A stretch of DNA of 64,000 bases, from positions 34,968,001-35,032,000 of the forward strand of contig NC_092351.1 of the NCBI RefSeq assembly GCF_963676685.1, read 5' to 3'. The DNA comes from Mytilus edulis (taxonomy: Eukaryota). This document shows, piece after piece, positions 1 through 64,000 of the stretch. Position 1 is the first letter of the stretch; each line of letters opens with the position of its first letter. Under the pieces are notes generated by a model. It did not search any database. It was not told where the DNA came from and worked only from the letters and a program-made list of their open reading frames with translations. Position numbers and translations under genes: made by a program.

Positions 1-1404
1 ATAAATTTTGTGTCATGAATCATTATATATTTCCTTTTTCCATAATATACCAAATTAGGCGAGTGACTTATTTCAAAAAGACGCTTGGTTAACGACTTTA
101 ATGCACCCACCTAACAAACGGCTGTATTATATATCATTTGAAAGTTAATAATCTGTACTTTTTGTTTTGACTGGTCGTAAAAAATCGTATGGTGCATTTT
201 CTGTTAAATCAAGGTCAAAGGTCATGAATAAACATTCCAAAATTTAGCGATTATTAAACAAAAGGCCATTTTCTAATTCTTGTACCATAAAATTTTCCAA
301 AAGATCATATGAGCTTTATATGATACATTATTTCCAAATCAAACAAAAATAAGAGGTTAGCAGTATTTGCTGAAAATTCATCACAAATCCGAAAAAAATG
401 AAAAAATGTTCCAAAAGCAAAATATGTCTTGGGGGATCGATATTTGTATGCTAAATAAATAGATAAATGTATATGTTTTAGGTCAAGTAATATTGTTTTT
501 GTAATCTTAAGATGCAGTTATTAATTATTGTTCATAGAACTGCCTTTTATTGAAGTGTTTGCAGTTGCCCAAAAATCTGTCATTTGCAAATAGCGATCAT
601 TTTGTTATTCTATGTTAAGATCGCACATCACTAATTGTCAAGATCAGGTAGGAGAACGATTTTCCATAATAAAACAAGGGATATTTAAAGTTCGAAAAGA
701 ATATATACGAGCTAATTGAGGTAAAAATATCTTTTTAATGAAGTCAAACTTATTTACTTTTTGTAATCATGTTTAAATGCAAACATGACTTTGCGACTAA
801 ATCGTAGGCAACATTGAAATAAGTAACCTTGTCTAAAGCGGGATGAAAGCGAACTAAATATGATGCTGCTGCTCCGTCTTTATTTTAAAATCATATCAGA
901 CATATTAAATGTGTTTAGAAGTTTAATCTCTTTAATTATTTGAATAAAAGATACTTTGAGTATTTTCAACATAAGGTTTTAAAATACAAATGCAGGTCAA
1001 TGTGTATGTAAAACACTATAAGCAGTTGTGAAAAAGTTCAATACACTTCCTGACCTCATAAGATCAGTCGCTGTTTTAGGCTGTGATCGTTTTCATGCTG
1101 TGCTGTGTTTTGTGGACTGTTGTTCGTCTCTTGGGCTTTAATTTTATTTTGTTCATGGTTTTAAATAAGTTTGTTTGATTCATGTTTGAGATGTTGATTT
1201 TCCCTTTGGTATTATTTTACTTTAAAGACATTAACTTGCAGTAATGAAAATCGGCTCAAAGTAAAGTGAAGAAGATAAACGCAATAAGACAAATATCTGC
1301 AAAAATAACTTAATTTACTCACGGTAATATAGATATAAAACCAAATCGTTATCATGATCAATTTAACTACAATGATCAACAATTTTTAAAACTTTTACTA
1401 CTTG

Positions 1405-2760
1405 AAGAGGGACGAAGTATATCAAAGGGGCATCAACTCATAATTGAAAACGAACTGACAAAGCCGTGCAAAAAACGAAATAGACAAGCAACAGTATACA
1501 AAACACAACATATAAAGCTACAGATTGAGTAACACAAACCCTCAAAGATATTTCGGGTGAACTCAGAGGCTCCCAAAGGGTAAGCAGATCATGTTCCACA
1601 TGTGACACCCGTCTTGTGGCTCATGTAATTCCGAACTCGGTGCCAAGTCTTATTCGGTAGGTGACATTCAAGGCAGAGATGACGGTATTTTATACGTCGA
1701 TTGGAACTTATCAGTCGTCATCTGGCGAAACAGATATTTCATAATTGTCAACCAACTTGTAGTGGCGTCCATAAAATTTTCACAGGGATGATTTCAATTT
1801 TGAATTTGAACTCTGGTTTTAAAGCATGTTCAACCACCAATTTTCTTTAAATGTCCTGTACCAAGTCAGGCATATGGCAGTTTGTATCTAATAATCTGTT
1901 CCTTTGTATGTTTGCGTTTGCGTTTGTTTTTGTAGCAGTTCAGTGTTTCTGTTATTCCGTTGTGATCCACTTATAGTTGATGCGTTTCCCCTGGTTTTGG
2001 TTTGTGACCCGGATTTGTATCAGTTACTTAAAAATCGATTGATGACTATTGGGTAGCGGTATACTATAGTTGCCTTTATTCAATATCTTCATTGTGAGCA
2101 GTTACGCGCTATCACGAAAATCGTGAAAGTAAATACAAGCTCTATAATATTGTATCAACTTGGAGATATGTACTCCACAATAAGATGCAACGAAATCGCT
2201 TTACAATTGGGCACGTCTTTAAATAAAGAGTTTTATTTAATTTCGCGGGCAATACGTTGACTGAGCATGCAAAGACAAATTTAGGAAATACAAATCCCTA
2301 CATTTATACGTCCTATCATAAATATTTCCGACTTGTTTTTGTTTCAGAGGAGTTGAGGCTCTGAGGCTCAATGAATTCGGTCTCCTCCTTTAGTAGTATA
2401 GATATGCAGGCGTTTCTATAATGTTGCTACATAGAAATGGAAAGTTTATAATAGGGTAGTAATGAGTGTTTTATGGGTTAATTAATGCTCATCTCTTTTG
2501 TCGTAAAACTTGTTCTCAGCCAATCCTCATTGTCGATTTCAAGATACGTGATAGAGTCCAACATTGTCACAAATTTGGCACTATTCATGCAGTGAGATAA
2601 AATCATCTATATAGTGGAAAGCGAACTTTCAAGATACTGTTAGCTTCTTTTCAGTCATCATCAGAAGCTCTTGCATGAATTCATCCTTGTATGAAAAATG
2701 AACTAGTCATGCCACAAGCTATTCAGGAGGTCTAGTTGTAACTAGAATCGTTGCGTATTA
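1405..2760 (-). mobile_element. Decayed, fragmented Penelope-like element (3' region and RT remnants), interrupted by another repeat at ~1825-2080
   Basis: Segments align by eye to the element at 39714-41343 (aagagggacgaa...; gggtaagcagatc...tccacatgtg; ggcgtcc.taaaattt...gggatgatttcaa; ggaaagtt.ataat). Confidence 0.7.
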
Positions 2761-4123
2761 ATGGATTTTCTTTTTCAAAATTATACTTTTTTGATGAATT
2801 ATTGCATTTAAACAATGAACAACGCAATTTAAGCAATCAAGAAGTCAAGAAGTCAAGTTTTATAATATGTTTACTGGTTTTTTAATTCTTTGAAATTTAA
2901 TTTTTATCAATTTATTTTTTATTTAATTTTGTCTAAATTTTCTATTTCTTTTTTATGGTTCACATCAAATAAATAAAAGGTCTTTTCACTTCATCAAAAT
3001 TTATAATGAAGCTTCAAATGAAACACTTAGAAAAGTCGAAAGATGTTTATTTCAGTCTGGTAGTTACAATGCAGATTGCAATCTTTTATTTCAAGCTATA
3101 GAATGATGCGCGCACATGTTTTTTTACTTTACATTTTTCAGATTCTTACGAATTCGTTTATTAAATCTTATATTGACCACATACAATGTTTAAATAGGAA
3201 GAAATGCTTAGAAGTAAGCATAGTTTTAGGAAATTTATGATGTCAAAAACTACTTTGATAGTTATTACAGGGTTATACTTAGTTTTAAGTGATAATCATA
3301 CTCTATATTGATTATAATCCAAAAAGTTGACGTCGGCTTTACTATATGTCTCTTATTTTACTCGTTTTATCATAAACGGTACTGTTTTTTCTTTGAATAG
3401 CAATAATGAATCCTGTAACCCAATTATTGACATTTTTACCTATTGTGTCTGTTTGTTTTGTTCACACATCGCTGTCAAGTAAATGGAACTGTATGCCACT
3501 GTCATACAGGTGAGAGGTTTAGCTATTTATAAAACCAGATTTAATCAACCATTTTCAACATGAGAAAATGCCTGTACCAAATCAGGAAAAAAGACCAATG
3601 CAATCCATTCGTTTGATGGGTTTAAGATGTTGATTTTGCCGTTTTATCAGGGAATTTTTCTCGACATTCGATATTTTTGTGATTCTACTTTGTATATACG
3701 TATAATATTGCCACTGCCTTAAACTTAATCACATTTCTTTCAAAAAATCATTGTCTGATTTATTCCGTTTTACTGTTGTAAATTGAGATGTGCAAACTAC
3801 AGCAAATTGATTCTTTTTATGCCATATACTCACTGTTTTCAGTATCTTCCTTACTTTTCTCGTAACTTATTCAAGTGACCGTGATAAAACTTTCTTTCTA
3901 TTATGTTTATAATATATCTGTTTTTCCCGATATCTCGACACTTTTGCTATGACTCCAGCTCGTGTTGCTCCATGTAAATCTTTCATATCATGTATTGTTA
4001 AATGCCTTTTCTTTATGAGCTACGTGATTAATTGTGCTTATCTTAAAGATCTTGAGAACACAATTTGGTTTTAAACATTCAAATAAAATGTAAACAAATT
4101 ATTGCAACTAAAACCACACGTAC

Positions 4124-4403
4124 CTTTTATCATAACTTGTGAATTCTGAAATTGTTCCATTCCTTGACTACAACTAGTCTCCAATCTACACAGCTTCGAT
4201 CCTTCTTCGTAGTTTGAGGAACAACATCGTTGATCAAAGGTACACAGAGCTGCACAAACCAAAGCTGATCTTACTGATGTAGTTGCTATACTACCAGAAA
4301 GTAGTCGTTTATTATTTACTACATGAAAATTTATTTGGTTAAGAGCAACTGAAAAGGAAACTAAATTTGTCAAAATGTAAAATTCACAACAAAAAAGTAA
4401 CAT
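4124..4403 (-). CDS. First coding exon of a secreted PAN/apple-domain protein; downstream exons not resolved
   Basis: Hydrophobic N-terminus, PAN-type Cys pattern (CAALC..DQRCCSSNY....LCRL), GT donor after ATAAAAG at 4123 (phase 1). Confidence 0.65.
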
Positions 4404-5223
4404 TTAAAATTTTGCAGTGCCTTGGTTAAAATTGATATCAGAAGAGTTCTGTATGATCAATGTCAGCAACTACGCATTATTATATTTTTAAAGTTTCAGA
4501 ATTAACTTTGTTTATCTCACGCCAATCAAGCAAACAGTGAAAAGTAAAGCTGAGATTTTTACAACCAATCAAATACCTCCATATGTAAACTTTTAATAAT
4601 CAATAGCAACAATTCAATGTTTGTTATTCACATAGCATCTTTTACAAAACAACAGTTATACAAGTATTCGTTAAGAACTGATAAATAATAAAGTTGTCAT
4701 ATCAAAAGATATGAATGGATTAAATGGTTTTTAACAAGTTTTCCTATAATGTTTTTCGTTAAAAAAAAATACAATGTAGAGCTAAGGAAGTTATATTCTT
4801 AATTATATACTAAATCATCGTACCTTTTTATTTCCAAAAAAGGATCAAGCAAACGAATTTTTTTATGACTTAATCATGTTAATATTACAGTTTCTTTGTA
4901 TTCCTCTTATAAATAATATGATTCCATCGGTTTTATTTCATAACCAAGATTTGTTTTCTCTCTATAGATTTATGACTTTTAAACACCGGAATACCGGTTT
5001 TAGTATGGTGGTTAATTGTATTTTGAGGTTAATAAACTTTTGGTTCGAGCGATTTCAATAAGGTTAATTTGAAGTGGCTTTCAAAAGAATTTGGTAATCG
5101 TTTCTGCTATTAAACTTTTTGACCAGTTGCGAACAAAGTTTATAATCATTCAAGAGAAGCGCATTTAAAATGCAGTATCATTATATCATGAAGTTCAAGT
5201 TCATGAACATGTACTGTACTTCA

Positions 5224-5580
5224 AATAAAGGCAACAGTAGTATACCGCTGTTCGAAAGTCAATCATACCGCATCTTCTTTTTTAATTAATCGATTTAAAG
5301 AAAACAAATCCGGATTACAAACTAAAACTGAGGTAATCACATCAACTATAAGAGGAAAACAACGAGACAACAAAAACACTGAAGTGCAACAAAATAACAA
5401 AACGAAAATGCAACACACTCAGATAAGATAAAAACTGCCATTTTCCTGACTTGGTACATGACATTTTAAGAAAAAACTAGTTGATTGAACCTGATGTTGC
5501 GGCTAGCCAAACCTCACGCTTTTATGACAATGTTAAATATAACATTAAAATGACAATATTACATGACAGGAATACATTAC
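5224..5580 (+). repeat. Interspersed repeat family A (aaataaaggcaacagtagtataccgctgttc...)
   Basis: Other copies at ~1825-2080 (-), ~34950-35378 (-) and ~61850-62275 (+). Confidence 0.75.
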
Positions 5581-6240
5581 TTAAAACAATCTCTGTTACT
5601 TTAGTTTATAGGTTTAACCACAAATGTTTTTTTTTGACAAGTTAAAGCTTCCGTTATGTTTCGCTTCATATACTTTTGCCGAATAACGAGCTGACATTTT
5701 GGGCATTATCTGTCTAGTTTAATTTCAATAAGCCGACCAACATTATAACAAATAACTTTGAAAATATTAAAATGTATATTCAATTTACATTATGTCCAAA
5801 AAAAGCAATGAACAATGCATAGATTTGTTATAATGTATCAGCATTCCGTGTGTATTAAGTTAAGACACTATCCGACTACCGACGGTTATATGATGCAATT
5901 TTAACATACACAAAAATATAAATAGACAGAAAAAGACGTTCAACCTAAAATGACAATTTTTTGTTTAGATCTATTTGATTTTTGGTCATAGATAAGAAAT
6001 AAAGTTTTACCTCTATAGGAATATTTTATTGTTGGCCGAGGCAGTCAAATAAATTAAAAGTCCTCGTGTTTCTAGTTAAAAGTTGCATGGATACGGATTC
6101 AAAAATAGGTTGAATTATTAATTTACAAGTCAAAGATATTTCAGCGAGGTTTTTAGCTTATTGGACATATTGAACCAAACCGACAGCTAATAGCTAATTA
6201 TTACTTTCATAAATGTGTGAAAAGTCATATTGTTTGTATC

Positions 6241-6915
6241 TATTTCGTAGCTTATGTCCCTTTAAAGAAAAATGCATGAAATTGTACATGTCCTGATTTT
6301 TAAATGACTGCTGATGTTAACCAGATTCTAATGTACATGTGTGTAAAATTATGACTAACAGATAGAGTTTATGTTTTACCTGTTGATCTACCCTTTGCGA
6401 TAGGATAGCAGACAGTGGCATTTGGGTTGTGACGACGCAAGCATTTCTGTTGTTGTTGTCTGTTATACCGTTATTTTAAAAAGGAAAAAAAATAATTGTT
6501 TTGGAACAATCAAAATCCAAAACACAAAGGCCACATCAGACAAAAAACAGAAAAGTATTATTATACTCATTAATTAATAAAATGAGGAATAAGCAATCAA
6601 ATTAATGTTCATCGATTTTACTCAAATTTTCATAGTCGGTTTATGACATACTGAAACGTATATCCAAATTACAAAAAAGTCTTAAACAAACAATGTAGCA
6701 ATCAATCACTGAATATTATGCATTGACGCTTTGTGTAATTTACATTGTATGTCTTTCTATATTGGCCTTTTTGGACTTTAAGTAGCATAATACATGCTAA
6801 GGGCTAAAAAAAAATGCTGCGAAAAGCGAATTTTCACATCATTATTTCGCTATGAACAATGATTGTATAAAAGAAAAATCGTATGTTTTTATATTTCGTA
6901 GCTGATGCACTTTAA
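6241..6915. mobile_element. Two Kolobok-like DNA transposon termini (tatttcgtagct.atg...ct followed by TTAA) at ~6241-6265 and ~6892-6915
   Basis: Similar terminal motifs each abutting TTAA; partner ends not found. Confidence 0.35.
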
Positions 6916-8705
6916 AATGGAATGAAGAAAGATTTTTATATAACCATCAACTGTCATTTTTAAAAATACAGGAACAAGTATGCTATAAAAGGGGACACTA
7001 TTTGTGCTCCTAGGAATAACCATAATCTGCATATGAACCTCTTTTGGCAAAATAAATAAATTTCTTTTCGTTATAAGGCTTAACGAATACCGTTATGCGT
7101 AGTTATTTGCACGGGTGGATTTATAAAGAACTGTACATTTAACGCCACCCAAGTTCAAACTTGATCTGTGTTCTTTGCAATTGATAATAAGCATTGTGTA
7201 TAAGTTTTTTACACATTTGGTTTAGGAAAAGTAATGGAACGGAAACTTGTTTTAGGACGGACGTACAGATGATAACAAGTAAAATCACAAAAATACTGAA
7301 CTCAGAGGAAAATCCAATCGGAAAGTCCATAAACTCATGGCAAAATCAAATGACAAAACACATAAAAAACGAATGGACAAGAACTGTCATATTCCTGACT
7401 CGGTAAAGACATTTTCAAATGTTGACAATGGTGGATTAAACTTGGTTTTAATTTGAATGCTCCACTCTGACACGATCTGGACATTAAATTCGTGCTTTCT
7501 TGGATACAAGTAACGAATATTTTTAATATAATATATGTTAGCTATGTACTATTTATACAGTGGTCACTTTAATCCTTTTATCAACCTTATACGGTCAGTA
7601 TGAAAGCTAGTGTTGATATCGTTGTTTATATGTGTGACCTATTTACCTTTCAACCACTGGTCATTTGTACACATTTTTCAACCTATAACTTTAGTCAGTG
7701 TGTAACAACACCCATTTTTAAAAGGATTCATTTACTAGTAGCATTTATTACCAGGTAAAATAGTTTATATTATATCAAACTATATTTTTGACTTATTTAA
7801 TTTACTGGACGATATATAAAAAAAATACTATCAATTTATTTACACTTATATTATATCAATTAAAATTATCAATGGTTAGATTTTGATCTATTGATGCATT
7901 TCTTATTTATCTTTTTCTGACCATTGTATATGTCATGTTAAAGTTGCCATGAACAAAACATTCTACATATTATAAATCGCAAAATAAAAAGTATAATTGA
8001 TAAAATGTGTAAAAGTACCTCGTAAATTTTATAACACGCACAATATGTAAGAAATGGTCTTTACTTAAAACATATAACGTTGCATCGGAAATACATTTAA
8101 GCAAATTCTGTCAAATATCCCTTCATTTGTCCAAATTTCACTTCCAATTTTATAGATGCTATTTTCATTCATATTTATCACAATGTTTTTAAAGTTTACC
8201 TCGTCGATAGGGTGGAATTGGAATGATATAACATTTTCACCTTGAGAGAAATCATTTAATCTAAATTTTATTGTTTTGATAAGGCATTACCTTGTACTTT
8301 GGCCAGAAAGGAAATCATTTGTGCACGCTTGATGTCAATAACTAATATTTCAGACAAAGCCCCATTAGTATTGACATGAGATATATGACCATTAGAAAGC
8401 GCCCTTATACGAGGAATTATTCCTGTAGGTGTAATGCTATGTTTGCTTCATCATTTACATTAGCGAAGTCGCTTCAAAGAAGTTATCATACTTTCAAAAT
8501 ATCAATTTATCATACTTTCAGATCTGCTTTTCACTCCCGGTTTTTAGTAGAGTTCGTGTTGTTTCTTATTTATTATTTATAACTGTTGATGTAAATGGTC
8601 TTTGGTTTTTTTTTTGGTCTTTGTTTACTCTTTGGTTTTTATTGTTATTGTCGTTCAAAATATCATACATTTAAAGATTGAACAAACAACACATTAATCC
8701 ACGAA

Positions 8706-9140
8706 TAAGTTGAATATTTAATAAGATTTCTTAAAAAAAACAACCCAAAAACAAATCGAGGAGAAAAAATACACCGATAACAAGAAAAACAAAATGGAAT
8801 TTACTTGAAGTAAAGAACAAACGTCATTGACGTTGCCTTGGAACATCTATATTTAGGTACAAGGACGATGTTACAAATCTTATATTAACCTCTCGTGATT
8901 TAAGACGCGCAAAATATATTGATTAATCATTATCATGTTTTCACATGTCCTCCAGGTTTTTATTATATCCTCTGACGTCATACAACAATAGTCGTTGTGA
9001 AGATATCGATTACGGCGGATATAAACAAATTGTGAATGCGCAGAAATAGATAGTTTTTCTTGTTATCGGTGTATTTTTTCTCCTCAATTTGTTTTTGGGT
9101 TGTTGTTTTTTTTAAGAAATCTTATTAAATATTTAACTTA
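8706..9140. repeat. ~85-bp inverted repeat pair (8706-8790 / 9053-9140) around a ~260-bp loop
   Basis: aagttgaatatttaataagatttcttaaaaaaaacaacccaaaaacaaatcgaggagaaaaaatacaccgataacaagaaaaac and its near-exact reverse complement. Confidence 0.85.
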
Positions 9141-9264
9141 AGAAAATTGGCAAAAGCAAATGATATATTTATTAAAAGAACAAGGATCTTTTTTAAAATG
9201 TGATGAGTATCTGAGCAAATACTAGAAAATTGGTCAATAATAAAAAAAAAGTCATATAGTAAAA

Positions 9265-9406
9265 CAGTTGTTGACTTTTGATTTCAGTTGATACAATGAG
9301 TTATCAACCCCTGAGATATGACATTCAACCTTGGTCGTCAGCCTTGGTGAATGTTATATCTCTTGGATAAATCATTTCATCAACTGAAATCAAAAGTCAA
9401 TAATTG
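9265..9406. mobile_element. Palindromic MITE-like hairpin element
   Basis: ttgacttttgatttcagttgat ... atcaactgaaatcaaaagtcaa long self-complementary arms. Confidence 0.7.
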
Positions 9407-9568
9407 CATAATATATACACCTTCTTCTAAAATATCATATCTTTCTTTAGAATTAAGCTTTGATTTACTGTATACATTTGCATATCCTCAGTTCTTGATG
9501 ACAGACATCACTGATTTCGCTTTCAGATATACTGAATAGTAAGACAGACGATAAATACCGACCCAAAA

Positions 9569-12500
9569 ATGTTGCTGAAGGAAACTGAAATGATACGAAG
9601 AGCGACAATTGAGGATTACGATGCTGTCATCTCTATTTTACCCGGGAAAGACTATGATGGCGATTACCTACCGGATTACTTTCACATGTTGATGAACAAT
9701 CAATCTATCAAAGCTTATGTGTATATCCTTGATGGCAAAATAGTATGTAACTATTTAAAAATTCTAAATACATATTTGGAATTTCTTTTATTAAGGATTA
9801 ACCATGTACATGATGTAGTACGGATCGTTCGGTCATTAAACAAGTCCATCTAAACATTGAAATCGCTTGAGTTAATAACATGAATAAATTAACAAATAAA
9901 AAAGTAGGCGACTACAAATGCTTCACAAATGTAATAATTTGAGTCCTATAGATATAAGATTTGTTACGATATAACTAAAATTGAGGAATCCTTATTAAGG
10001 TTCATCCCGAAATATTGACACTGATGTCAGTCCAAAATGTAAGAATATAATACCTCAAACTTTCTTTTTTCCTCAGCTTATTTTGGAAACGGAATGTACT
10101 GACAGTCGAGGAGTAAAATGTGTATGATGTATCCCACGGGTGGAAGGGGTGTTTATCGGCGATTTATCTACCCCTATCCTATTCATATATTAACTTTTGG
10201 GGAAATTCCTAACAATTCATATATTTAATGAGCAAAAACAAAACCCATTTATAAATTTTAAGGCAACCAAACATACCATTTGTGAACCACTTGAAATCAT
10301 TCATACAGACAAGAAATAAAAAGAACAGTGCACAGTTTTCACAAATATCATCAACAGAAGGTGAAAAGTTGTGAACAATTGATACATAATCTTTTTATCA
10401 ATTGTTCATTGAAACATATGTCATTGCTAAAAAAAAAAATCAATAAAATGTATCTTATTTGGCATTAAACAAGGGCAAGCTTTAAACGTGTCATGTTGAG
10501 TCATGTATAGAACCAACAAAGATATCAGGTTTAAAATGTGTTAGAAAGGAGCGCAACGGACTCAATTGATGCTCGAATAACAGAAGTTCAAATGACGTAT
10601 TTTATTAAATCCGTTGGATGTGTACTTGTTGATACTTTATTATATGAAAATTTGTTTTATTTATAAGTTGTAAAAGGCTTTGACTAATCTTGTTTGAAGA
10701 CGGGCGTCTTCTGGTACTTGATTTCATTTATTGCGCTTTGAACTTGTATCATTATCCTGTTTCAGAGTTAAATATGTTTCTTATTTTAAAACAAGTTGAC
10801 AATATGCGTATATCGACGTGATTTGAACTTTGATGGATAGTTGTCACATTGGCATTCATATCACATCTTCTTAGTAGTTTTATATTAAATTAAATAAAAC
10901 AAGCCATATATTTAAAAAAAGAAATGATGTTTCTTTTTGAATTGTATTAACTTATGAAGCCATATTTACCCTAGCCTCTTCTATCTACTTTGCTTAAACA
11001 CAAAATAACGGGTATTAGATTATAGAGCGAGTATTTCCATACCAATGTTTCATGTTTATTATTTGCATTGCTTTCTTTTAAGACTGGCTTCCAAATTGTA
11101 TACCTGGTAGACGGTGGAACAACTGGTGTTATGAGAAGTGGTCGTATACGAAAAGACACACAAGGCAAAGGTGTATTGAGAAAACTTGGAGAATTCACCA
11201 TGGAACAAAATCCAAACTTGACACATGTTGTATTTGCTACTGGAACAAATGTACCAACTATCTTTCAGAATATAAGAAATGGCGAATATCAATTTGTTGC
11301 GAAAAGGGTATTTTTTTTTATATTATATCATTATTTAGAATATATATGGTACGATTGCCCATCAGGCAACTCTCAAGCAGACACAAACATGACATAGAAC
11401 TATTCAATTGTATGTCTCCGTGCGACTTTAGCATTGAGAAAAAGCAATACAACAAACCATGCAATAAAATGCCCGGAAATGACAATTGTAAATTAATTCA
11501 AACGAGAAAACGAACGGGTTGATGTATGTACAAAAAAAAAACTAAAAACAATTATAATATACTGCTAGCGGTGTTAGCCCAACTGAAAGTTAACTGCGAT
11601 AGAATGTTTGTTATAAACAATGCAAGAATATCTGTTCTTTTCTTTCGAGTGACCGTGCAAGGGCTGTATAGCCAGTCAAGGTCGTTAAAAACTTCCATTT
11701 GTTGTTTTCTTCCGTTTATATGTGTGTCATGAGTTTAATAATATTACAAAATAGTTCGTCTGTTTGGGACTTTTTTATTGAAGGAATTTGTGTGCCCCAC
11801 TTACTTCTGGTCTGTGCGTTCGTTCGTTTGTCCGTTCGTTTGTCTGTCCGGCTTCATGTTAAAGTTTTTGGTCGAGGTAGTTTTTGATGAAGTTGAAGCC
11901 CAATCAACTTGAAACTTTTTTTTTTTTTCTTTTTTTTTTTAAACTTGAAACTTAGTATACATGCTCTCTATGATATGATCTTTCTAATTTAAATGCCAAA
12001 TTACAATTTTTATCCCAATTTCACGGTCCACTAAACATAGAAAATGATAGTGCGAGTTGGGCATCCGTGTACTATGGACACATTAATTCTTGTTATTTTA
12101 TGACACGGAAAAAAACATTTTCAACTAACCGTGTGTTTTTTTTATTATAAAAGTATACATGTAATTTTACTTTTAGGTTTGTTTATATTATCAGACTAAC
12201 AAACATTCATTAATAGAACATTTACCTGAGATAGACACTCTTGAAAGAACTAAAGTTCTGAATCAAAAAGACTTAATTCAAACCATAAAAGACCAGGACT
12301 TTTATTCACAGATGTTTAAAGACAACCGATTAATTATAGACACTGTTCCATACCGACTTATTGAATCGAACATTCCGATGATACTCATGGAAAGAACAAA
12401 AGCAGTGGCGTCGTATCTTGACGACAATAAGAAAAGTATTATAACTTTTGGAAGTTATTTCAAGCTTAGCAATGGTGAACTATTTTGTAATTTGGATATC

Positions 12501-12737
12501 TATGGAGATGTAGGAAATGCATTGGCTCACCATATTTGCATTCATATTCAACATTTTGTTGAGCACATTACGGATATATTCACTATTGAAGTTCGCTGTC
12601 ACGAACCATTGCCAATTATAGATAAGGCAATGTCAAAGAATGGACTCATGTTAGTATCTGTTGGTAAATTTGTTCGAAATGAACTTATATGTGTTGAAAA
12701 ATCATATTATCCAAATGCTATGCAAGCCAGACTTTGA
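9569..12737 (+). CDS. GNAT-family N-acetyltransferase, NAT16/histidine N-acetyltransferase-like, 319 aa; exons 9569-9742, 11083-11307, 12177-12737
   Basis: Three ORF pieces join in frame via phase-0 GT-AG introns; IRRAT.EDYDAV, DYLPDYF, VDGGTT...GRI....QGKG (acetyl-CoA motif A). Confidence 0.8.
11785..12095 (+). mobile_element. Non-autonomous Helentron-associated (DINE/HINE-like) element in intron 2 of the GNAT gene
   Basis: 5' (GTTC/GTCC)n microsatellite, core repeat, 3' hairpin tccgtgtactatgga followed by cttgtt, in T-rich context. Confidence 0.6.
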
Positions 12738-13517
12738 ATGGTTTCTTACAACCGATTCTGCAAAAGTTCGTAAAGACACATTATCAAGCATACTTCAGAT
12801 GTTTTATTTAATTTGTTTGTATTTGATTCTATTTGTTACTAGATGAACAACTAAAACAATTGCCTCTACGGTACTTCAATATGCTTTAGACACATGTACT
12901 CATGTTAAGATCACCTTAAATGAACAAAAATTAAAAACAATAAAAACAATTAAAAGATTTCTGGAATCCTCTTTCTAAAGCAAAATCCACAAAACATAAT
13001 AATTAAGTAAAATATGTGAAAACCCGCAGTAATTTCGTTAAATTAGTAAGTTAGACTTTTAAACATATGTCCTGCTTTTGTGCTGCTGATTTTTACAAGA
13101 CGTTGAATCAATATTATCGGGAACATAGTTTAATTTAATTCGCTTTGTGACACCATTTTGTTACTATTGACATACATTTGAATCACGTTTTTGAATAATT
13201 GAACTTACATATTACTTTAATGGGACGCATTGTCTGTTCAATATCAGATAAAATCATATTTAGTTACAATATTTCGTTGAAACCATAAAAGTTTCCTCAA
13301 CAAATGGAATGCTAACTAAAACATATTATAAAAGTACACAAGATTGAGCGACAGTTTGAACGACATTAAATGTTTGCATGTTTAACTTTGATCTGTGTTT
13401 CATTTAACCAGAGATTTTTTACTTAAAACAAGATCTTTTGAAGCAGAAATCACAGGATATTCTTCTCATATCGATGAACTAATTGCGCTTCGGTTGTAGT
13501 ATAGCGATTCCTTTGAT

Positions 13518-13805
13518 TAAAATTGAAAATGGAAATGGGAAATTTGTCAAAGAGACAACAACCCGACGATAGAAAAAACAACAGCAGAAGGTCACCAACA
13601 GGTCTTCAATGTAGCGAGAAATTACCGCACCCGGAGGCGTCTTTTAGCTGGCCCCTTAACAAATATATACTAGTTCAGTGATAATGAACGCCATACTAAT
13701 TCCAAATTGTACACAAGAAACTAAAATAATACAAGACTAACAAAGGCCAGATGCTCCTGACTTAGGACAGGCGCAAAAATGCGGCGGGGTTAAACATGTT
13801 TATGA
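13518..13805 (+). repeat. Interspersed repeat family B (aaaattgagaatggaaatggggaatgtgtcaaagagacaacaacccgac...)
   Basis: Second copy 14674-14875; fragments at ~31544, ~36662, ~60550 (-), ~62420 (-). Confidence 0.8.
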
Positions 13806-14673
13806 GTCTAAACATGTTTTAGAGTCTATTCTAAATTGCTGTCGGAGTTAGATAATATATTTACAATAGTCATGATCAGATCAAAATTATCGATCTTGAC
13901 TTTCTTCTTTCTTTTTATAAAAAAGTTACTTACATGTCGAAGTAGTAAACATGTCTAACATTGTGTTTGATTTTCTCAGACGTTGTTGTCAATATAATGA
14001 ACTTCAATGCGACTTTCATAAAAATATGAGGTTAATCTCTCTATAAAACCAGGTTTAGTTCACAATTTTCTACATAAGGAAATGCCGATACCATGTAAGA
14101 AATATGACTATTGTTTTCGACGCGTTATATATGTTTGAGCTTTTGATTCAGCCAATTGAAAGGAATATTCGCTTTTGAATTGTTTGGGAATTGATATTCT
14201 TTTTATTCCTTTTTTTTAAATATACATCATTAAATAAAACTGATTTATACAGGACAAAAATGAAAGGGAATTATTTATAAAAAAAATCGAACAATACTCA
14301 TTATTATTAGTTATAGAAGGCCGACGATGATAAGGTCAAAGACTAAAAAATGAAATACAAATAGAGAATCGTCCACTCCCGGAACCATTTGTTTTGATTT
14401 GATTTGTCCGTGTGTAACTCAAATACTTAACTTAAGATATTACAATTATTTCTGTGGAAATATTTTATAGATTTAATATCATTAAAGAGGCACATTCAAA
14501 TTCATTACTAGAAATTGAGCCGTCAAATAACCTCAGAATAATAAATGGTGTTATCAATCTAATCTAATTTAGACAGAACGTTTTGCATTACTATGATTCA
14601 TACCAACACAGGAACAATCCAATATTAAAGTAGCAGAATTCATCCCCATAAGAAAACAAACAGCCAGTTGATA

Positions 14674-14875
14674 AAACTGAGAATGGAAATGGGGAATGTG
14701 TCATAGAGACAAAAACCCGACCAAATAACGGTCAAACAGCAGAATGTCACCAACAGGTCTGCAATGCAGCGAGAAATTCCCGCACCCGGAGGCGTCCTTC
14801 AGCTGGCCCCTTGACAAATATATATGCTAGTTCAGTGATAATGAACGCCATACTAAACTCCAAATTGTACACAAC
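14674..14875 (+). repeat. Interspersed repeat family B, second copy
   Basis: Aligns to 13518-13720. Confidence 0.8.
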
Positions 14876-15360
14876 ACTTTATTTACAAAACGATAATATA
14901 TTTATGTTGACAAGAACATACATTGTGCTTCATTAGGGTACATAGCATATAATCACCCCCGTCTTTTTAAAGAATTATGTCGAAAGTGTATGACTGATAT
15001 TGTCTAGTATGTTTAACACCTTGCATTATTTAGAGTAAAGTCATTTAATTTTCATATCTCCTGCTTCTCTGGGTTCCTCCACCAATTCACACTAACCCTA
15101 CAATAAAGCCAAGCTTGCTAAAAGTGGCGTTAAACACCAATAATCATTTAATCAATCTGACTATATGCCAGTACAACAGCTGTGTAGATTACATTATTTA
15201 TAATAGAGTACCTGGTTTGTCTATTTGATCCTTGTCCGAGTTTGGTGTATGTAAGGACGTCTGAACCAGTGACAACTCTACACCAGATTTATCAATCGGA
15301 TCACCAGCAATGGTGATACATGGCTGTGTACATTCTGTATATATAAATCGCTTCATTAAG

Positions 15361-15533
15361 CCAATGTGGTCGAGTGGTCTAGCACGCCGGATGCAGTGAA
15401 GGCGATTTGGTGTGACGATATCTCAGTAGCATGAGTTTTAATCCCGGCGAGAGAAGAACAAAAAAATTGCGAAAGCAAATTTTCAGATCTAACATTGTTG
15501 GGCTGATGTTTAGACGAATTGAATATATATATA
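15361..15533 (+). mobile_element. tRNA-derived SINE with (TA)n tail
   Basis: Pol III A-box TGGTCGAGTGG, degenerate B-box GAGTTTTAATCC, shared 3' body (ttgcgaaagcaaattt...aacattgttgggctgatg), TA tail. Confidence 0.75.
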
Positions 15534-15579
15534 CTAGACCACACCTGTGATATCGCGGGTCCGTGACTGAATTAAAGTA

Positions 15580-16483
15580 CAGTAAAACCTGTATAAACCG
15601 GCCGGCTACGGGACTATGAAAAAGGGCCGGTTTGGACAGTGAGCCGGTTTATTCAGGTTTCCGTTTCGACCGGAAGTTAATGACTTGTGACGTCCGACAT
15701 TTTGCATATAAAAGTTCTCTTTGATTGTCAAGAATATCCGATCAATTAAAATACTTTCACTTCGTTTTCCATTGTTTGCATTTGCATCATAATGCTCGCG
15801 TTGTTTGGATTGTGAGACGAGAGTTTCGATTTACTTCCATGATCATTTATTTGAAATGTTGGTTAAAAAGCCAGAATATTATCAAACGTAATTTCACCAC
15901 TATCGAAACGTTGTCGTACAGTGTTCTATACCCATTGAATTGTTGTCATCCGGGTGGTTTTTTTTTTATTATCAAGGTCATTTGTTTAGGGGTTCACAGC
16001 AGGGAACCCAGGGTTTCGACATCACGATGTTAATTTCTTATGCTGCGATTTAAATTTGTTTATCCCAAGTTACAAAACGTAAGTTAAATCCGAGATATAT
16101 TCGGTGTGTCTTGTCGTTTAATTGACACGTTTATAATGTTTTAATAAATAATACAGCTCACTACTGTACGATTGTAAGTTCACTTCACAGTTTAACACCT
16201 TACTAATTGATTATCCTGAAAAGTCATATTGTATAAACAAATATGTTTTGATGGCATATCGATCATTGAAATTAATTAGACATACCGGTTTTGACAGGTA
16301 ATAATTAATGTAATTAAGAGTATTGGGACTTCATAATTAGACCGGAATTCGGAATACACAGGGTCCGGTTTACAAAGGGTATTTTAACAAAGACTTTGAA
16401 GGGAAAAAAATGGGACTTTCATTTTCGGCCGGAATGTACAGGAAACCGGTTTATTCAGGGTCCGGTTTAATCAGGTTTGACTG
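15580..16483. mobile_element. pogo/Tigger-type (Tc1/mariner superfamily) non-autonomous element nested in the Helitron
   Basis: TIRs CAGTAAAACCTG / CAGGTTTGACTG, TA target duplication on both sides, subterminal ccggttt repeats. Confidence 0.85.
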
Positions 16484-16785
16484 TATATAACTATATATAT
16501 GCGTAAGCCTTATTTTAGTATTGGTATTGTCATCTGATAAAGTCATGCCGATTATAAGATGCACAGTTTTCTCTGCTTTCAAAATCTTTCTGTTTGAACC
16601 CGTCAACCTGGAACTTATCAATTATTGGTAATAGTAATGATTTGGAAAACAAAAGGTCATGGAATGGAGTATTTGTTAATCAACATGTATATAGCATTGT
16701 CCTATATTAGTTATAAATAAATCTGAATTCTTTGATTCGCTGTTTTATGTCATGCCCGCTATAAACAAATTGAAAACTGTACCTA

Positions 16786-17508
16786 GTGGAACTAATTTCA
16801 CAGGAAATATGTTCTGGGAGAACTTTTTTCACAGACAATTTCTATATTGTTTGTTCCATTCCTATGAAATAAGTTCCACACTTTACCTAGTGAAATAAGT
16901 TCTGGGTTGGTGAAATTTGTTCCTTACCTAGTGAAATAAGTTCCATGTTTGTGAGATTTGTTCCTTACCTGGTGAAATAAGTTCTGGATTTGTGAGATTT
17001 GTTCCTCACCTGGTGAAATAAGTTCCTTGTCTGTGAAATATGTTCCACTGGTTAAACAAGTTATCTTATATACTGAGCACTTGTCATCAGTGAGTTTAAA
17101 GTCATTATAAAAAAAAACATGTATTATATTGATAATGTAATAAATAAAAAGTGTAAACATCCAATTTTGATTATGTGGAGAAAAGCAGACGTTTAATAAC
17201 ATACTCAATTAATAATAATCGAGCAGAACATTTTCATTGATTTCTATAAAATACATTCGTTCAAAACTAATATCACAGGAACTTATTTCACTTTTTTTCT
17301 TTGTTTTTTTTTAATATTGGAACAAAACTCATTGTGCTGTGATTTTTGTTCCGAAACTTATTTCACACTTGGTTAAAAAATTAGTTCCGGAACAAATTTT
17401 ATAGTGCTGGAACATATTTTCTATGACATAAGTTCCTGTGGAACATATTTCCTATGAAATTTGTTCCGGCGGAACAAATGTCACGCCGGAATTTTTTTTT
17501 TATTACAT
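16786..17508. mobile_element. TIR-type element with subterminal gtgaaataagttcc repeats, one end truncated, nested in the Helitron
   Basis: ggaactaatttcacaggaaatatgttc vs inverted ggaacatatttcctatgaaattttgttcc; tandem GTGAAATAAGTTC motifs 16860-17045. Confidence 0.6.
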
Positions 17509-19788
17509 ATACGCCTTATTTTAAGTCCAGATTTTTAGTATTCGTATTGTCATCTTAGAAAGTCTTACTGATTAAAATACTACAATAGGGAACAATTTGA
17601 CAATGATTGAATTTAGTAGTGTCAACCCTGTGATTATGACCCATGTATATTGCGTTATCCGAAATACCCCGTTTGGTGGTGCGCCTGTCAGATGCGGAAC
17701 GTTCAGATAAGGTAATAGGTAACACGTGAATATACTATTGGTATCGGTATCGGATTCGACCCGGAACTTGTTAATTATTGGCAATATTAATTATGTGGAA
17801 AACGAAAGGGTCTGGAGTGGTGTAACTTTTAATCAACACCATTGTCCTATATTAGCTATATACGAAATTGAATTCTTTAATTTGTCGTTTTACCCCATGA
17901 CGGCTGACAAATTGGACCTCGTTATTTTAGTATTATAGATATACATGTAATAGGTTTATGATGAAATCCAAACATGCAAAGTTCATTTCACATTTATGTA
18001 TATAATTGTGTGGGGGTCTGTGTATAAGAATCCTTTTCGAAAAGCAAATTAAAAACCAAGATTGCTTAAAGAGAGTGATAAGATTACCACATACATAGAT
18101 ATTCTTTGACACTTTATTTTTACAAAAGAAAAATTACAGACTTTTTTTTCACAGAATTATAGTATTAAATAATGGCCATGTTAATGGCCACTTTTTCATA
18201 CTCAAGAAAATCAATTTCCTATTTAAAATTGTCAATAGGGAAATTATGTACGGGACACATTTAAATAATTTAGTATTGTCCATCGACAGTATTTATTATA
18301 AAAAAAATGTCTGTCTGACATTGGACATTATTTCCTAGAGGACATGAATAAATCCAATTAAAACAACTCAACCCACCCAACACATTCTTTAAAATCCTGT
18401 CTAAGGTCAGGAGCCTGTGTTTCAATGGATGCAATTATTATAGTATTATACGTTTAGTCTAAATCAAGCATAGGTAATTATTCTCATTTTATTTTTTGAA
18501 AACATTTGTTCATGTCTGTGCCTCTTATAGCTTGCTGTATTTTTATGGGTTCAATAATCATAGCTGAAGATTGTATGATGACAGAAAGTAGCTGTCATCT
18601 ACATCTGCATGTATTCCTTTCCTCATAAATTTGAATAACACCACATATAAAATCGCAGAAATTAGAATTGTATTGGTAATCACAAAATTTGGTTTAAATA
18701 TGTAGATTCATTTTCGTGGCTGTCAATTTTCATAGATGGGGAAAAAATGGTATAGATGTATTTCCGTGAATATTTGATGTCGGGGTGCTTCTAATTGTAG
18801 AATGCAAGCCTATGAAAAAAATGTATTTCATTGAATGTTTAAATTCTTGTTTAACATTTACCAAAGCAATCAATGAACACTGATATCTCTCGAATAATAT
18901 TATTTCGCAGTGTAAAAGATCTCAAATAAACTAATGCATACATGGGCTGATTATCCTTTAAATATTTTCCGACCCCAGGTATAAATGTAAATATCCATAT
19001 TTGCAATAACTTCTTCGTATTTATTATTTCTATGCATTTGAACTTCATGATTCGTTTGATCTTCAAACTGTTTGAGTACGAGTATTTTGTAATGAAGTAA
19101 CAAAATTTTGACTTAGGATTTTTGATCATCTTTCAAAACCTTTTTTATCTATAAACTAAAGACAAATTAATACATGTCTGTAATGTCTTTCAAAATCAAG
19201 TAATATATTAGATTTAGAGATTTTATAACATTTGGAAAACGTATTCTCAAACTTAATCCGATGAACAATGATTTGTGCAGAATCTGCATAGGTCAATGTT
19301 TAAACTGAAATATTCAAATAAAGAATCTTTCTGATGTGGTCACCATCAGTTTTAGCTTTTGTTATAAAATCAATTCCTTCCGTTTATTTATTTATTTTTT
19401 TCTACGAAAATGTTTTAATACCATGGTCATTCAATTTTTTTTGGAGAACGTTATGTAGAATCAACGTCTGCCACAAATTGCAAATATTTTCTTAGATGAA
19501 TAGCGAATACTAGAAAACGAAAAACCTATATCTTTATTTTAATGTATGTAATAGTAGTTATAGAAGATATTATAAATTTTACGATTGTTATTTCAGGGCC
19601 TTTCATAGCTTACGATGTGGTACGGGTTTCACTCATTGTTGAAGTCCGTACATTGATCTAAATGGATAATCTATGTGACGTCTGGTCTATTTTGGAGTGT
19701 TGTTTTCTTTTGGCATTCATATCACATCTTCTAATTCATATATATATAAAAGTATGAATTTGAAGTATAAATTGCTTCTTTTTACAAG

Positions 19789-20249
19789 TTATGTCGGTAG
19801 TGTTTTTTATAACCAATCTGGTGCTGCAGCAGAATATGTGTGACTACCTCCAGACCCTGATTTTTTCTAGAACAAGTGGTGGTGATTATAGTCGAATGTA
19901 TGGCGCAGAATTTCAATCAAATTTCTTTGCAAGTAATGCTGATAATGAAGATGTTCCGTGTGCCTTGTGTAGACCAAATCTTTCGGCATCTATAATTATG
20001 ATTCCTAGAAAACAAAATTGATACTCTGGATAGAAATTGGAATTCCACGGTAACCTTGCATCTGGATACTATAATCATAAAGCAGCTAGCTCTTTTGTGT
20101 GTGATGATATTAACCCAGAATATATAATAGGAGGATTAGCTGCGAATAACGGCAAATTATTTTATGAAGTTCTTGCTAAATGTGGATCCCTGAAATGCCC
20201 TCCATATATGCCAAATTATCCTGTCATCTGTGTGGTTTGCACAAACTAA
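19789..20249 (+). pseudogene. Short-chain collagen C4-like (spongin-related NC1-type domain) terminal exon, pseudogenised
   Basis: YVGSVFYNQSGAAAEYV*LPPDP, YGAEFQ, DVPCALC, MIP, EFHGNLAS, FYEV...CGSLKCPPY...ICVVCT; stops where Cys/Trp are expected (19841, 20019, 20031) and a frameshift at the T-run ~19861. Confidence 0.8.
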
Positions 20250-20504
20250 AGAAAATGCTGTGCAAATGATCTTAAGTTTTTGTTTTATTACCAACGATTA
20301 TATTTATGGTACAAACGTGTCTGTCAAAATAATCAAAGTACTAGTAATTATTAAGCATTATTGGTATTATTATAATTATAATCAACATTAAAATCTAAAT
20401 TTTCCTCATGATAAATAAAACATACTAACATACTTTTCAACAAATTGTTTTCAATGTCGATGAAAAATAACGTTACTTTAGAAGAAAACAACAGTATACG
20501 ATTA

Positions 20505-21180
20505 CCCTCTTGCCGACTTGTTTCTTTGTTATTAGTGCCACTCTTCATTCCGACTTGTTTATTTATTAATATGAGTGACTTCATATAGGAACTTCTTAAG
20601 AAGAAAGATAAGAAATTAGCAATATCCTTAAACTTGACGTTCCGCTATATAGATGATGTTCTCTCACTACATAATACAAACTTTGGTGACTATGTTGAAC
20701 GAATCTATCCCGTCGAACTAGAGATAAAGAATACTGCAGATAAAATTGAGTCTGCCTCATATCTTGACTAGCATCTAGAAATTGGCAATGAGGGTTGGTT
20801 GGATACAAAACTTTACGACTAAAGAGATGATTTCAGCTTCCCAATTGTGGACTTTCTTTTTATTAAACTAAGAGTTCCAAATGGTGAAGTTGAAATCCTC
20901 CCTTCGTAAATTTTACGGACGCCATCACGAGTTGTTTGACCGTTATGGAATAACCATTTCACAGATGATATCTAATATGTTCCTTATGTCGATACTACAA
21001 TCCCCTTCCCTTTACACGAATGTGACCTACCGAATAAGACTTTTTACCGGATTTGTAATAACATAAGCAGCACGACGGGTGACAGATGTGGAACAAGATC
21101 TGCGTACCCTACCGGAGCACCCACGATCAATCCTAATTTTTGGTAGGGTTCGTGTTGCTTAGTCTTTAGTTTTTTTTATC
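20505..21180 (+). mobile_element. Penelope-like element fragment (RT C-terminal part + 3' region), internally deleted
   Basis: FRYIDDVLSL, KLYD.RDDFSF, KLKSSLRKFYGRHHEL; matches 55280-56040. Confidence 0.85.
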
Positions 21181-23111
21181 TTGTGTCCCTCTTTTACAGC
21201 ATAATTTCAAAACAATTAAACCATCTTTGTTAGTGAAAAACTAACATTAATATCGTCATATACAAAAAATAAGAATTAAAAGACAGATAAGATGATCAGG
21301 AACTATTATTGTATTTAAAGACAAATAGGTTAACAGGACAAATGACATTCGTAAGTGTTAATATGTTTAAAACAAAAACAAAAACAAAAGACAAACAATA
21401 TTGAAAAAAGTAATATGGTTCATATCAACTTGCACTGTTTCATCCGTTATATCGTCTGTGTTCATATGCTCGTGTCATCACGTTTAAGTTTCAAGGTGTA
21501 TCGATATTACATGTGAACTTATTAGGTTTAAGTAGTAATTGAAGAGAGGATAACAGCCAAAAGCCGCCAACGGGTCTTCAACACAGCGAAAAAAATACAC
21601 ATCCTTACTACACTAATGTATAGGGTTTTTAGAAGAAGAAGAAAAGAAAAACATTAGTTTTGACGAGAAATCATAGCATCAAACCATTATGATGAGATTT
21701 ATATATTTTGTAAAATAGCTTACTGTGTCCTTTTCAAGCATATATTAAATTGAAAAAAAGTATGTGCGCCGCTAACAACTGCTTAACTGTATTTGATAAG
21801 ATTATGTCAATTGTCATGATACAGCTTCTCTTCGAGTATTTTGTTGTGACTTTGATTCGCACATATTTACACAAACAAATACTTCTTAAAACCTTCGTTG
21901 CTTTTTGATTTTAAGTCAAGAACTCGGCACTCGATCTTCACTGAATTGTTCAGAGATCGATGTAGAAGACTAGCACACCACTTTATAGCAAACGGATGAT
22001 ATTGTAGAAGATGGACAAAACAATACAAAATATCTAAGCAATTTTCACGTTTTTAACGGTTTTGGCAACAAAACTTCCGATAAGGTAATATCAGAAACTT
22101 AACACTTTTAAAAAAAGTACACTAAAGAAATTAAATGGCGAATGTATCAACTTCTGGTTAGATTTTGGATCAGATTGTGTTGGGATGGTATGTTACATAA
22201 AAGAAAGCTTGATTGAGAATGAAATTATTGGGATAGAAGAATATGACAAAAAAGGAAAGGTATTGTACCAATTCAGATTTGCGTCGAATCCAATAATGTT
22301 CTACTTTAAAATATCGCTCTCTTGCTATTCTGACTTATATATAACAGCGTTTAAGAAACTACTTAATGTAATGTATCAGTAGATCTGATATGTTCCTTAA
22401 AGCGGGTTTTATATGTCTTACAGATTTTGTTTAAAAATTTGTTGTAGGTCAACAATTCTCATGCAAACTGGTTTCCACAGATTGATAGTTATCTTTACTC
22501 AGAAAACGTGAATACCATAATCTCAACAAAGGATTGCACACGATGTGTTTCACTTATGACAAGGTTTATCAAAAACAGATCTTACTAACAACTTAATGGT
22601 CATGCAAAACAGTGAAACAAATAATAAAAAATAAAGAACTGGTACATGTAATGTAATCATGAGACAATCTTGCTTTTTTAAACATGAATGAAAGATGTCA
22701 TTGGGAGACCGTTCTCTATGAAAGGAGCATAGAAAGGTAATTCTAACACCTTGATGGGGATGATCTGTTGAATCTTATAGCGCGTGTTGGTAGATATAAG
22801 AGTGGTAGTTTTAAAATTGAAGAATAAATTCAATGTAATATAATTGTTACTTAAAACTTTAAGCAGATACAGATATCATTTAAAAGTTAATCTTTTGGGT
22901 TATTTCAAAATCAGTACGAGACTTTTTGGCTAAAAATCGTTTCTTTTACTTTTTTTTGAAGATATCTTTTAATTAAAGTAAAAACTTTAAGTAATTTGCC
23001 CAAATATCAACATTTTGGAACGGCACCTTTGATAACTTGATTTGTATATCACAACAGCAAATAATTAACACTCTTTTGTTTCGATATTAAATTGTCACGG
23101 TAGGATTTAAT

Positions 23112-23800
23112 CCCAATAGCAACATCCCAGCTGCACCAGCATAGGTAGTATATGTGTCTCAAGTGATACGTTACTCTAGAGTTTGCTCAAAGTACGTTGA
23201 TTTTTTTGAACGAGGAATACTGCTTTCTCAAAAGTTGCTAAGACAGGGCTATGAATCAATCAAGTTAAGGTCATCAATCAAGAAATTTTACGGTCGCCAT
23301 CATGAGCTGATTGGCAATTATGACATAAGTGTGTCAGATATCATATCTGATATTCTTCCTCAGTCATAATAATCTCTATCATTACCAAACTGATCAAAGA
23401 AATCACACGACGGGTGTCGTATACGGTGCACGAAATGCTTACCCTTCCGGACCTCATTTCTCTCTCGGTTTTTAATGGAGTTCGTGTTGGTTCTTATTGA
23501 TTATTTATAACTGTTGACGGGTTCCACATGTGGAGCAGGATCTGCTTACCATTCCGAAACACCTGAGATCACCCTAGGTTTTGGTGGGGTTCGTGTTGTT
23601 TATTCTTTAGTTTTCTATGCTGTGTCATTTGTACTAGTGTTTGTCTGTTTGTCCTTGTCATGTTTAGTCATGGCGTTGTCAGTTTAGTTTGACTGTCCCT
23701 TTGGTATCTTTCGTCCCTCCTTGATGTAAATGTCCTTTGGTTTTATGAGTCTTTGTTTACTCCTTGGTTTTGATTGTTATTGTCTTAATTCTAATTCAGT
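23112..23800 (+). mobile_element. Penelope-like 3' fragment of a second subfamily with a nested 3' piece of the first subfamily (23518-23720)
   Basis: SNIPAAPA, SQVIRYSRVC...FFERG..L...LLRQGY, KKFYGRHHEL. Confidence 0.8.
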
Positions 23801-26745
23801 CAAACAGCAACAAAATCAGTACACAACCAAATTAATTATTCTAACCTATACATTTTATAGTAAATATTATATTATTTAGTAAGCAAGCATATTATGGAAG
23901 CGTTATGTAATACTTTCGACTGTATCTGATTGAATCCATTGATAATTAATTTAATGTGGTTACATGCTAGTGTTAAATTATTCTTATATATTAGTGCATA
24001 TCTACAAATACTTGAAATGGATTTGTCTGTCATGTTGTTTTCACTTGACTCACACTTCGATAGACTATGCTGCTTCTTAGTAGGCTTCATTCTAGAGAGA
24101 CATTAGAAAAAGTGATGTCTTTCTTTAATTTGCTTGAGTATAAGAGTTATTTTAAATTCATTTAAAGCAATTGTATTGGGTTTTTTACTGTTAAACGGGA
24201 GATAACAAAAAGGAAATCAAGTTTTCAATTTTTCGTCACGTAATGATGTTGTATAGGACATCTTGATAATGTACATATGTAAAACTAAAACAATGTATAA
24301 TTCCAAATTGGTAGTAAACATTTAACTCAGAAGAGCATTAGTTAACAAAATAAGCTATAAACACACTAAGATGGTATATATTCTATATACTCAAACTATT
24401 CTTTTTTCTGGAATGCAGCTGAGAACAACATGCAACTTTTCCATTATAAGTAGACTAAAACATCTACAATTCAAAAGTGGTAGCATTAGTCAGAAGAGCA
24501 TTAGTAAGGTAATCATATGTTTGATAAAGGAACACAAACACATCCAATATCCGACTTTTCTGAAAAACATGATTTTGATAATAACAAATTATTACATTAA
24601 TAAATATTTAAACTTACAACATTGAATACACGCTACATATTGCCTGAATGTGATACATAAACACAAATTAAAGGAAAGCCAAAAGGACATTTTTTTTAAA
24701 TTATAATGTAACATCATGTAAAGATTGTTTACACTAAAACTATTATTGTTAGTTTTTCTTAGTCATATCGCCTCTAATTCTTCCATTAGCAGTTTTACTC
24801 TGATGTCATGTTATGCTCTATAATTAACATATATCTTGAAAAAATTGAAAAGCTGTTTCGTGAAGCAAGGTATAATTATGTAATAGTATAATATTGTAAA
24901 CTATTATAGTAGACAATGTATGTATCGTATAAATAAATCATATAAATATGTAAAAACTCATCCTCGATGATGCATGTGTACTCGACATAAACTAAATGAA
25001 AATACTTAATATTTGTTTCTTTGACCAAAACACGTCTCTTTAAACAAATGTTGACAGTAATATTTTTTTTCTGTATATGAAAAAAGAACATAAGAAATGT
25101 GATGAACACTGAATAACCTGCGTAGCTCGTTATTTAAAAAGGCGAACCACATTTTTATGTTTTTTCGACTAGACAGAAAAAATATTAAGGTCACTCCTTA
25201 AAATTTATTGCTAAAGAGGATGACATAATGATAAACATATTGATGAGGTCGCGGTCACAAAACTAAATCATGGCTGAGCTGAAGCAAAACACTTTCAGCC
25301 AATCAAAAGACGTGTTACATCCAAAATTAAATTATATTCACATAACAGAAGACGCTCCCACTCGTTTCGCTCATGTTTGTACAAACCCGGTAATACATCT
25401 ACATAATTCGGTAGGTCAAATTTGTGATAAGGGAACGGGTTTATAGTAGTAGGCCGTTAGATGGCCCATAGCTGTTATTTTCTGTTTCTGTTTCATTGTT
25501 GTCTCTGGGGGAGAGATGTCTCAAGTGAAATCATACAACATCTTTTTTTTAATACATATCTGTTATCATCATTTTTCGTTACGGTCAACAAACTCATATG
25601 GTTCATGGTACGACTTATGAACATAAGCAAAAACCCATACATAGTAATAAGCAATAAAAATGTATATTTCATTGTACGATGGCAAAATACTGCTTAATAA
25701 GTAAAACAAAGTTCGCATCGACAGGACAAAATCAGACAAATTCAAATGAGAAATCCACCGGCCTGATATATTTGAAAACAAAAAAAATATGACATAAAGC
25801 AATACGGGACTGCATTACAGGCTCCGGTCTTAGACCAGACACGCATAGATATTTGCCTACTTACAAACTGGCACGGTGACCAATCGGGCCACAATCAACA
25901 AAAGAGAGTAAACATGATAACTTTAAATTCGTATAAAGCTCGTTTGTGTTTGCATACTTTAACTCAACAAGTAGAAGAATACTGACGAACATTATTTGTC
26001 TGTACATGGTTTACACTTGGAAAAATATGAACAGCTGTGCTACTACAGAAGATAAGTCTACTTACATATACATTATTGTAGTTTCATTTACTATACTAAG
26101 GTCAATCTATGTGAGTATTAAAGAAGGTATAGTGTATCAATATAATTTACATAATTATATATGTATGAATATGTAACAAACCTACAAATATCTTAATCTG
26201 TGTTTACATGGAAATGTTATATCAAATGTAAGCCGTTGTATGTGGGCATGCTTTCGTATTTGCAATAGGGTTTTTTGTTTCTAGGTTATTACAATGTTGC
26301 CAACTGTAACGGCTTATAATATATGAGATAGATCAAAACAATATGAACCACTTGGCAGAGCTCTTCTCCTGTAATCTTTCCTTGTTTGTAACGGTCCCGA
26401 ATGCTACTAATAATCATACAATTTGATGCAACTTTTGACGGTGGAAATGTTGATGGTTACGGAGTAGAGATATATTTAAATATGTTTAAAACTTTAAGTT
26501 GGTTTTTTTCCGATGCAAAATATTTATCCCGATGTTTCGTTGTCGGTCTATGAATATAGACAATGCAATTTCCCATCGATACTCCCTTTATACTTTGAAC
26601 TGTGCTAGTTGTAGTATAAAGTGTCGTAAAAATATAATATCATAGAATGGAAAGTTGATGTGCACTTCTTTTCTATTTAAAGCATAAAGCGGTGCGGCAT
26701 AATTTCAACATGTATTTGTCCCGAACTTCTAAGAATTCAAACTTA

Positions 26746-26936
26746 CTGTAGATTCGTTATTATTCGTTGGATACCCATTTTCGTAGATTTCGTTGGTACA
26801 AGTGAAGCACGAATGACAAATTTTATATAGACTTGTACGCATAGTTTCACAAAACCACGAAATTGAATATCCACGAATTTGCAAGTTTTCCTTAATCCAA
26901 GATAATTGATACCACTGAAAATAAATGAATCAACAG
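26746..26936. mobile_element. Tc1/mariner-type MITE
   Basis: TA|CTGTAGATTC ... GAATCAACAG|TA; decayed relatives ~18700-18890 and ~63078-63225. Confidence 0.7.
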
Positions 26937-27011
26937 TATTCTAAAATTCTGCACTACCCCTTCAATCACTTTGGGTCTTCCTCAGAATTCAGTGTTACCG
27001 CTACCATATAC

Positions 27012-27232
27012 AGATATAGGAAGATGTGGTATTAGTGCCAATGAGACAACTCTCCTTCCAAATAACAATTTATAAAAATAAACCATTAAAAGTCAAGGTA
27101 AGGCCTTCAACACAGAGCTTTGGCTCACATCGAACAGCAAGCTATAAAGGGCCCTAAAATTTAGTAATGTAAAACCATTCAAACGGGATAACCAACGGTC
27201 TAATCTATATAAGAACGAGAAACTAGAAACAT
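27012..27232 (+). repeat. Interspersed repeat family C (ggaagatgtggt...gccaatgagacaactctcc...)
   Basis: Copies at ~37550-38050 (-), 59115-59288 (+), ~28200-28290 (-), ~11345-11530 (+). Confidence 0.8.
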
Positions 27233-27289
27233 ATGCCTCTATACTGGTAACATCCCCTAATTAGTCTCTATGAGATGAAACATGCTCAT

Positions 27290-27835
27290 TGCCATCTGTG
27301 ACACAGGTATACCGGACTGTCAAACAACTCGTGATGGCGTCATTAAAATTTACGAAGTTGATTTCAAATTCAACAGTTGGATACTTGGTTCAACAGTTTC
27401 CTAGTAAAAACAACTGGTTTTGAACGAAAATCATAATAGAAAATGCAAGCCGTGTAATGTCATTTCTACTGGCATGGTGAATATAAACTCAAACAGGTGC
27501 TGCTTAAATGTTGTCACAATGAGGAGGCTGAAATCATATGTTTTATAATAAAGGCTTTTTCTTGACTGACCTTAAATGTTACTTTCTGGAGTAGGTAAAA
27601 ATATGATGCATATTGAGCTGTATCTATTGTGTCTTTAATTTTGTTCGATGGGATAAATGTGTTCAACATAGTCACCAACCTTTATTCCATGAAATTGTAT
27701 CATCTATTTAGCTGAACATGAAGCTAAAGGATAACATGGATAATGATTGCTTCTTTTCATTCTTCCTGGAAGCTTCTATATGAAGGCAGCCTCGTATGAA
27801 TGAAAGAACAAGTCGAAAATAAGAAGTGCACTGTT
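27290..27835 (-). mobile_element. Old decayed Penelope-like RT fragment
   Basis: caactcgtgatggcgtc, gatgggataaatg...catagtcacca, aagaacaagtcg: homologous to 40070-40600. Confidence 0.7.
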
Positions 27836-29039
27836 TTTTCCTATATGATTGCCTATTGTTTCACCCCAAAACATAAAAAAATATGTTGTAGATATCAAGC
27901 ATCTTGAAAATGTCAGTTTAAGAGAACTATCAAAAATATCATTGAAAAAAGATCTTGCAAAATACGAATCAATCGAAGAGCTATCAAAGTACAGACGAGG
28001 AAGCTATAACATTATGAATAATTATTGTAAACACAATACTATGCTTGCTAATTGTGTAAGTCATTACAATACAAACAAAACAAAAATTAAAAATAAAATC
28101 TAACTTCAACATTTTGGACATGACTTGAAGGGCGGATGACACTTTTTTGATCGTTTACACAGTTTTAATTTTCCAACTGGTGATGAGACTCCTTTAAAAG
28201 AACCTTGACCTATAATTGTTTACTTTTATAAGTTGTTATTTAGATGGAGAGTTGTCGCATTGGCACTCATACCACATCTTCGTATACCTATTATATATTT
28301 ATTTGTTTGTTTATTTATTTGTGATTTTTAACAAATAAAGAAAACGAAATGCAATTTATCAATTGTTATATAAATCCCATACTATAAAACAAAATAAATA
28401 ATAAATAAAATATTACCATTTAGATTTGAATAATTTCAAGACGAAAATCGCGCGAAACGCACAAAGTTATAAGCATGGTTCCTAATGAGGTTTTGTTTTG
28501 TTTTTTAAACTGCAGTCTTTTTGGATATCCATACAAATAAAAACAATTCCAAACCTTTACCATTACGTTGAACAGCTGCTCCAATTTCCCTTTACAAGTA
28601 ATCATTTAAAGTTGAAAAAGGCAGGATCTGTTCTTTAGTAACTCTCTTTTCAATACAAATCATTAAATTAACAATTCTAGACAATATGGGCAAACTTACA
28701 TATCGTAAGAATTTTCCTTTCTAAATATAAACATAGTAAAAAGGATGACCATTAGAGTTAAAATATGTTTCTGGTCTATTCTTCGATGAACTATTTGGAT
28801 TGGACCTGGTTATTTGAGGAAACTATCTGTTATACAATGTTATAAGTTGGATATCACCTTAAAACTGTTGACTTTCATAAATCTTGAACAAACATGAAAT
28901 CAATTATATAAGACCCATAAAACAAGGAACAATTTTATATATTTATATAAACGATAATACTTGTAATTAATAAATACATCTGCTTATTCTAATTACATTG
29001 TTCTGGTAACATACTTTTTTTTTAGCAGAGTATTTCTTA

Positions 29040-29575
29040 TTATCTTACCTCATATACATTTCTAGGAATATGATTGGTTAAAAGCGTCCTCGTGGAAACC
29101 GTGTATATTTAATATTAGGTTAGTTGGGAGGCGGGGCTTATTTCATACACGGTTAGTAGCGGAGTTACGTCTCTTTATATTCCATATAAGGTAATAAGGA
29201 GGCGGGGCTTATTTCATACACCGTTAGTAGTGGTGTTACGCCCCTTTAAAAAAACAAAACAGTACTGAGAAAAAATCTTAAAGGTTTCAACAGACGAAGA
29301 AAGTGATGATAAAGTGAAATAAATTCACAAAACACATTTGAATCTAACAAGTTGTCATTGTTGGCATCTGTTTTTGTAGGATCACAGGAAGTAGTTTCGT
29401 AATCATGTTAATGCTAACTGTATTGAAGACTTGCTAATTTTGTTAGGTTACTAGTCTAAATTTTACACGTTAAGATAGTCGGTTAGATAAATTCGTTACA
29501 TAGTGTGCTAGTGACGTAATACGATTTACTGACCCCATATATACCGTATTAGGTCACTAGCACACTATGTAACTA
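29040..29575. mobile_element. MITE-like element with terminal palindrome (gttacatagtgtgctagtgac...gtcactagcacactatgtaac)
   Basis: Hairpin 29495-29573; relatives at ~39620-39713 + 41344-41365, ~43985-44045 and their mirror copies. Confidence 0.6.
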
Positions 29576-29876
29576 ATAATCTCGTCGTATTGTAAGTGTT
29601 ATATATATAAATGTATCTAAAACCATGTTATTTGGATATATGTTATTATTTGAGGAAAGTTTTTTTTAACTATCTGATATACAATAATATAAGTTGGAGA
29701 TCACCTTAAAATTGTTGACTCTCATAAATTTTGAACAAAAAGGAAATCAATTGAATAAGATCCATAAAACAAGAAACAACTTTATATATTTATATAAACG
29801 ATTATACTTGTGATAAATAAATAAATATGTTTATTCTAATTGCATAGTTCTGGTAACATACTGGTTTTTTTTATAT

Positions 29877-30894
29877 ATGTAGGACTCGATAGTACGATGG
29901 TCATGCTAAAGTGCGATGATATCAGCTAAAATGCGATGGTGTCTCACGCTAAAGTACGATGGATGATTGTTTGCTAAAGTACGATGGTATAGCACGCTAA
30001 CGTGCGATGGAACAATGGGATTAACTTAATTTTGAAATTTAATACATGGATATTAAAACAAAATAAGTCTTTTTGCAAAACTTAGTATGCTAAGGTATAC
30101 CATAGCAAGTGATAGGCTTTATCTTGTGGAGAGTTGTCTCATTGGCAACCATACCACATCTTCTTTTTTACATTTATGCTTCACTGGTAGGCTTATTTGA
30201 TGGTTTCTAAATTTAGAAGTCTGACCACGTAATAATGGCTAAAAATGTAATCTAGATGTCACAAAATAATATATTTCCTGTAAATGATTTTTTAACATTC
30301 GGAGGTATTGTGTATTAATGTACATGTAGATTGCTGTTCACACAGTTTTTTTAAAAATATAAATGTAAACACCTCCCCTTACAGTCGTCAGTTGCAACTA
30401 CAAAATTTTATCATTGTCGGAATAAGTAAAATGTATTTGATTTGTAGAAAGCTTTATTATTAATTAAGATGCGAGAAAAACGGAGTTCGTTCAGCTTTCT
30501 TTTTTTTTCCGTATCGAGTACAAAATCATGTTATATTTACCAACAATGTACAAATTGCTGTTTTAGTCGACAATTTATAATTTACGCTTCAAACTTTATT
30601 TAACAGACGTAACTTTTCAATAAAAACGATAATACTTTCAATGGGACGACCACAAAGTAAACGGCAACGTCAACATTCTCAATTATATCTTCCGGCATGT
30701 TAAATATTGTACATATTTGGTTTGTTTAAACGACTGTTAACGTCATAATCAATCCACGTTTTTTTCGTCTATACTTTCGCGGACCATCGGACTTTAGCGT
30801 ATAAAGGCATCGCACTTTAGCGCAGACCATCGCACTTTAGCGTGGCCATCGTACTTTACCGTTCCCACCGCACTTTAGAGTACTAGTCCTACAT
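29877..30894. mobile_element. Non-autonomous DNA transposon with subterminal repeats
   Basis: TIRs atgtaggact / agtcctacat in TATA context; ~5x gctaaagt(g/a)cgatgg left and inverted ccatcg(c/t)actttagc right. Confidence 0.75.
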
Positions 30895-31130
30895 TTATAA
30901 GCAAGGTAGTTTTTAATCTCGTCGTATTGTAAGTGTTACATATAAATGTATATAAATCCTTGTTATTTGGATATATATTAATACTGGCACAATACCTATT
31001 GTAGCTTTTTCATTGTCCTTCAATGTTGTAGGGTTTGACATTTTTAACAAACGTTGTCAAACATGTTGTAACAATATAAAGTTATTGTAATTTTATATTT
31101 GTGCTAACCAGCTGTTTCGGGCACAAAAAA

Positions 31131-31138
31131 TATATAAA
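31131..31138 (+). promoter_or_regulatory. Candidate TATA box of the GGKY-repeat gene
   Basis: TATATAAA ~80 bp upstream of ATG 31215. Confidence 0.4.
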
Positions 31139-31214
31139 CTAGAACTGAATCTTGATTATCGTCAGCTTCCCAATAAAACGTGAAAGAGAACTGTTAAACT
31201 CAAATATTACAGAC

Positions 31215-33523
31215 ATGAAGTTATTCGGAATCATAGTCCTTGTTGCTCTGTTGATGGTGGCATCAGTTACAATGCCAGTTGGTGAGTAGAAAAAAGACTG
31301 ATACCATGTGTCGGAATCGAAAGTGACTGGAAACAAGTACTTGTGGTCTGTGCTCCAATTTTACCGATTGCGTTCTATTACTGATTTTGACATTTCAACT
31401 GAGAGCGAATTTGCATGACGAATGTTAATGACGAATGATTATGACGAATTTTAATGACTAATGTTAATGACGAATGTTAATGACAATGCACATCCATTTT
31501 CCATTGTAGTGAAAACAATTCCCTCAGTTTTCGTTAGTTAATGAAATTGGGAATGGAAATGGGGAACATGTCAAAAGACAACAACCCGACCAAAGTGCAA
31601 ACATTTGATTGTCATCTCCTAATGGACCTGATTGAGCATCAATAAACTAATAAACGTCTTAATTTGAAGATGTCATCCGCATTTTTTGGTTTGGTTCGTT
31701 TTCATTTAAACTTGACATGTATATGTTAAGGACATATGTTTACTTGCTTGTCGGTGAAATTGTGACTAGGAGATATAACTGTATGCATTACTCATTACTG
31801 TAAATTCAGAAATTATTGCGTGCATTTATTATTGCGACTTTGTTATTTTAGACTTGAATGCGATTTAAATTTTTACGATTTTGAGAAAAATCCTGTTAAA
31901 TTCATATAAAATATTTCAAAATGCGAGTTTAAATTATTGCGTTTACAACTCAGTCGCATTTTTCGCAATAATAAAAACCTCGCATTAATTTCTGAATTTA
32001 CAGTATTTTGATCATTTTAGATGCCTATGGAATATATAACAGAAGGAGTAAAAGTAAAGGAGGAAATTCTGGTGGAGGGGTGAGTGAACATTTTTATTAT
32101 TTATATATGATCTAGGAATTAAGAAAACTGTTTTTGTTTCATTGTTCTAAACGCACATGCATATCATATCTACATACATGTAAACAGGATAAAAATAATA
32201 TGGATTGTGTATGCCTGGTTAATTTTGAAAAAATATGTAAAAAGAAAATATCAAAAATACCAAAACGTCAACCAATAACTGTAAAACATATATTTTGTAA
32301 GTGGGGTTATAAAATTTGTTTACCTCTTGATGCTCCGAATGAATAAAAAATCATACACATGTAAACTAACTGGAGACAAATTGCTACATTTTATGTTGTT
32401 AATACAAACAAAGGATCTGCAATCTGCTTGAATTAGACGGCAGTATACATATGTAGCAAATCAACCAACCGTTTCAAAATATTGGCGTTGTTTAACTCCA
32501 ATTATTTATTTCAAAAGGTAATAATTTATTGTTCGAACTAATTTTAGAGCCCAACACATTTGTGCGATATCTTAGTTTGGTAACAAAAAATAGGAAAACT
32601 AAAAAAATGTATATTCAAACTGGTAAGTCAAAAGAATATGAATGTGCCTTGAACATTGATCTAGTATGTTTAGAATTGAGCCGATCGGTCATATTTATAT
32701 TTCGGTGACCATACCACATCTTCTTTTTTACATTTATGCTTCACTGATAGGCTTATTTGATTGTTTCTACATTTAGAAGACTGACCACGTAATAATGGCT
32801 AAAAATGTAATCTAGATGTCACAAAATAATATATTTCCTGTAAATGATTTTTTAACAATTCGGAGGTATTGGGTATTAATGTACATGTAGATTGCTGTTC
32901 ACACAGTTTGTGTTTTTTAAATATAAATGTAAACACCTCCCCTTACAGTCGTCAGTTGCAACTACAAAATTTGGTCATTGTCGGAATAAGTAAAATGTAT
33001 TTAATTTGTAGAAAGCTTTATTATTAATTAAGATGCGAGAAAAACGGAGTTCGTTCAGCTTTCTTTTTTTCCCGTAGCTCCGTAAAACAAACACAATATA
33101 ATACAAATTTTAACAAAATACAACAATACATCTTATTGTTATAAACTTAGTGGCATTGTAGTTTGATGAGTTTGTGTGTACCCTGGAGAAACAAACATCA
33201 CATATTAATTATCATTAAACATGTTAACGCTAGTCTTACACAATAGCAAGATCAATCAATACATCTACTGCAATGATCTCTTTCTTAACTGTATCTCAAT
33301 TGTTTTACAGAATAGTGGTCATGATCACTTTCTTAAATATGTCTAATTTATTTTACAGAACAGTGATCATGGTGGTAAATATGGTAGATATGGCGGTAAA
33401 TATGGTGGTAAATATGGCGGTAAATATGGCGGTAAATATGGTGGTAAATACGGCGGTAAATATGGTGGTAAATATCATGGTTACCATGGAGGATCTGCCG
33501 GAAGTTACCGGTATAGAGGCTGA
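31215..33523 (+). CDS. Small secreted Gly/Tyr/Lys-rich protein (96 aa), mussel-foot-protein-like; exons 31215-31281, 32021-32079, 33359-33523
   Basis: MKLFGIIVLVALLMVASVTMPVDA-YGIYNRRSKSKGGNSGGG-NSDHGGKYGRY(GGKY)7HGYHGGSAGSYRYRG*; two gtgagt donors, tttag/tacag acceptors, phases 1 and 0 match; AATAAA at 33551. Confidence 0.85.
31415..31484 (+). repeat. 13-bp minisatellite (atgacgaatgtta) x~5 in intron 1
   Basis: Direct reading. Confidence 0.85.
31798..32003. mobile_element. Tc1/mariner-type MITE at the 3' end of intron 1
   Basis: TA|CTGTAAATTCAGAAATTA ... TAATTTCTGAATTTACAG|TA. Confidence 0.85.
32708..33076 (+). repeat. ~365-bp direct repeat of 30148-30513
   Basis: accataccacatcttctttttt...cggagttcgttcagctttcttttttt.ccgta nearly identical in both places. 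Confidence 0.9.
33371..33475 (+). repeat. Coding 12-bp tandem repeat ggYggtaaataY (GGKY)
   Basis: 8 units, differing only at synonymous third positions, plus one GRY variant unit. Confidence 0.95.
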
Positions 33524-34344
33524 GGTTGACATTTCTGCTTATTAGAAAAGAATAAATTATACATTGATTATATTTTTGTTACTGAAACATAGTTGGTGGT
33601 TATGATTAGGCCAAACGTGTTGCAAGTTTAAGTGACGACGTCTGACAAAATACACTCAAAGTCACAGTGGATGACAAACAAAGAAAAATTCTAAACTGTG
33701 TATCAGATGAATACAAAATAAAATAAACAGTAAATTACATTTAATTGAATCGCCGCTGCTAAAACTAAAAAACGGGATCAAAATATAAATACAAAATTGA
33801 TATTCAAAGTTAAAAACAAATTAAAAAATAGATATGACAAAATAGCAAACTAGACTTTTTACCGTCTTTCAAGTAATAACCTTTATTTTGACCTAAAATG
33901 AAATCAGATCGGCGCAAATTTGACAACTCAATGATAAGCGTTAAATATTAAAAAAAAAACCAAGCTCATATGAATCGCTGAAATCTTGTTGTAGGAATAT
34001 AAAAAAACAATATCGATTATCTTCTGTAATCAATACGGAGTAAATTGTTTAAGTGTTATCTTTTCCACACTATGGCGAGTACTCTTTTTTGTACCTATGA
34101 GAATATTTTTTTGACAATATCTGAATATCTGAAACAGTAACAGATGTTTCACTAAAAACACAATGGGTAAATAAATGATATGATATGCTACATTTATCGG
34201 ACTAGTTGTATTGCAAGAATAAACAAAAGAAGTTAAGTTTAACACAACATGAAATGGCAAAATCAAAAGCTACTTAAAAAACTAACAACTAAAAGCAAAT
34301 TTAAAAAAAAAATTATATCCAAATCGAAGACTGCTAACAGCTGT

Positions 34345-37300
34345 CTAAAAGTAACATCCAAGACAAACAGTTTCCACATTTAAACATTTGCCGTAGAATC
34401 TCCATCCGGCTTCAGCACGGCTGGTAATCTACACACGCAGAACATTTGGTTCTGCAATGAAAACCGTGAGAGGATTTTCCGGTTGTGCTTGAGTGGAGTA
34501 ATTGTCACCGCTTCAAAAGGTATGTACATTTCTAAATCTCAGTTTTCTCATTCAACTGATCAAAATATTGAAAATCGGAGAATGCTATGCTGTGGTGAAT
34601 ACTTTAACGAAGAGATACATGTATCATTTACTGTTGTACGTAGAGTTGAACTCCTACAAAATCAGTTGTCCCACGAGATATTGCCTAAAAAAGTGACATT
34701 TCAATTTTGAAATGGTTCTATTTACAGACCTACAAGTTCAAATTTAGTTTTTTTTCGTGCAATGGGTATGAATGTTGTTTTTGGAGGCGTGTGCGCTGTC
34801 CTGTGTTGATAGACGTCTTAATAATTCCAAAAACTACATTTTTTCATGAAGTCATGTCACTTAATATGTGATAACTATGGTTAATAACATAATAAATCTA
34901 CAAACGCATGCCCACGTAATATTCAGAAAGTCTACATATGAATCCATATTTCATATGTGGACGTGGCGCGCGTCTGACGTATTAAAATTTTGAACCAGGT
35001 ACCTGTTGTTGGCTATTAATCATTTGTTTCTCTGTCCTATATTTTCTCCCATTTATTTGTATTGTAGTCCTCTCATGTAATATTTTCATTGTTATGTTAT
35101 AATTAACATTGCCTTTAAATTTGGAGGTTTGGCATGCAACAAAACCAGGTTCAACCCACCTTTGTTATCTTAAAATGCCATGTACCAAGTCAGGGAAATG
35201 ACCATTGTATATTATAGTTCGTTTCTGTGTGTGATACATTTTAATGTTGTATTTCTGTTGTGTCGTAGTTCTCTTATATTTGATGCGTTTCCTTCAGTTT
35301 TAGTTTGTAACTCGGATTTGTTTTTTCTCTATAGATTTATGAATTTCGAACAGTGGTATACTACTGTTGCCTTTATTCATACTTGGACAACAAATAATTA
35401 TGATGTGTACTGTTCCCTTTTAAAATTTTCGTTTTCAATTATGTAACAGAATTTACGTTTGGCATTTCGAACAGACCATGTTATTCAGCAATTATCATGA
35501 CATGCCCGTATATAATATGTAAATGAAGTTCGATTATTATATCAGCATATTTATTATTCGAGCCTTCAACTACTTATGGAAGTGTTGTTTTTTTTTTTTT
35601 TTTTTTTTTTTTTTATCTTTTATCTGTTACAGTATTGCAGTTATTGTATTGTCAGATTATTCTAATGCATTTCTTTTTATACACATGTAATTTCGAGTTC
35701 TGGAATCAAAAGTGTGTCTGATTACACTTTCGACTAGTTTTGACCCTTGGTAACAACATCTATTATAGTTTAAAATATACTTGCTTTCTCTAAATTATAC
35801 AACATGACTGGTTAAAATTCATTGGAATCCGTAAATCGTTTTTTTTTTTATTTATTGATTTCTGTCTCATTAAATGTGCTCCTAATTTTCTAAAGAGCGG
35901 TTTTCTAACTATTCAAATATCACAGTATCGTGTGTCAAGATATAAAAAAGAAAAGCAAATTCTAGATTCATGCACATGTGAAACCATACTTAACAATAAT
36001 GTTCAATCATCAATCAAAAAAATACTTACGAAACGAAAACTACATTTTATCGAGGACATGCCTTGTACCTTGTTTATTTTAGACTTTTAATAGTTTTGAT
36101 AAGTGTTTTACATTATTAATATTCAAATATGCGAATATTGAGTCTAATAGCTGAAAATGAGTTTGACAGCCAGTACCCCAGTTAAAAAAAATGTTTTTTT
36201 TTTTATACAAACCTAGTCATGGCACTGTTGAAATGAATACCCATGCAAGTCCTTGACATAACACAGCTTACAGCACACACTGATTTTGAACATTTAATTT
36301 CGTCGACTACAACCATATCAGACCTGGTATTATCCATAGTACAGCTGTCAAAATATCCGATAAAGTTGTCTGAAACTATTTTAAATGTGTTTAATATATT
36401 TATAAAAAAAAAGCTTTATTCAAACCACTATAGAATATGAAGAGGTTTAATTTTCGAAAGTGAATGAGGATTTACGATAAGGTTTTTTTTTGGCCTATCA
36501 AAATATATATGAAAAACAAAAGTGAAATGTAAAGTACGACATGTGAAGTTTCATTTGCGTGATAAAACTGTTCATGCTTTTGCATGCGCATAAAAAATAA
36601 CTGGTATATCTTTTCATAGTTCTAGTATTGCTATTTATTCAAACCAATTGTAACAGTCTACAATTGAGAATGGAAATGGGGAGTGTGGCAGTAGTTTTGA
36701 CACTAAAAAATGTAATGGTTGTTGTAAAAACACTGGATCAAATTATACAGGAGAGAAAAGAACATATGTTTTAGTTGAGTTTAGTATCTCATGCATGAGT
36801 TTTAATAATTAATTGTTTTTGGCTTTTAACTAGCTGTCAGTAATTGCGAGTACTCTCAAATCGTACTTTCTTGTTCATTTGACCTGTTGATACTATTTGT
36901 AATGCTTAAATCTGTACAGGGAAGTGTTATACAGCTCTAATTTTATAGTTTTATTGTTGATATTCACCTCATATGTATCTAGTGTTAAATTAGGTATTTA
37001 TATTACAGAACTGTCTTGGTATTTCTTATTCTTCTTCTTTTTCAGGAAGTCTACCCTATCTGCAGCGTCACCGCATTTAAAATATGTGTCTATTTTTAAA
37101 AATGCGTTATTAGAAATTTTATGTACTAGTTAAAATTTTAACAATAACAGTAACAGAATATTAAAAATTAGTTAAAAAACAGGTACTTGTATTTACACTA
37201 TACATTTTAAAATGGATAAAAATACTAACTTATCAGTTGTTTGTAAATTTCTCTTTGAAAAGAGAAAGTGATATGATTTACTATTCCGTATTAATAATGG

Positions 37301-40300
37301 GTAAATTTATGCACTTGTGTGGTTTCATATTTAGTTTACATTACTTTGTAGTAATTTAAATCTCAATGGTAAAAATAAAAATATAAATAAGAGAAAAAAC
37401 TCTATAAAGATTAGTAGAGGTCGTATTTGAGAAAATTTTATATACACAGAAGTAGTATACCTAAATCGACAAAGTTATATTTACCTGTATATATTATGTT
37501 TTTTATTCAAAAGTGAGTTGTTAAATATTTTGCGGTTTTTTGGTTTTTGGCCTTGAATGTCTGTCTCTAATATTTTATTAACCGTGTATTTGCACTCAGG
37601 TAGTGCAGTTCAAATTTATTCGTTCATAGTGTGTTTATTTGCCTTTTGTTTGATTAAGTTAAGCCTTCCCATTTATATTTTATCGTGTGTTTTTCTATGT
37701 TGTGATGTTATACTAAAAACGGAGCAGGTTTGGTACCATTAAAACGTTTAATCCCGCTGCAAATGTTTGCACTTGTCCTAAGTCAGGAATCTGATGTACA
37801 GTAGTTGTCGTTTGTTTATTTAATTTATACGTGTGTCTCGTTTCTCGTTTTTTATATAGATTAGACCGTTGGTTTTCCCGTTTGAATGGTTTTACACTAG
37901 TAGTTTTGGGGCCCTTTATAGTTTGTTGTTCGGTCTGAGCCAAGGCTCCGTGTGAAAGGCCGTACATTGACCTATAATGGTTTACTTTTATAGATTGTTA
38001 TTTGGATAAATAGTTGCATCGTTGGCACTCACACCACATCTTCCTTTATTTATGTTAAAGTACTGCACCGACTCCAGAAAATGTATGGACTTATTATATT
38101 ATATCTTTTATTCTGATTAAACAATATATGCTCATCGTATATTTCTTTTTTATTTTAAGATCACAATTGAAATTTTTATCCACCAAGAGTGTACACGATT
38201 TGTTTTTTTCCTACCGGAAGTTAAACCCCTGCCAAAGCGGACCGTCTATTAAGCTGTGTGAAATATACAAATAAGGAGCAATGTACTGTAAGAATTTGGA
38301 CAATAGAGTCAATGCCTCAAAATTACCTTCAAATTGTATTCTCCAACTTCCTAACATACCATAGGTTGTTAATACTCCAATAGCTTTCACTTCAAACTGA
38401 GGTGCATTTGTCAAATATCCCAATACGTTTTCATCAACGACAATCCCAGTTCCTAATTTAATGTCTCCATCTGCCCAACTAATCCAGAATGGTAGATACA
38501 CAGTGCAGTTAAATATATTCGGTGTAAGAAATTTAGAAAAAATCCTGCTTCCAGAATCTAACGAATCGTCAGCGCGATAGATAATGTAGGTTTCATAAGT
38601 ATCAAATCCAATATCAATCTCATACATTGGTTCTGACGAGATTCTGAAATCAGAACTTGACAGAAGGACATGTGCTCGACCACATCTCTTTAATTCAAAT
38701 ACTAACGACGTTATTCCACTAAGGTCCAGTTTATACCTATTTACGTCAATAGTGAAATCCATGACATCAGGTGTAAACCATGAACCTACTTTACCGTTGA
38801 CCTGGGTTGATACAGTGGTTGTTATATGTACACCTTAAAAAAAACCGTATATCATAAAACATATATCGCAAATACATCGTATATATCTATGTGAAGCCAA
38901 GGTGATCGAGTGGTCTAGCGTGTCTAGTGCAGTCGATTTGTTGTCACGATATCTCAGTTGCATCTCTTTCGATCCCGGCGAAGGGGGATCAAAACAATTG
39001 CGAAAGCAAATTTACAGTAACATTGTTGGGCTGATGTTAAGACGAATTCTATATATATATATATATGTTATATATATATATTTTTTTCTTACTCCTATAT
39101 ATTTATAAAGATATGATTGATTAATTTAAAAGGACTAAATGTCGTGACTACGTCTATTTTGTATAGGGTGCCCTAAAAATACATGGCTAGTTACCATATA
39201 GGGTTAGCCACCATATGGACCTATAAAGGAATTACTTCCCTTTCAAAACAATAAAGATGCCACAATCCTTTATTACATAAAAATAACACGGTGTTGAGGA
39301 CAAATCTAATTCAACAGACGAAGAAATTGATGATGAAAGGTTGAATAAGTTCATAAAACATAATTAAAGCCAACAAGTTATTATTGTTGGCATATGGGAG
39401 TAACTTCCCTTTAAAAAAAAAAGAAAAAAGAAATTTGAAAGAATTTAACCAACGAAGAAATTGATACATATAATAAACGATTGAAATAAATTCATAAAAC
39501 GAATATGAAGCTAAAAAGTTGTTTGCATTTGTTTTCTGTATAGACAAATGGAAGTAGAATTTACTAAGTAATGAACACTTGATCACTATGAGATGTCGCT
39601 AGTCCAAATACCACATGTGAAGATAGTCGGTAAGATAAATTCTGTATACGGTGTGCTAGTGACCATCCCATATGGAATTTACTGACCCCATATATATCAT
39701 ATTAGGTCACTAAAAGAGGGACGAAAGATACCAAAGGGACAGTCAAACTCATGAATCTAACACAAACTGACAACGTCATGGCTAAAAATGAAAAAGACAA
39801 ACAGAAAAACAATAATACATGACACAACATAGAAAACTAAAGAATAAACAACACGAACCCCACCAAAAACTAGGGGTGATCTCAGGTGCTCCGGAAGGGT
39901 AAGCAGATCCTGCTCCACATGTGGCACCCGTCGTGTTGCTTATGTGATTACAAATCCGGTAAATAGTCTAATTCGGTAGGTCACATTCATGAAAGGGAAG
40001 GGGATTGTAGTTACGACGCAAGGAACATATCCGATATCATTTGTGAAACGGTTATTCCATAACGGTCAACCAACTCGTGATGGCGTCCGTAAAATTTACG
40101 AAGGGATGATTTCAACTTCACCATTTGGAACTCTTGGTTTAATAGCTTCCTTGTGAGCAGTAACCCTCTATCAAGAAAATCATGATAGGAAATGCAAGCA
40201 CGGGAATATCGTATCAATTGGGAGATATATACCCCGTATCCAGGTGCTGCTGGAATGTTGCTACTTAGAAATAGAAAGTTCACAATTGGAAAGCTGAAAT

Positions 40301-42613
40301 CATCTCTTTTGTCGTAAAGTTTTGTTTTCAACCGACCCTCATTGTCAATTTCTAGATGTAAGTCAATATATAAAGCCGACTTAACTGTATCTGTAGTATC
40401 CTTTATCCCCAATTCGATGGGATAAATGCGTTCCACATAGTCACCAAATTTTGAATTGTTTAGTGAAAGAACGTCATCTATATAGCGGAATGTAGAGTTA
40501 AAGGATATTGCTAACTTCTTATCTTTCTTCCTAAGAAGTTCCTGCATGAAGTCAGCCTCATAATAATAAAGAAACAAGTCGGCAAGTAGAGGGGCACAGT
40601 TTGTTCCCATTGGGATGCCAACAGTCTGTTGAAAAACACGTTCACCGAACGTTACAAATATGTTGTCAATCAAGAAATCAAGCATCTTGATAATATCGGT
40701 TTCAGAGATTTTTTTGTTTGAATCAGAGTGATTCTTTACAAAGTATGATTTATCCCTCCCTAAGACAAGATACTTGTATCTACGTCACTTGGCCATTCTT
40801 TTTTATGAAGCAAAGTAATACCAACTCTTTCAGTTTGTCTTTTAGTTTGGAATGTGGAATACTTGTGTAAAGAGTAGAAAAGTCAAATGTTTTAATACTG
40901 TTACAAGATGAAAGAGAGTTAGATTGTATGTACTCTAAAAGATCTTTAGAATTTTTAAGTATCCACATCTGATTCACGCCACCTCTAGAATAGGCAGTTT
41001 CACAATAACTTTGAAGCCCGTCTTGGGTTGCTGATAAAATAGATGTTAATAATTTAGAAAGAGGTTTCGTGGAGCACTTGGAATACCCAGCAATATACCG
41101 TTGTTTGTAAGGACACTTATGTAGTTTAGGTATCCAATACAGTGATGGAAGATCCAGTTCTTCATCTTTGGTTGAAATACCAAAAGAACAAAGAACAGAC
41201 CTATGAATATCCAGGATTTCCTCTTTGGTAAGTGTCGTGAGGGTATATGTTGAGTTTCCAAGTGAATTTTCTATACCTTATTCGTTTATCAAGCAATTAA
41301 TGTAGTGACTTTTACAGACAAAAACGATGTTATTTGGGGCTTTGTCACTAACACTCTATGTAACTAATAATATATATTTTGGAATATGTTGTTTGTGCTG
41401 TATTTAGGCCCTTCTACAACGAAATTTGTTTTGCATGCACACGTATAAAATTGCGGTTTTTATCCAACGCAATCATAGGTTTGAACGTAGTTTTCAATTT
41501 AGACTTGTATATATATCAGACGTACTTATAAATATAATTATTTTCTGTGACTGTATCTTGCATTAATTTGTAGGATCCTTTACTATCGATAATTGAGCTG
41601 ATCTGTAACAATAACATCTCCATGCCTTATATATCATGTGCTGTATTACGACGCTAGATTAAAACTGACGAGGAAAGGTAACACACGGCCACCGAAAGCT
41701 TTAGTTTTGTGAAGCCCAGGTGGTCATGTGGTCTAGTGCACCGGATACAGTGCAGGCGATTTGGTGTCACGATATCTCAGTAGCATGGGTTCGAATCCCG
41801 GCGAAGGAAATACAAAAAATTTGCGAAAGCAAATTTACAGATGTAACATTGTTGGGTTGTTGTCAGAACAAAACGAAGGTCAAGAGAAAATTAACAATAG
41901 GACAGACAAAATACCGATATTAGGGTATCCGCTGTTACTGTAAGCTAGAAAAAGCTAATAAAACAATTAAATAAATCATTTGTACAATATCAAAAGTTAT
42001 CTATACATTTCATAATGATTGTTACAGTAATTTCTTTTGTTGAACTGTTAAACCAACGTTCACACACATTTAATACTGCCGTATTGATTATTTTAAAGAT
42101 TCTTTTATAACGTGCTAAACAATTTGTAATTTGGTTTTTGATAAATTTCTACTTTCATTGACATGTAGGTTTTTTCAAGTTATAAAGTGATGGGTAGTTT
42201 CTTATTAAAGTAAACAAACCATATCCTAACTAAGTATTGCTTAGATGGATACATTAAGAAACTTAAAATTTACGAAAAAAAGAAGACAAAAAATATTCAA
42301 CTTAAGCTACACCATGTACAACCCCAGTCGCGAAAAAAAACACAACAAAAATATAAATGTATATAACATTTAATTTATGACTATTCCTTGAATATAAGCT
42401 AGTGCTCACTAGCTTCAAACATTTTCAGACTATTAGTAGTTATTGTGTTAGAAATATAATTTTTGAAATAATTGCTTCGGTTATAAAATTAATTTGTGAA
42501 CTGGCACTTAAACATGTTAAATGAAACTTGAGGAGTGAAATAAATATTTACAGAAAAATCAACTTACCACCAGCGTTAGGAGCCAATAAACAGAAAAGTA
42601 GTATTCTACACAT
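34345..42613 (-). CDS. Left copy of secreted FAMeT-like (Methyltransf_FA) + PAN-domain gene; exons 42613-42568, 38833-38327, 36375-36213 intact; exon 4 survives only as 34415-34345
   Basis: MCRILLFCLLAPNAG signal exon; FELKRC..AHVLLS...YEIDIG...PFWISW.DG.IKLG.G...GSWRI domain; CAVSC..SRTCMGIHFN PAN motif; GT-AG phases 1/1/2 are consistent. Confidence 0.7.
38896..39081 (+). mobile_element. tRNA-derived SINE with (TA)n tail
   Basis: Homologous to 15361-15533. Confidence 0.75.
39714..41343 (-). mobile_element. 5'-truncated Penelope-like retroelement (RT), disrupted; flanked by gtcactaa duplication
   Basis: LYWIPKLHK, FDFSTLYTSIPH, GIPMGTNCAPLLADL, FRYIDDV, YISQLIRYSRAC; frameshift near 40785. 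Confidence 0.9.
41714..41858 (+). mobile_element. tRNA-derived SINE, 3'-truncated
   Basis: A-box TGGTCATGTGG, perfect B-box GGTTCGAATCC. Confidence 0.8.
41864..42030 (+). repeat. ~165-bp direct repeat, partner at 44110-44275 (mirrored at 51595-51760 / 53845-54012)
   Basis: cagaacaaaacgaag...aaaataccgat.ttagggtatccgctgt.actgtaagctagaaaaagct. Confidence 0.85.
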
Positions 42614-44275
42614 CTGATCTGTGAAAATTATTTTCACCGTATTCATAAGTCCCAGTAAAATTATCTATCATTGATTATTTATTAACAATATTTGATTTTT
42701 AACATGTTTATAGGCTAGAGGGTGATCTTACATTGACACACCAAGTCCGAATGCAATAACTATTTTACATCCCAGATATTTTAAATAAGACAAAAATCCA
42801 TTTACAATTAATAAAATCTAGTTTAGAACGTCACACAACTATTATAATATACTTTATATATTACTATATAATATATACCCTTTATGACCCTCGATCCTAA
42901 ATATTTAGAATATAGCAAAGTACTCTTGACCAATTAAATTGTAGAATTTAATGGCTCTTAATTGTGAAGAATGAAGGTAAATCATTGTTATTTCTTAGTT
43001 AGAGATAATCCTAATATTTTGATTTATTTACAGTTCAAAACAAAGAGTTTCTATGATTGAGTTGCAACTGCACTGAATCAAATTAATCAGATTGAAAGGA
43101 TTTATCACAGTTATTGAACCTGACTAAAAGCAGTATTGAGAAAGCAACAAAGAAATCTAAAGTAATAAGTTTAAGTGTACTGGTGCAGTAAAATTTTCAC
43201 CTCGAGTGTAAATATGAATAACTAAGAATTAATAAAACTATAAACATCAAAGCAATGCAAAAAAAAAAAAAAAATAACAACAAAAAGTTTTAAAATGAAA
43301 ATCAAATTAATCTTTAGCTTTCCAAAACTCTGATTACCAATATTTCGATAAAATAAAAGCAACAGGAATTTAAAATAGTTATTCAAATTTTTTAAACGCA
43401 TTTTATTAGAACATTTCCCTCACTTAATGAAATAGTATTTGATTTAAAAAGCCGGACTGTGAAATAAAATTAGTTGTATTTACAAATATTATTTTTTAAA
43501 AAGGGCCAATAGCTGTCAAATTTATGATCACCGATTTTAATCAAATTCTTATGTTTGATTTATAACAATGTAAAACACTTATCCAAAATCTTAAAAGTCT
43601 AAAATAAACGATTAACCGGGCACGGGCATAAATATACGTAGCTTCGTTTCGTGTGTATTTTAGTCTAGACGCCAACTTATTAATCATCGAGTTGACCTTT
43701 AAAGTCATCCGATGACCATCCGATGACCATATAAGTGATGTAAACATTAATATAGATATGCATAGATTAAGAAAACTCGTGCGGTTGGATTATTCTAGGT
43801 CTTTTTAATTTCATATTATAAATGAAAAATAAATGTTTATCATCGTTTTTACCTTATAAGAACGATTTTTTTGTGGATCGAATCAGTCAATGAAATGATT
43901 TAACTTTGTTTTACTTTCAATGTTGACATTCTTTACCTTTAAATAATTTTATATCCAATTCATGTGTTATCCATCTCACTCACCCCGTATGGAATTAATG
44001 GACCCCATGTATATCGTATCAGGTCACTAACACACCATGTAACTATTAATATTATACAAAACAGTATTTGAACAAACTTTCAAACTCAGTTGGAATGATT
44101 TTTACTTATCAGAACAAAACGAAGCTGAAGAAAAAATTAACCAAAGGACAAATAAAATACCGATCTTAGGGTATCCGCTGTCACTGTAAGCTAGAAAAAG
44201 CTGATAAACCAATAACATAAATCATTTGTACAATATCAAAATGTATCGTGACATTTCATAAGGATTATTATAGTT

Positions 44276-44276
44276 G

Positions 44277-44309
<33 letters not shown>

Positions 44310-47300
44310 TCAAAGTTTTATTGCACTTTTGCTAAAAGAGTAAAATAGCGAATTTCATGTGATGCATATCACCTCACCGGACACATGTGCAGTCATGAAT
44401 TAACGAGGTCCCAGCTTGAACATGCTTCACAATTATAGAAATTCGAAATATTCAAATGTTTTAAGTATGATTCTCTTATTTTTTTTTCTTTTAATTTTAT
44501 TTATGTTAATTTTGTCCCTGATTTCATTTTGGAATATTTAATGTTTTATTTCATGTGTTATTGTCATACATGATGCAGTGTATGTTAGGTTTGGTAAAAT
44601 TAAGGACTTTTACTACAGTAATTTTTCCTATTAATGTTAAGTTTCGTTTATTCCTTCCTTGAATCAATTTTTCACATTTATTCATTTTTTTCTCTGTGTT
44701 TAATTTTTGACATTCTTGATAATTGTAACCAATATATATTCCTAGACTTTTAATGTGGTCTTGTTTCCAGTTTATATTTTCAAATTTATCATTTGACTTT
44801 TTAAGTTTGCCAAGCCACAAGCCTTCTGTTTTGTTTCTATTAAGTTTGAGTTCAGAAAGGCTTCAATGATATTAAGGGCAATACCTATATCTTTGCGTGT
44901 TTTTAAAAACAATTGAGTATCATCTGCCAATTGACATATTTTTAGTGAGCAAGATTTTCCATCAAATTTGATTTCAAATCCTTTTAATTCCTTTTCTTCT
45001 CTAAATTTAATTGCCATTATTTCAACACACAAGACAAAAATTAACGAAGATAACGACACCCTAGTCTTATCCCACGAAATGTATTGAAGGGGACAGACGC
45101 CCATCCATTATTTAAAATACATCCTTTTATATCTGTATACATAGTTTCAACCCATTTTATGAATTCTTTTTTAAAACTAATGTTTTTAAAGATTCAAACA
45201 TAAAACACCACTCAAGTGAGTCGAAAGCTTTTATTAGTAAAGTCTGAAAATAAATTGCACTATCTACATTAAATTTTCAGAATAATCGATAATGTCGTGG
45301 ATTTGTCTAATATTAAATCCTATGTATCTATTTTTTATGTCACCTTTTTTTATCAGAGTGAATGGTTTTTGGTAGTACTGATTTTAGTCGCTGTGCTAAG
45401 ACATAAGCTAGTAATTTAATATCATAGTTTAATAATGTAATAGGTCTATAGTTATCAAGGGAGAGGGGATATGTTTTTTAATCAAAAGAGATATGGCTCC
45501 AATTTTTTGGGGGTTTGTTAATTCTCCTTTTTTATAGCAATAGTTGAAAACTGGTACCATGAAATCTTTAATCTGTTCCCAAAATTTTCTATAAAACTCA
45601 ACGTTCAGTCAGTCCAGCCCTGGGGCCTTGTTTAATTTCATCTTAAATATAGCCTCTGTGCATTCAAATATTATAATTTTCCCCTCACATGTATTACGTT
45701 CAGATTCATTTATTATTTTACTTTCTTTGATAGTTTCAAAGTATTGTTTTACCTTTTCTGTATCGGGTTTTGTTGAAGTATATAATATAGTATAATAATT
45801 GACTTCCAGATTTAGTATTTTGTTTTGGTCATATGTAACTTGATTATTTTCATCATTCAGTTGAGTTATAGTTTTTTTTACTTTGCCGTGGGTTTTTTTA
45901 CCAAGAAAAAAAGATGTGTTTCTTTTAGCCATTTTACGCGTGATATTATTTGATTTCCTTTAATTTTTCCATTATATAAACTTGGTAATTATTTTCAATG
46001 TTTGTTTTTAGGTTAACTTTCTTCTCATTTATATAATTTTCACAATCAATTTCTTCATATAGAGTTTTTAATGTATTTTCTAAGATTTCAATAGTATCAT
46101 TTTTTATTTTTGCCTTTAATTTACAGTATTGGATGGTACAATCCTTACCTCAACTTTAAAATTATCACATAACATATCTAGGTTAAGAGATGTTTCTGAT
46201 TTTGTTTTATATGTATTAATTAATTTTGATTTTTTTTAGATACTGTTCATCATTCAGGATGCTGCTTTTTAATTTCCAGTAACCTCGCCCTTTTGAGTTT
46301 CTATTTATGCTGATTTTTAATGAAACAGCGTAATGATCAGTGTTTGTAGAACTGTTGGTCTTGTGTCGCATGTAATGCAATTTTTATTAACTTCATCACT
46401 TACTAAAAAGTAATTCTTATAGATTCTGATAAGTTTTTCCTTCTCCAGGTAAATGGGGTTTTATTTATGTTTTTGCTTCTCCAGACATCAGTTAGTTTAA
46501 GATTCTTGATTAACATTTTAAGGTTATTAACTGGTTTACCAAATTTTTATTTCCTACTTTTTTCTTTGTATCTCTCTTATTAACTGGCCAATACTGTGAT
46601 TTTTAATTAATTGTTTTACTGATTTAATAAAAGTGTTTCTTATTTTACAATTATTAGGTGCATATAGGTTCACTAATGTATATATATTGTCATCTATTTC
46701 TATATTAACTAATATAAATCTCCCTTCTGAATCCTTATATTGGTCAATAATCTTGAAGTTTAATCTGCTTTTTATTCATATGGCAACCCTGCTTGCATTA
46801 CTTAACTTGTTACTAAAGATTACTTCATCTTTGAATTCTTGTTTTAGCTTTGGTTCTAAGGTTTGAGTAAAATGAGTTTCTTGTAGGAATACTATATCAC
46901 ATTTTTGTTGATTAGCCCATTTAGTAATTCTGTTTCTTTTTGGAACCCGTTGGTATTTACAGTGCAGACATGGATACAGTTTTTGTTTGTCATTTTGTAT
47001 CAATATTAGGAAGGTAAGTTAGATAATTGACGAGTTCTGTTGTGTTTGAAAGAATATTAAACCTGTTAATCCGCATGAATTTAAATTTTAAGATTTTATC
47101 TTTATCCCTGCTTTGTGGATTGTTTTTTATATGATATCTTTATCAATATTAAATTCTTTCTATATATGCCTCTATGTACAATTACAACTACATGTACATG
47201 TATAATAATCATGATTATAAATGTGTAAACATAACACAACATTTCAATTATTGACCTCAATATATAGGTCATGATTTGAGTCAACAATGTGACTTCAGAT

Positions 47301-47474
47301 ACAGACTCTTCTGTGTCCAAAAAATTTATTTTGGACTCATTAAGTTTGTAAACATACATAAAAATACAATCAATAGCAAAATATATACAGAGATAGTTGA
47401 TAGAAAAAAAAACATAACTTTAAACTAAACACAAAATAAACAAATATTGTTTTTAATGTTTTAACATGTAACAT
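44276..47474 (-). mobile_element. Decayed L1/Tx1-clade LINE (APE + RT remnants) with poly(A) tail; ~560-bp 3' deletion relative to the right copy
   Basis: DIVFLQETH, KAPGLD, QLADDT, RNLTLIGKITVVK; T-run 44276-44302. Confidence 0.9.
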
Positions 47475-47824
47475 TTTTTTCTTTCACTTGTTGTATAACT
47501 ACACAAGTACATTTACGTCACATTTTTATATCAAAAAGCTCTTCAGAAATGTTCATGCGTAATCGTAATAAATCCTTCAATATGTTTTATTCAAGTTGAT
47601 ATTAGATTATCATCTGCGATTCCATGCACCAAACTTCAAAAGGATGAAGCACATCCACAAAATCAAAACAAAGTTCAATTACTATAATTCACACTAAAAC
47701 TTTAATAAGTCATACAGTACAAGTTTTTATAACACATAAACTAGTTTTTAAGTTAGCCTATCAAGTAGCCAATAATACTATGCAACATAAATATTTTGTA
47801 AATAGTAGTCCAGTATGTATTTTT
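47475..47824. other. Unique 350-bp spacer at the palindrome axis
   Basis: Complementarity stops at ...ttaacatgtaacat (47474) and resumes at atgttacatgttaa (47825). Confidence 0.9.
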
Positions 47825-50800
47825 ATGTTACATGTTAAAACATTAAAAACAATATTTGTTTATTTTGTGTTTAGTTTAAAGTTATGTTTTTTTTTCTATC
47901 AACTATCTCTGTATATATTTTGCTATTGATTGTATTTTTATGTATGTTTACAAACTTAATGAGTCCAAAATAAATTTTTTGGACACAGAAGAGTCTGTAT
48001 CTGAAGTCACATTGTTGACTCAAATCATGACCTATATATTGAGGTCAATAATTGAAATGTTGTGTTATGTTTACACATTTATAATCATGATTATTATACA
48101 TGTACATGTAGTTGTAATTGTACATAGATGCAAATATAGAAAGAATTTAATATTGATAAAGATATCATATAAAAAATAATCCACAAAGCAGGGATAAAGA
48201 TAAAATCTTAAAATTTAAATTCATGCGGATTAACAGGTTTAATATTCTTTCAAACACAACAGAACTCGTCAATTATCTAACTTACCTTCCTAATATTGAT
48301 ACAAAATGACAAACAAAAACTGTATCCATGTCTGCACTGTAAATACCAACGGGTTCCAAAAAGAAACAGAATTACTAAATGGGCTAATCAACAAAAATGT
48401 GATATAGTATTCCTACAAGAAACTCATTTTACTCAAACCTTAGAACCAAAGCTAAAACAAGAATTCAAAGATGAAGTAATCTTTAGTAACAAGTTAAGTA
48501 ATACAAGCGGGGTTGCCATATGAATAAAAAGCAGATTAAACTTCAAGATTATTGACCAATATAAGGATTCAGAACGGAGATTTATATTAGTTAATATAGA
48601 AATAGATGACAATATATATACATTAGTGAACCTATATGCACCTAATAATTGTAAAATAAGAAACACTTTTATTAAATCAGTAAAACAATTAATTAAAAAT
48701 CACAGTATTGGCCAGTTAATAAGAGAGATACAAAGAAAAAAGTAGGAAATAAAAATTTGGTAAACCAGTTAATAACCTTAAAATGTTAATCAAGAATCTT
48801 AAACTAACTGATGTCTGGAGAAGCAAAAACATAAATAAAACCCCATTTACCTGGAGAAGGAAAAACTTATCAGAATCTATAAGAATTACTTTTTAGTAAG
48901 TGATGAAGTTAATAAAAATTGCATTACATGCGACACAAGACCAACAGTTCTACAAACACTGATCATTACGCTGTTTTATTAAAAATCAGCATAAATAGAA
49001 ATTAAAAAGGGCGAGGTTACTGGAAATTAAAAAGCAGCATCCTGAATGATGAACAGTATCTAAAAAAAATCAAAATTAATTAATACATATAAAACAAAAT
49101 CAGAAACATCTCTTAACCTAAATATTTTATGGGATAATTTTAAAGTTGAGTTAAGGATTATACCATCCAATACTGTAAATTAAAGGCAAATATAAAAAAG
49201 ATACTATTGAAATCTTAGAAAATACATTAAAAACTCTATATGAAGAAATTGATTGTGATGATTATATAAATGAGAAGAAAGTTAACCGAAAAGCAAACAT
49301 TGAAAATAATTACCAAGTTTATATAATGGAAAAATTAAAGGAAATCAAATAATATCACGCGTAAAATGGCTAAAAGAAACAAATCTTTTTTTCTTGGTAT
49401 AAAAAAACACGGCAAAGTAAAAAAAACTATAACTCAACTGAATGATGAAAATAATCAAGTTACATATGACCAAAACAAAATACTAAATCTGGAAGTCAAT
49501 TATTATACTATATTATATACTTCAACAAAACCCGATACAGAAAAGGTGAAACAATACTTCGAAACTACAAAAGAAAGTAAATAATAAATGAATCTGAAAG
49601 TGAAAAAACATGTGAGGGGAAAATTACAATATTTGAATGCACAGAGGCTATATTTAAGATGAAATTAAACAAGGCCCCAGGGCTGGACTGACTGAACGTT
49701 GAGTTTTATAGAAAATTTTGGGAACAGATTAAAGATTTCATGGTACCAGTTTTCAACTATTGCTATAAAAAAAAGGAGAATTAACAAACCCCCAAAATAT
49801 TGGAGCCATATCTCTTTTGATTAAAAAACATATCCCCTCTCCCTTGATAACTATAGACCTATTACATTATTAAACTATGATGTTAAATTACTAGCTTATG
49901 TCTTAGCACAACGACTAAAATCAGTACTACCAAAAACCATTCACTCTGATAAAAAAAGGTGACATAAAAAATAGATACATAGTATTTAATATTAGACAAA
50001 TCCACGACATTATGGATTATTCTGAAAATTTAATGTAGATAGTGCAATTTATTTTCAGACTTTACTAAAGCTTTCGACTCACTTGAGTGGTGTTTTATGT
50101 TTGAATCTTTAAAAACATTGGTTTTAAAAAAGAATTCATAAAATGGGTTGAAACTACATTTATGCATACAGACATAAAAGGATGTATTTTAAATAATGGA
50201 TGGGTGTCTGTCCCCTTCAATACATTTCGTGGGATTAGACTAGGGTGTCGTTATCTTCGTTAAATTTCGTCTTGTGTGTTGAAAAAATGGCAATTAAATT
50301 TAGAGAAAATAAAGAATTAAAAGGATTTGAAATCAAATTTGATGGAAAATCTTGCTCACTAAAAATGCGTCAATTGGCAGATGATACTCAATTGTTTTTA
50401 AAAACACGCAAAGATATAGGTATTGCCCTTAATATCATTGAAATTTTTGGAAGCCTTTCTGAACTCAAACTAAATAGAAACAAAACAGAAGGCTTGTGGC
50501 TTGGCAAACTTAAAAAGTCAAATGATAAATTTGAAAATATAAACTGGAAACAAGACCACATTAAAAGTCTAGGAATATATTTTGGTTACAATTATCAAGA
50601 ATGTCAAAAATTAAACACAGAGAAAAAAATGAATAAATGTGAAAAATTGATTCAAGGATGGAATAAACGAAACTTAACATTAATAGGAAAAATTACTGTA
50701 GTAAAAGTCCTTAATTTTACCAAACCTAACATACACTGCATCATGTATGATAATACCACATGAAATAAAACATTAAATATTCCAAAATGAAATGAGGGAC

Positions 50801-51589
50801 ATAATTAACATAAATAAAATTAGAAGAAAAAAAACAATAAGAGAATCATACTTAAAACATTTGAATATTTCGAATTTCTATAATTGTGAAGCATGTTCAA
50901 GCTGGGACCTCGTTAATTCATGACTGCACATGTGTCCGGTGAGGTGATATGCATCACATGAAATTCGCTATTTTACTCTTTTGTCATGTTTATATATAAT
51001 TTATCATATATAATATAGCTACACTGAATTAGTATTGTTACTAGTTTACACAATACAATGCTTGGATACTTCATTCATGTATCGTTAATTAGACCACGTG
51101 TATTTTCGATCATTTTTTTTATCTTCGGTTTGATCGCAAAAAAATACCATTTGCTTAAAAAAAAATTATGTTGTTCATATAATGTGTGACAAAAACAACT
51201 GTCTTACCTATTCATTTAAGACTCCTTTTCACAATTCAACGGAGTAAACTAACATAAAATTTCGAAATTCTACTGTCGCCTGAAAAGTCATGCTATCAGT
51301 ATCAAAGATCATCATCAATTGCACGGTTTAGTGAAGCTTTAATAAATAAATCAAATACAGTTTAGGTTAAGAAACGTACCGTATTCCGGTATGCAATTGT
51401 ACTCTGTAGAACTGCTCTAATATATGTAATAAATATAACTAACTTTATAGATATACTTATTGAATACTTTTCCCTAAATATTCAAAAACTTATTTAAGGG
51501 ATACTAAATTGAAGCTGTAGATTGAGTAAATTGTTAACAGCAAAAGTGCAATAAAACTTTGAATAATTTAAAAAAAAAAAAAAAAAAAA
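47825..51589 (+). mobile_element. Decayed L1/Tx1-clade LINE (APE + RT remnants) with AATAAA and poly(A) tail
   Basis: QETH, NLYAPNN, TDHYAV, GRGYWKL, NYRPITLLNYD, DFTKAFDSLEW, QLADDT, LKLNRNKT, LGIYFG; many stops/frameshifts; A-run 51570-51589. Confidence 0.9.
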
Positions 51590-54016
51590 GAAACAACTAT
51601 AATAATCTTATGAAATGTCACGATACATTTTGATATTGTACAAATGATTTATTTAATTGGTTTATCAGCTTTTTCTAGCTTACAGTGACATTGGATACCC
51701 TAAGATCGGTATTTTGTTTGTCCTTTGGTTAATTTTTTCTTCAGCTTCGTTTTGTTCTGATAAGTAAAAATCATTCCAACTGAGTTTGAAAGTTTGTTCA
51801 AATACTGTTTTGTATAATATTAATAGTTACATGGTGTGTTAGTGACCTGATACGATATAAATGGGGTCCATTAATTCCATATGGGGTGAGTGAGATGGAT
51901 AACGCATGAATTGGATATAAAATTATTTAAAGGTAAGGAATGTCAACATTGAAAGTAAAACAAAGGTAAATCATTTAATTGACTGATTCGATCCACAAAA
52001 AAATCGTTCTTATAAGGTAAAAACGATGATAAACATTTATTTTTCATTTATAATATGAAATTAAAAAGACCTAGAATAATCTAACCGCACGAGTTTTCTT
52101 AATCTATGCATATCTATATTAATGTTTACATCACTTATATGGTCATCGGATGGTCATCGGATGACTTTAAAGGTCAACTCGATGATTAATAAGTTGGCGT
52201 CTAGACTAAAATACACACGAAACGAAGCTACGTATATTTATGCCCGTGCCCGGTTAATTGTTTATTTTAGACTTTTAAGATTTTGGATATGTGTTTTACA
52301 TTGTTATAAATCAAACATAAGAATTTGATTAAAATCGGTGATCATAAATTTGACAGCTAAACAAAATGTATTGGCCCTTTTAAAAAAATAATATTTGTAA
52401 TTACAACTCATTTTATTTCACAGTCCGGCTTTTTAAATCAAATATTATTTCATAAAGTGAGGGAAATGTTCTAATAAAATGCGTTTAAAAAATTTGAATA
52501 ACTATTTACAATTCCTGTTGCTTTTATTTTATCGAAATATTGGTAATCAGAGTTTTGGAAAGCTAAAGATTATTTTGATTTTCATTTTAAAACTTTTTTG
52601 TTGTTATTTTTTTAATTTTGCATTGCTTTGATGTTTATAGTTTTATTAATTCGAAGTTATTCATATTTACACTCGAGGTGAACATTTTACTGCACCAGTA
52701 CACTTAAACTTATTACTTTAGATTTCTTTGTTTCTTTCTCAATACTGCTTTTAGTCAGGTTCAATAACTGTGATAAATCCTTTCAATCTGATTTATGTGA
52801 TGCAGTGCAGTTGCAACTCAATTATAGAAACTCTTTGTTTTGAACTGTAAATAGATCAAAATATTAGGATTATCTCTAACTAAGAAATAACAATGATTTA
52901 CCTTCATTCTTCACAATTAAGAGCCATTAAATTCTACAATTTAATTGGACAAGAGTATTTTGCTATATTCTAAATATTTATGATCGAGGGTCATAAAGGG
53001 TATATATTATATAGTAATATATAAAGTATATCATAATAGTTGTGTGACGTTCTAAACTAGATTTTATTAATTGTAAATGGATTTTTGTCTTATCTAAAAC
53101 ATCTGGGATGTAAAATAGTTATTACATTCGGACTTGGTGTGTCAATGTAAGATCACCCTCTAGCCTATAAACATGTTAAAAATCAAATATTGTTAATAAA
53201 TAATCAATGATAGATAATTTTACTGGGACTTATGAATACGGTGAAAATGATTTTCACAGATCAGATGTGTAGAATACTACTTTTCTGTTTATTGGCTCTA
53301 AACGCTGGTGGTAAGTTGATTTTTCTGTAAATATTTATTTCACTCCTCAAGTTTCATTTAACATGTTTAAGTGCCAGTTCACAAATTAATTTTATAACCG
53401 AAGCAATTATTTCAAAAATTATATCTCTAACACAATAACTACTAATAGTCTGAAAATGTTTGAAGCTAGTGAGCACTAGCTTATATTCAAGGAATAGTCA
53501 TAAATTAAATGTTATTTACATTTATATTTTTGTTGTGTTTTTTTCGCGACTGAAGGTGTACATGGTGTAGCTTAAGTTGAATATTTTTGGTCTTCTTTTT
53601 TTCGTAAATTTTAAGTTTCTTAATGTATCCATCTAAGCAATACTTAGTTAGGATATGGTTTGTTTACTTTAATAAGAAACTACCCATCAGTTTATAATTT
53701 GAAAAAAACCTACATGTCAAAGTAGAAATTTATCAAAAACCAAATTACAAATTGTTTAGCACGTTATAAAAGAATCTTTAAAATAATCAATACGGCAGGA
53801 TTAAATATGTGTGAGCGTTGGTTTAACAGTTCAACAAAAGAAATTACTGTAACAATCCTTATGAAATGTATAGATAACTTTTGATATTGTACAAATGATT
53901 TATTTAATTGTTTTATTAGCTTTTTCTAGTTTACAGTAACAGCGGATACCCTAATATCGGTATTTTGTCTGTCCTATTGTTAATTTTCTCTTGACCTTCG
54001 TTTTGTTCTGACAACA

Positions 54017-54160
54017 ACCCAACAATGTTAGATCTGTAAATTTGCTTTCGCAAATTTTTTGTATTTCCTTCGCCGGGATTCGAACCCATGCTACTGAGAT
54101 ATCGTGACACCAAATCGCCTGCACTGTATCCGGTGCGCTAGACCACACGACCACCTGGGC
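54017..54160 (-). mobile_element. tRNA-derived SINE (mirror of 41714-41858)
   Basis: A- and B-box on the minus strand. Confidence 0.8.
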
Positions 54161-54530
54161 TTCACAAAACTAAAGCTTTCGGTGGCCGTGTGTTACCTTT
54201 CCTCTTCAGTTTTAATCTAGCGTCGTAATACAGCACATGATATATAAGGCATGGAGATGTTATTGTTACAGATCAGCTCAATTATCTATAGTAAAGGATC
54301 CTACAAATTAATGCAAGATACAGTCACAGAAAATAATTATATTTATAAGTACGTCTGATATATACACAAGTCTAAATTGAAAACTACGTTCAAACCTATG
54401 ATTGCGTTGGATAAAAACCGCAATTTTATACGTGTGCATGTAAAACAAATTTCGTTGTAGAAGGGCCTAAATACAGCTCAAACAACATATTTCAAAATAT
54501 ATATTATTAATTACATAGAGTGTTAGTGAC

Positions 54531-56154
54531 AAAGCCCCAAACAACATCGTTTTTGTCTGTAAAAGTCACTACATTAATTGCTTGATAAACGAATTAGGTA
54601 TAGACAATTCACTTGGAAACTCAACATATACCCTTACGACACTTACCAAAGAGGAAATCCTGGATAATCATAGGTCTGTTCTTTGTTCTTTTGGTATTTC
54701 AACCAAAGATGAAGAACTGGATCTTCCATCACTGTATTGGATACCTAAACTACATAAGTGTCCTTACAAACAACGGTATATTGCTGGGTCTTCCCAGTGC
54801 TCCACGAAACCTCTTTCTAAATTATTAACATCTATTCTATCAGCAACTCAAGACGGGCTTCAAAGTTATTGTGAAACTGCCTATTCTAGAGGTGGCGTGA
54901 ATCAGATGTGGATACTTAAACATTCCAAAGATCTTTTAGAGTACATACAATCTAACTCTCTGTCATCTTGTAACAGTATTAAAACATTTGACTTTTCTAC
55001 TCTTTACACAAGTATTCCACATTCCAAACTAAAAGACAAACGGAAAGAGTTGGTATTACTTTGCTTCATAAAAAGAATGGCCAACGTAGATACAAGTATC
55101 TTGTCTTAGGGAGGGATAAATCATACTTTGTAAAGAATCACTCTGATTCAAACAAAAAATTCTCTGAAACCGATATTATTAAGATGCTTGATTTCTTGAT
55201 TGACAACATATTTGTAACGTTCGGTGGGCGTGTTTTTCAACAGACTGTCGGCATCCCAATGGGAACAAACTGTGCCCCTCTACTTGCCGACTTGTTTCTT
55301 TATTATTATGAGGCTGACTTCATGCAGGAACTTCTTAGGAAGAAAGATAAGAAGTTAGCAATATCCTTTAACTCTACTTTCCGCTATATAGATGACGTTC
55401 TTTCACTAAACAAATCAAAATTTGGTGACTATGTGGAACGCATCTATTCCATCGAATTGGTGATAAAGGATACTACAGATACAGTTAAGTCGGCTTCATA
55501 TCTTGACTTACATCTAGAAATTGACAATGAGGGTCGGTTGAAAACAAAACTTTACGACAAAAGAGATGATTTCAGCTTTCCAATTGTGAACTTTCCATTT
55601 CTAAGTAGCAACATTCCAGCAGCACCTGGATACGGGGTATATGTCTTCAATTGATACGATATTCCCGTGCTTGCATTGTCTATCATGATTTTCTTGATAG
55701 AGGGTTACTGCTCACAAGGAAGCTATTAAACCAAGAGTTTCAAATGGTGAAGTTGAAATCATCCCTTCGTAAATTTTACGGACGCCATCACGAGTTGGTT
55801 GATCGTTATGGAATAACCGTTTCACAAATGATATCGGATATGTTCCGTACGTCGTAACTACAATCCTCTTCCCTTTCATGAATGTGACCTACCGAATTAG
55901 ACTATTTACCGGATTTGTAATCACATAAGCAACACGACGGGTGCCACATGTGGAGCAGGATCTGCTTACCCTTCCGGAGCACCTGAGATCAACCCTAGTT
56001 TTTGGTGGAGTTCGTGTTGTTTATTCTTTCGTTTTCTATGTTGTGTCATGTATTATTGTTTTTCTGTTTGTCTTTTTCATTTTTAGCCATGGCGTTGTCA
56101 GTTTGTTTTAGATTTATGAGTTTGACTGTCCCTTTGGTATCTTTCGTCCCTCTT
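54531..56154 (+). mobile_element. 5'-truncated Penelope-like retroelement (RT), two frameshifts; TTAGTGAC duplication
   Basis: ORFs 54582-55109, 55061-55654, 55651-55857 carry consecutive PLE RT/thumb motifs; ttagtgac at 54523-54530 and 56155-56162. Confidence 0.9.
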
Positions 56155-56790
56155 TTAGTGACCTAATACGATATATATGGGGTCAGTAAATTCCATAAGG
56201 AATGGTCACTAGCACACCGTATACAGAATTTATCTTACCGACTATCTTCACATGTGGTATTTGGACTAGCGACCTCTCATAGTGATCAAGCCTTCATTAC
56301 TTAGTAAATCCTACTTCCATTTGTCTATACAGAAAACAAATGCAAACAACTTTTTAGCTTCATATTCGTTTTATGAATTTATTTCAATCGTTTATTATAT
56401 GTATCAATTTCTTCGTTTGTTAAATCCTTTCAAATTTCTTTTTTCTTTTTTTTTTAAAGGGAAGTTACTCCCATATGCCAACAATAATAACTTGTTGGCT
56501 TTAATTATGTTTTATGAACTTATTCAACCTTTCATCATCAATTTCTTCGTCTGTTGAATCAGATTTGTCCTCAACACCGTGTTATTTTTATGTAATAAAG
56601 GGTTGTGGCATCTTTATTGTTTTGAAAGGGAAGTAATTCCTTCATAGGTCCATATGGTGGCTAACCCTATATGGTAACTAGCCATGTATTTTTAGGGCAC
56701 CCTATACAAAATAGACGTAGTCACGACATTTAGTCCTTTAATCAATCATATCTTTATAAATATATAGGAGTAAGAAAAAAAATATATATA

Positions 56791-58093
56791 CAGTCCGCCA
56801 AAAGTTAAGCACCACCTACTTTTATTGCATCGATTTTTTTTCAAATTTAAAAAATCAATTGTTCCTCGAAAAATAGAAAACAATCATATAGCAATTTTGC
56901 TAATGTATACCATAAACAAACCACAAATATAATTTTGGTCACTTATGAAGGTTCTATGCATATAGGTTTTTCGTTCATAGAAAAAGTGTAAATTACACAA
57001 TTAAGAAATGGAATTTAAGTTTCACTGTGATTTTATTTTTTTACAACAATTAATCACCCAATACCATTAAAATTTTCTACACATAATCTTTGGTATGTTT
57101 GGCAAATTTAATGTCAATATTTGAGTCAATAGCATGTGTAACAACCTCATTTCCGGTACAGTTTCATAACACGACCTATCTTTCTCGGTACAAGCCTTCA
57201 AAACTTTAGTTGAGGAAATCTGTTGCATTAAACAACAAATGCCACTTTTAAATCGACAAACTTTTGTAAAGGTGAATCTCTGCGATTGAGATTTTCGACA
57301 ATGGCATCTCAGACATGTTTGATAGGGTTCATGCATGGAGTCAAGGAAGGCCAAAAATTAGTGTAAATGGCTGGTTGGTCTTTGGACTCGGTTAAAATTC
57401 TTGCCCTGCGTGGTATAGCGTTGTCATTCAGGTACAAGTGTCTTGACAATGTTGACGCAAGTGGGGGATTACTAAAATGACGGACTACAATATGTTAAGG
57501 CACCAAATCTCTGTATGTCTGTCCGTTTATGTTACCCTGCAGAATATGCATACCCAGCTTATAACGGTATAAGAAGCAACCCCGTACTGGAACACAACCA
57601 GCAATGCATGCAGTCCTTGTGCAAATATTGTTTTTGGTCATAGGCCGTTTTTTACCCCTGCGAAATTCGTATTATGGCGTCTTCTGGCAGTAAAGGAAAC
57701 TGACTCCCATCTGACCAATGAGTGTTTTGTCAGGTTCTTATGTTCAAGCATAGATTTTTATTATCCCATTTAAACCTGACGGTAGAGTGCCTGCTTGAAG
57801 GTACAGGTCTCTATACACCATGACGTGCTCTTCGTTTGCCTCTTTAAAGTCGACGGACCAATGTACGAACACTTACACGACCACCTGGAGAAACAGTGTA
57901 TTTATAAACGCACATATGACCTTTGATAAAAGGTTGGTTGACTGCTTTATCGGAGTGCAATCTTTTTGGTCGTAATGAATTTTTTTAATGTATGTTAAAG
58001 GTAATTCATAACACCAAACATTAATAGTTTTTTTGCAATAGTTAAAAAAATATTGCCAGTTATATTTCGGTGGTGCTTAACTTTGGCGGACTG
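56791..58093 (-). mobile_element. Tc1-family DNA transposon with decayed transposase, right arm only
   Basis: TIRs CAGTCCGCCAAAAGTTAAGCACCACC / GGTGGTGCTTAACCTTTGGCGGACTG, TA duplication; minus-strand SVRTLVRRL*RGKRRAR..RP.......RFKW resembles a Tc1 HTH region. Confidence 0.85.
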
Positions 58094-58268
58094 TATATAT
58101 ATATAGAGAGAGAGAATTCGTCTTAACATCAGCCCAACAATGTTACTGTAAATTTGCTTTCGCAATTGTTTTGATCCCCCTTCGCCGGGATCGAAAGAGA
58201 TGCAACTGAGACAGCGTGACAACAAATCGACTTCACTAGACACGCTAGACCACTTGATCACCTTGACT
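58094..58268 (-). mobile_element. tRNA-derived SINE (mirror of 38896-39081), tail split by the Tc1 element
   Basis: Reverse complement match. Confidence 0.75.
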
Positions 58269-59288
58269 TCACATAGATATATACGATGTATTTGCGATAT
58301 ATGTTTTATGATATACGTTTTTTGTTGAAGGTGTACATATAACAACAACTGTATCAACCCAGGTCAACGGTAAAGTAGGTTCATGGTTTACACCTGATGT
58401 CATGGATTTCACTATAGACGTAAATAAGTATAAACTGGACCTTAGTGGAATAACGTCGTTAGTATTTGAATTAAAGAGATGTGGTCGAGCACATGTCCTT
58501 CTGTCAAGTTCTGATGTCAGAATCTCGTCAGAACCAATGTTTGAGATTGATATTGGATTTGATACTTATGAAACCTACATTATCTATCGCGCTGACGATT
58601 CATTAGATTCTGGAAGCAGGATTTTTTCTAAATTTCTTACACCGAATATATTTAACTGCACTGTGTATCTACCATTCTGGATTAGTTGGGCAGATGGAGA
58701 AATTAAATTAGGAACTGGGATTGTTGTTGATGAAAACGTATTGGGATATTTGACAAATGCACCTCAGTTTGAAGTGAAAGCTATTGGAGTATTAACAACC
58801 TATGGTATGTTAGGAAGTTGGAGAATACAATTTGAAGGTAATTTTGAGGCATTGACTCTATTGTCCAAATTCTTACAGTACATTGCTTCTTACTTGTATA
58901 TTTCACACAGCTTAATTGACGGTCCGCTTTGGCAGGGGTTTAACTTCCAGTACGAAGAAAACAAATAGTGTACACTCTTGGTGGATAAAAATTTCAATTG
59001 TGATCTTAAAATAAAAAAAGAAATATACGATGAGCATATATTGTTTAATCCGAATAAAAGATATAATATAATTAGTCCATACATTTTCTGGAGTCGGTGC
59101 AGTACTTTAACATAAATAAAGGAAGATGTGGTGTGAGTGCCAACGATGCAACTATTCATCCAAATAACAATCTATAAAAGTAAACCATTATAGGTCAATG
59201 TACGGCCTTTCACACGGAGCCTTGGCTCAGACCGAACAGCAAACTATAAAGGGCCCCAAAACTACTAATGTAAAACCATTCAAACGGT

Positions 59289-60231
59289 GATAAAGAAAAG
59301 TAGACTGTACCCTGATAAATTTATTGCGAAATTGAAAGGGACTGGGGACATTATAAAATAAGATCGAGGATCTGATGAAGTAGAACAAGTGAATCCAAAT
59401 GATGTTGATTATCAAATATATAAGAAAAACGTAGAACATGACTTTGTAGATGTAAGAACTTATGGATTTCGTCCGAATGATACTAACGATAAACTTTTGT
59501 TGATTGCTAAATTTGCCTTTGACAAAGATCTTTTCGTTTGTAAGAAATGATTGATGTTTATTTTAGATGAATTTTAAATTTTGAATATTCCATGATTTTG
59601 AAAACTTTTTTTCTGCTATATTTCAACTAACAAGTCTTTTGAGTAAACAACTAACAATGGCTAAAATGTCAAAATAAAGTTGATTGTATGACAGAATTGG
59701 AAAACCATCTGCATACATTCAATATTTGTTTTCATGCTATGATACTTGTTGTGACTGAGAGAAATGTTGTGAAATATAAATATGAGTGATTGTTTTTTTT
59801 TTTGTTTTTTTTTTTATATATATTTTTTTTTTTTTAAATTTAAAGATTAGAAAATAATTTAAAAAAAGAAACTAAGTGATAATGATGTAATGTGTAAGAG
59901 TATGCATGTGTGAAGTGTTGCATGGACTTTCTACAAAATATTATATAGATGATATGTATAACGATTGTATAGTATGCATAGATATGTAGTATGAATAACA
60001 ATTAGAAAAAATCTATGTCAAAAAAAAAAAGAAAAAAAAGATTCACTTAACTTTTGAAAACGTTTGCTTTTCTCTTTAAAACACATGCATTGAGACGAAA
60101 ACAATCAATGCAGGAAGTTTAATGTAATGATATTTGCAAAGTGTTGTTACTTTAAGTCTAATATGGCTTCTAAAGATTAAACATGTTGAAGAGAGAACCA
60201 GTTGAAAAAAAAAAAAAAAAAAAAAAAAAAA
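59289..60231 (+). mobile_element. Right-arm-specific insertion, probably a 5'-truncated LINE 3' end with poly(A)
   Basis: Absent from the left arm; ENVEH..V.C and LLLIAKF resemble L1/Tx1 ORF2 C-terminus; ends in a ~27-nt A-run. Confidence 0.6.
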
Positions 60232-62998
60232 GAAAGTTCTGTAATATAGATACCTTATTTAACACAAGATACATATGAGGTGAATATCAACAATAAAACT
60301 ATAAAATAAGAGCTGTATAAAACTTCCCTGTACAGATTTAAGCATTACAAATAGTATCAACAGGTCAAATGAACAAGAAAGTACGATTTGAGAGTACTCG
60401 CAATTACGGACATCTAGTTAAAAGCCAAAAACAATTAATAATTAAAACTCATGCATCAATTACTAAACTCAACTAAAACATATGTTCTTTTCTCTCCTGC
60501 ATAATTTGATCCAGTTTTTTACTATAACCATTACATTTTTTAGTGTCAAAACTACTGCCACACTCCCCATTTCCATTCTCAATTTTAGACTGTTACAATT
60601 GGTTTGAATACGTAGCAATACTAGAACTTAGAAAAGACTTACCAGTTATTTTTTATGCACTTTCGCTTCATCGCATGCAAAAACATGAACAGTTTTATCA
60701 CGCAAATGAAACTTCACATGTCGTACATTACATTTCAATTTGTTTTTCGTATAATTTTTTGATAGGCCCAAAACACTCTTATCGTAAATCCTCATTTACT
60801 TTCGAAAATAAAATCTCTTCATATTCTAAAGTGTTTTGAATAAAGCTTTTGTATTTATATATTAAACACGTTTAAAATAGTTTCAGACAACTTTGCTTGA
60901 TATTTTGACAGCTGTAGTATGGATAATACCAAGTCTGATATTGTTGTAGTCAACGACATTAAATGTTCAAAATCAGTGTGTGCTGTAAGCTGTGTTATGT
61001 CAAGGACTTGCATGGGTATTAATTTCAACAGTGCCATGACTAGGTTTGTATATAAAAAAAAAAACATTTTCTTTTTAACTGGGGTACTGGCTGTCAAACT
61101 CAATATTCTCATATTTGAATATTAATAATGTAAAACACTTATTAAAACTATTAAACGTCTAAAATAAACAAGGAACAAGGCATGTGCTCGATAAAATGTA
61201 GTTTTCGTTTCGTAAGTATTTTATGATTGATGATTGAACATTATTGTTAAGTATGGTTTCACATGTGCATGAATCTAGAATTTGCTTTTCTTTTTTATAT
61301 CTTGACGCACGATACTGTGATATTTGAATAGTTAGAAAACCGCTCTTTAGAAAATTAGGAGCACATTTAATGAGACAGAAATCAATAAATAAAACAAAAA
61401 CGATTTACGGATTCCAATGAATTTTAACCAGTCATGTTGTATAATTTAGAGAAAGCAAGTATATTTTAAACTATAATAGATGTTGTTACCAAGGGTCAAA
61501 ACTAGTCGAAAGTGTAATCAGACACACTTTTGATTCCAGAACTCGAAATTACATGTGCATAAAAAGAAATGCATTAGAATAATCTGACAATACAATAACT
61601 GCAATACTGTAACAGATAAAAAGATAAAAAAAAAAATTAAAAAAAAACAACATAACCATAAGTAGTTGAAATAATAAATATGCTGATATAATAATCGAAC
61701 TTCATTTACATATTACATACGGGCATGTCATGATAATTGCTGAATAACATGGTCTGTTCGAAATGCCAAACGTAAATTCTGTTACATAATTGAAAACGAA
61801 AATTTTAAAAGGGAACAGTACACATCATAATTATTTGTTGTCCAAGTATGAATAAAGGCAACAGTAGTATACCACTGTTCGAAATTCATAAATCTATAGA
61901 GAAAAAACAAATCCGAGTTACAAACTAAAACTGAAGGAAACGCATCAAATATAAGAGAACTACGACACAACAGAAATACAACATTAAAATGTATCACACA
62001 CAGAAACGAACTATAATATACAATGGTCATTTCCCTGACTTGGTACATGGCATTTTAAGATAACAAAGGTGGGTTGAACCTGGTTTTGTTGCATGCCAAA
62101 CCTCCAAATTTAAAGGCAATGTTAATTATAACATAACAATGAAAATATTACATGAGAGGACTACAATACAAATAAATGGGAGAAAATATAGGACAGAGAA
62201 ACAAATGATTAATAGCCAACAACAGGTACCTGGTTCAAAATTTTAATACGTCAGACGCGCGCCACGTCCACATATGAAATATGGATTCATATGTAGACTT
62301 TCTGAATATTACGTGGGCATGCGTTTGTAGATTTATTATGTTAATACCATAGTTATCACATATTAAGTTAATTAAATATACATAAACATATTTTTGTTAA
62401 AGCGCCAGCAAAAGCAATTTTTCTCTGGGTGCGGGATTTTCTCGCTGTATTAACGACCTATTGGTGGCATTCTGCCAATTTTTAATCTGGTTACTGTCTC
62501 TTTGGCACATTCCTCATTTCAATTTTCAAGTTTATAATGCTTCGTCATTGTTGTCAGTATAGTAAAAATCAATGTGACAATCATATACATGAGAACTGTA
62601 GCTAGATTTATAACCCAGCTGCATCTACCATTATCTATGTATCGCGCGTTCGTGTGTGAATTCAGTAATATAACAGTGTTTTCCATTTGTTTCGGGTTGG
62701 CATTTTTTGTTATAACGAACCTTCCGTTTTAAATTGTCCAAGGACTTCGTTTTATGTTATTATACTTTTCACAAACAACAAACTATACGTGTATTAATTT
62801 AAACAGTAGTCATTTATACATTTTAGATGTGAGCTTCTCTCGTTTGGACCAGATGTTGTGACAGACATACAACTTCACACTGAAGCCGGATGGAGATTCT
62901 ACGGCAAATGTTTAAATGTGGAAACTGTTTGTCTTGGATGTTACTTTTAGACAGCTGTTAGCAGTCTTCGATTTGGATATAATTTTAAAAAAAAATTA

Positions 62999-63066
62999 GC
63001 TTTTAGTTGTTTGTTTTTTAAGTACAGATATTGCTTTTAGTTGTTTGTTTTTTAAGTACAGATATT
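62999..63066 (+). repeat. Exact 34-bp tandem duplication at the outer end of the right arm
   Basis: gcttttagttgtttgttttttaagtacagatatt x2. Confidence 0.9.
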
Positions 63067-63449
63067 AAGTGATATGTACTATAGATTCGTTTACTTTTGA
63101 GGATGCTAGTTTTCGTGGATTTAGGAAACTTGCATTTTCGTTGATAATTGATTTTGTGGTTTATCGAGAGTCAACTTTAAATGTTTCATTCGTTTGACAT
63201 TGAAATTCGTAATTCCCTTGTATGAACCCACTAAGCTATTGGTAATTTTTGGACAGTTGTTAATCACCAATGCTCGAATCTCGTGAACCCAATTAGAAAT
63301 TTAAAAAAAAGGTGAAATAAAAAGAGTTACAAAATCACATGAACCCTACACAAAGCTAGATCGAGTGCTTGGACATGGAAGCGGCTTATGCTACTTCCTC
63401 TTTTCTAAAATCTTTCCCGAGGAAGATTTTTCAAGAGCATGAACCTATT

Positions 63450-63589
63450 GATAAACGTCGTATTATGTAAATGCATGCAGGTATCATATCTAAATTGAGA
63501 TATGTCAACTCTATACGATAAACGTCGTATAATGTAAATGCATGCAGGTATCATATCTAAATTGAGATATGTCAACTCTATACGATAAA
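63450..63589 (+). repeat. 67-bp tandem duplication
   Basis: gataaacgtcgtat(t/a)atgtaaatgcatgcagg...caactctatac x2. Confidence 0.9.
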
Positions 63590-64000
63590 GAAGGAAGTAG
63601 GTTACTGCTGTGGAATGTGAAGTTTACAGTTTCTAGCTGGAATCATCACGCTGCAATATATCTAATAGATAGTTTTGAAGTTGTCCTTCTTTGGCAATAT
63701 CAAGTACGTATCTATTCCTTCGAATCGAAGAACAATTTTTACTTCAAGCTCACACTGATTTATGAAAGACCATTATAAACTGTAGCTTATATTATTCAGA
63801 GACAGAACATGATCAATATGTCATTGAATAACTTCCATATATCATGGTGTTCCTTAATGTTGTAGAAGGTTTTGATTTTTATTTTGCTTCACATGAGCAT
63901 AAACACAAGTCGACCAGTTAGGTGACTACTTGATACCCATTGTAATAATGAACATTTGTTGAAATATCAATCAACCAATCACATTTTAAACTATAGAACG

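What the first reader, a model, noticed from the sequence alone, without database searches (positions are those of the whole stretch)
34271..63024. ~29-kb imperfect palindrome with a 350-bp spacer
Seen: 34858-47474 is the reverse complement of 47825-62368, with a further matched block 34271-34415 / 62880-63024. The arms differ by scattered substitutions and by several arm-specific insertions and deletions, so this is not a fold-back read artefact. Established: inverted duplications with a short unique spacer are the signature of fold-back repair or replication template switching, and are usually unstable. Inference: an old, stably inherited gene-duplicating palindrome. The main alternative is two divergent haplotypes mis-joined head-to-head by the assembler.
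Basis: partly seen in the sequence, partly recalled or inferred. Interest (0 to 1): 0.8.

Follow-up and report, generated by a model that had tools for sequence, protein, structure and literature searches.

The report
Mussel gene palindrome, probably genuine
A 29-kb stretch of a blue-mussel chromosome holds two mirror-image copies of one secreted-protein gene on either side of a broken jumping element; it looks like a genuine but fairly ordinary inverted duplication, although the public reads could not rule out an assembly error.

Summary
Window 34271-47474 is the reverse complement of 47825-63024, with a 350-bp spacer. Outside two replaced blocks the arms differ by 299 substitutions in 11,860 aligned pairs (2.52%) and 37 indels.

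The window is chromosome-scale piece C8 of a 1.37-Gb Mytilus assembly. Its scaffold count and N50 match M. edulis xbMytEdul2.2.

- **Arm content:** each arm holds a decayed LINE whose 5' end faces the centre, and one complete four-exon gene: signal peptide, FAMeT domain, Cys-rich tail.
- **Which arm is the parent:** the spacer is LINE sequence continuous with the right arm. The right arm plus its flank is colinear with paralogues across the outer boundary. So the right arm is parental and the left arm is the copy.
- **New junctions:** 47474|47475 and 34270|34271, both blunt.
- **Later changes:** transposon insertions and deletions have hit each arm, and each gene copy carries a different disabling lesion.
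- **Second case:** an older palindrome of the same gene family lies 400 kb away.
- **Untested:** no listed public contig crosses 47474|47475, and arm divergence is close to mussel heterozygosity. A head-to-head haplotype mis-join is unlikely (no gap, two exact junctions needed) but not excluded.

Verdict: probably real, and a new member of a known kind.

The parts
34271..47474 (-). Left arm (13,204 bp). Inferred to be the derived, inverted copy.
   Evidence: Its outer end meets unrelated sequence: no similarity between 31500-34270 and the right flank or the paralogues' downstream regions.
47475..47824 (+). 350-bp spacer. It is LINE sequence continuous with the right arm, not a foreign insert.
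   Evidence: Other genomic copies of the LINE align without a break from window 47476 into the right arm at 79-90%.
47825..63024 (+). Right arm (15,200 bp). Inferred to be the parental copy.
   Evidence: Alignment to the paralogue 29 kb downstream runs across the outer boundary (62534-63507 with +90429-91372, 67.6% over 1019 columns). The same holds for the older palindrome's left gene (62649-62960 and 63238-63430).
47475..51589 (+). Decayed LINE remnant of the right arm, spacer included (family has APE endonuclease, RT and zf-RVT). Poly(A) at 51570-51589. It lacks the family's first ~135 bp and an internal ~1.19 kb.
   Evidence: The internal deletion is shared by both arms, so it predates the duplication.
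44277..47474 (-). Mirror LINE remnant of the left arm. It starts 350 bp further into the element and lacks a further 556 bp (breakpoint 44333|44334).
   Evidence: The 556 bp kept in the right arm (50983-51538) is the LINE's own 3' part, because it lies in the same place in other copies.
53232..53312 (+). Probable exon 1 (signal peptide) of the right gene copy. Mirror in the left arm: 42646-42566.
   Evidence: Weak tblastn to N-termini of Mytilus family proteins (E about 0.01-0.03). Position and strand fit.
58327..58836 (+). Exon 2 of the right copy: FAMeT domain (PF12248). Mirror in the left arm: about 38836-38328, inside ORF 38211-38762.
   Evidence: Pfam E 1e-11 to 9e-13. 95% identical to M. 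edulis protein P0002. The two copies differ by 3 synonymous and 4 non-synonymous changes in 145 codons.
60880..61044 (+). Exon 3 of the right copy (start of the Cys-rich, PAN-like tail). It has an in-frame TGA at about 60898-60900, made by four adjacent substitutions. The left copy (36376-36212) is open.
   Evidence: PAN_1 is only sub-threshold (19 bits against a cutoff of 21.4).
62825..62950 (+). Exon 4 of the right copy, intact, with stop codon TAG at 62948-62950. The left arm keeps only the last 22 codons (34413-34345).
34416..34856 (.). Young 441-bp repeat present only in the left arm. It stands where the right arm has 511 bp (62369-62879) that include the 5' half of exon 4.
   Evidence: All 39 other listed hits covering this part are 97-99% identical. 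The right-arm block is shared with paralogues.
56793..58094 (.). 1302-bp element with terminal inverted repeats, flanked by TA, in the right arm only. The empty site is in the left arm at 39068|39069.
   Evidence: ends and empty site; 39 other copies listed, 28 of them at 97-99%.
59279..60043 (.). Repeat nested in intron 2 of the right arm. It replaces the inner part of an older repeat that the left arm keeps (37045-37877).
   Evidence: Protein P0002 from another M. edulis assembly reads into this same repeat (59329-59547, 92%).
54528..56155 (+). Decayed reverse-transcriptase element in intron 1, present in both arms (left: 39713-41346).
   Evidence: Sub-threshold RVT_1 hits. A 92.7% copy lies in L021. 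Mapping between arms.

Best explanation
This is a genuine inverted segmental duplication in a Mytilus (most likely M. edulis) chromosome.

**What was copied.** A block of about 15 kb was copied in reverse and placed directly upstream of itself. The block holds a decayed LINE, about 1.6 kb of upstream DNA and one whole four-exon gene for a secreted FAMeT-domain protein with a Cys-rich tail. The parental copy is the spacer plus the right arm.

**The two new joints.** One lies at the 5' edge of the LINE remnant (47474|47475), where the copy starts 350 bp further in. The other lies 74 bp past the gene's stop codon (34270|34271). Whatever lay left of the LINE edge, including the LINE's first ~135 bp and its upstream target-site duplication, was lost.

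**Likely mechanism (inferred, not shown).** A break at or in the LINE was followed by copying of the broken end's own sequence in reverse, by fold-back or by template switch onto the opposite strand. About 13 kb was copied before joining to the other side by end joining, because both joints are blunt.

**Since then.**
- The arms drifted to 2.5% divergence.
- Each arm took its own transposon insertions and deletions.
- Each gene copy acquired a different disabling lesion.
- The innermost 1 kb stayed, or was made, nearly identical, probably by arm-to-arm gene conversion.
For: - **Layout:**
- **Copy number:** the non-repeat parts of the arms occur only twice in the 1.37-Gb assembly, as the two arms. 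each gave 2 full-length places among the 40 scored, so this is not a mobile element.
- **Spacer:** it is continuous LINE sequence with the right arm.
- **LINE family:** in all 5 comparisons of L001 with L002-L006, the copies share at least 117 bp upstream of the point matching 47475.
- **Parental arm:** right arm plus right flank is colinear with the paralogue across the boundary and with the second palindrome's gene.
- **Left-arm edge:** the left flank has no similarity to anything downstream of the gene.
- **Gaps:** there is no N anywhere in the window. Assembly gaps between copies are a listed hallmark of false duplications (PMC9516828, passages seen).
- **Order of events:** the LINE's 1.19-kb internal deletion is shared by both arms. 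The one-arm insertions belong to families whose listed copies are mostly 97-99% alike.
- **Central similarity:** 6 mismatches in the central 968 bp against 24.4 expected (Poisson P about 1e-5), and the inner 304 bp are identical.
- **Precedent nearby:** a second head-to-head pair of the same family lies at C8:35,410,140-35,457,072 with arms 69-94% identical, too diverged to be alleles. In a tree, each palindrome's arms are sisters: L1+R1 at 100/100, P2L+P2R at 89/91.
Against: - Of 276 pieces, 32 were listed, and none of those crosses 47474|47475. Contigs do cross 47824|47825, but that is ordinary LINE continuity. Depth cannot be used, as the tool itself says.
- **Divergence fits alleles:** the arm divergence of 2.5%, with transposon-sized indels, is what two mussel haplotypes would show (3.27% heterozygosity in the sister species).
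- **No alternate contig:** no second-haplotype contig for this region exists in the assembly for comparison.
- **No microhomology:** the fold-back model predicts 2-8 bp of inverted microhomology at the spacer joint in most human cases (13 of 21, PMC3907307, passages seen). Here there is none, though the ancestral sequence left of 47475 is only inferred from ~90% identical LINE copies.
- **No smooth gradient:** similarity does not fall steadily away from the centre (Spearman rho 0.30, p 0.15 over 24 windows).
- **Platform is recall:** that the assembly is HiFi-based is my recollection of Darwin Tree of Life practice, not a call result.
Confidence: 0.72

Rival explanations
1. Heterotype false duplication. 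The two arms are the two haplotypes of one single-copy locus that the assembler joined head to head, so the palindrome does not exist in any mussel.
For: - Arm divergence of 2.52% plus transposon presence/absence differences is in the range of Mytilus allelic divergence (3.27% heterozygosity in M. galloprovincialis).
- No third copy or alternate contig exists in the assembly.
- No listed public contig crosses 47474|47475.
Against: - There is no N in the 64-kb window, whereas false duplications are typically separated by gaps (PMC9516828).
- It needs two exact false joins, 47474|47475 and 34270|34271, inside one contig.
- A haplotig would run on into the mirror image of the right flank, but similarity stops dead 74 bp past the stop codon.
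- The 350-bp offset at the centre is unlike missed-adapter or duplex fold-back reads, which have no spacer (my knowledge, not a call).
- The same gene family has an undoubted older palindrome 400 kb away.
Confidence: 0.15
2. An ancient palindrome that only looks young. The head-to-head gene pair is as old as the one 400 kb away, or shares its origin, and arm-to-arm gene conversion has kept these arms at 97.5%.
For: - A second palindrome of the same family shows the arrangement is old in this cluster.
- Each palindrome's arms are sisters in the tree, as concerted evolution would give.
- Similarity is patchy: the central 968 bp are at 0.6%, and a 627-bp tract is identical at 34885-35512.
Against: - The left arm stops 74 bp past the stop codon, whereas the older palindrome's arms run at least 4 kb further out on both sides. 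The two layouts therefore differ.
- Every shared transposon, including the LINE with its private 1.19-kb deletion, sits at the same place in both arms. One recent copying event explains this more simply.
- I found no similarity between the two palindromes' central regions: a LINE search of the older centre gave none.
Confidence: 0.1
3. A giant foldback-type transposon, or cargo carried between inverted transposon ends.
For: Another note of this scan reports an 18.5-kb foldback element in this genome (s1-841858, not checked by me).
Against: - The non-repeat parts of the arms occur only twice in the genome, as these two arms.
- There is no target-site duplication at the outer ends.
- The outer ends are not equivalent: the right end continues into homologous flank.
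Confidence: 0.02

Closest known systems
Large gene-bearing palindromes / inverted segmental duplications of animal genomes (for example the sex-chromosome ampliconic palindromes; recalled, no paper read here)
   Same: - Two arms of more than 10 kb in inverted orientation
- High arm identity and a short unique spacer
- A whole gene in each arm, head to head
- Patches of near-identity that suggest arm-to-arm gene conversion
   Different: - Arm identity is 97.5%, far below the more than 99.9% I recall for the Y-chromosome palindromes.
- It lies in a bivalve, on a chromosome whose autosomal or sex-linked status I did not determine.
- Both gene copies carry lesions, so there is no sign of selection keeping them.
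Fold-back inverted duplications of human chromosomes (Hermetz et al. 2014, PMC3907307; abstract and passages seen)
   Same: [quoted passage not shown]
- One side of the break is lost.
- Repeats (LINE, Alu) lie at some junctions.
   Different: - The human cases are megabase duplications next to terminal deletions, translocations or rings; this one is 13 kb and interstitial.
- The spacer is 350 bp, against 766-70,466 bp.
- Microhomology is 0 bp, where 13 of 21 human junctions have 2-8 bp.
Heterotype false duplications in assemblies (Ko et al. 2022, PMC9516828; abstract and passages seen)
   Same: Two adjacent near-identical copies whose divergence matches heterozygosity.
   Different: - There is no gap between the copies.
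- The orientation is inverted, with an exact 350-bp offset.
- The copy has a sharp outer end.
- Read depth and k-mer copy number could not be tested.

Membership tests
Large palindrome (inverted segmental duplication with short spacer) | Two arms over 8-10 kb, inverted, over 90% identical | tested here: met
   Arms of 13.2 and 15.2 kb. 97.5% identity over 11,860 aligned pairs outside two replaced blocks.
Large palindrome (inverted segmental duplication with short spacer) | Short unique spacer between the arms | tested here: met
   350 bp at 47475-47824.
Large palindrome (inverted segmental duplication with short spacer) | Both arms lie on one DNA molecule in the organism | tested here: inconclusive
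   One gap-free contig (0 N). None of the 32 listed pieces (of 276) from four public runs crosses 47474|47475.
Large palindrome (inverted segmental duplication with short spacer) | Arm-to-arm gene conversion | tested here: inconclusive
   Central 968 bp have 6 mismatches against 24.4 expected, and there is a 627-bp identical tract. There is no overall gradient, and alleles could show the same patchiness.
Fold-back inverted duplication | Single-copy spacer continuous with the non-inverted copy | tested here: met
   Spacer plus right arm is one continuous LINE sequence.
Fold-back inverted duplication | Inverted microhomology (2 bp or more) at the spacer/inverted-copy joint | tested here: not met
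   0 bp on reading 47460-47490 and 47810-47840 against LINE copies. The ancestral sequence is only inferred.
Fold-back inverted duplication | Loss of sequence on the far side of the break | tested here: inconclusive
   The LINE's first ~135 bp and its upstream target-site copy are absent from the window. The LINE may instead have been truncated at insertion, as L007 and L008 are.
Heterotype false duplication | Assembly gap between the copies | tested here: not met
   No N in the window.
Heterotype false duplication | Half read depth and single-copy k-mers on each copy | not testable with these tools
   Only Logan contigs were served. The tool states that depth cannot be used.
Heterotype false duplication | Divergence between copies equal to heterozygosity | tested here: met
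   2.52% against 3.27% in M. galloprovincialis. This is compatible with alleles but not specific to them.
Foldback transposon | Several copies in the genome, with target-site duplications | tested here: not met
   Only the two arms match full length. The sequences flanking the two outer ends show no shared repeat.

The most novel reading that the evidence does not exclude
This FAMeT-gene cluster on mussel chromosome piece C8 makes head-to-head palindromes repeatedly: two independent ones lie 400 kb apart. The younger was seeded by a LINE. Its centre lies at a LINE 5' edge, in the same 80-bp zone where 2 of 10 sampled copies are naturally truncated, and the LINE's upstream target-site copy is missing. 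That would fit an unfinished LINE integration whose free DNA end folded back and was copied. The two arms now carry complementary lesions (exon 3 dead on the right, exon 4 dead on the left), so arm-to-arm conversion could still rebuild one intact gene.
Probability: 0.12. Interest if true: 0.55.

Novelty: new member of a known kind. Interest (0 to 1): 0.3.

Why it matters
If real, this is a dated, base-resolved natural example of an interstitial inverted duplication in a bivalve. Both joints are readable, the parental arm is identified, and an older sister case lies in the same gene cluster. That is useful for studying how structural variation and gene presence/absence arise in mussels, and whether palindromes shelter or erode gene copies. 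It matters little for function, because both copies of the gene look damaged. It also flags a locus worth checking in the assembly. If it is a haplotype mis-join, gene counts for this family are inflated by one.

Tried and rejected
1. **Reads.** The look-up of sequencing runs listed 24 runs, none holding half or more of the sampled words. The one read-laying run (X17, X19, X18, X20 on 44650-50649) gave only short contigs.
   - Contigs cross 47824|47825: X17 record 5 has 0 differences, while X19 record 21 and X20 record 28 reach only 11 nt into the arm.
   - None of the listed pieces crosses 47474|47475.
   - I considered using contig depths (about 4 for spacer and arm-specific contigs, 6.75 for an arm-shared contig in X17). 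I rejected this: the values are noisy and the tool warns against it.
   - A contig running through the arm tip without a fork is uninformative, because X17 has no contig over 47475-47753 at all.
2. **Metagenome scan.** An exact 30-nt string across 47474|47475 found 0 hits in metagenome contigs.
The contigs behind P0001, P0002 and P0021 (other Mytilus assemblies) could therefore not be fetched. This was the best route to an independent assembly.
4. **Missing LINE parts.** I looked for the LINE's missing 5' part at the left flank and found none. I looked for its upstream target-site copy and found only the two arm copies at 0 mismatches among 4 matches.
5. **Similarity gradient from the centre.** Not significant.
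6. **Second palindrome's centre.** I first thought it also had a ~380-bp spacer. I rejected this: the inner inverted pair is a 740-bp MITE with at least 39 other copies at 95-97%. The unmatched centre there is about 5.3 kb.
8. **Foldback transposon.** Rejected on copy number.
9. **Not consulted or not found.** Supplementary files of the papers were not consulted. No genome note for xbMytEdul2 was found (0 papers).

Full report
**Observation.**
- The repeat finder on 30000-64000 returned 28 inverted pairs (25 shown). They line up as one series from 46100-47474/47825-49199 (1375 nt, 99%, 350 nt apart) to 34271-34415/62880-63024.
- Minus-strand blastn gave five colinear matches at 94.0-97.3% identity and one small off-diagonal repeat.
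- A global alignment has 12,968 aligned pairs and 78 indels.
- Outside two blocks that do not align, there are 299 substitutions in 11,860 pairs (2.52%), split 132 transitions to 167 transversions. There are 37 indel events: 17 of one base, and the two largest of 556 and 1302 bp.
- The window has no N.

**Where it is.**
- The window is G000:C8:34,968,001-35,032,000, in an assembly of 1,368,414,245 bases in 2368 pieces.
- Table 1 of PMC11304980 (passages seen) lists M. edulis xbMytEdul2.2 (Darwin Tree of Life) with 2,368 scaffolds, 3,557 contigs, N50 93.4 Mb and 30x coverage. Piece C7 here is 93,447,462 bases. I take the genome to be that assembly. This is an inference from matching numbers.
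- The best protein matches are also M. edulis.
- That the assembly rests on HiFi reads is my recollection of that project's practice, not a call result.

**What the arms contain.** Reading outward from the centre, each arm holds four things.
1. *A decayed LINE with its 5' end toward the centre.*
   - The family has an APE endonuclease, RT and zf-RVT.
   - It ends in poly(A) and makes 11-15-bp target-site duplications in young copies.
   - The copy here is about 90% identical to the four long copies fetched.
   - It carries a private 1.19-kb internal deletion that both arms share.
2. *About 1.6 kb of upstream DNA.*
3. *A four-exon gene.* Family proteins from M. edulis, M. galloprovincialis, M. 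trossulus and M. coruscus define the exons.

| Exon | Right arm | Left arm | Evidence |
|---|---|---|---|
| 1, probable signal peptide | 53232-53312 | 42646-42566 | tblastn E about 0.01-0.03 |
| 2, FAMeT domain (PF12248) | 58327-58836 | about 38836-38328 | Pfam E down to 9e-13 |
| 3, start of Cys-rich tail | 60880-61044 | 36376-36212 | PAN_1 only sub-threshold |
| 4, ends at stop codon | 62825-62950 | last 22 codons only, 34413-34345 | |

4. *Only 74 bp beyond the stop codon*, after which the arm ends.

So one whole gene was duplicated, head to head, with about 10.6 kb between the two start codons.

**Which arm is the original.**
- *The spacer belongs to the right arm.* Other genomic copies of the LINE align without interruption from window 47476 through the spacer into the right arm. 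In one search, six of the ten fetched loci (L001-L006) start at 47476 and L009 at 47475. L007 and L008 are naturally shorter, starting at 47506 and 47552. L010 gave no hit in that script.
- *The right arm's outer boundary is not a rearrangement point.* The alignment to the tandem paralogue 29 kb downstream runs straight across it (62534-63507, 67.6% over 1019 columns). The match to the left gene of the second palindrome does the same.
- *The left arm ends abruptly.* Sensitive blastn of 31500-34270 found nothing in the right flank or in the paralogues' downstream regions, apart from one 64-bp hit about 5 kb beyond the stop codon of the older palindrome's left gene, which I take to be a short repeat.

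Hence the spacer plus right arm is parental, the left arm is the copy, and the two new joints are 47474|47475 and 34270|34271.

**The joints.**
- The LINE family continues upstream of the point that matches 47475. All five comparisons of L001 with L002-L006 extend at least 117 bp further. In long copies the element begins about 135 bp upstream of it.
- Neither that missing piece nor an upstream copy of the LINE's target-site duplication is anywhere else in the window. So sequence was lost at the break, or the LINE was already truncated there.
- Reading the bases directly, I see no microhomology at either joint. The inner joint has at most one ambiguous T.
- A 34-bp tandem duplication sits on the parental outer boundary (62999-63066), so that end point could be read 34 bp further out.

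**What happened after the duplication.**
- *Right arm only:* a 1302-bp element with terminal inverted repeats, flanked by TA, with the empty site preserved in the left arm. Of its 39 other listed copies, 28 are 97-99% identical.
- *Left arm only:* a 556-bp deletion inside the LINE's 3' part.
- *Left arm only:* a young 441-bp repeat (39 listed copies at 97-99%) stands where the right arm has 511 bp. Those 511 bp include the acceptor and first half of exon 4.
- *Right arm only:* another repeat (59279-60043) replaces the inner part of an older repeat that the left arm retains.
- *Gene lesions:*
  - The right copy has a TGA in exon 3, created by four adjacent substitutions.
  - The left copy has lost half of exon 4.
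  - Exon 2 stays open in both copies, with 3 synonymous and 4 non-synonymous differences.
  - At all four amino-acid differences, P0001, P0002 and P0021 agree with the left copy (my reading).

**Pattern of similarity.**
- Divergence is roughly flat at about 2-3%.
- The central 968 bp are the main low exception, with 6 mismatches against 24.4 expected. The inner 304 bp are identical.
- A 627-bp identical tract lies at 34885-35512.
- A more diverged stretch (6-7%) lies beside the repeat-rich intron 2.
- There is no significant gradient (rho 0.30, p 0.15 over 24 windows).
- Arm-to-arm gene conversion would explain the patchiness, but so would uneven coalescence between alleles.

**A second palindrome.**
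- The exon-2 search showed another oppositely oriented pair 400 kb downstream.
- Fetching C8:35,408,001-35,458,000 revealed inverted matches from 2140-3861/49072-47389 (85%) inward to 21003-21102/26478-26379 (84%), at 69-94% identity. The genes are again head to head.
- Its apparent short central repeat is only a MITE.
- In a maximum-likelihood tree of exon 2 with flanks (9 sequences, none dropped), L1 and R1 are sisters (100/100) and P2L and P2R are sisters (89/91).
- Arms that diverged cannot be alleles, so inverted duplication is a real habit of this cluster. Because the older arms extend at least 4 kb past the stop codon on both sides, the two palindromes do not share one layout.

**Real or artefact.**
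- *Against a haplotype mis-join:*
  - The window has no gap. Gaps are a listed hallmark of false duplications (PMC9516828).
  - Two exact false joins would be needed inside one contig.
  - The left-arm end is sharp.
  - The centre has a 350-bp offset.
  - An older palindrome of the same family lies nearby.
- *For a haplotype mis-join:*
  - The divergence sits inside mussel heterozygosity (3.27% in M. galloprovincialis, PMC11183127).
  - Independent molecules across 47474|47475 could not be shown.
- I put a real palindrome at roughly 0.8 and the mis-join at about 0.15.

**Mechanism.**
- The layout is what a break followed by reverse copying of the broken end gives: a parental block, a single-copy spacer continuous with it, an inverted copy starting 350 bp in, and loss of the far side. 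This matches fold-back as in PMC3907307, or a template switch to the opposite strand during replication.
- Differences from the human cases are the small size, the interstitial position, a spacer below their 766-bp minimum, and 0 bp of microhomology. For that reason I favour end joining at both joints. All of this is inference.
- The coincidence of the centre with a LINE 5' edge is noted under the novel reading, at low probability.

**Comparison and novelty.** This is a new member of a known kind: a gene-bearing palindrome, or inverted segmental duplication. I searched the held library for a genome note (0 papers) and for Mytilus assemblies. I did not search specifically for reports of mussel palindromes, so I make no claim that none is in print.

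**Verdict.** Interest is modest.

Noticed in passing
G000:C8:35,410,140-35,457,072 (L021-L025): A second, older palindrome of the same FAMeT gene family. The genes are head to head, the arms are about 19-23 kb at 69-94% identity, and the unmatched centre is about 5.3 kb and holds a 740-bp MITE.
   Followed up: partly
29 kb right of the right-arm gene (window-relative 87,333-94,438; L012, L015): A tandem paralogue of the arm gene on the + strand. Exon 2 is 85.6% identical, and the paralogue is colinear with the right arm and its flank.
   Followed up: partly
window 60895-60900 vs 36356-36361: The stop codon in the right copy's exon 3 comes from four adjacent substitutions (ATCG to GCTT). This is a clustered multi-base change rather than independent hits.
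   Followed up: no
window 62999-63066: A 34-bp unit is repeated twice in tandem exactly at the parental outer boundary of the duplicated block.
   Followed up: no
L017, L019, L020 (C4:82.08 Mb, C8:45.72 Mb, C7:11.84 Mb): LINE copies that are 99.1-99.6% identical to each other, with poly(A) tails. Two of them (L017, L020) show 11-15-bp target-site duplications, so the family has been active recently. In L020 the coding region is in two open frames of 589 and 656 codons.
   Followed up: partly
window 34416-34856 and one search hits: Elsewhere, the 441-bp young repeat often occurs as inverted pairs about 1.2 kb apart (for example C5:55,645,709 / 55,646,939). It may be the long terminal repeat of a ~1.7-kb element, with a solo copy here.
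   Followed up: no
window 12312-12737 (+): A 141-codon ORF matches the C-terminal domain of histidine N-acetyltransferase (PF24066, E 9e-21). It lies outside the palindrome.
   Followed up: no
window 49203-50151: Contigs of three runs (X17, X19, X20) join 49203 to 50151, skipping 947 bp of the right-arm LINE, with only 21 nt on the shorter side. This is probably another LINE copy with a deletion rather than a variant of this locus.
   Followed up: no
P0021 (M. galloprovincialis VDH96184.1): An annotated 367-residue protein fuses two FAMeT exons in the same orientation. The first resembles protein P0004, a more distant M. edulis family member. The second resembles the arm gene and is closer to the left copy. 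This hints that the orthologous region in that species has a different neighbour arrangement.
   Followed up: no
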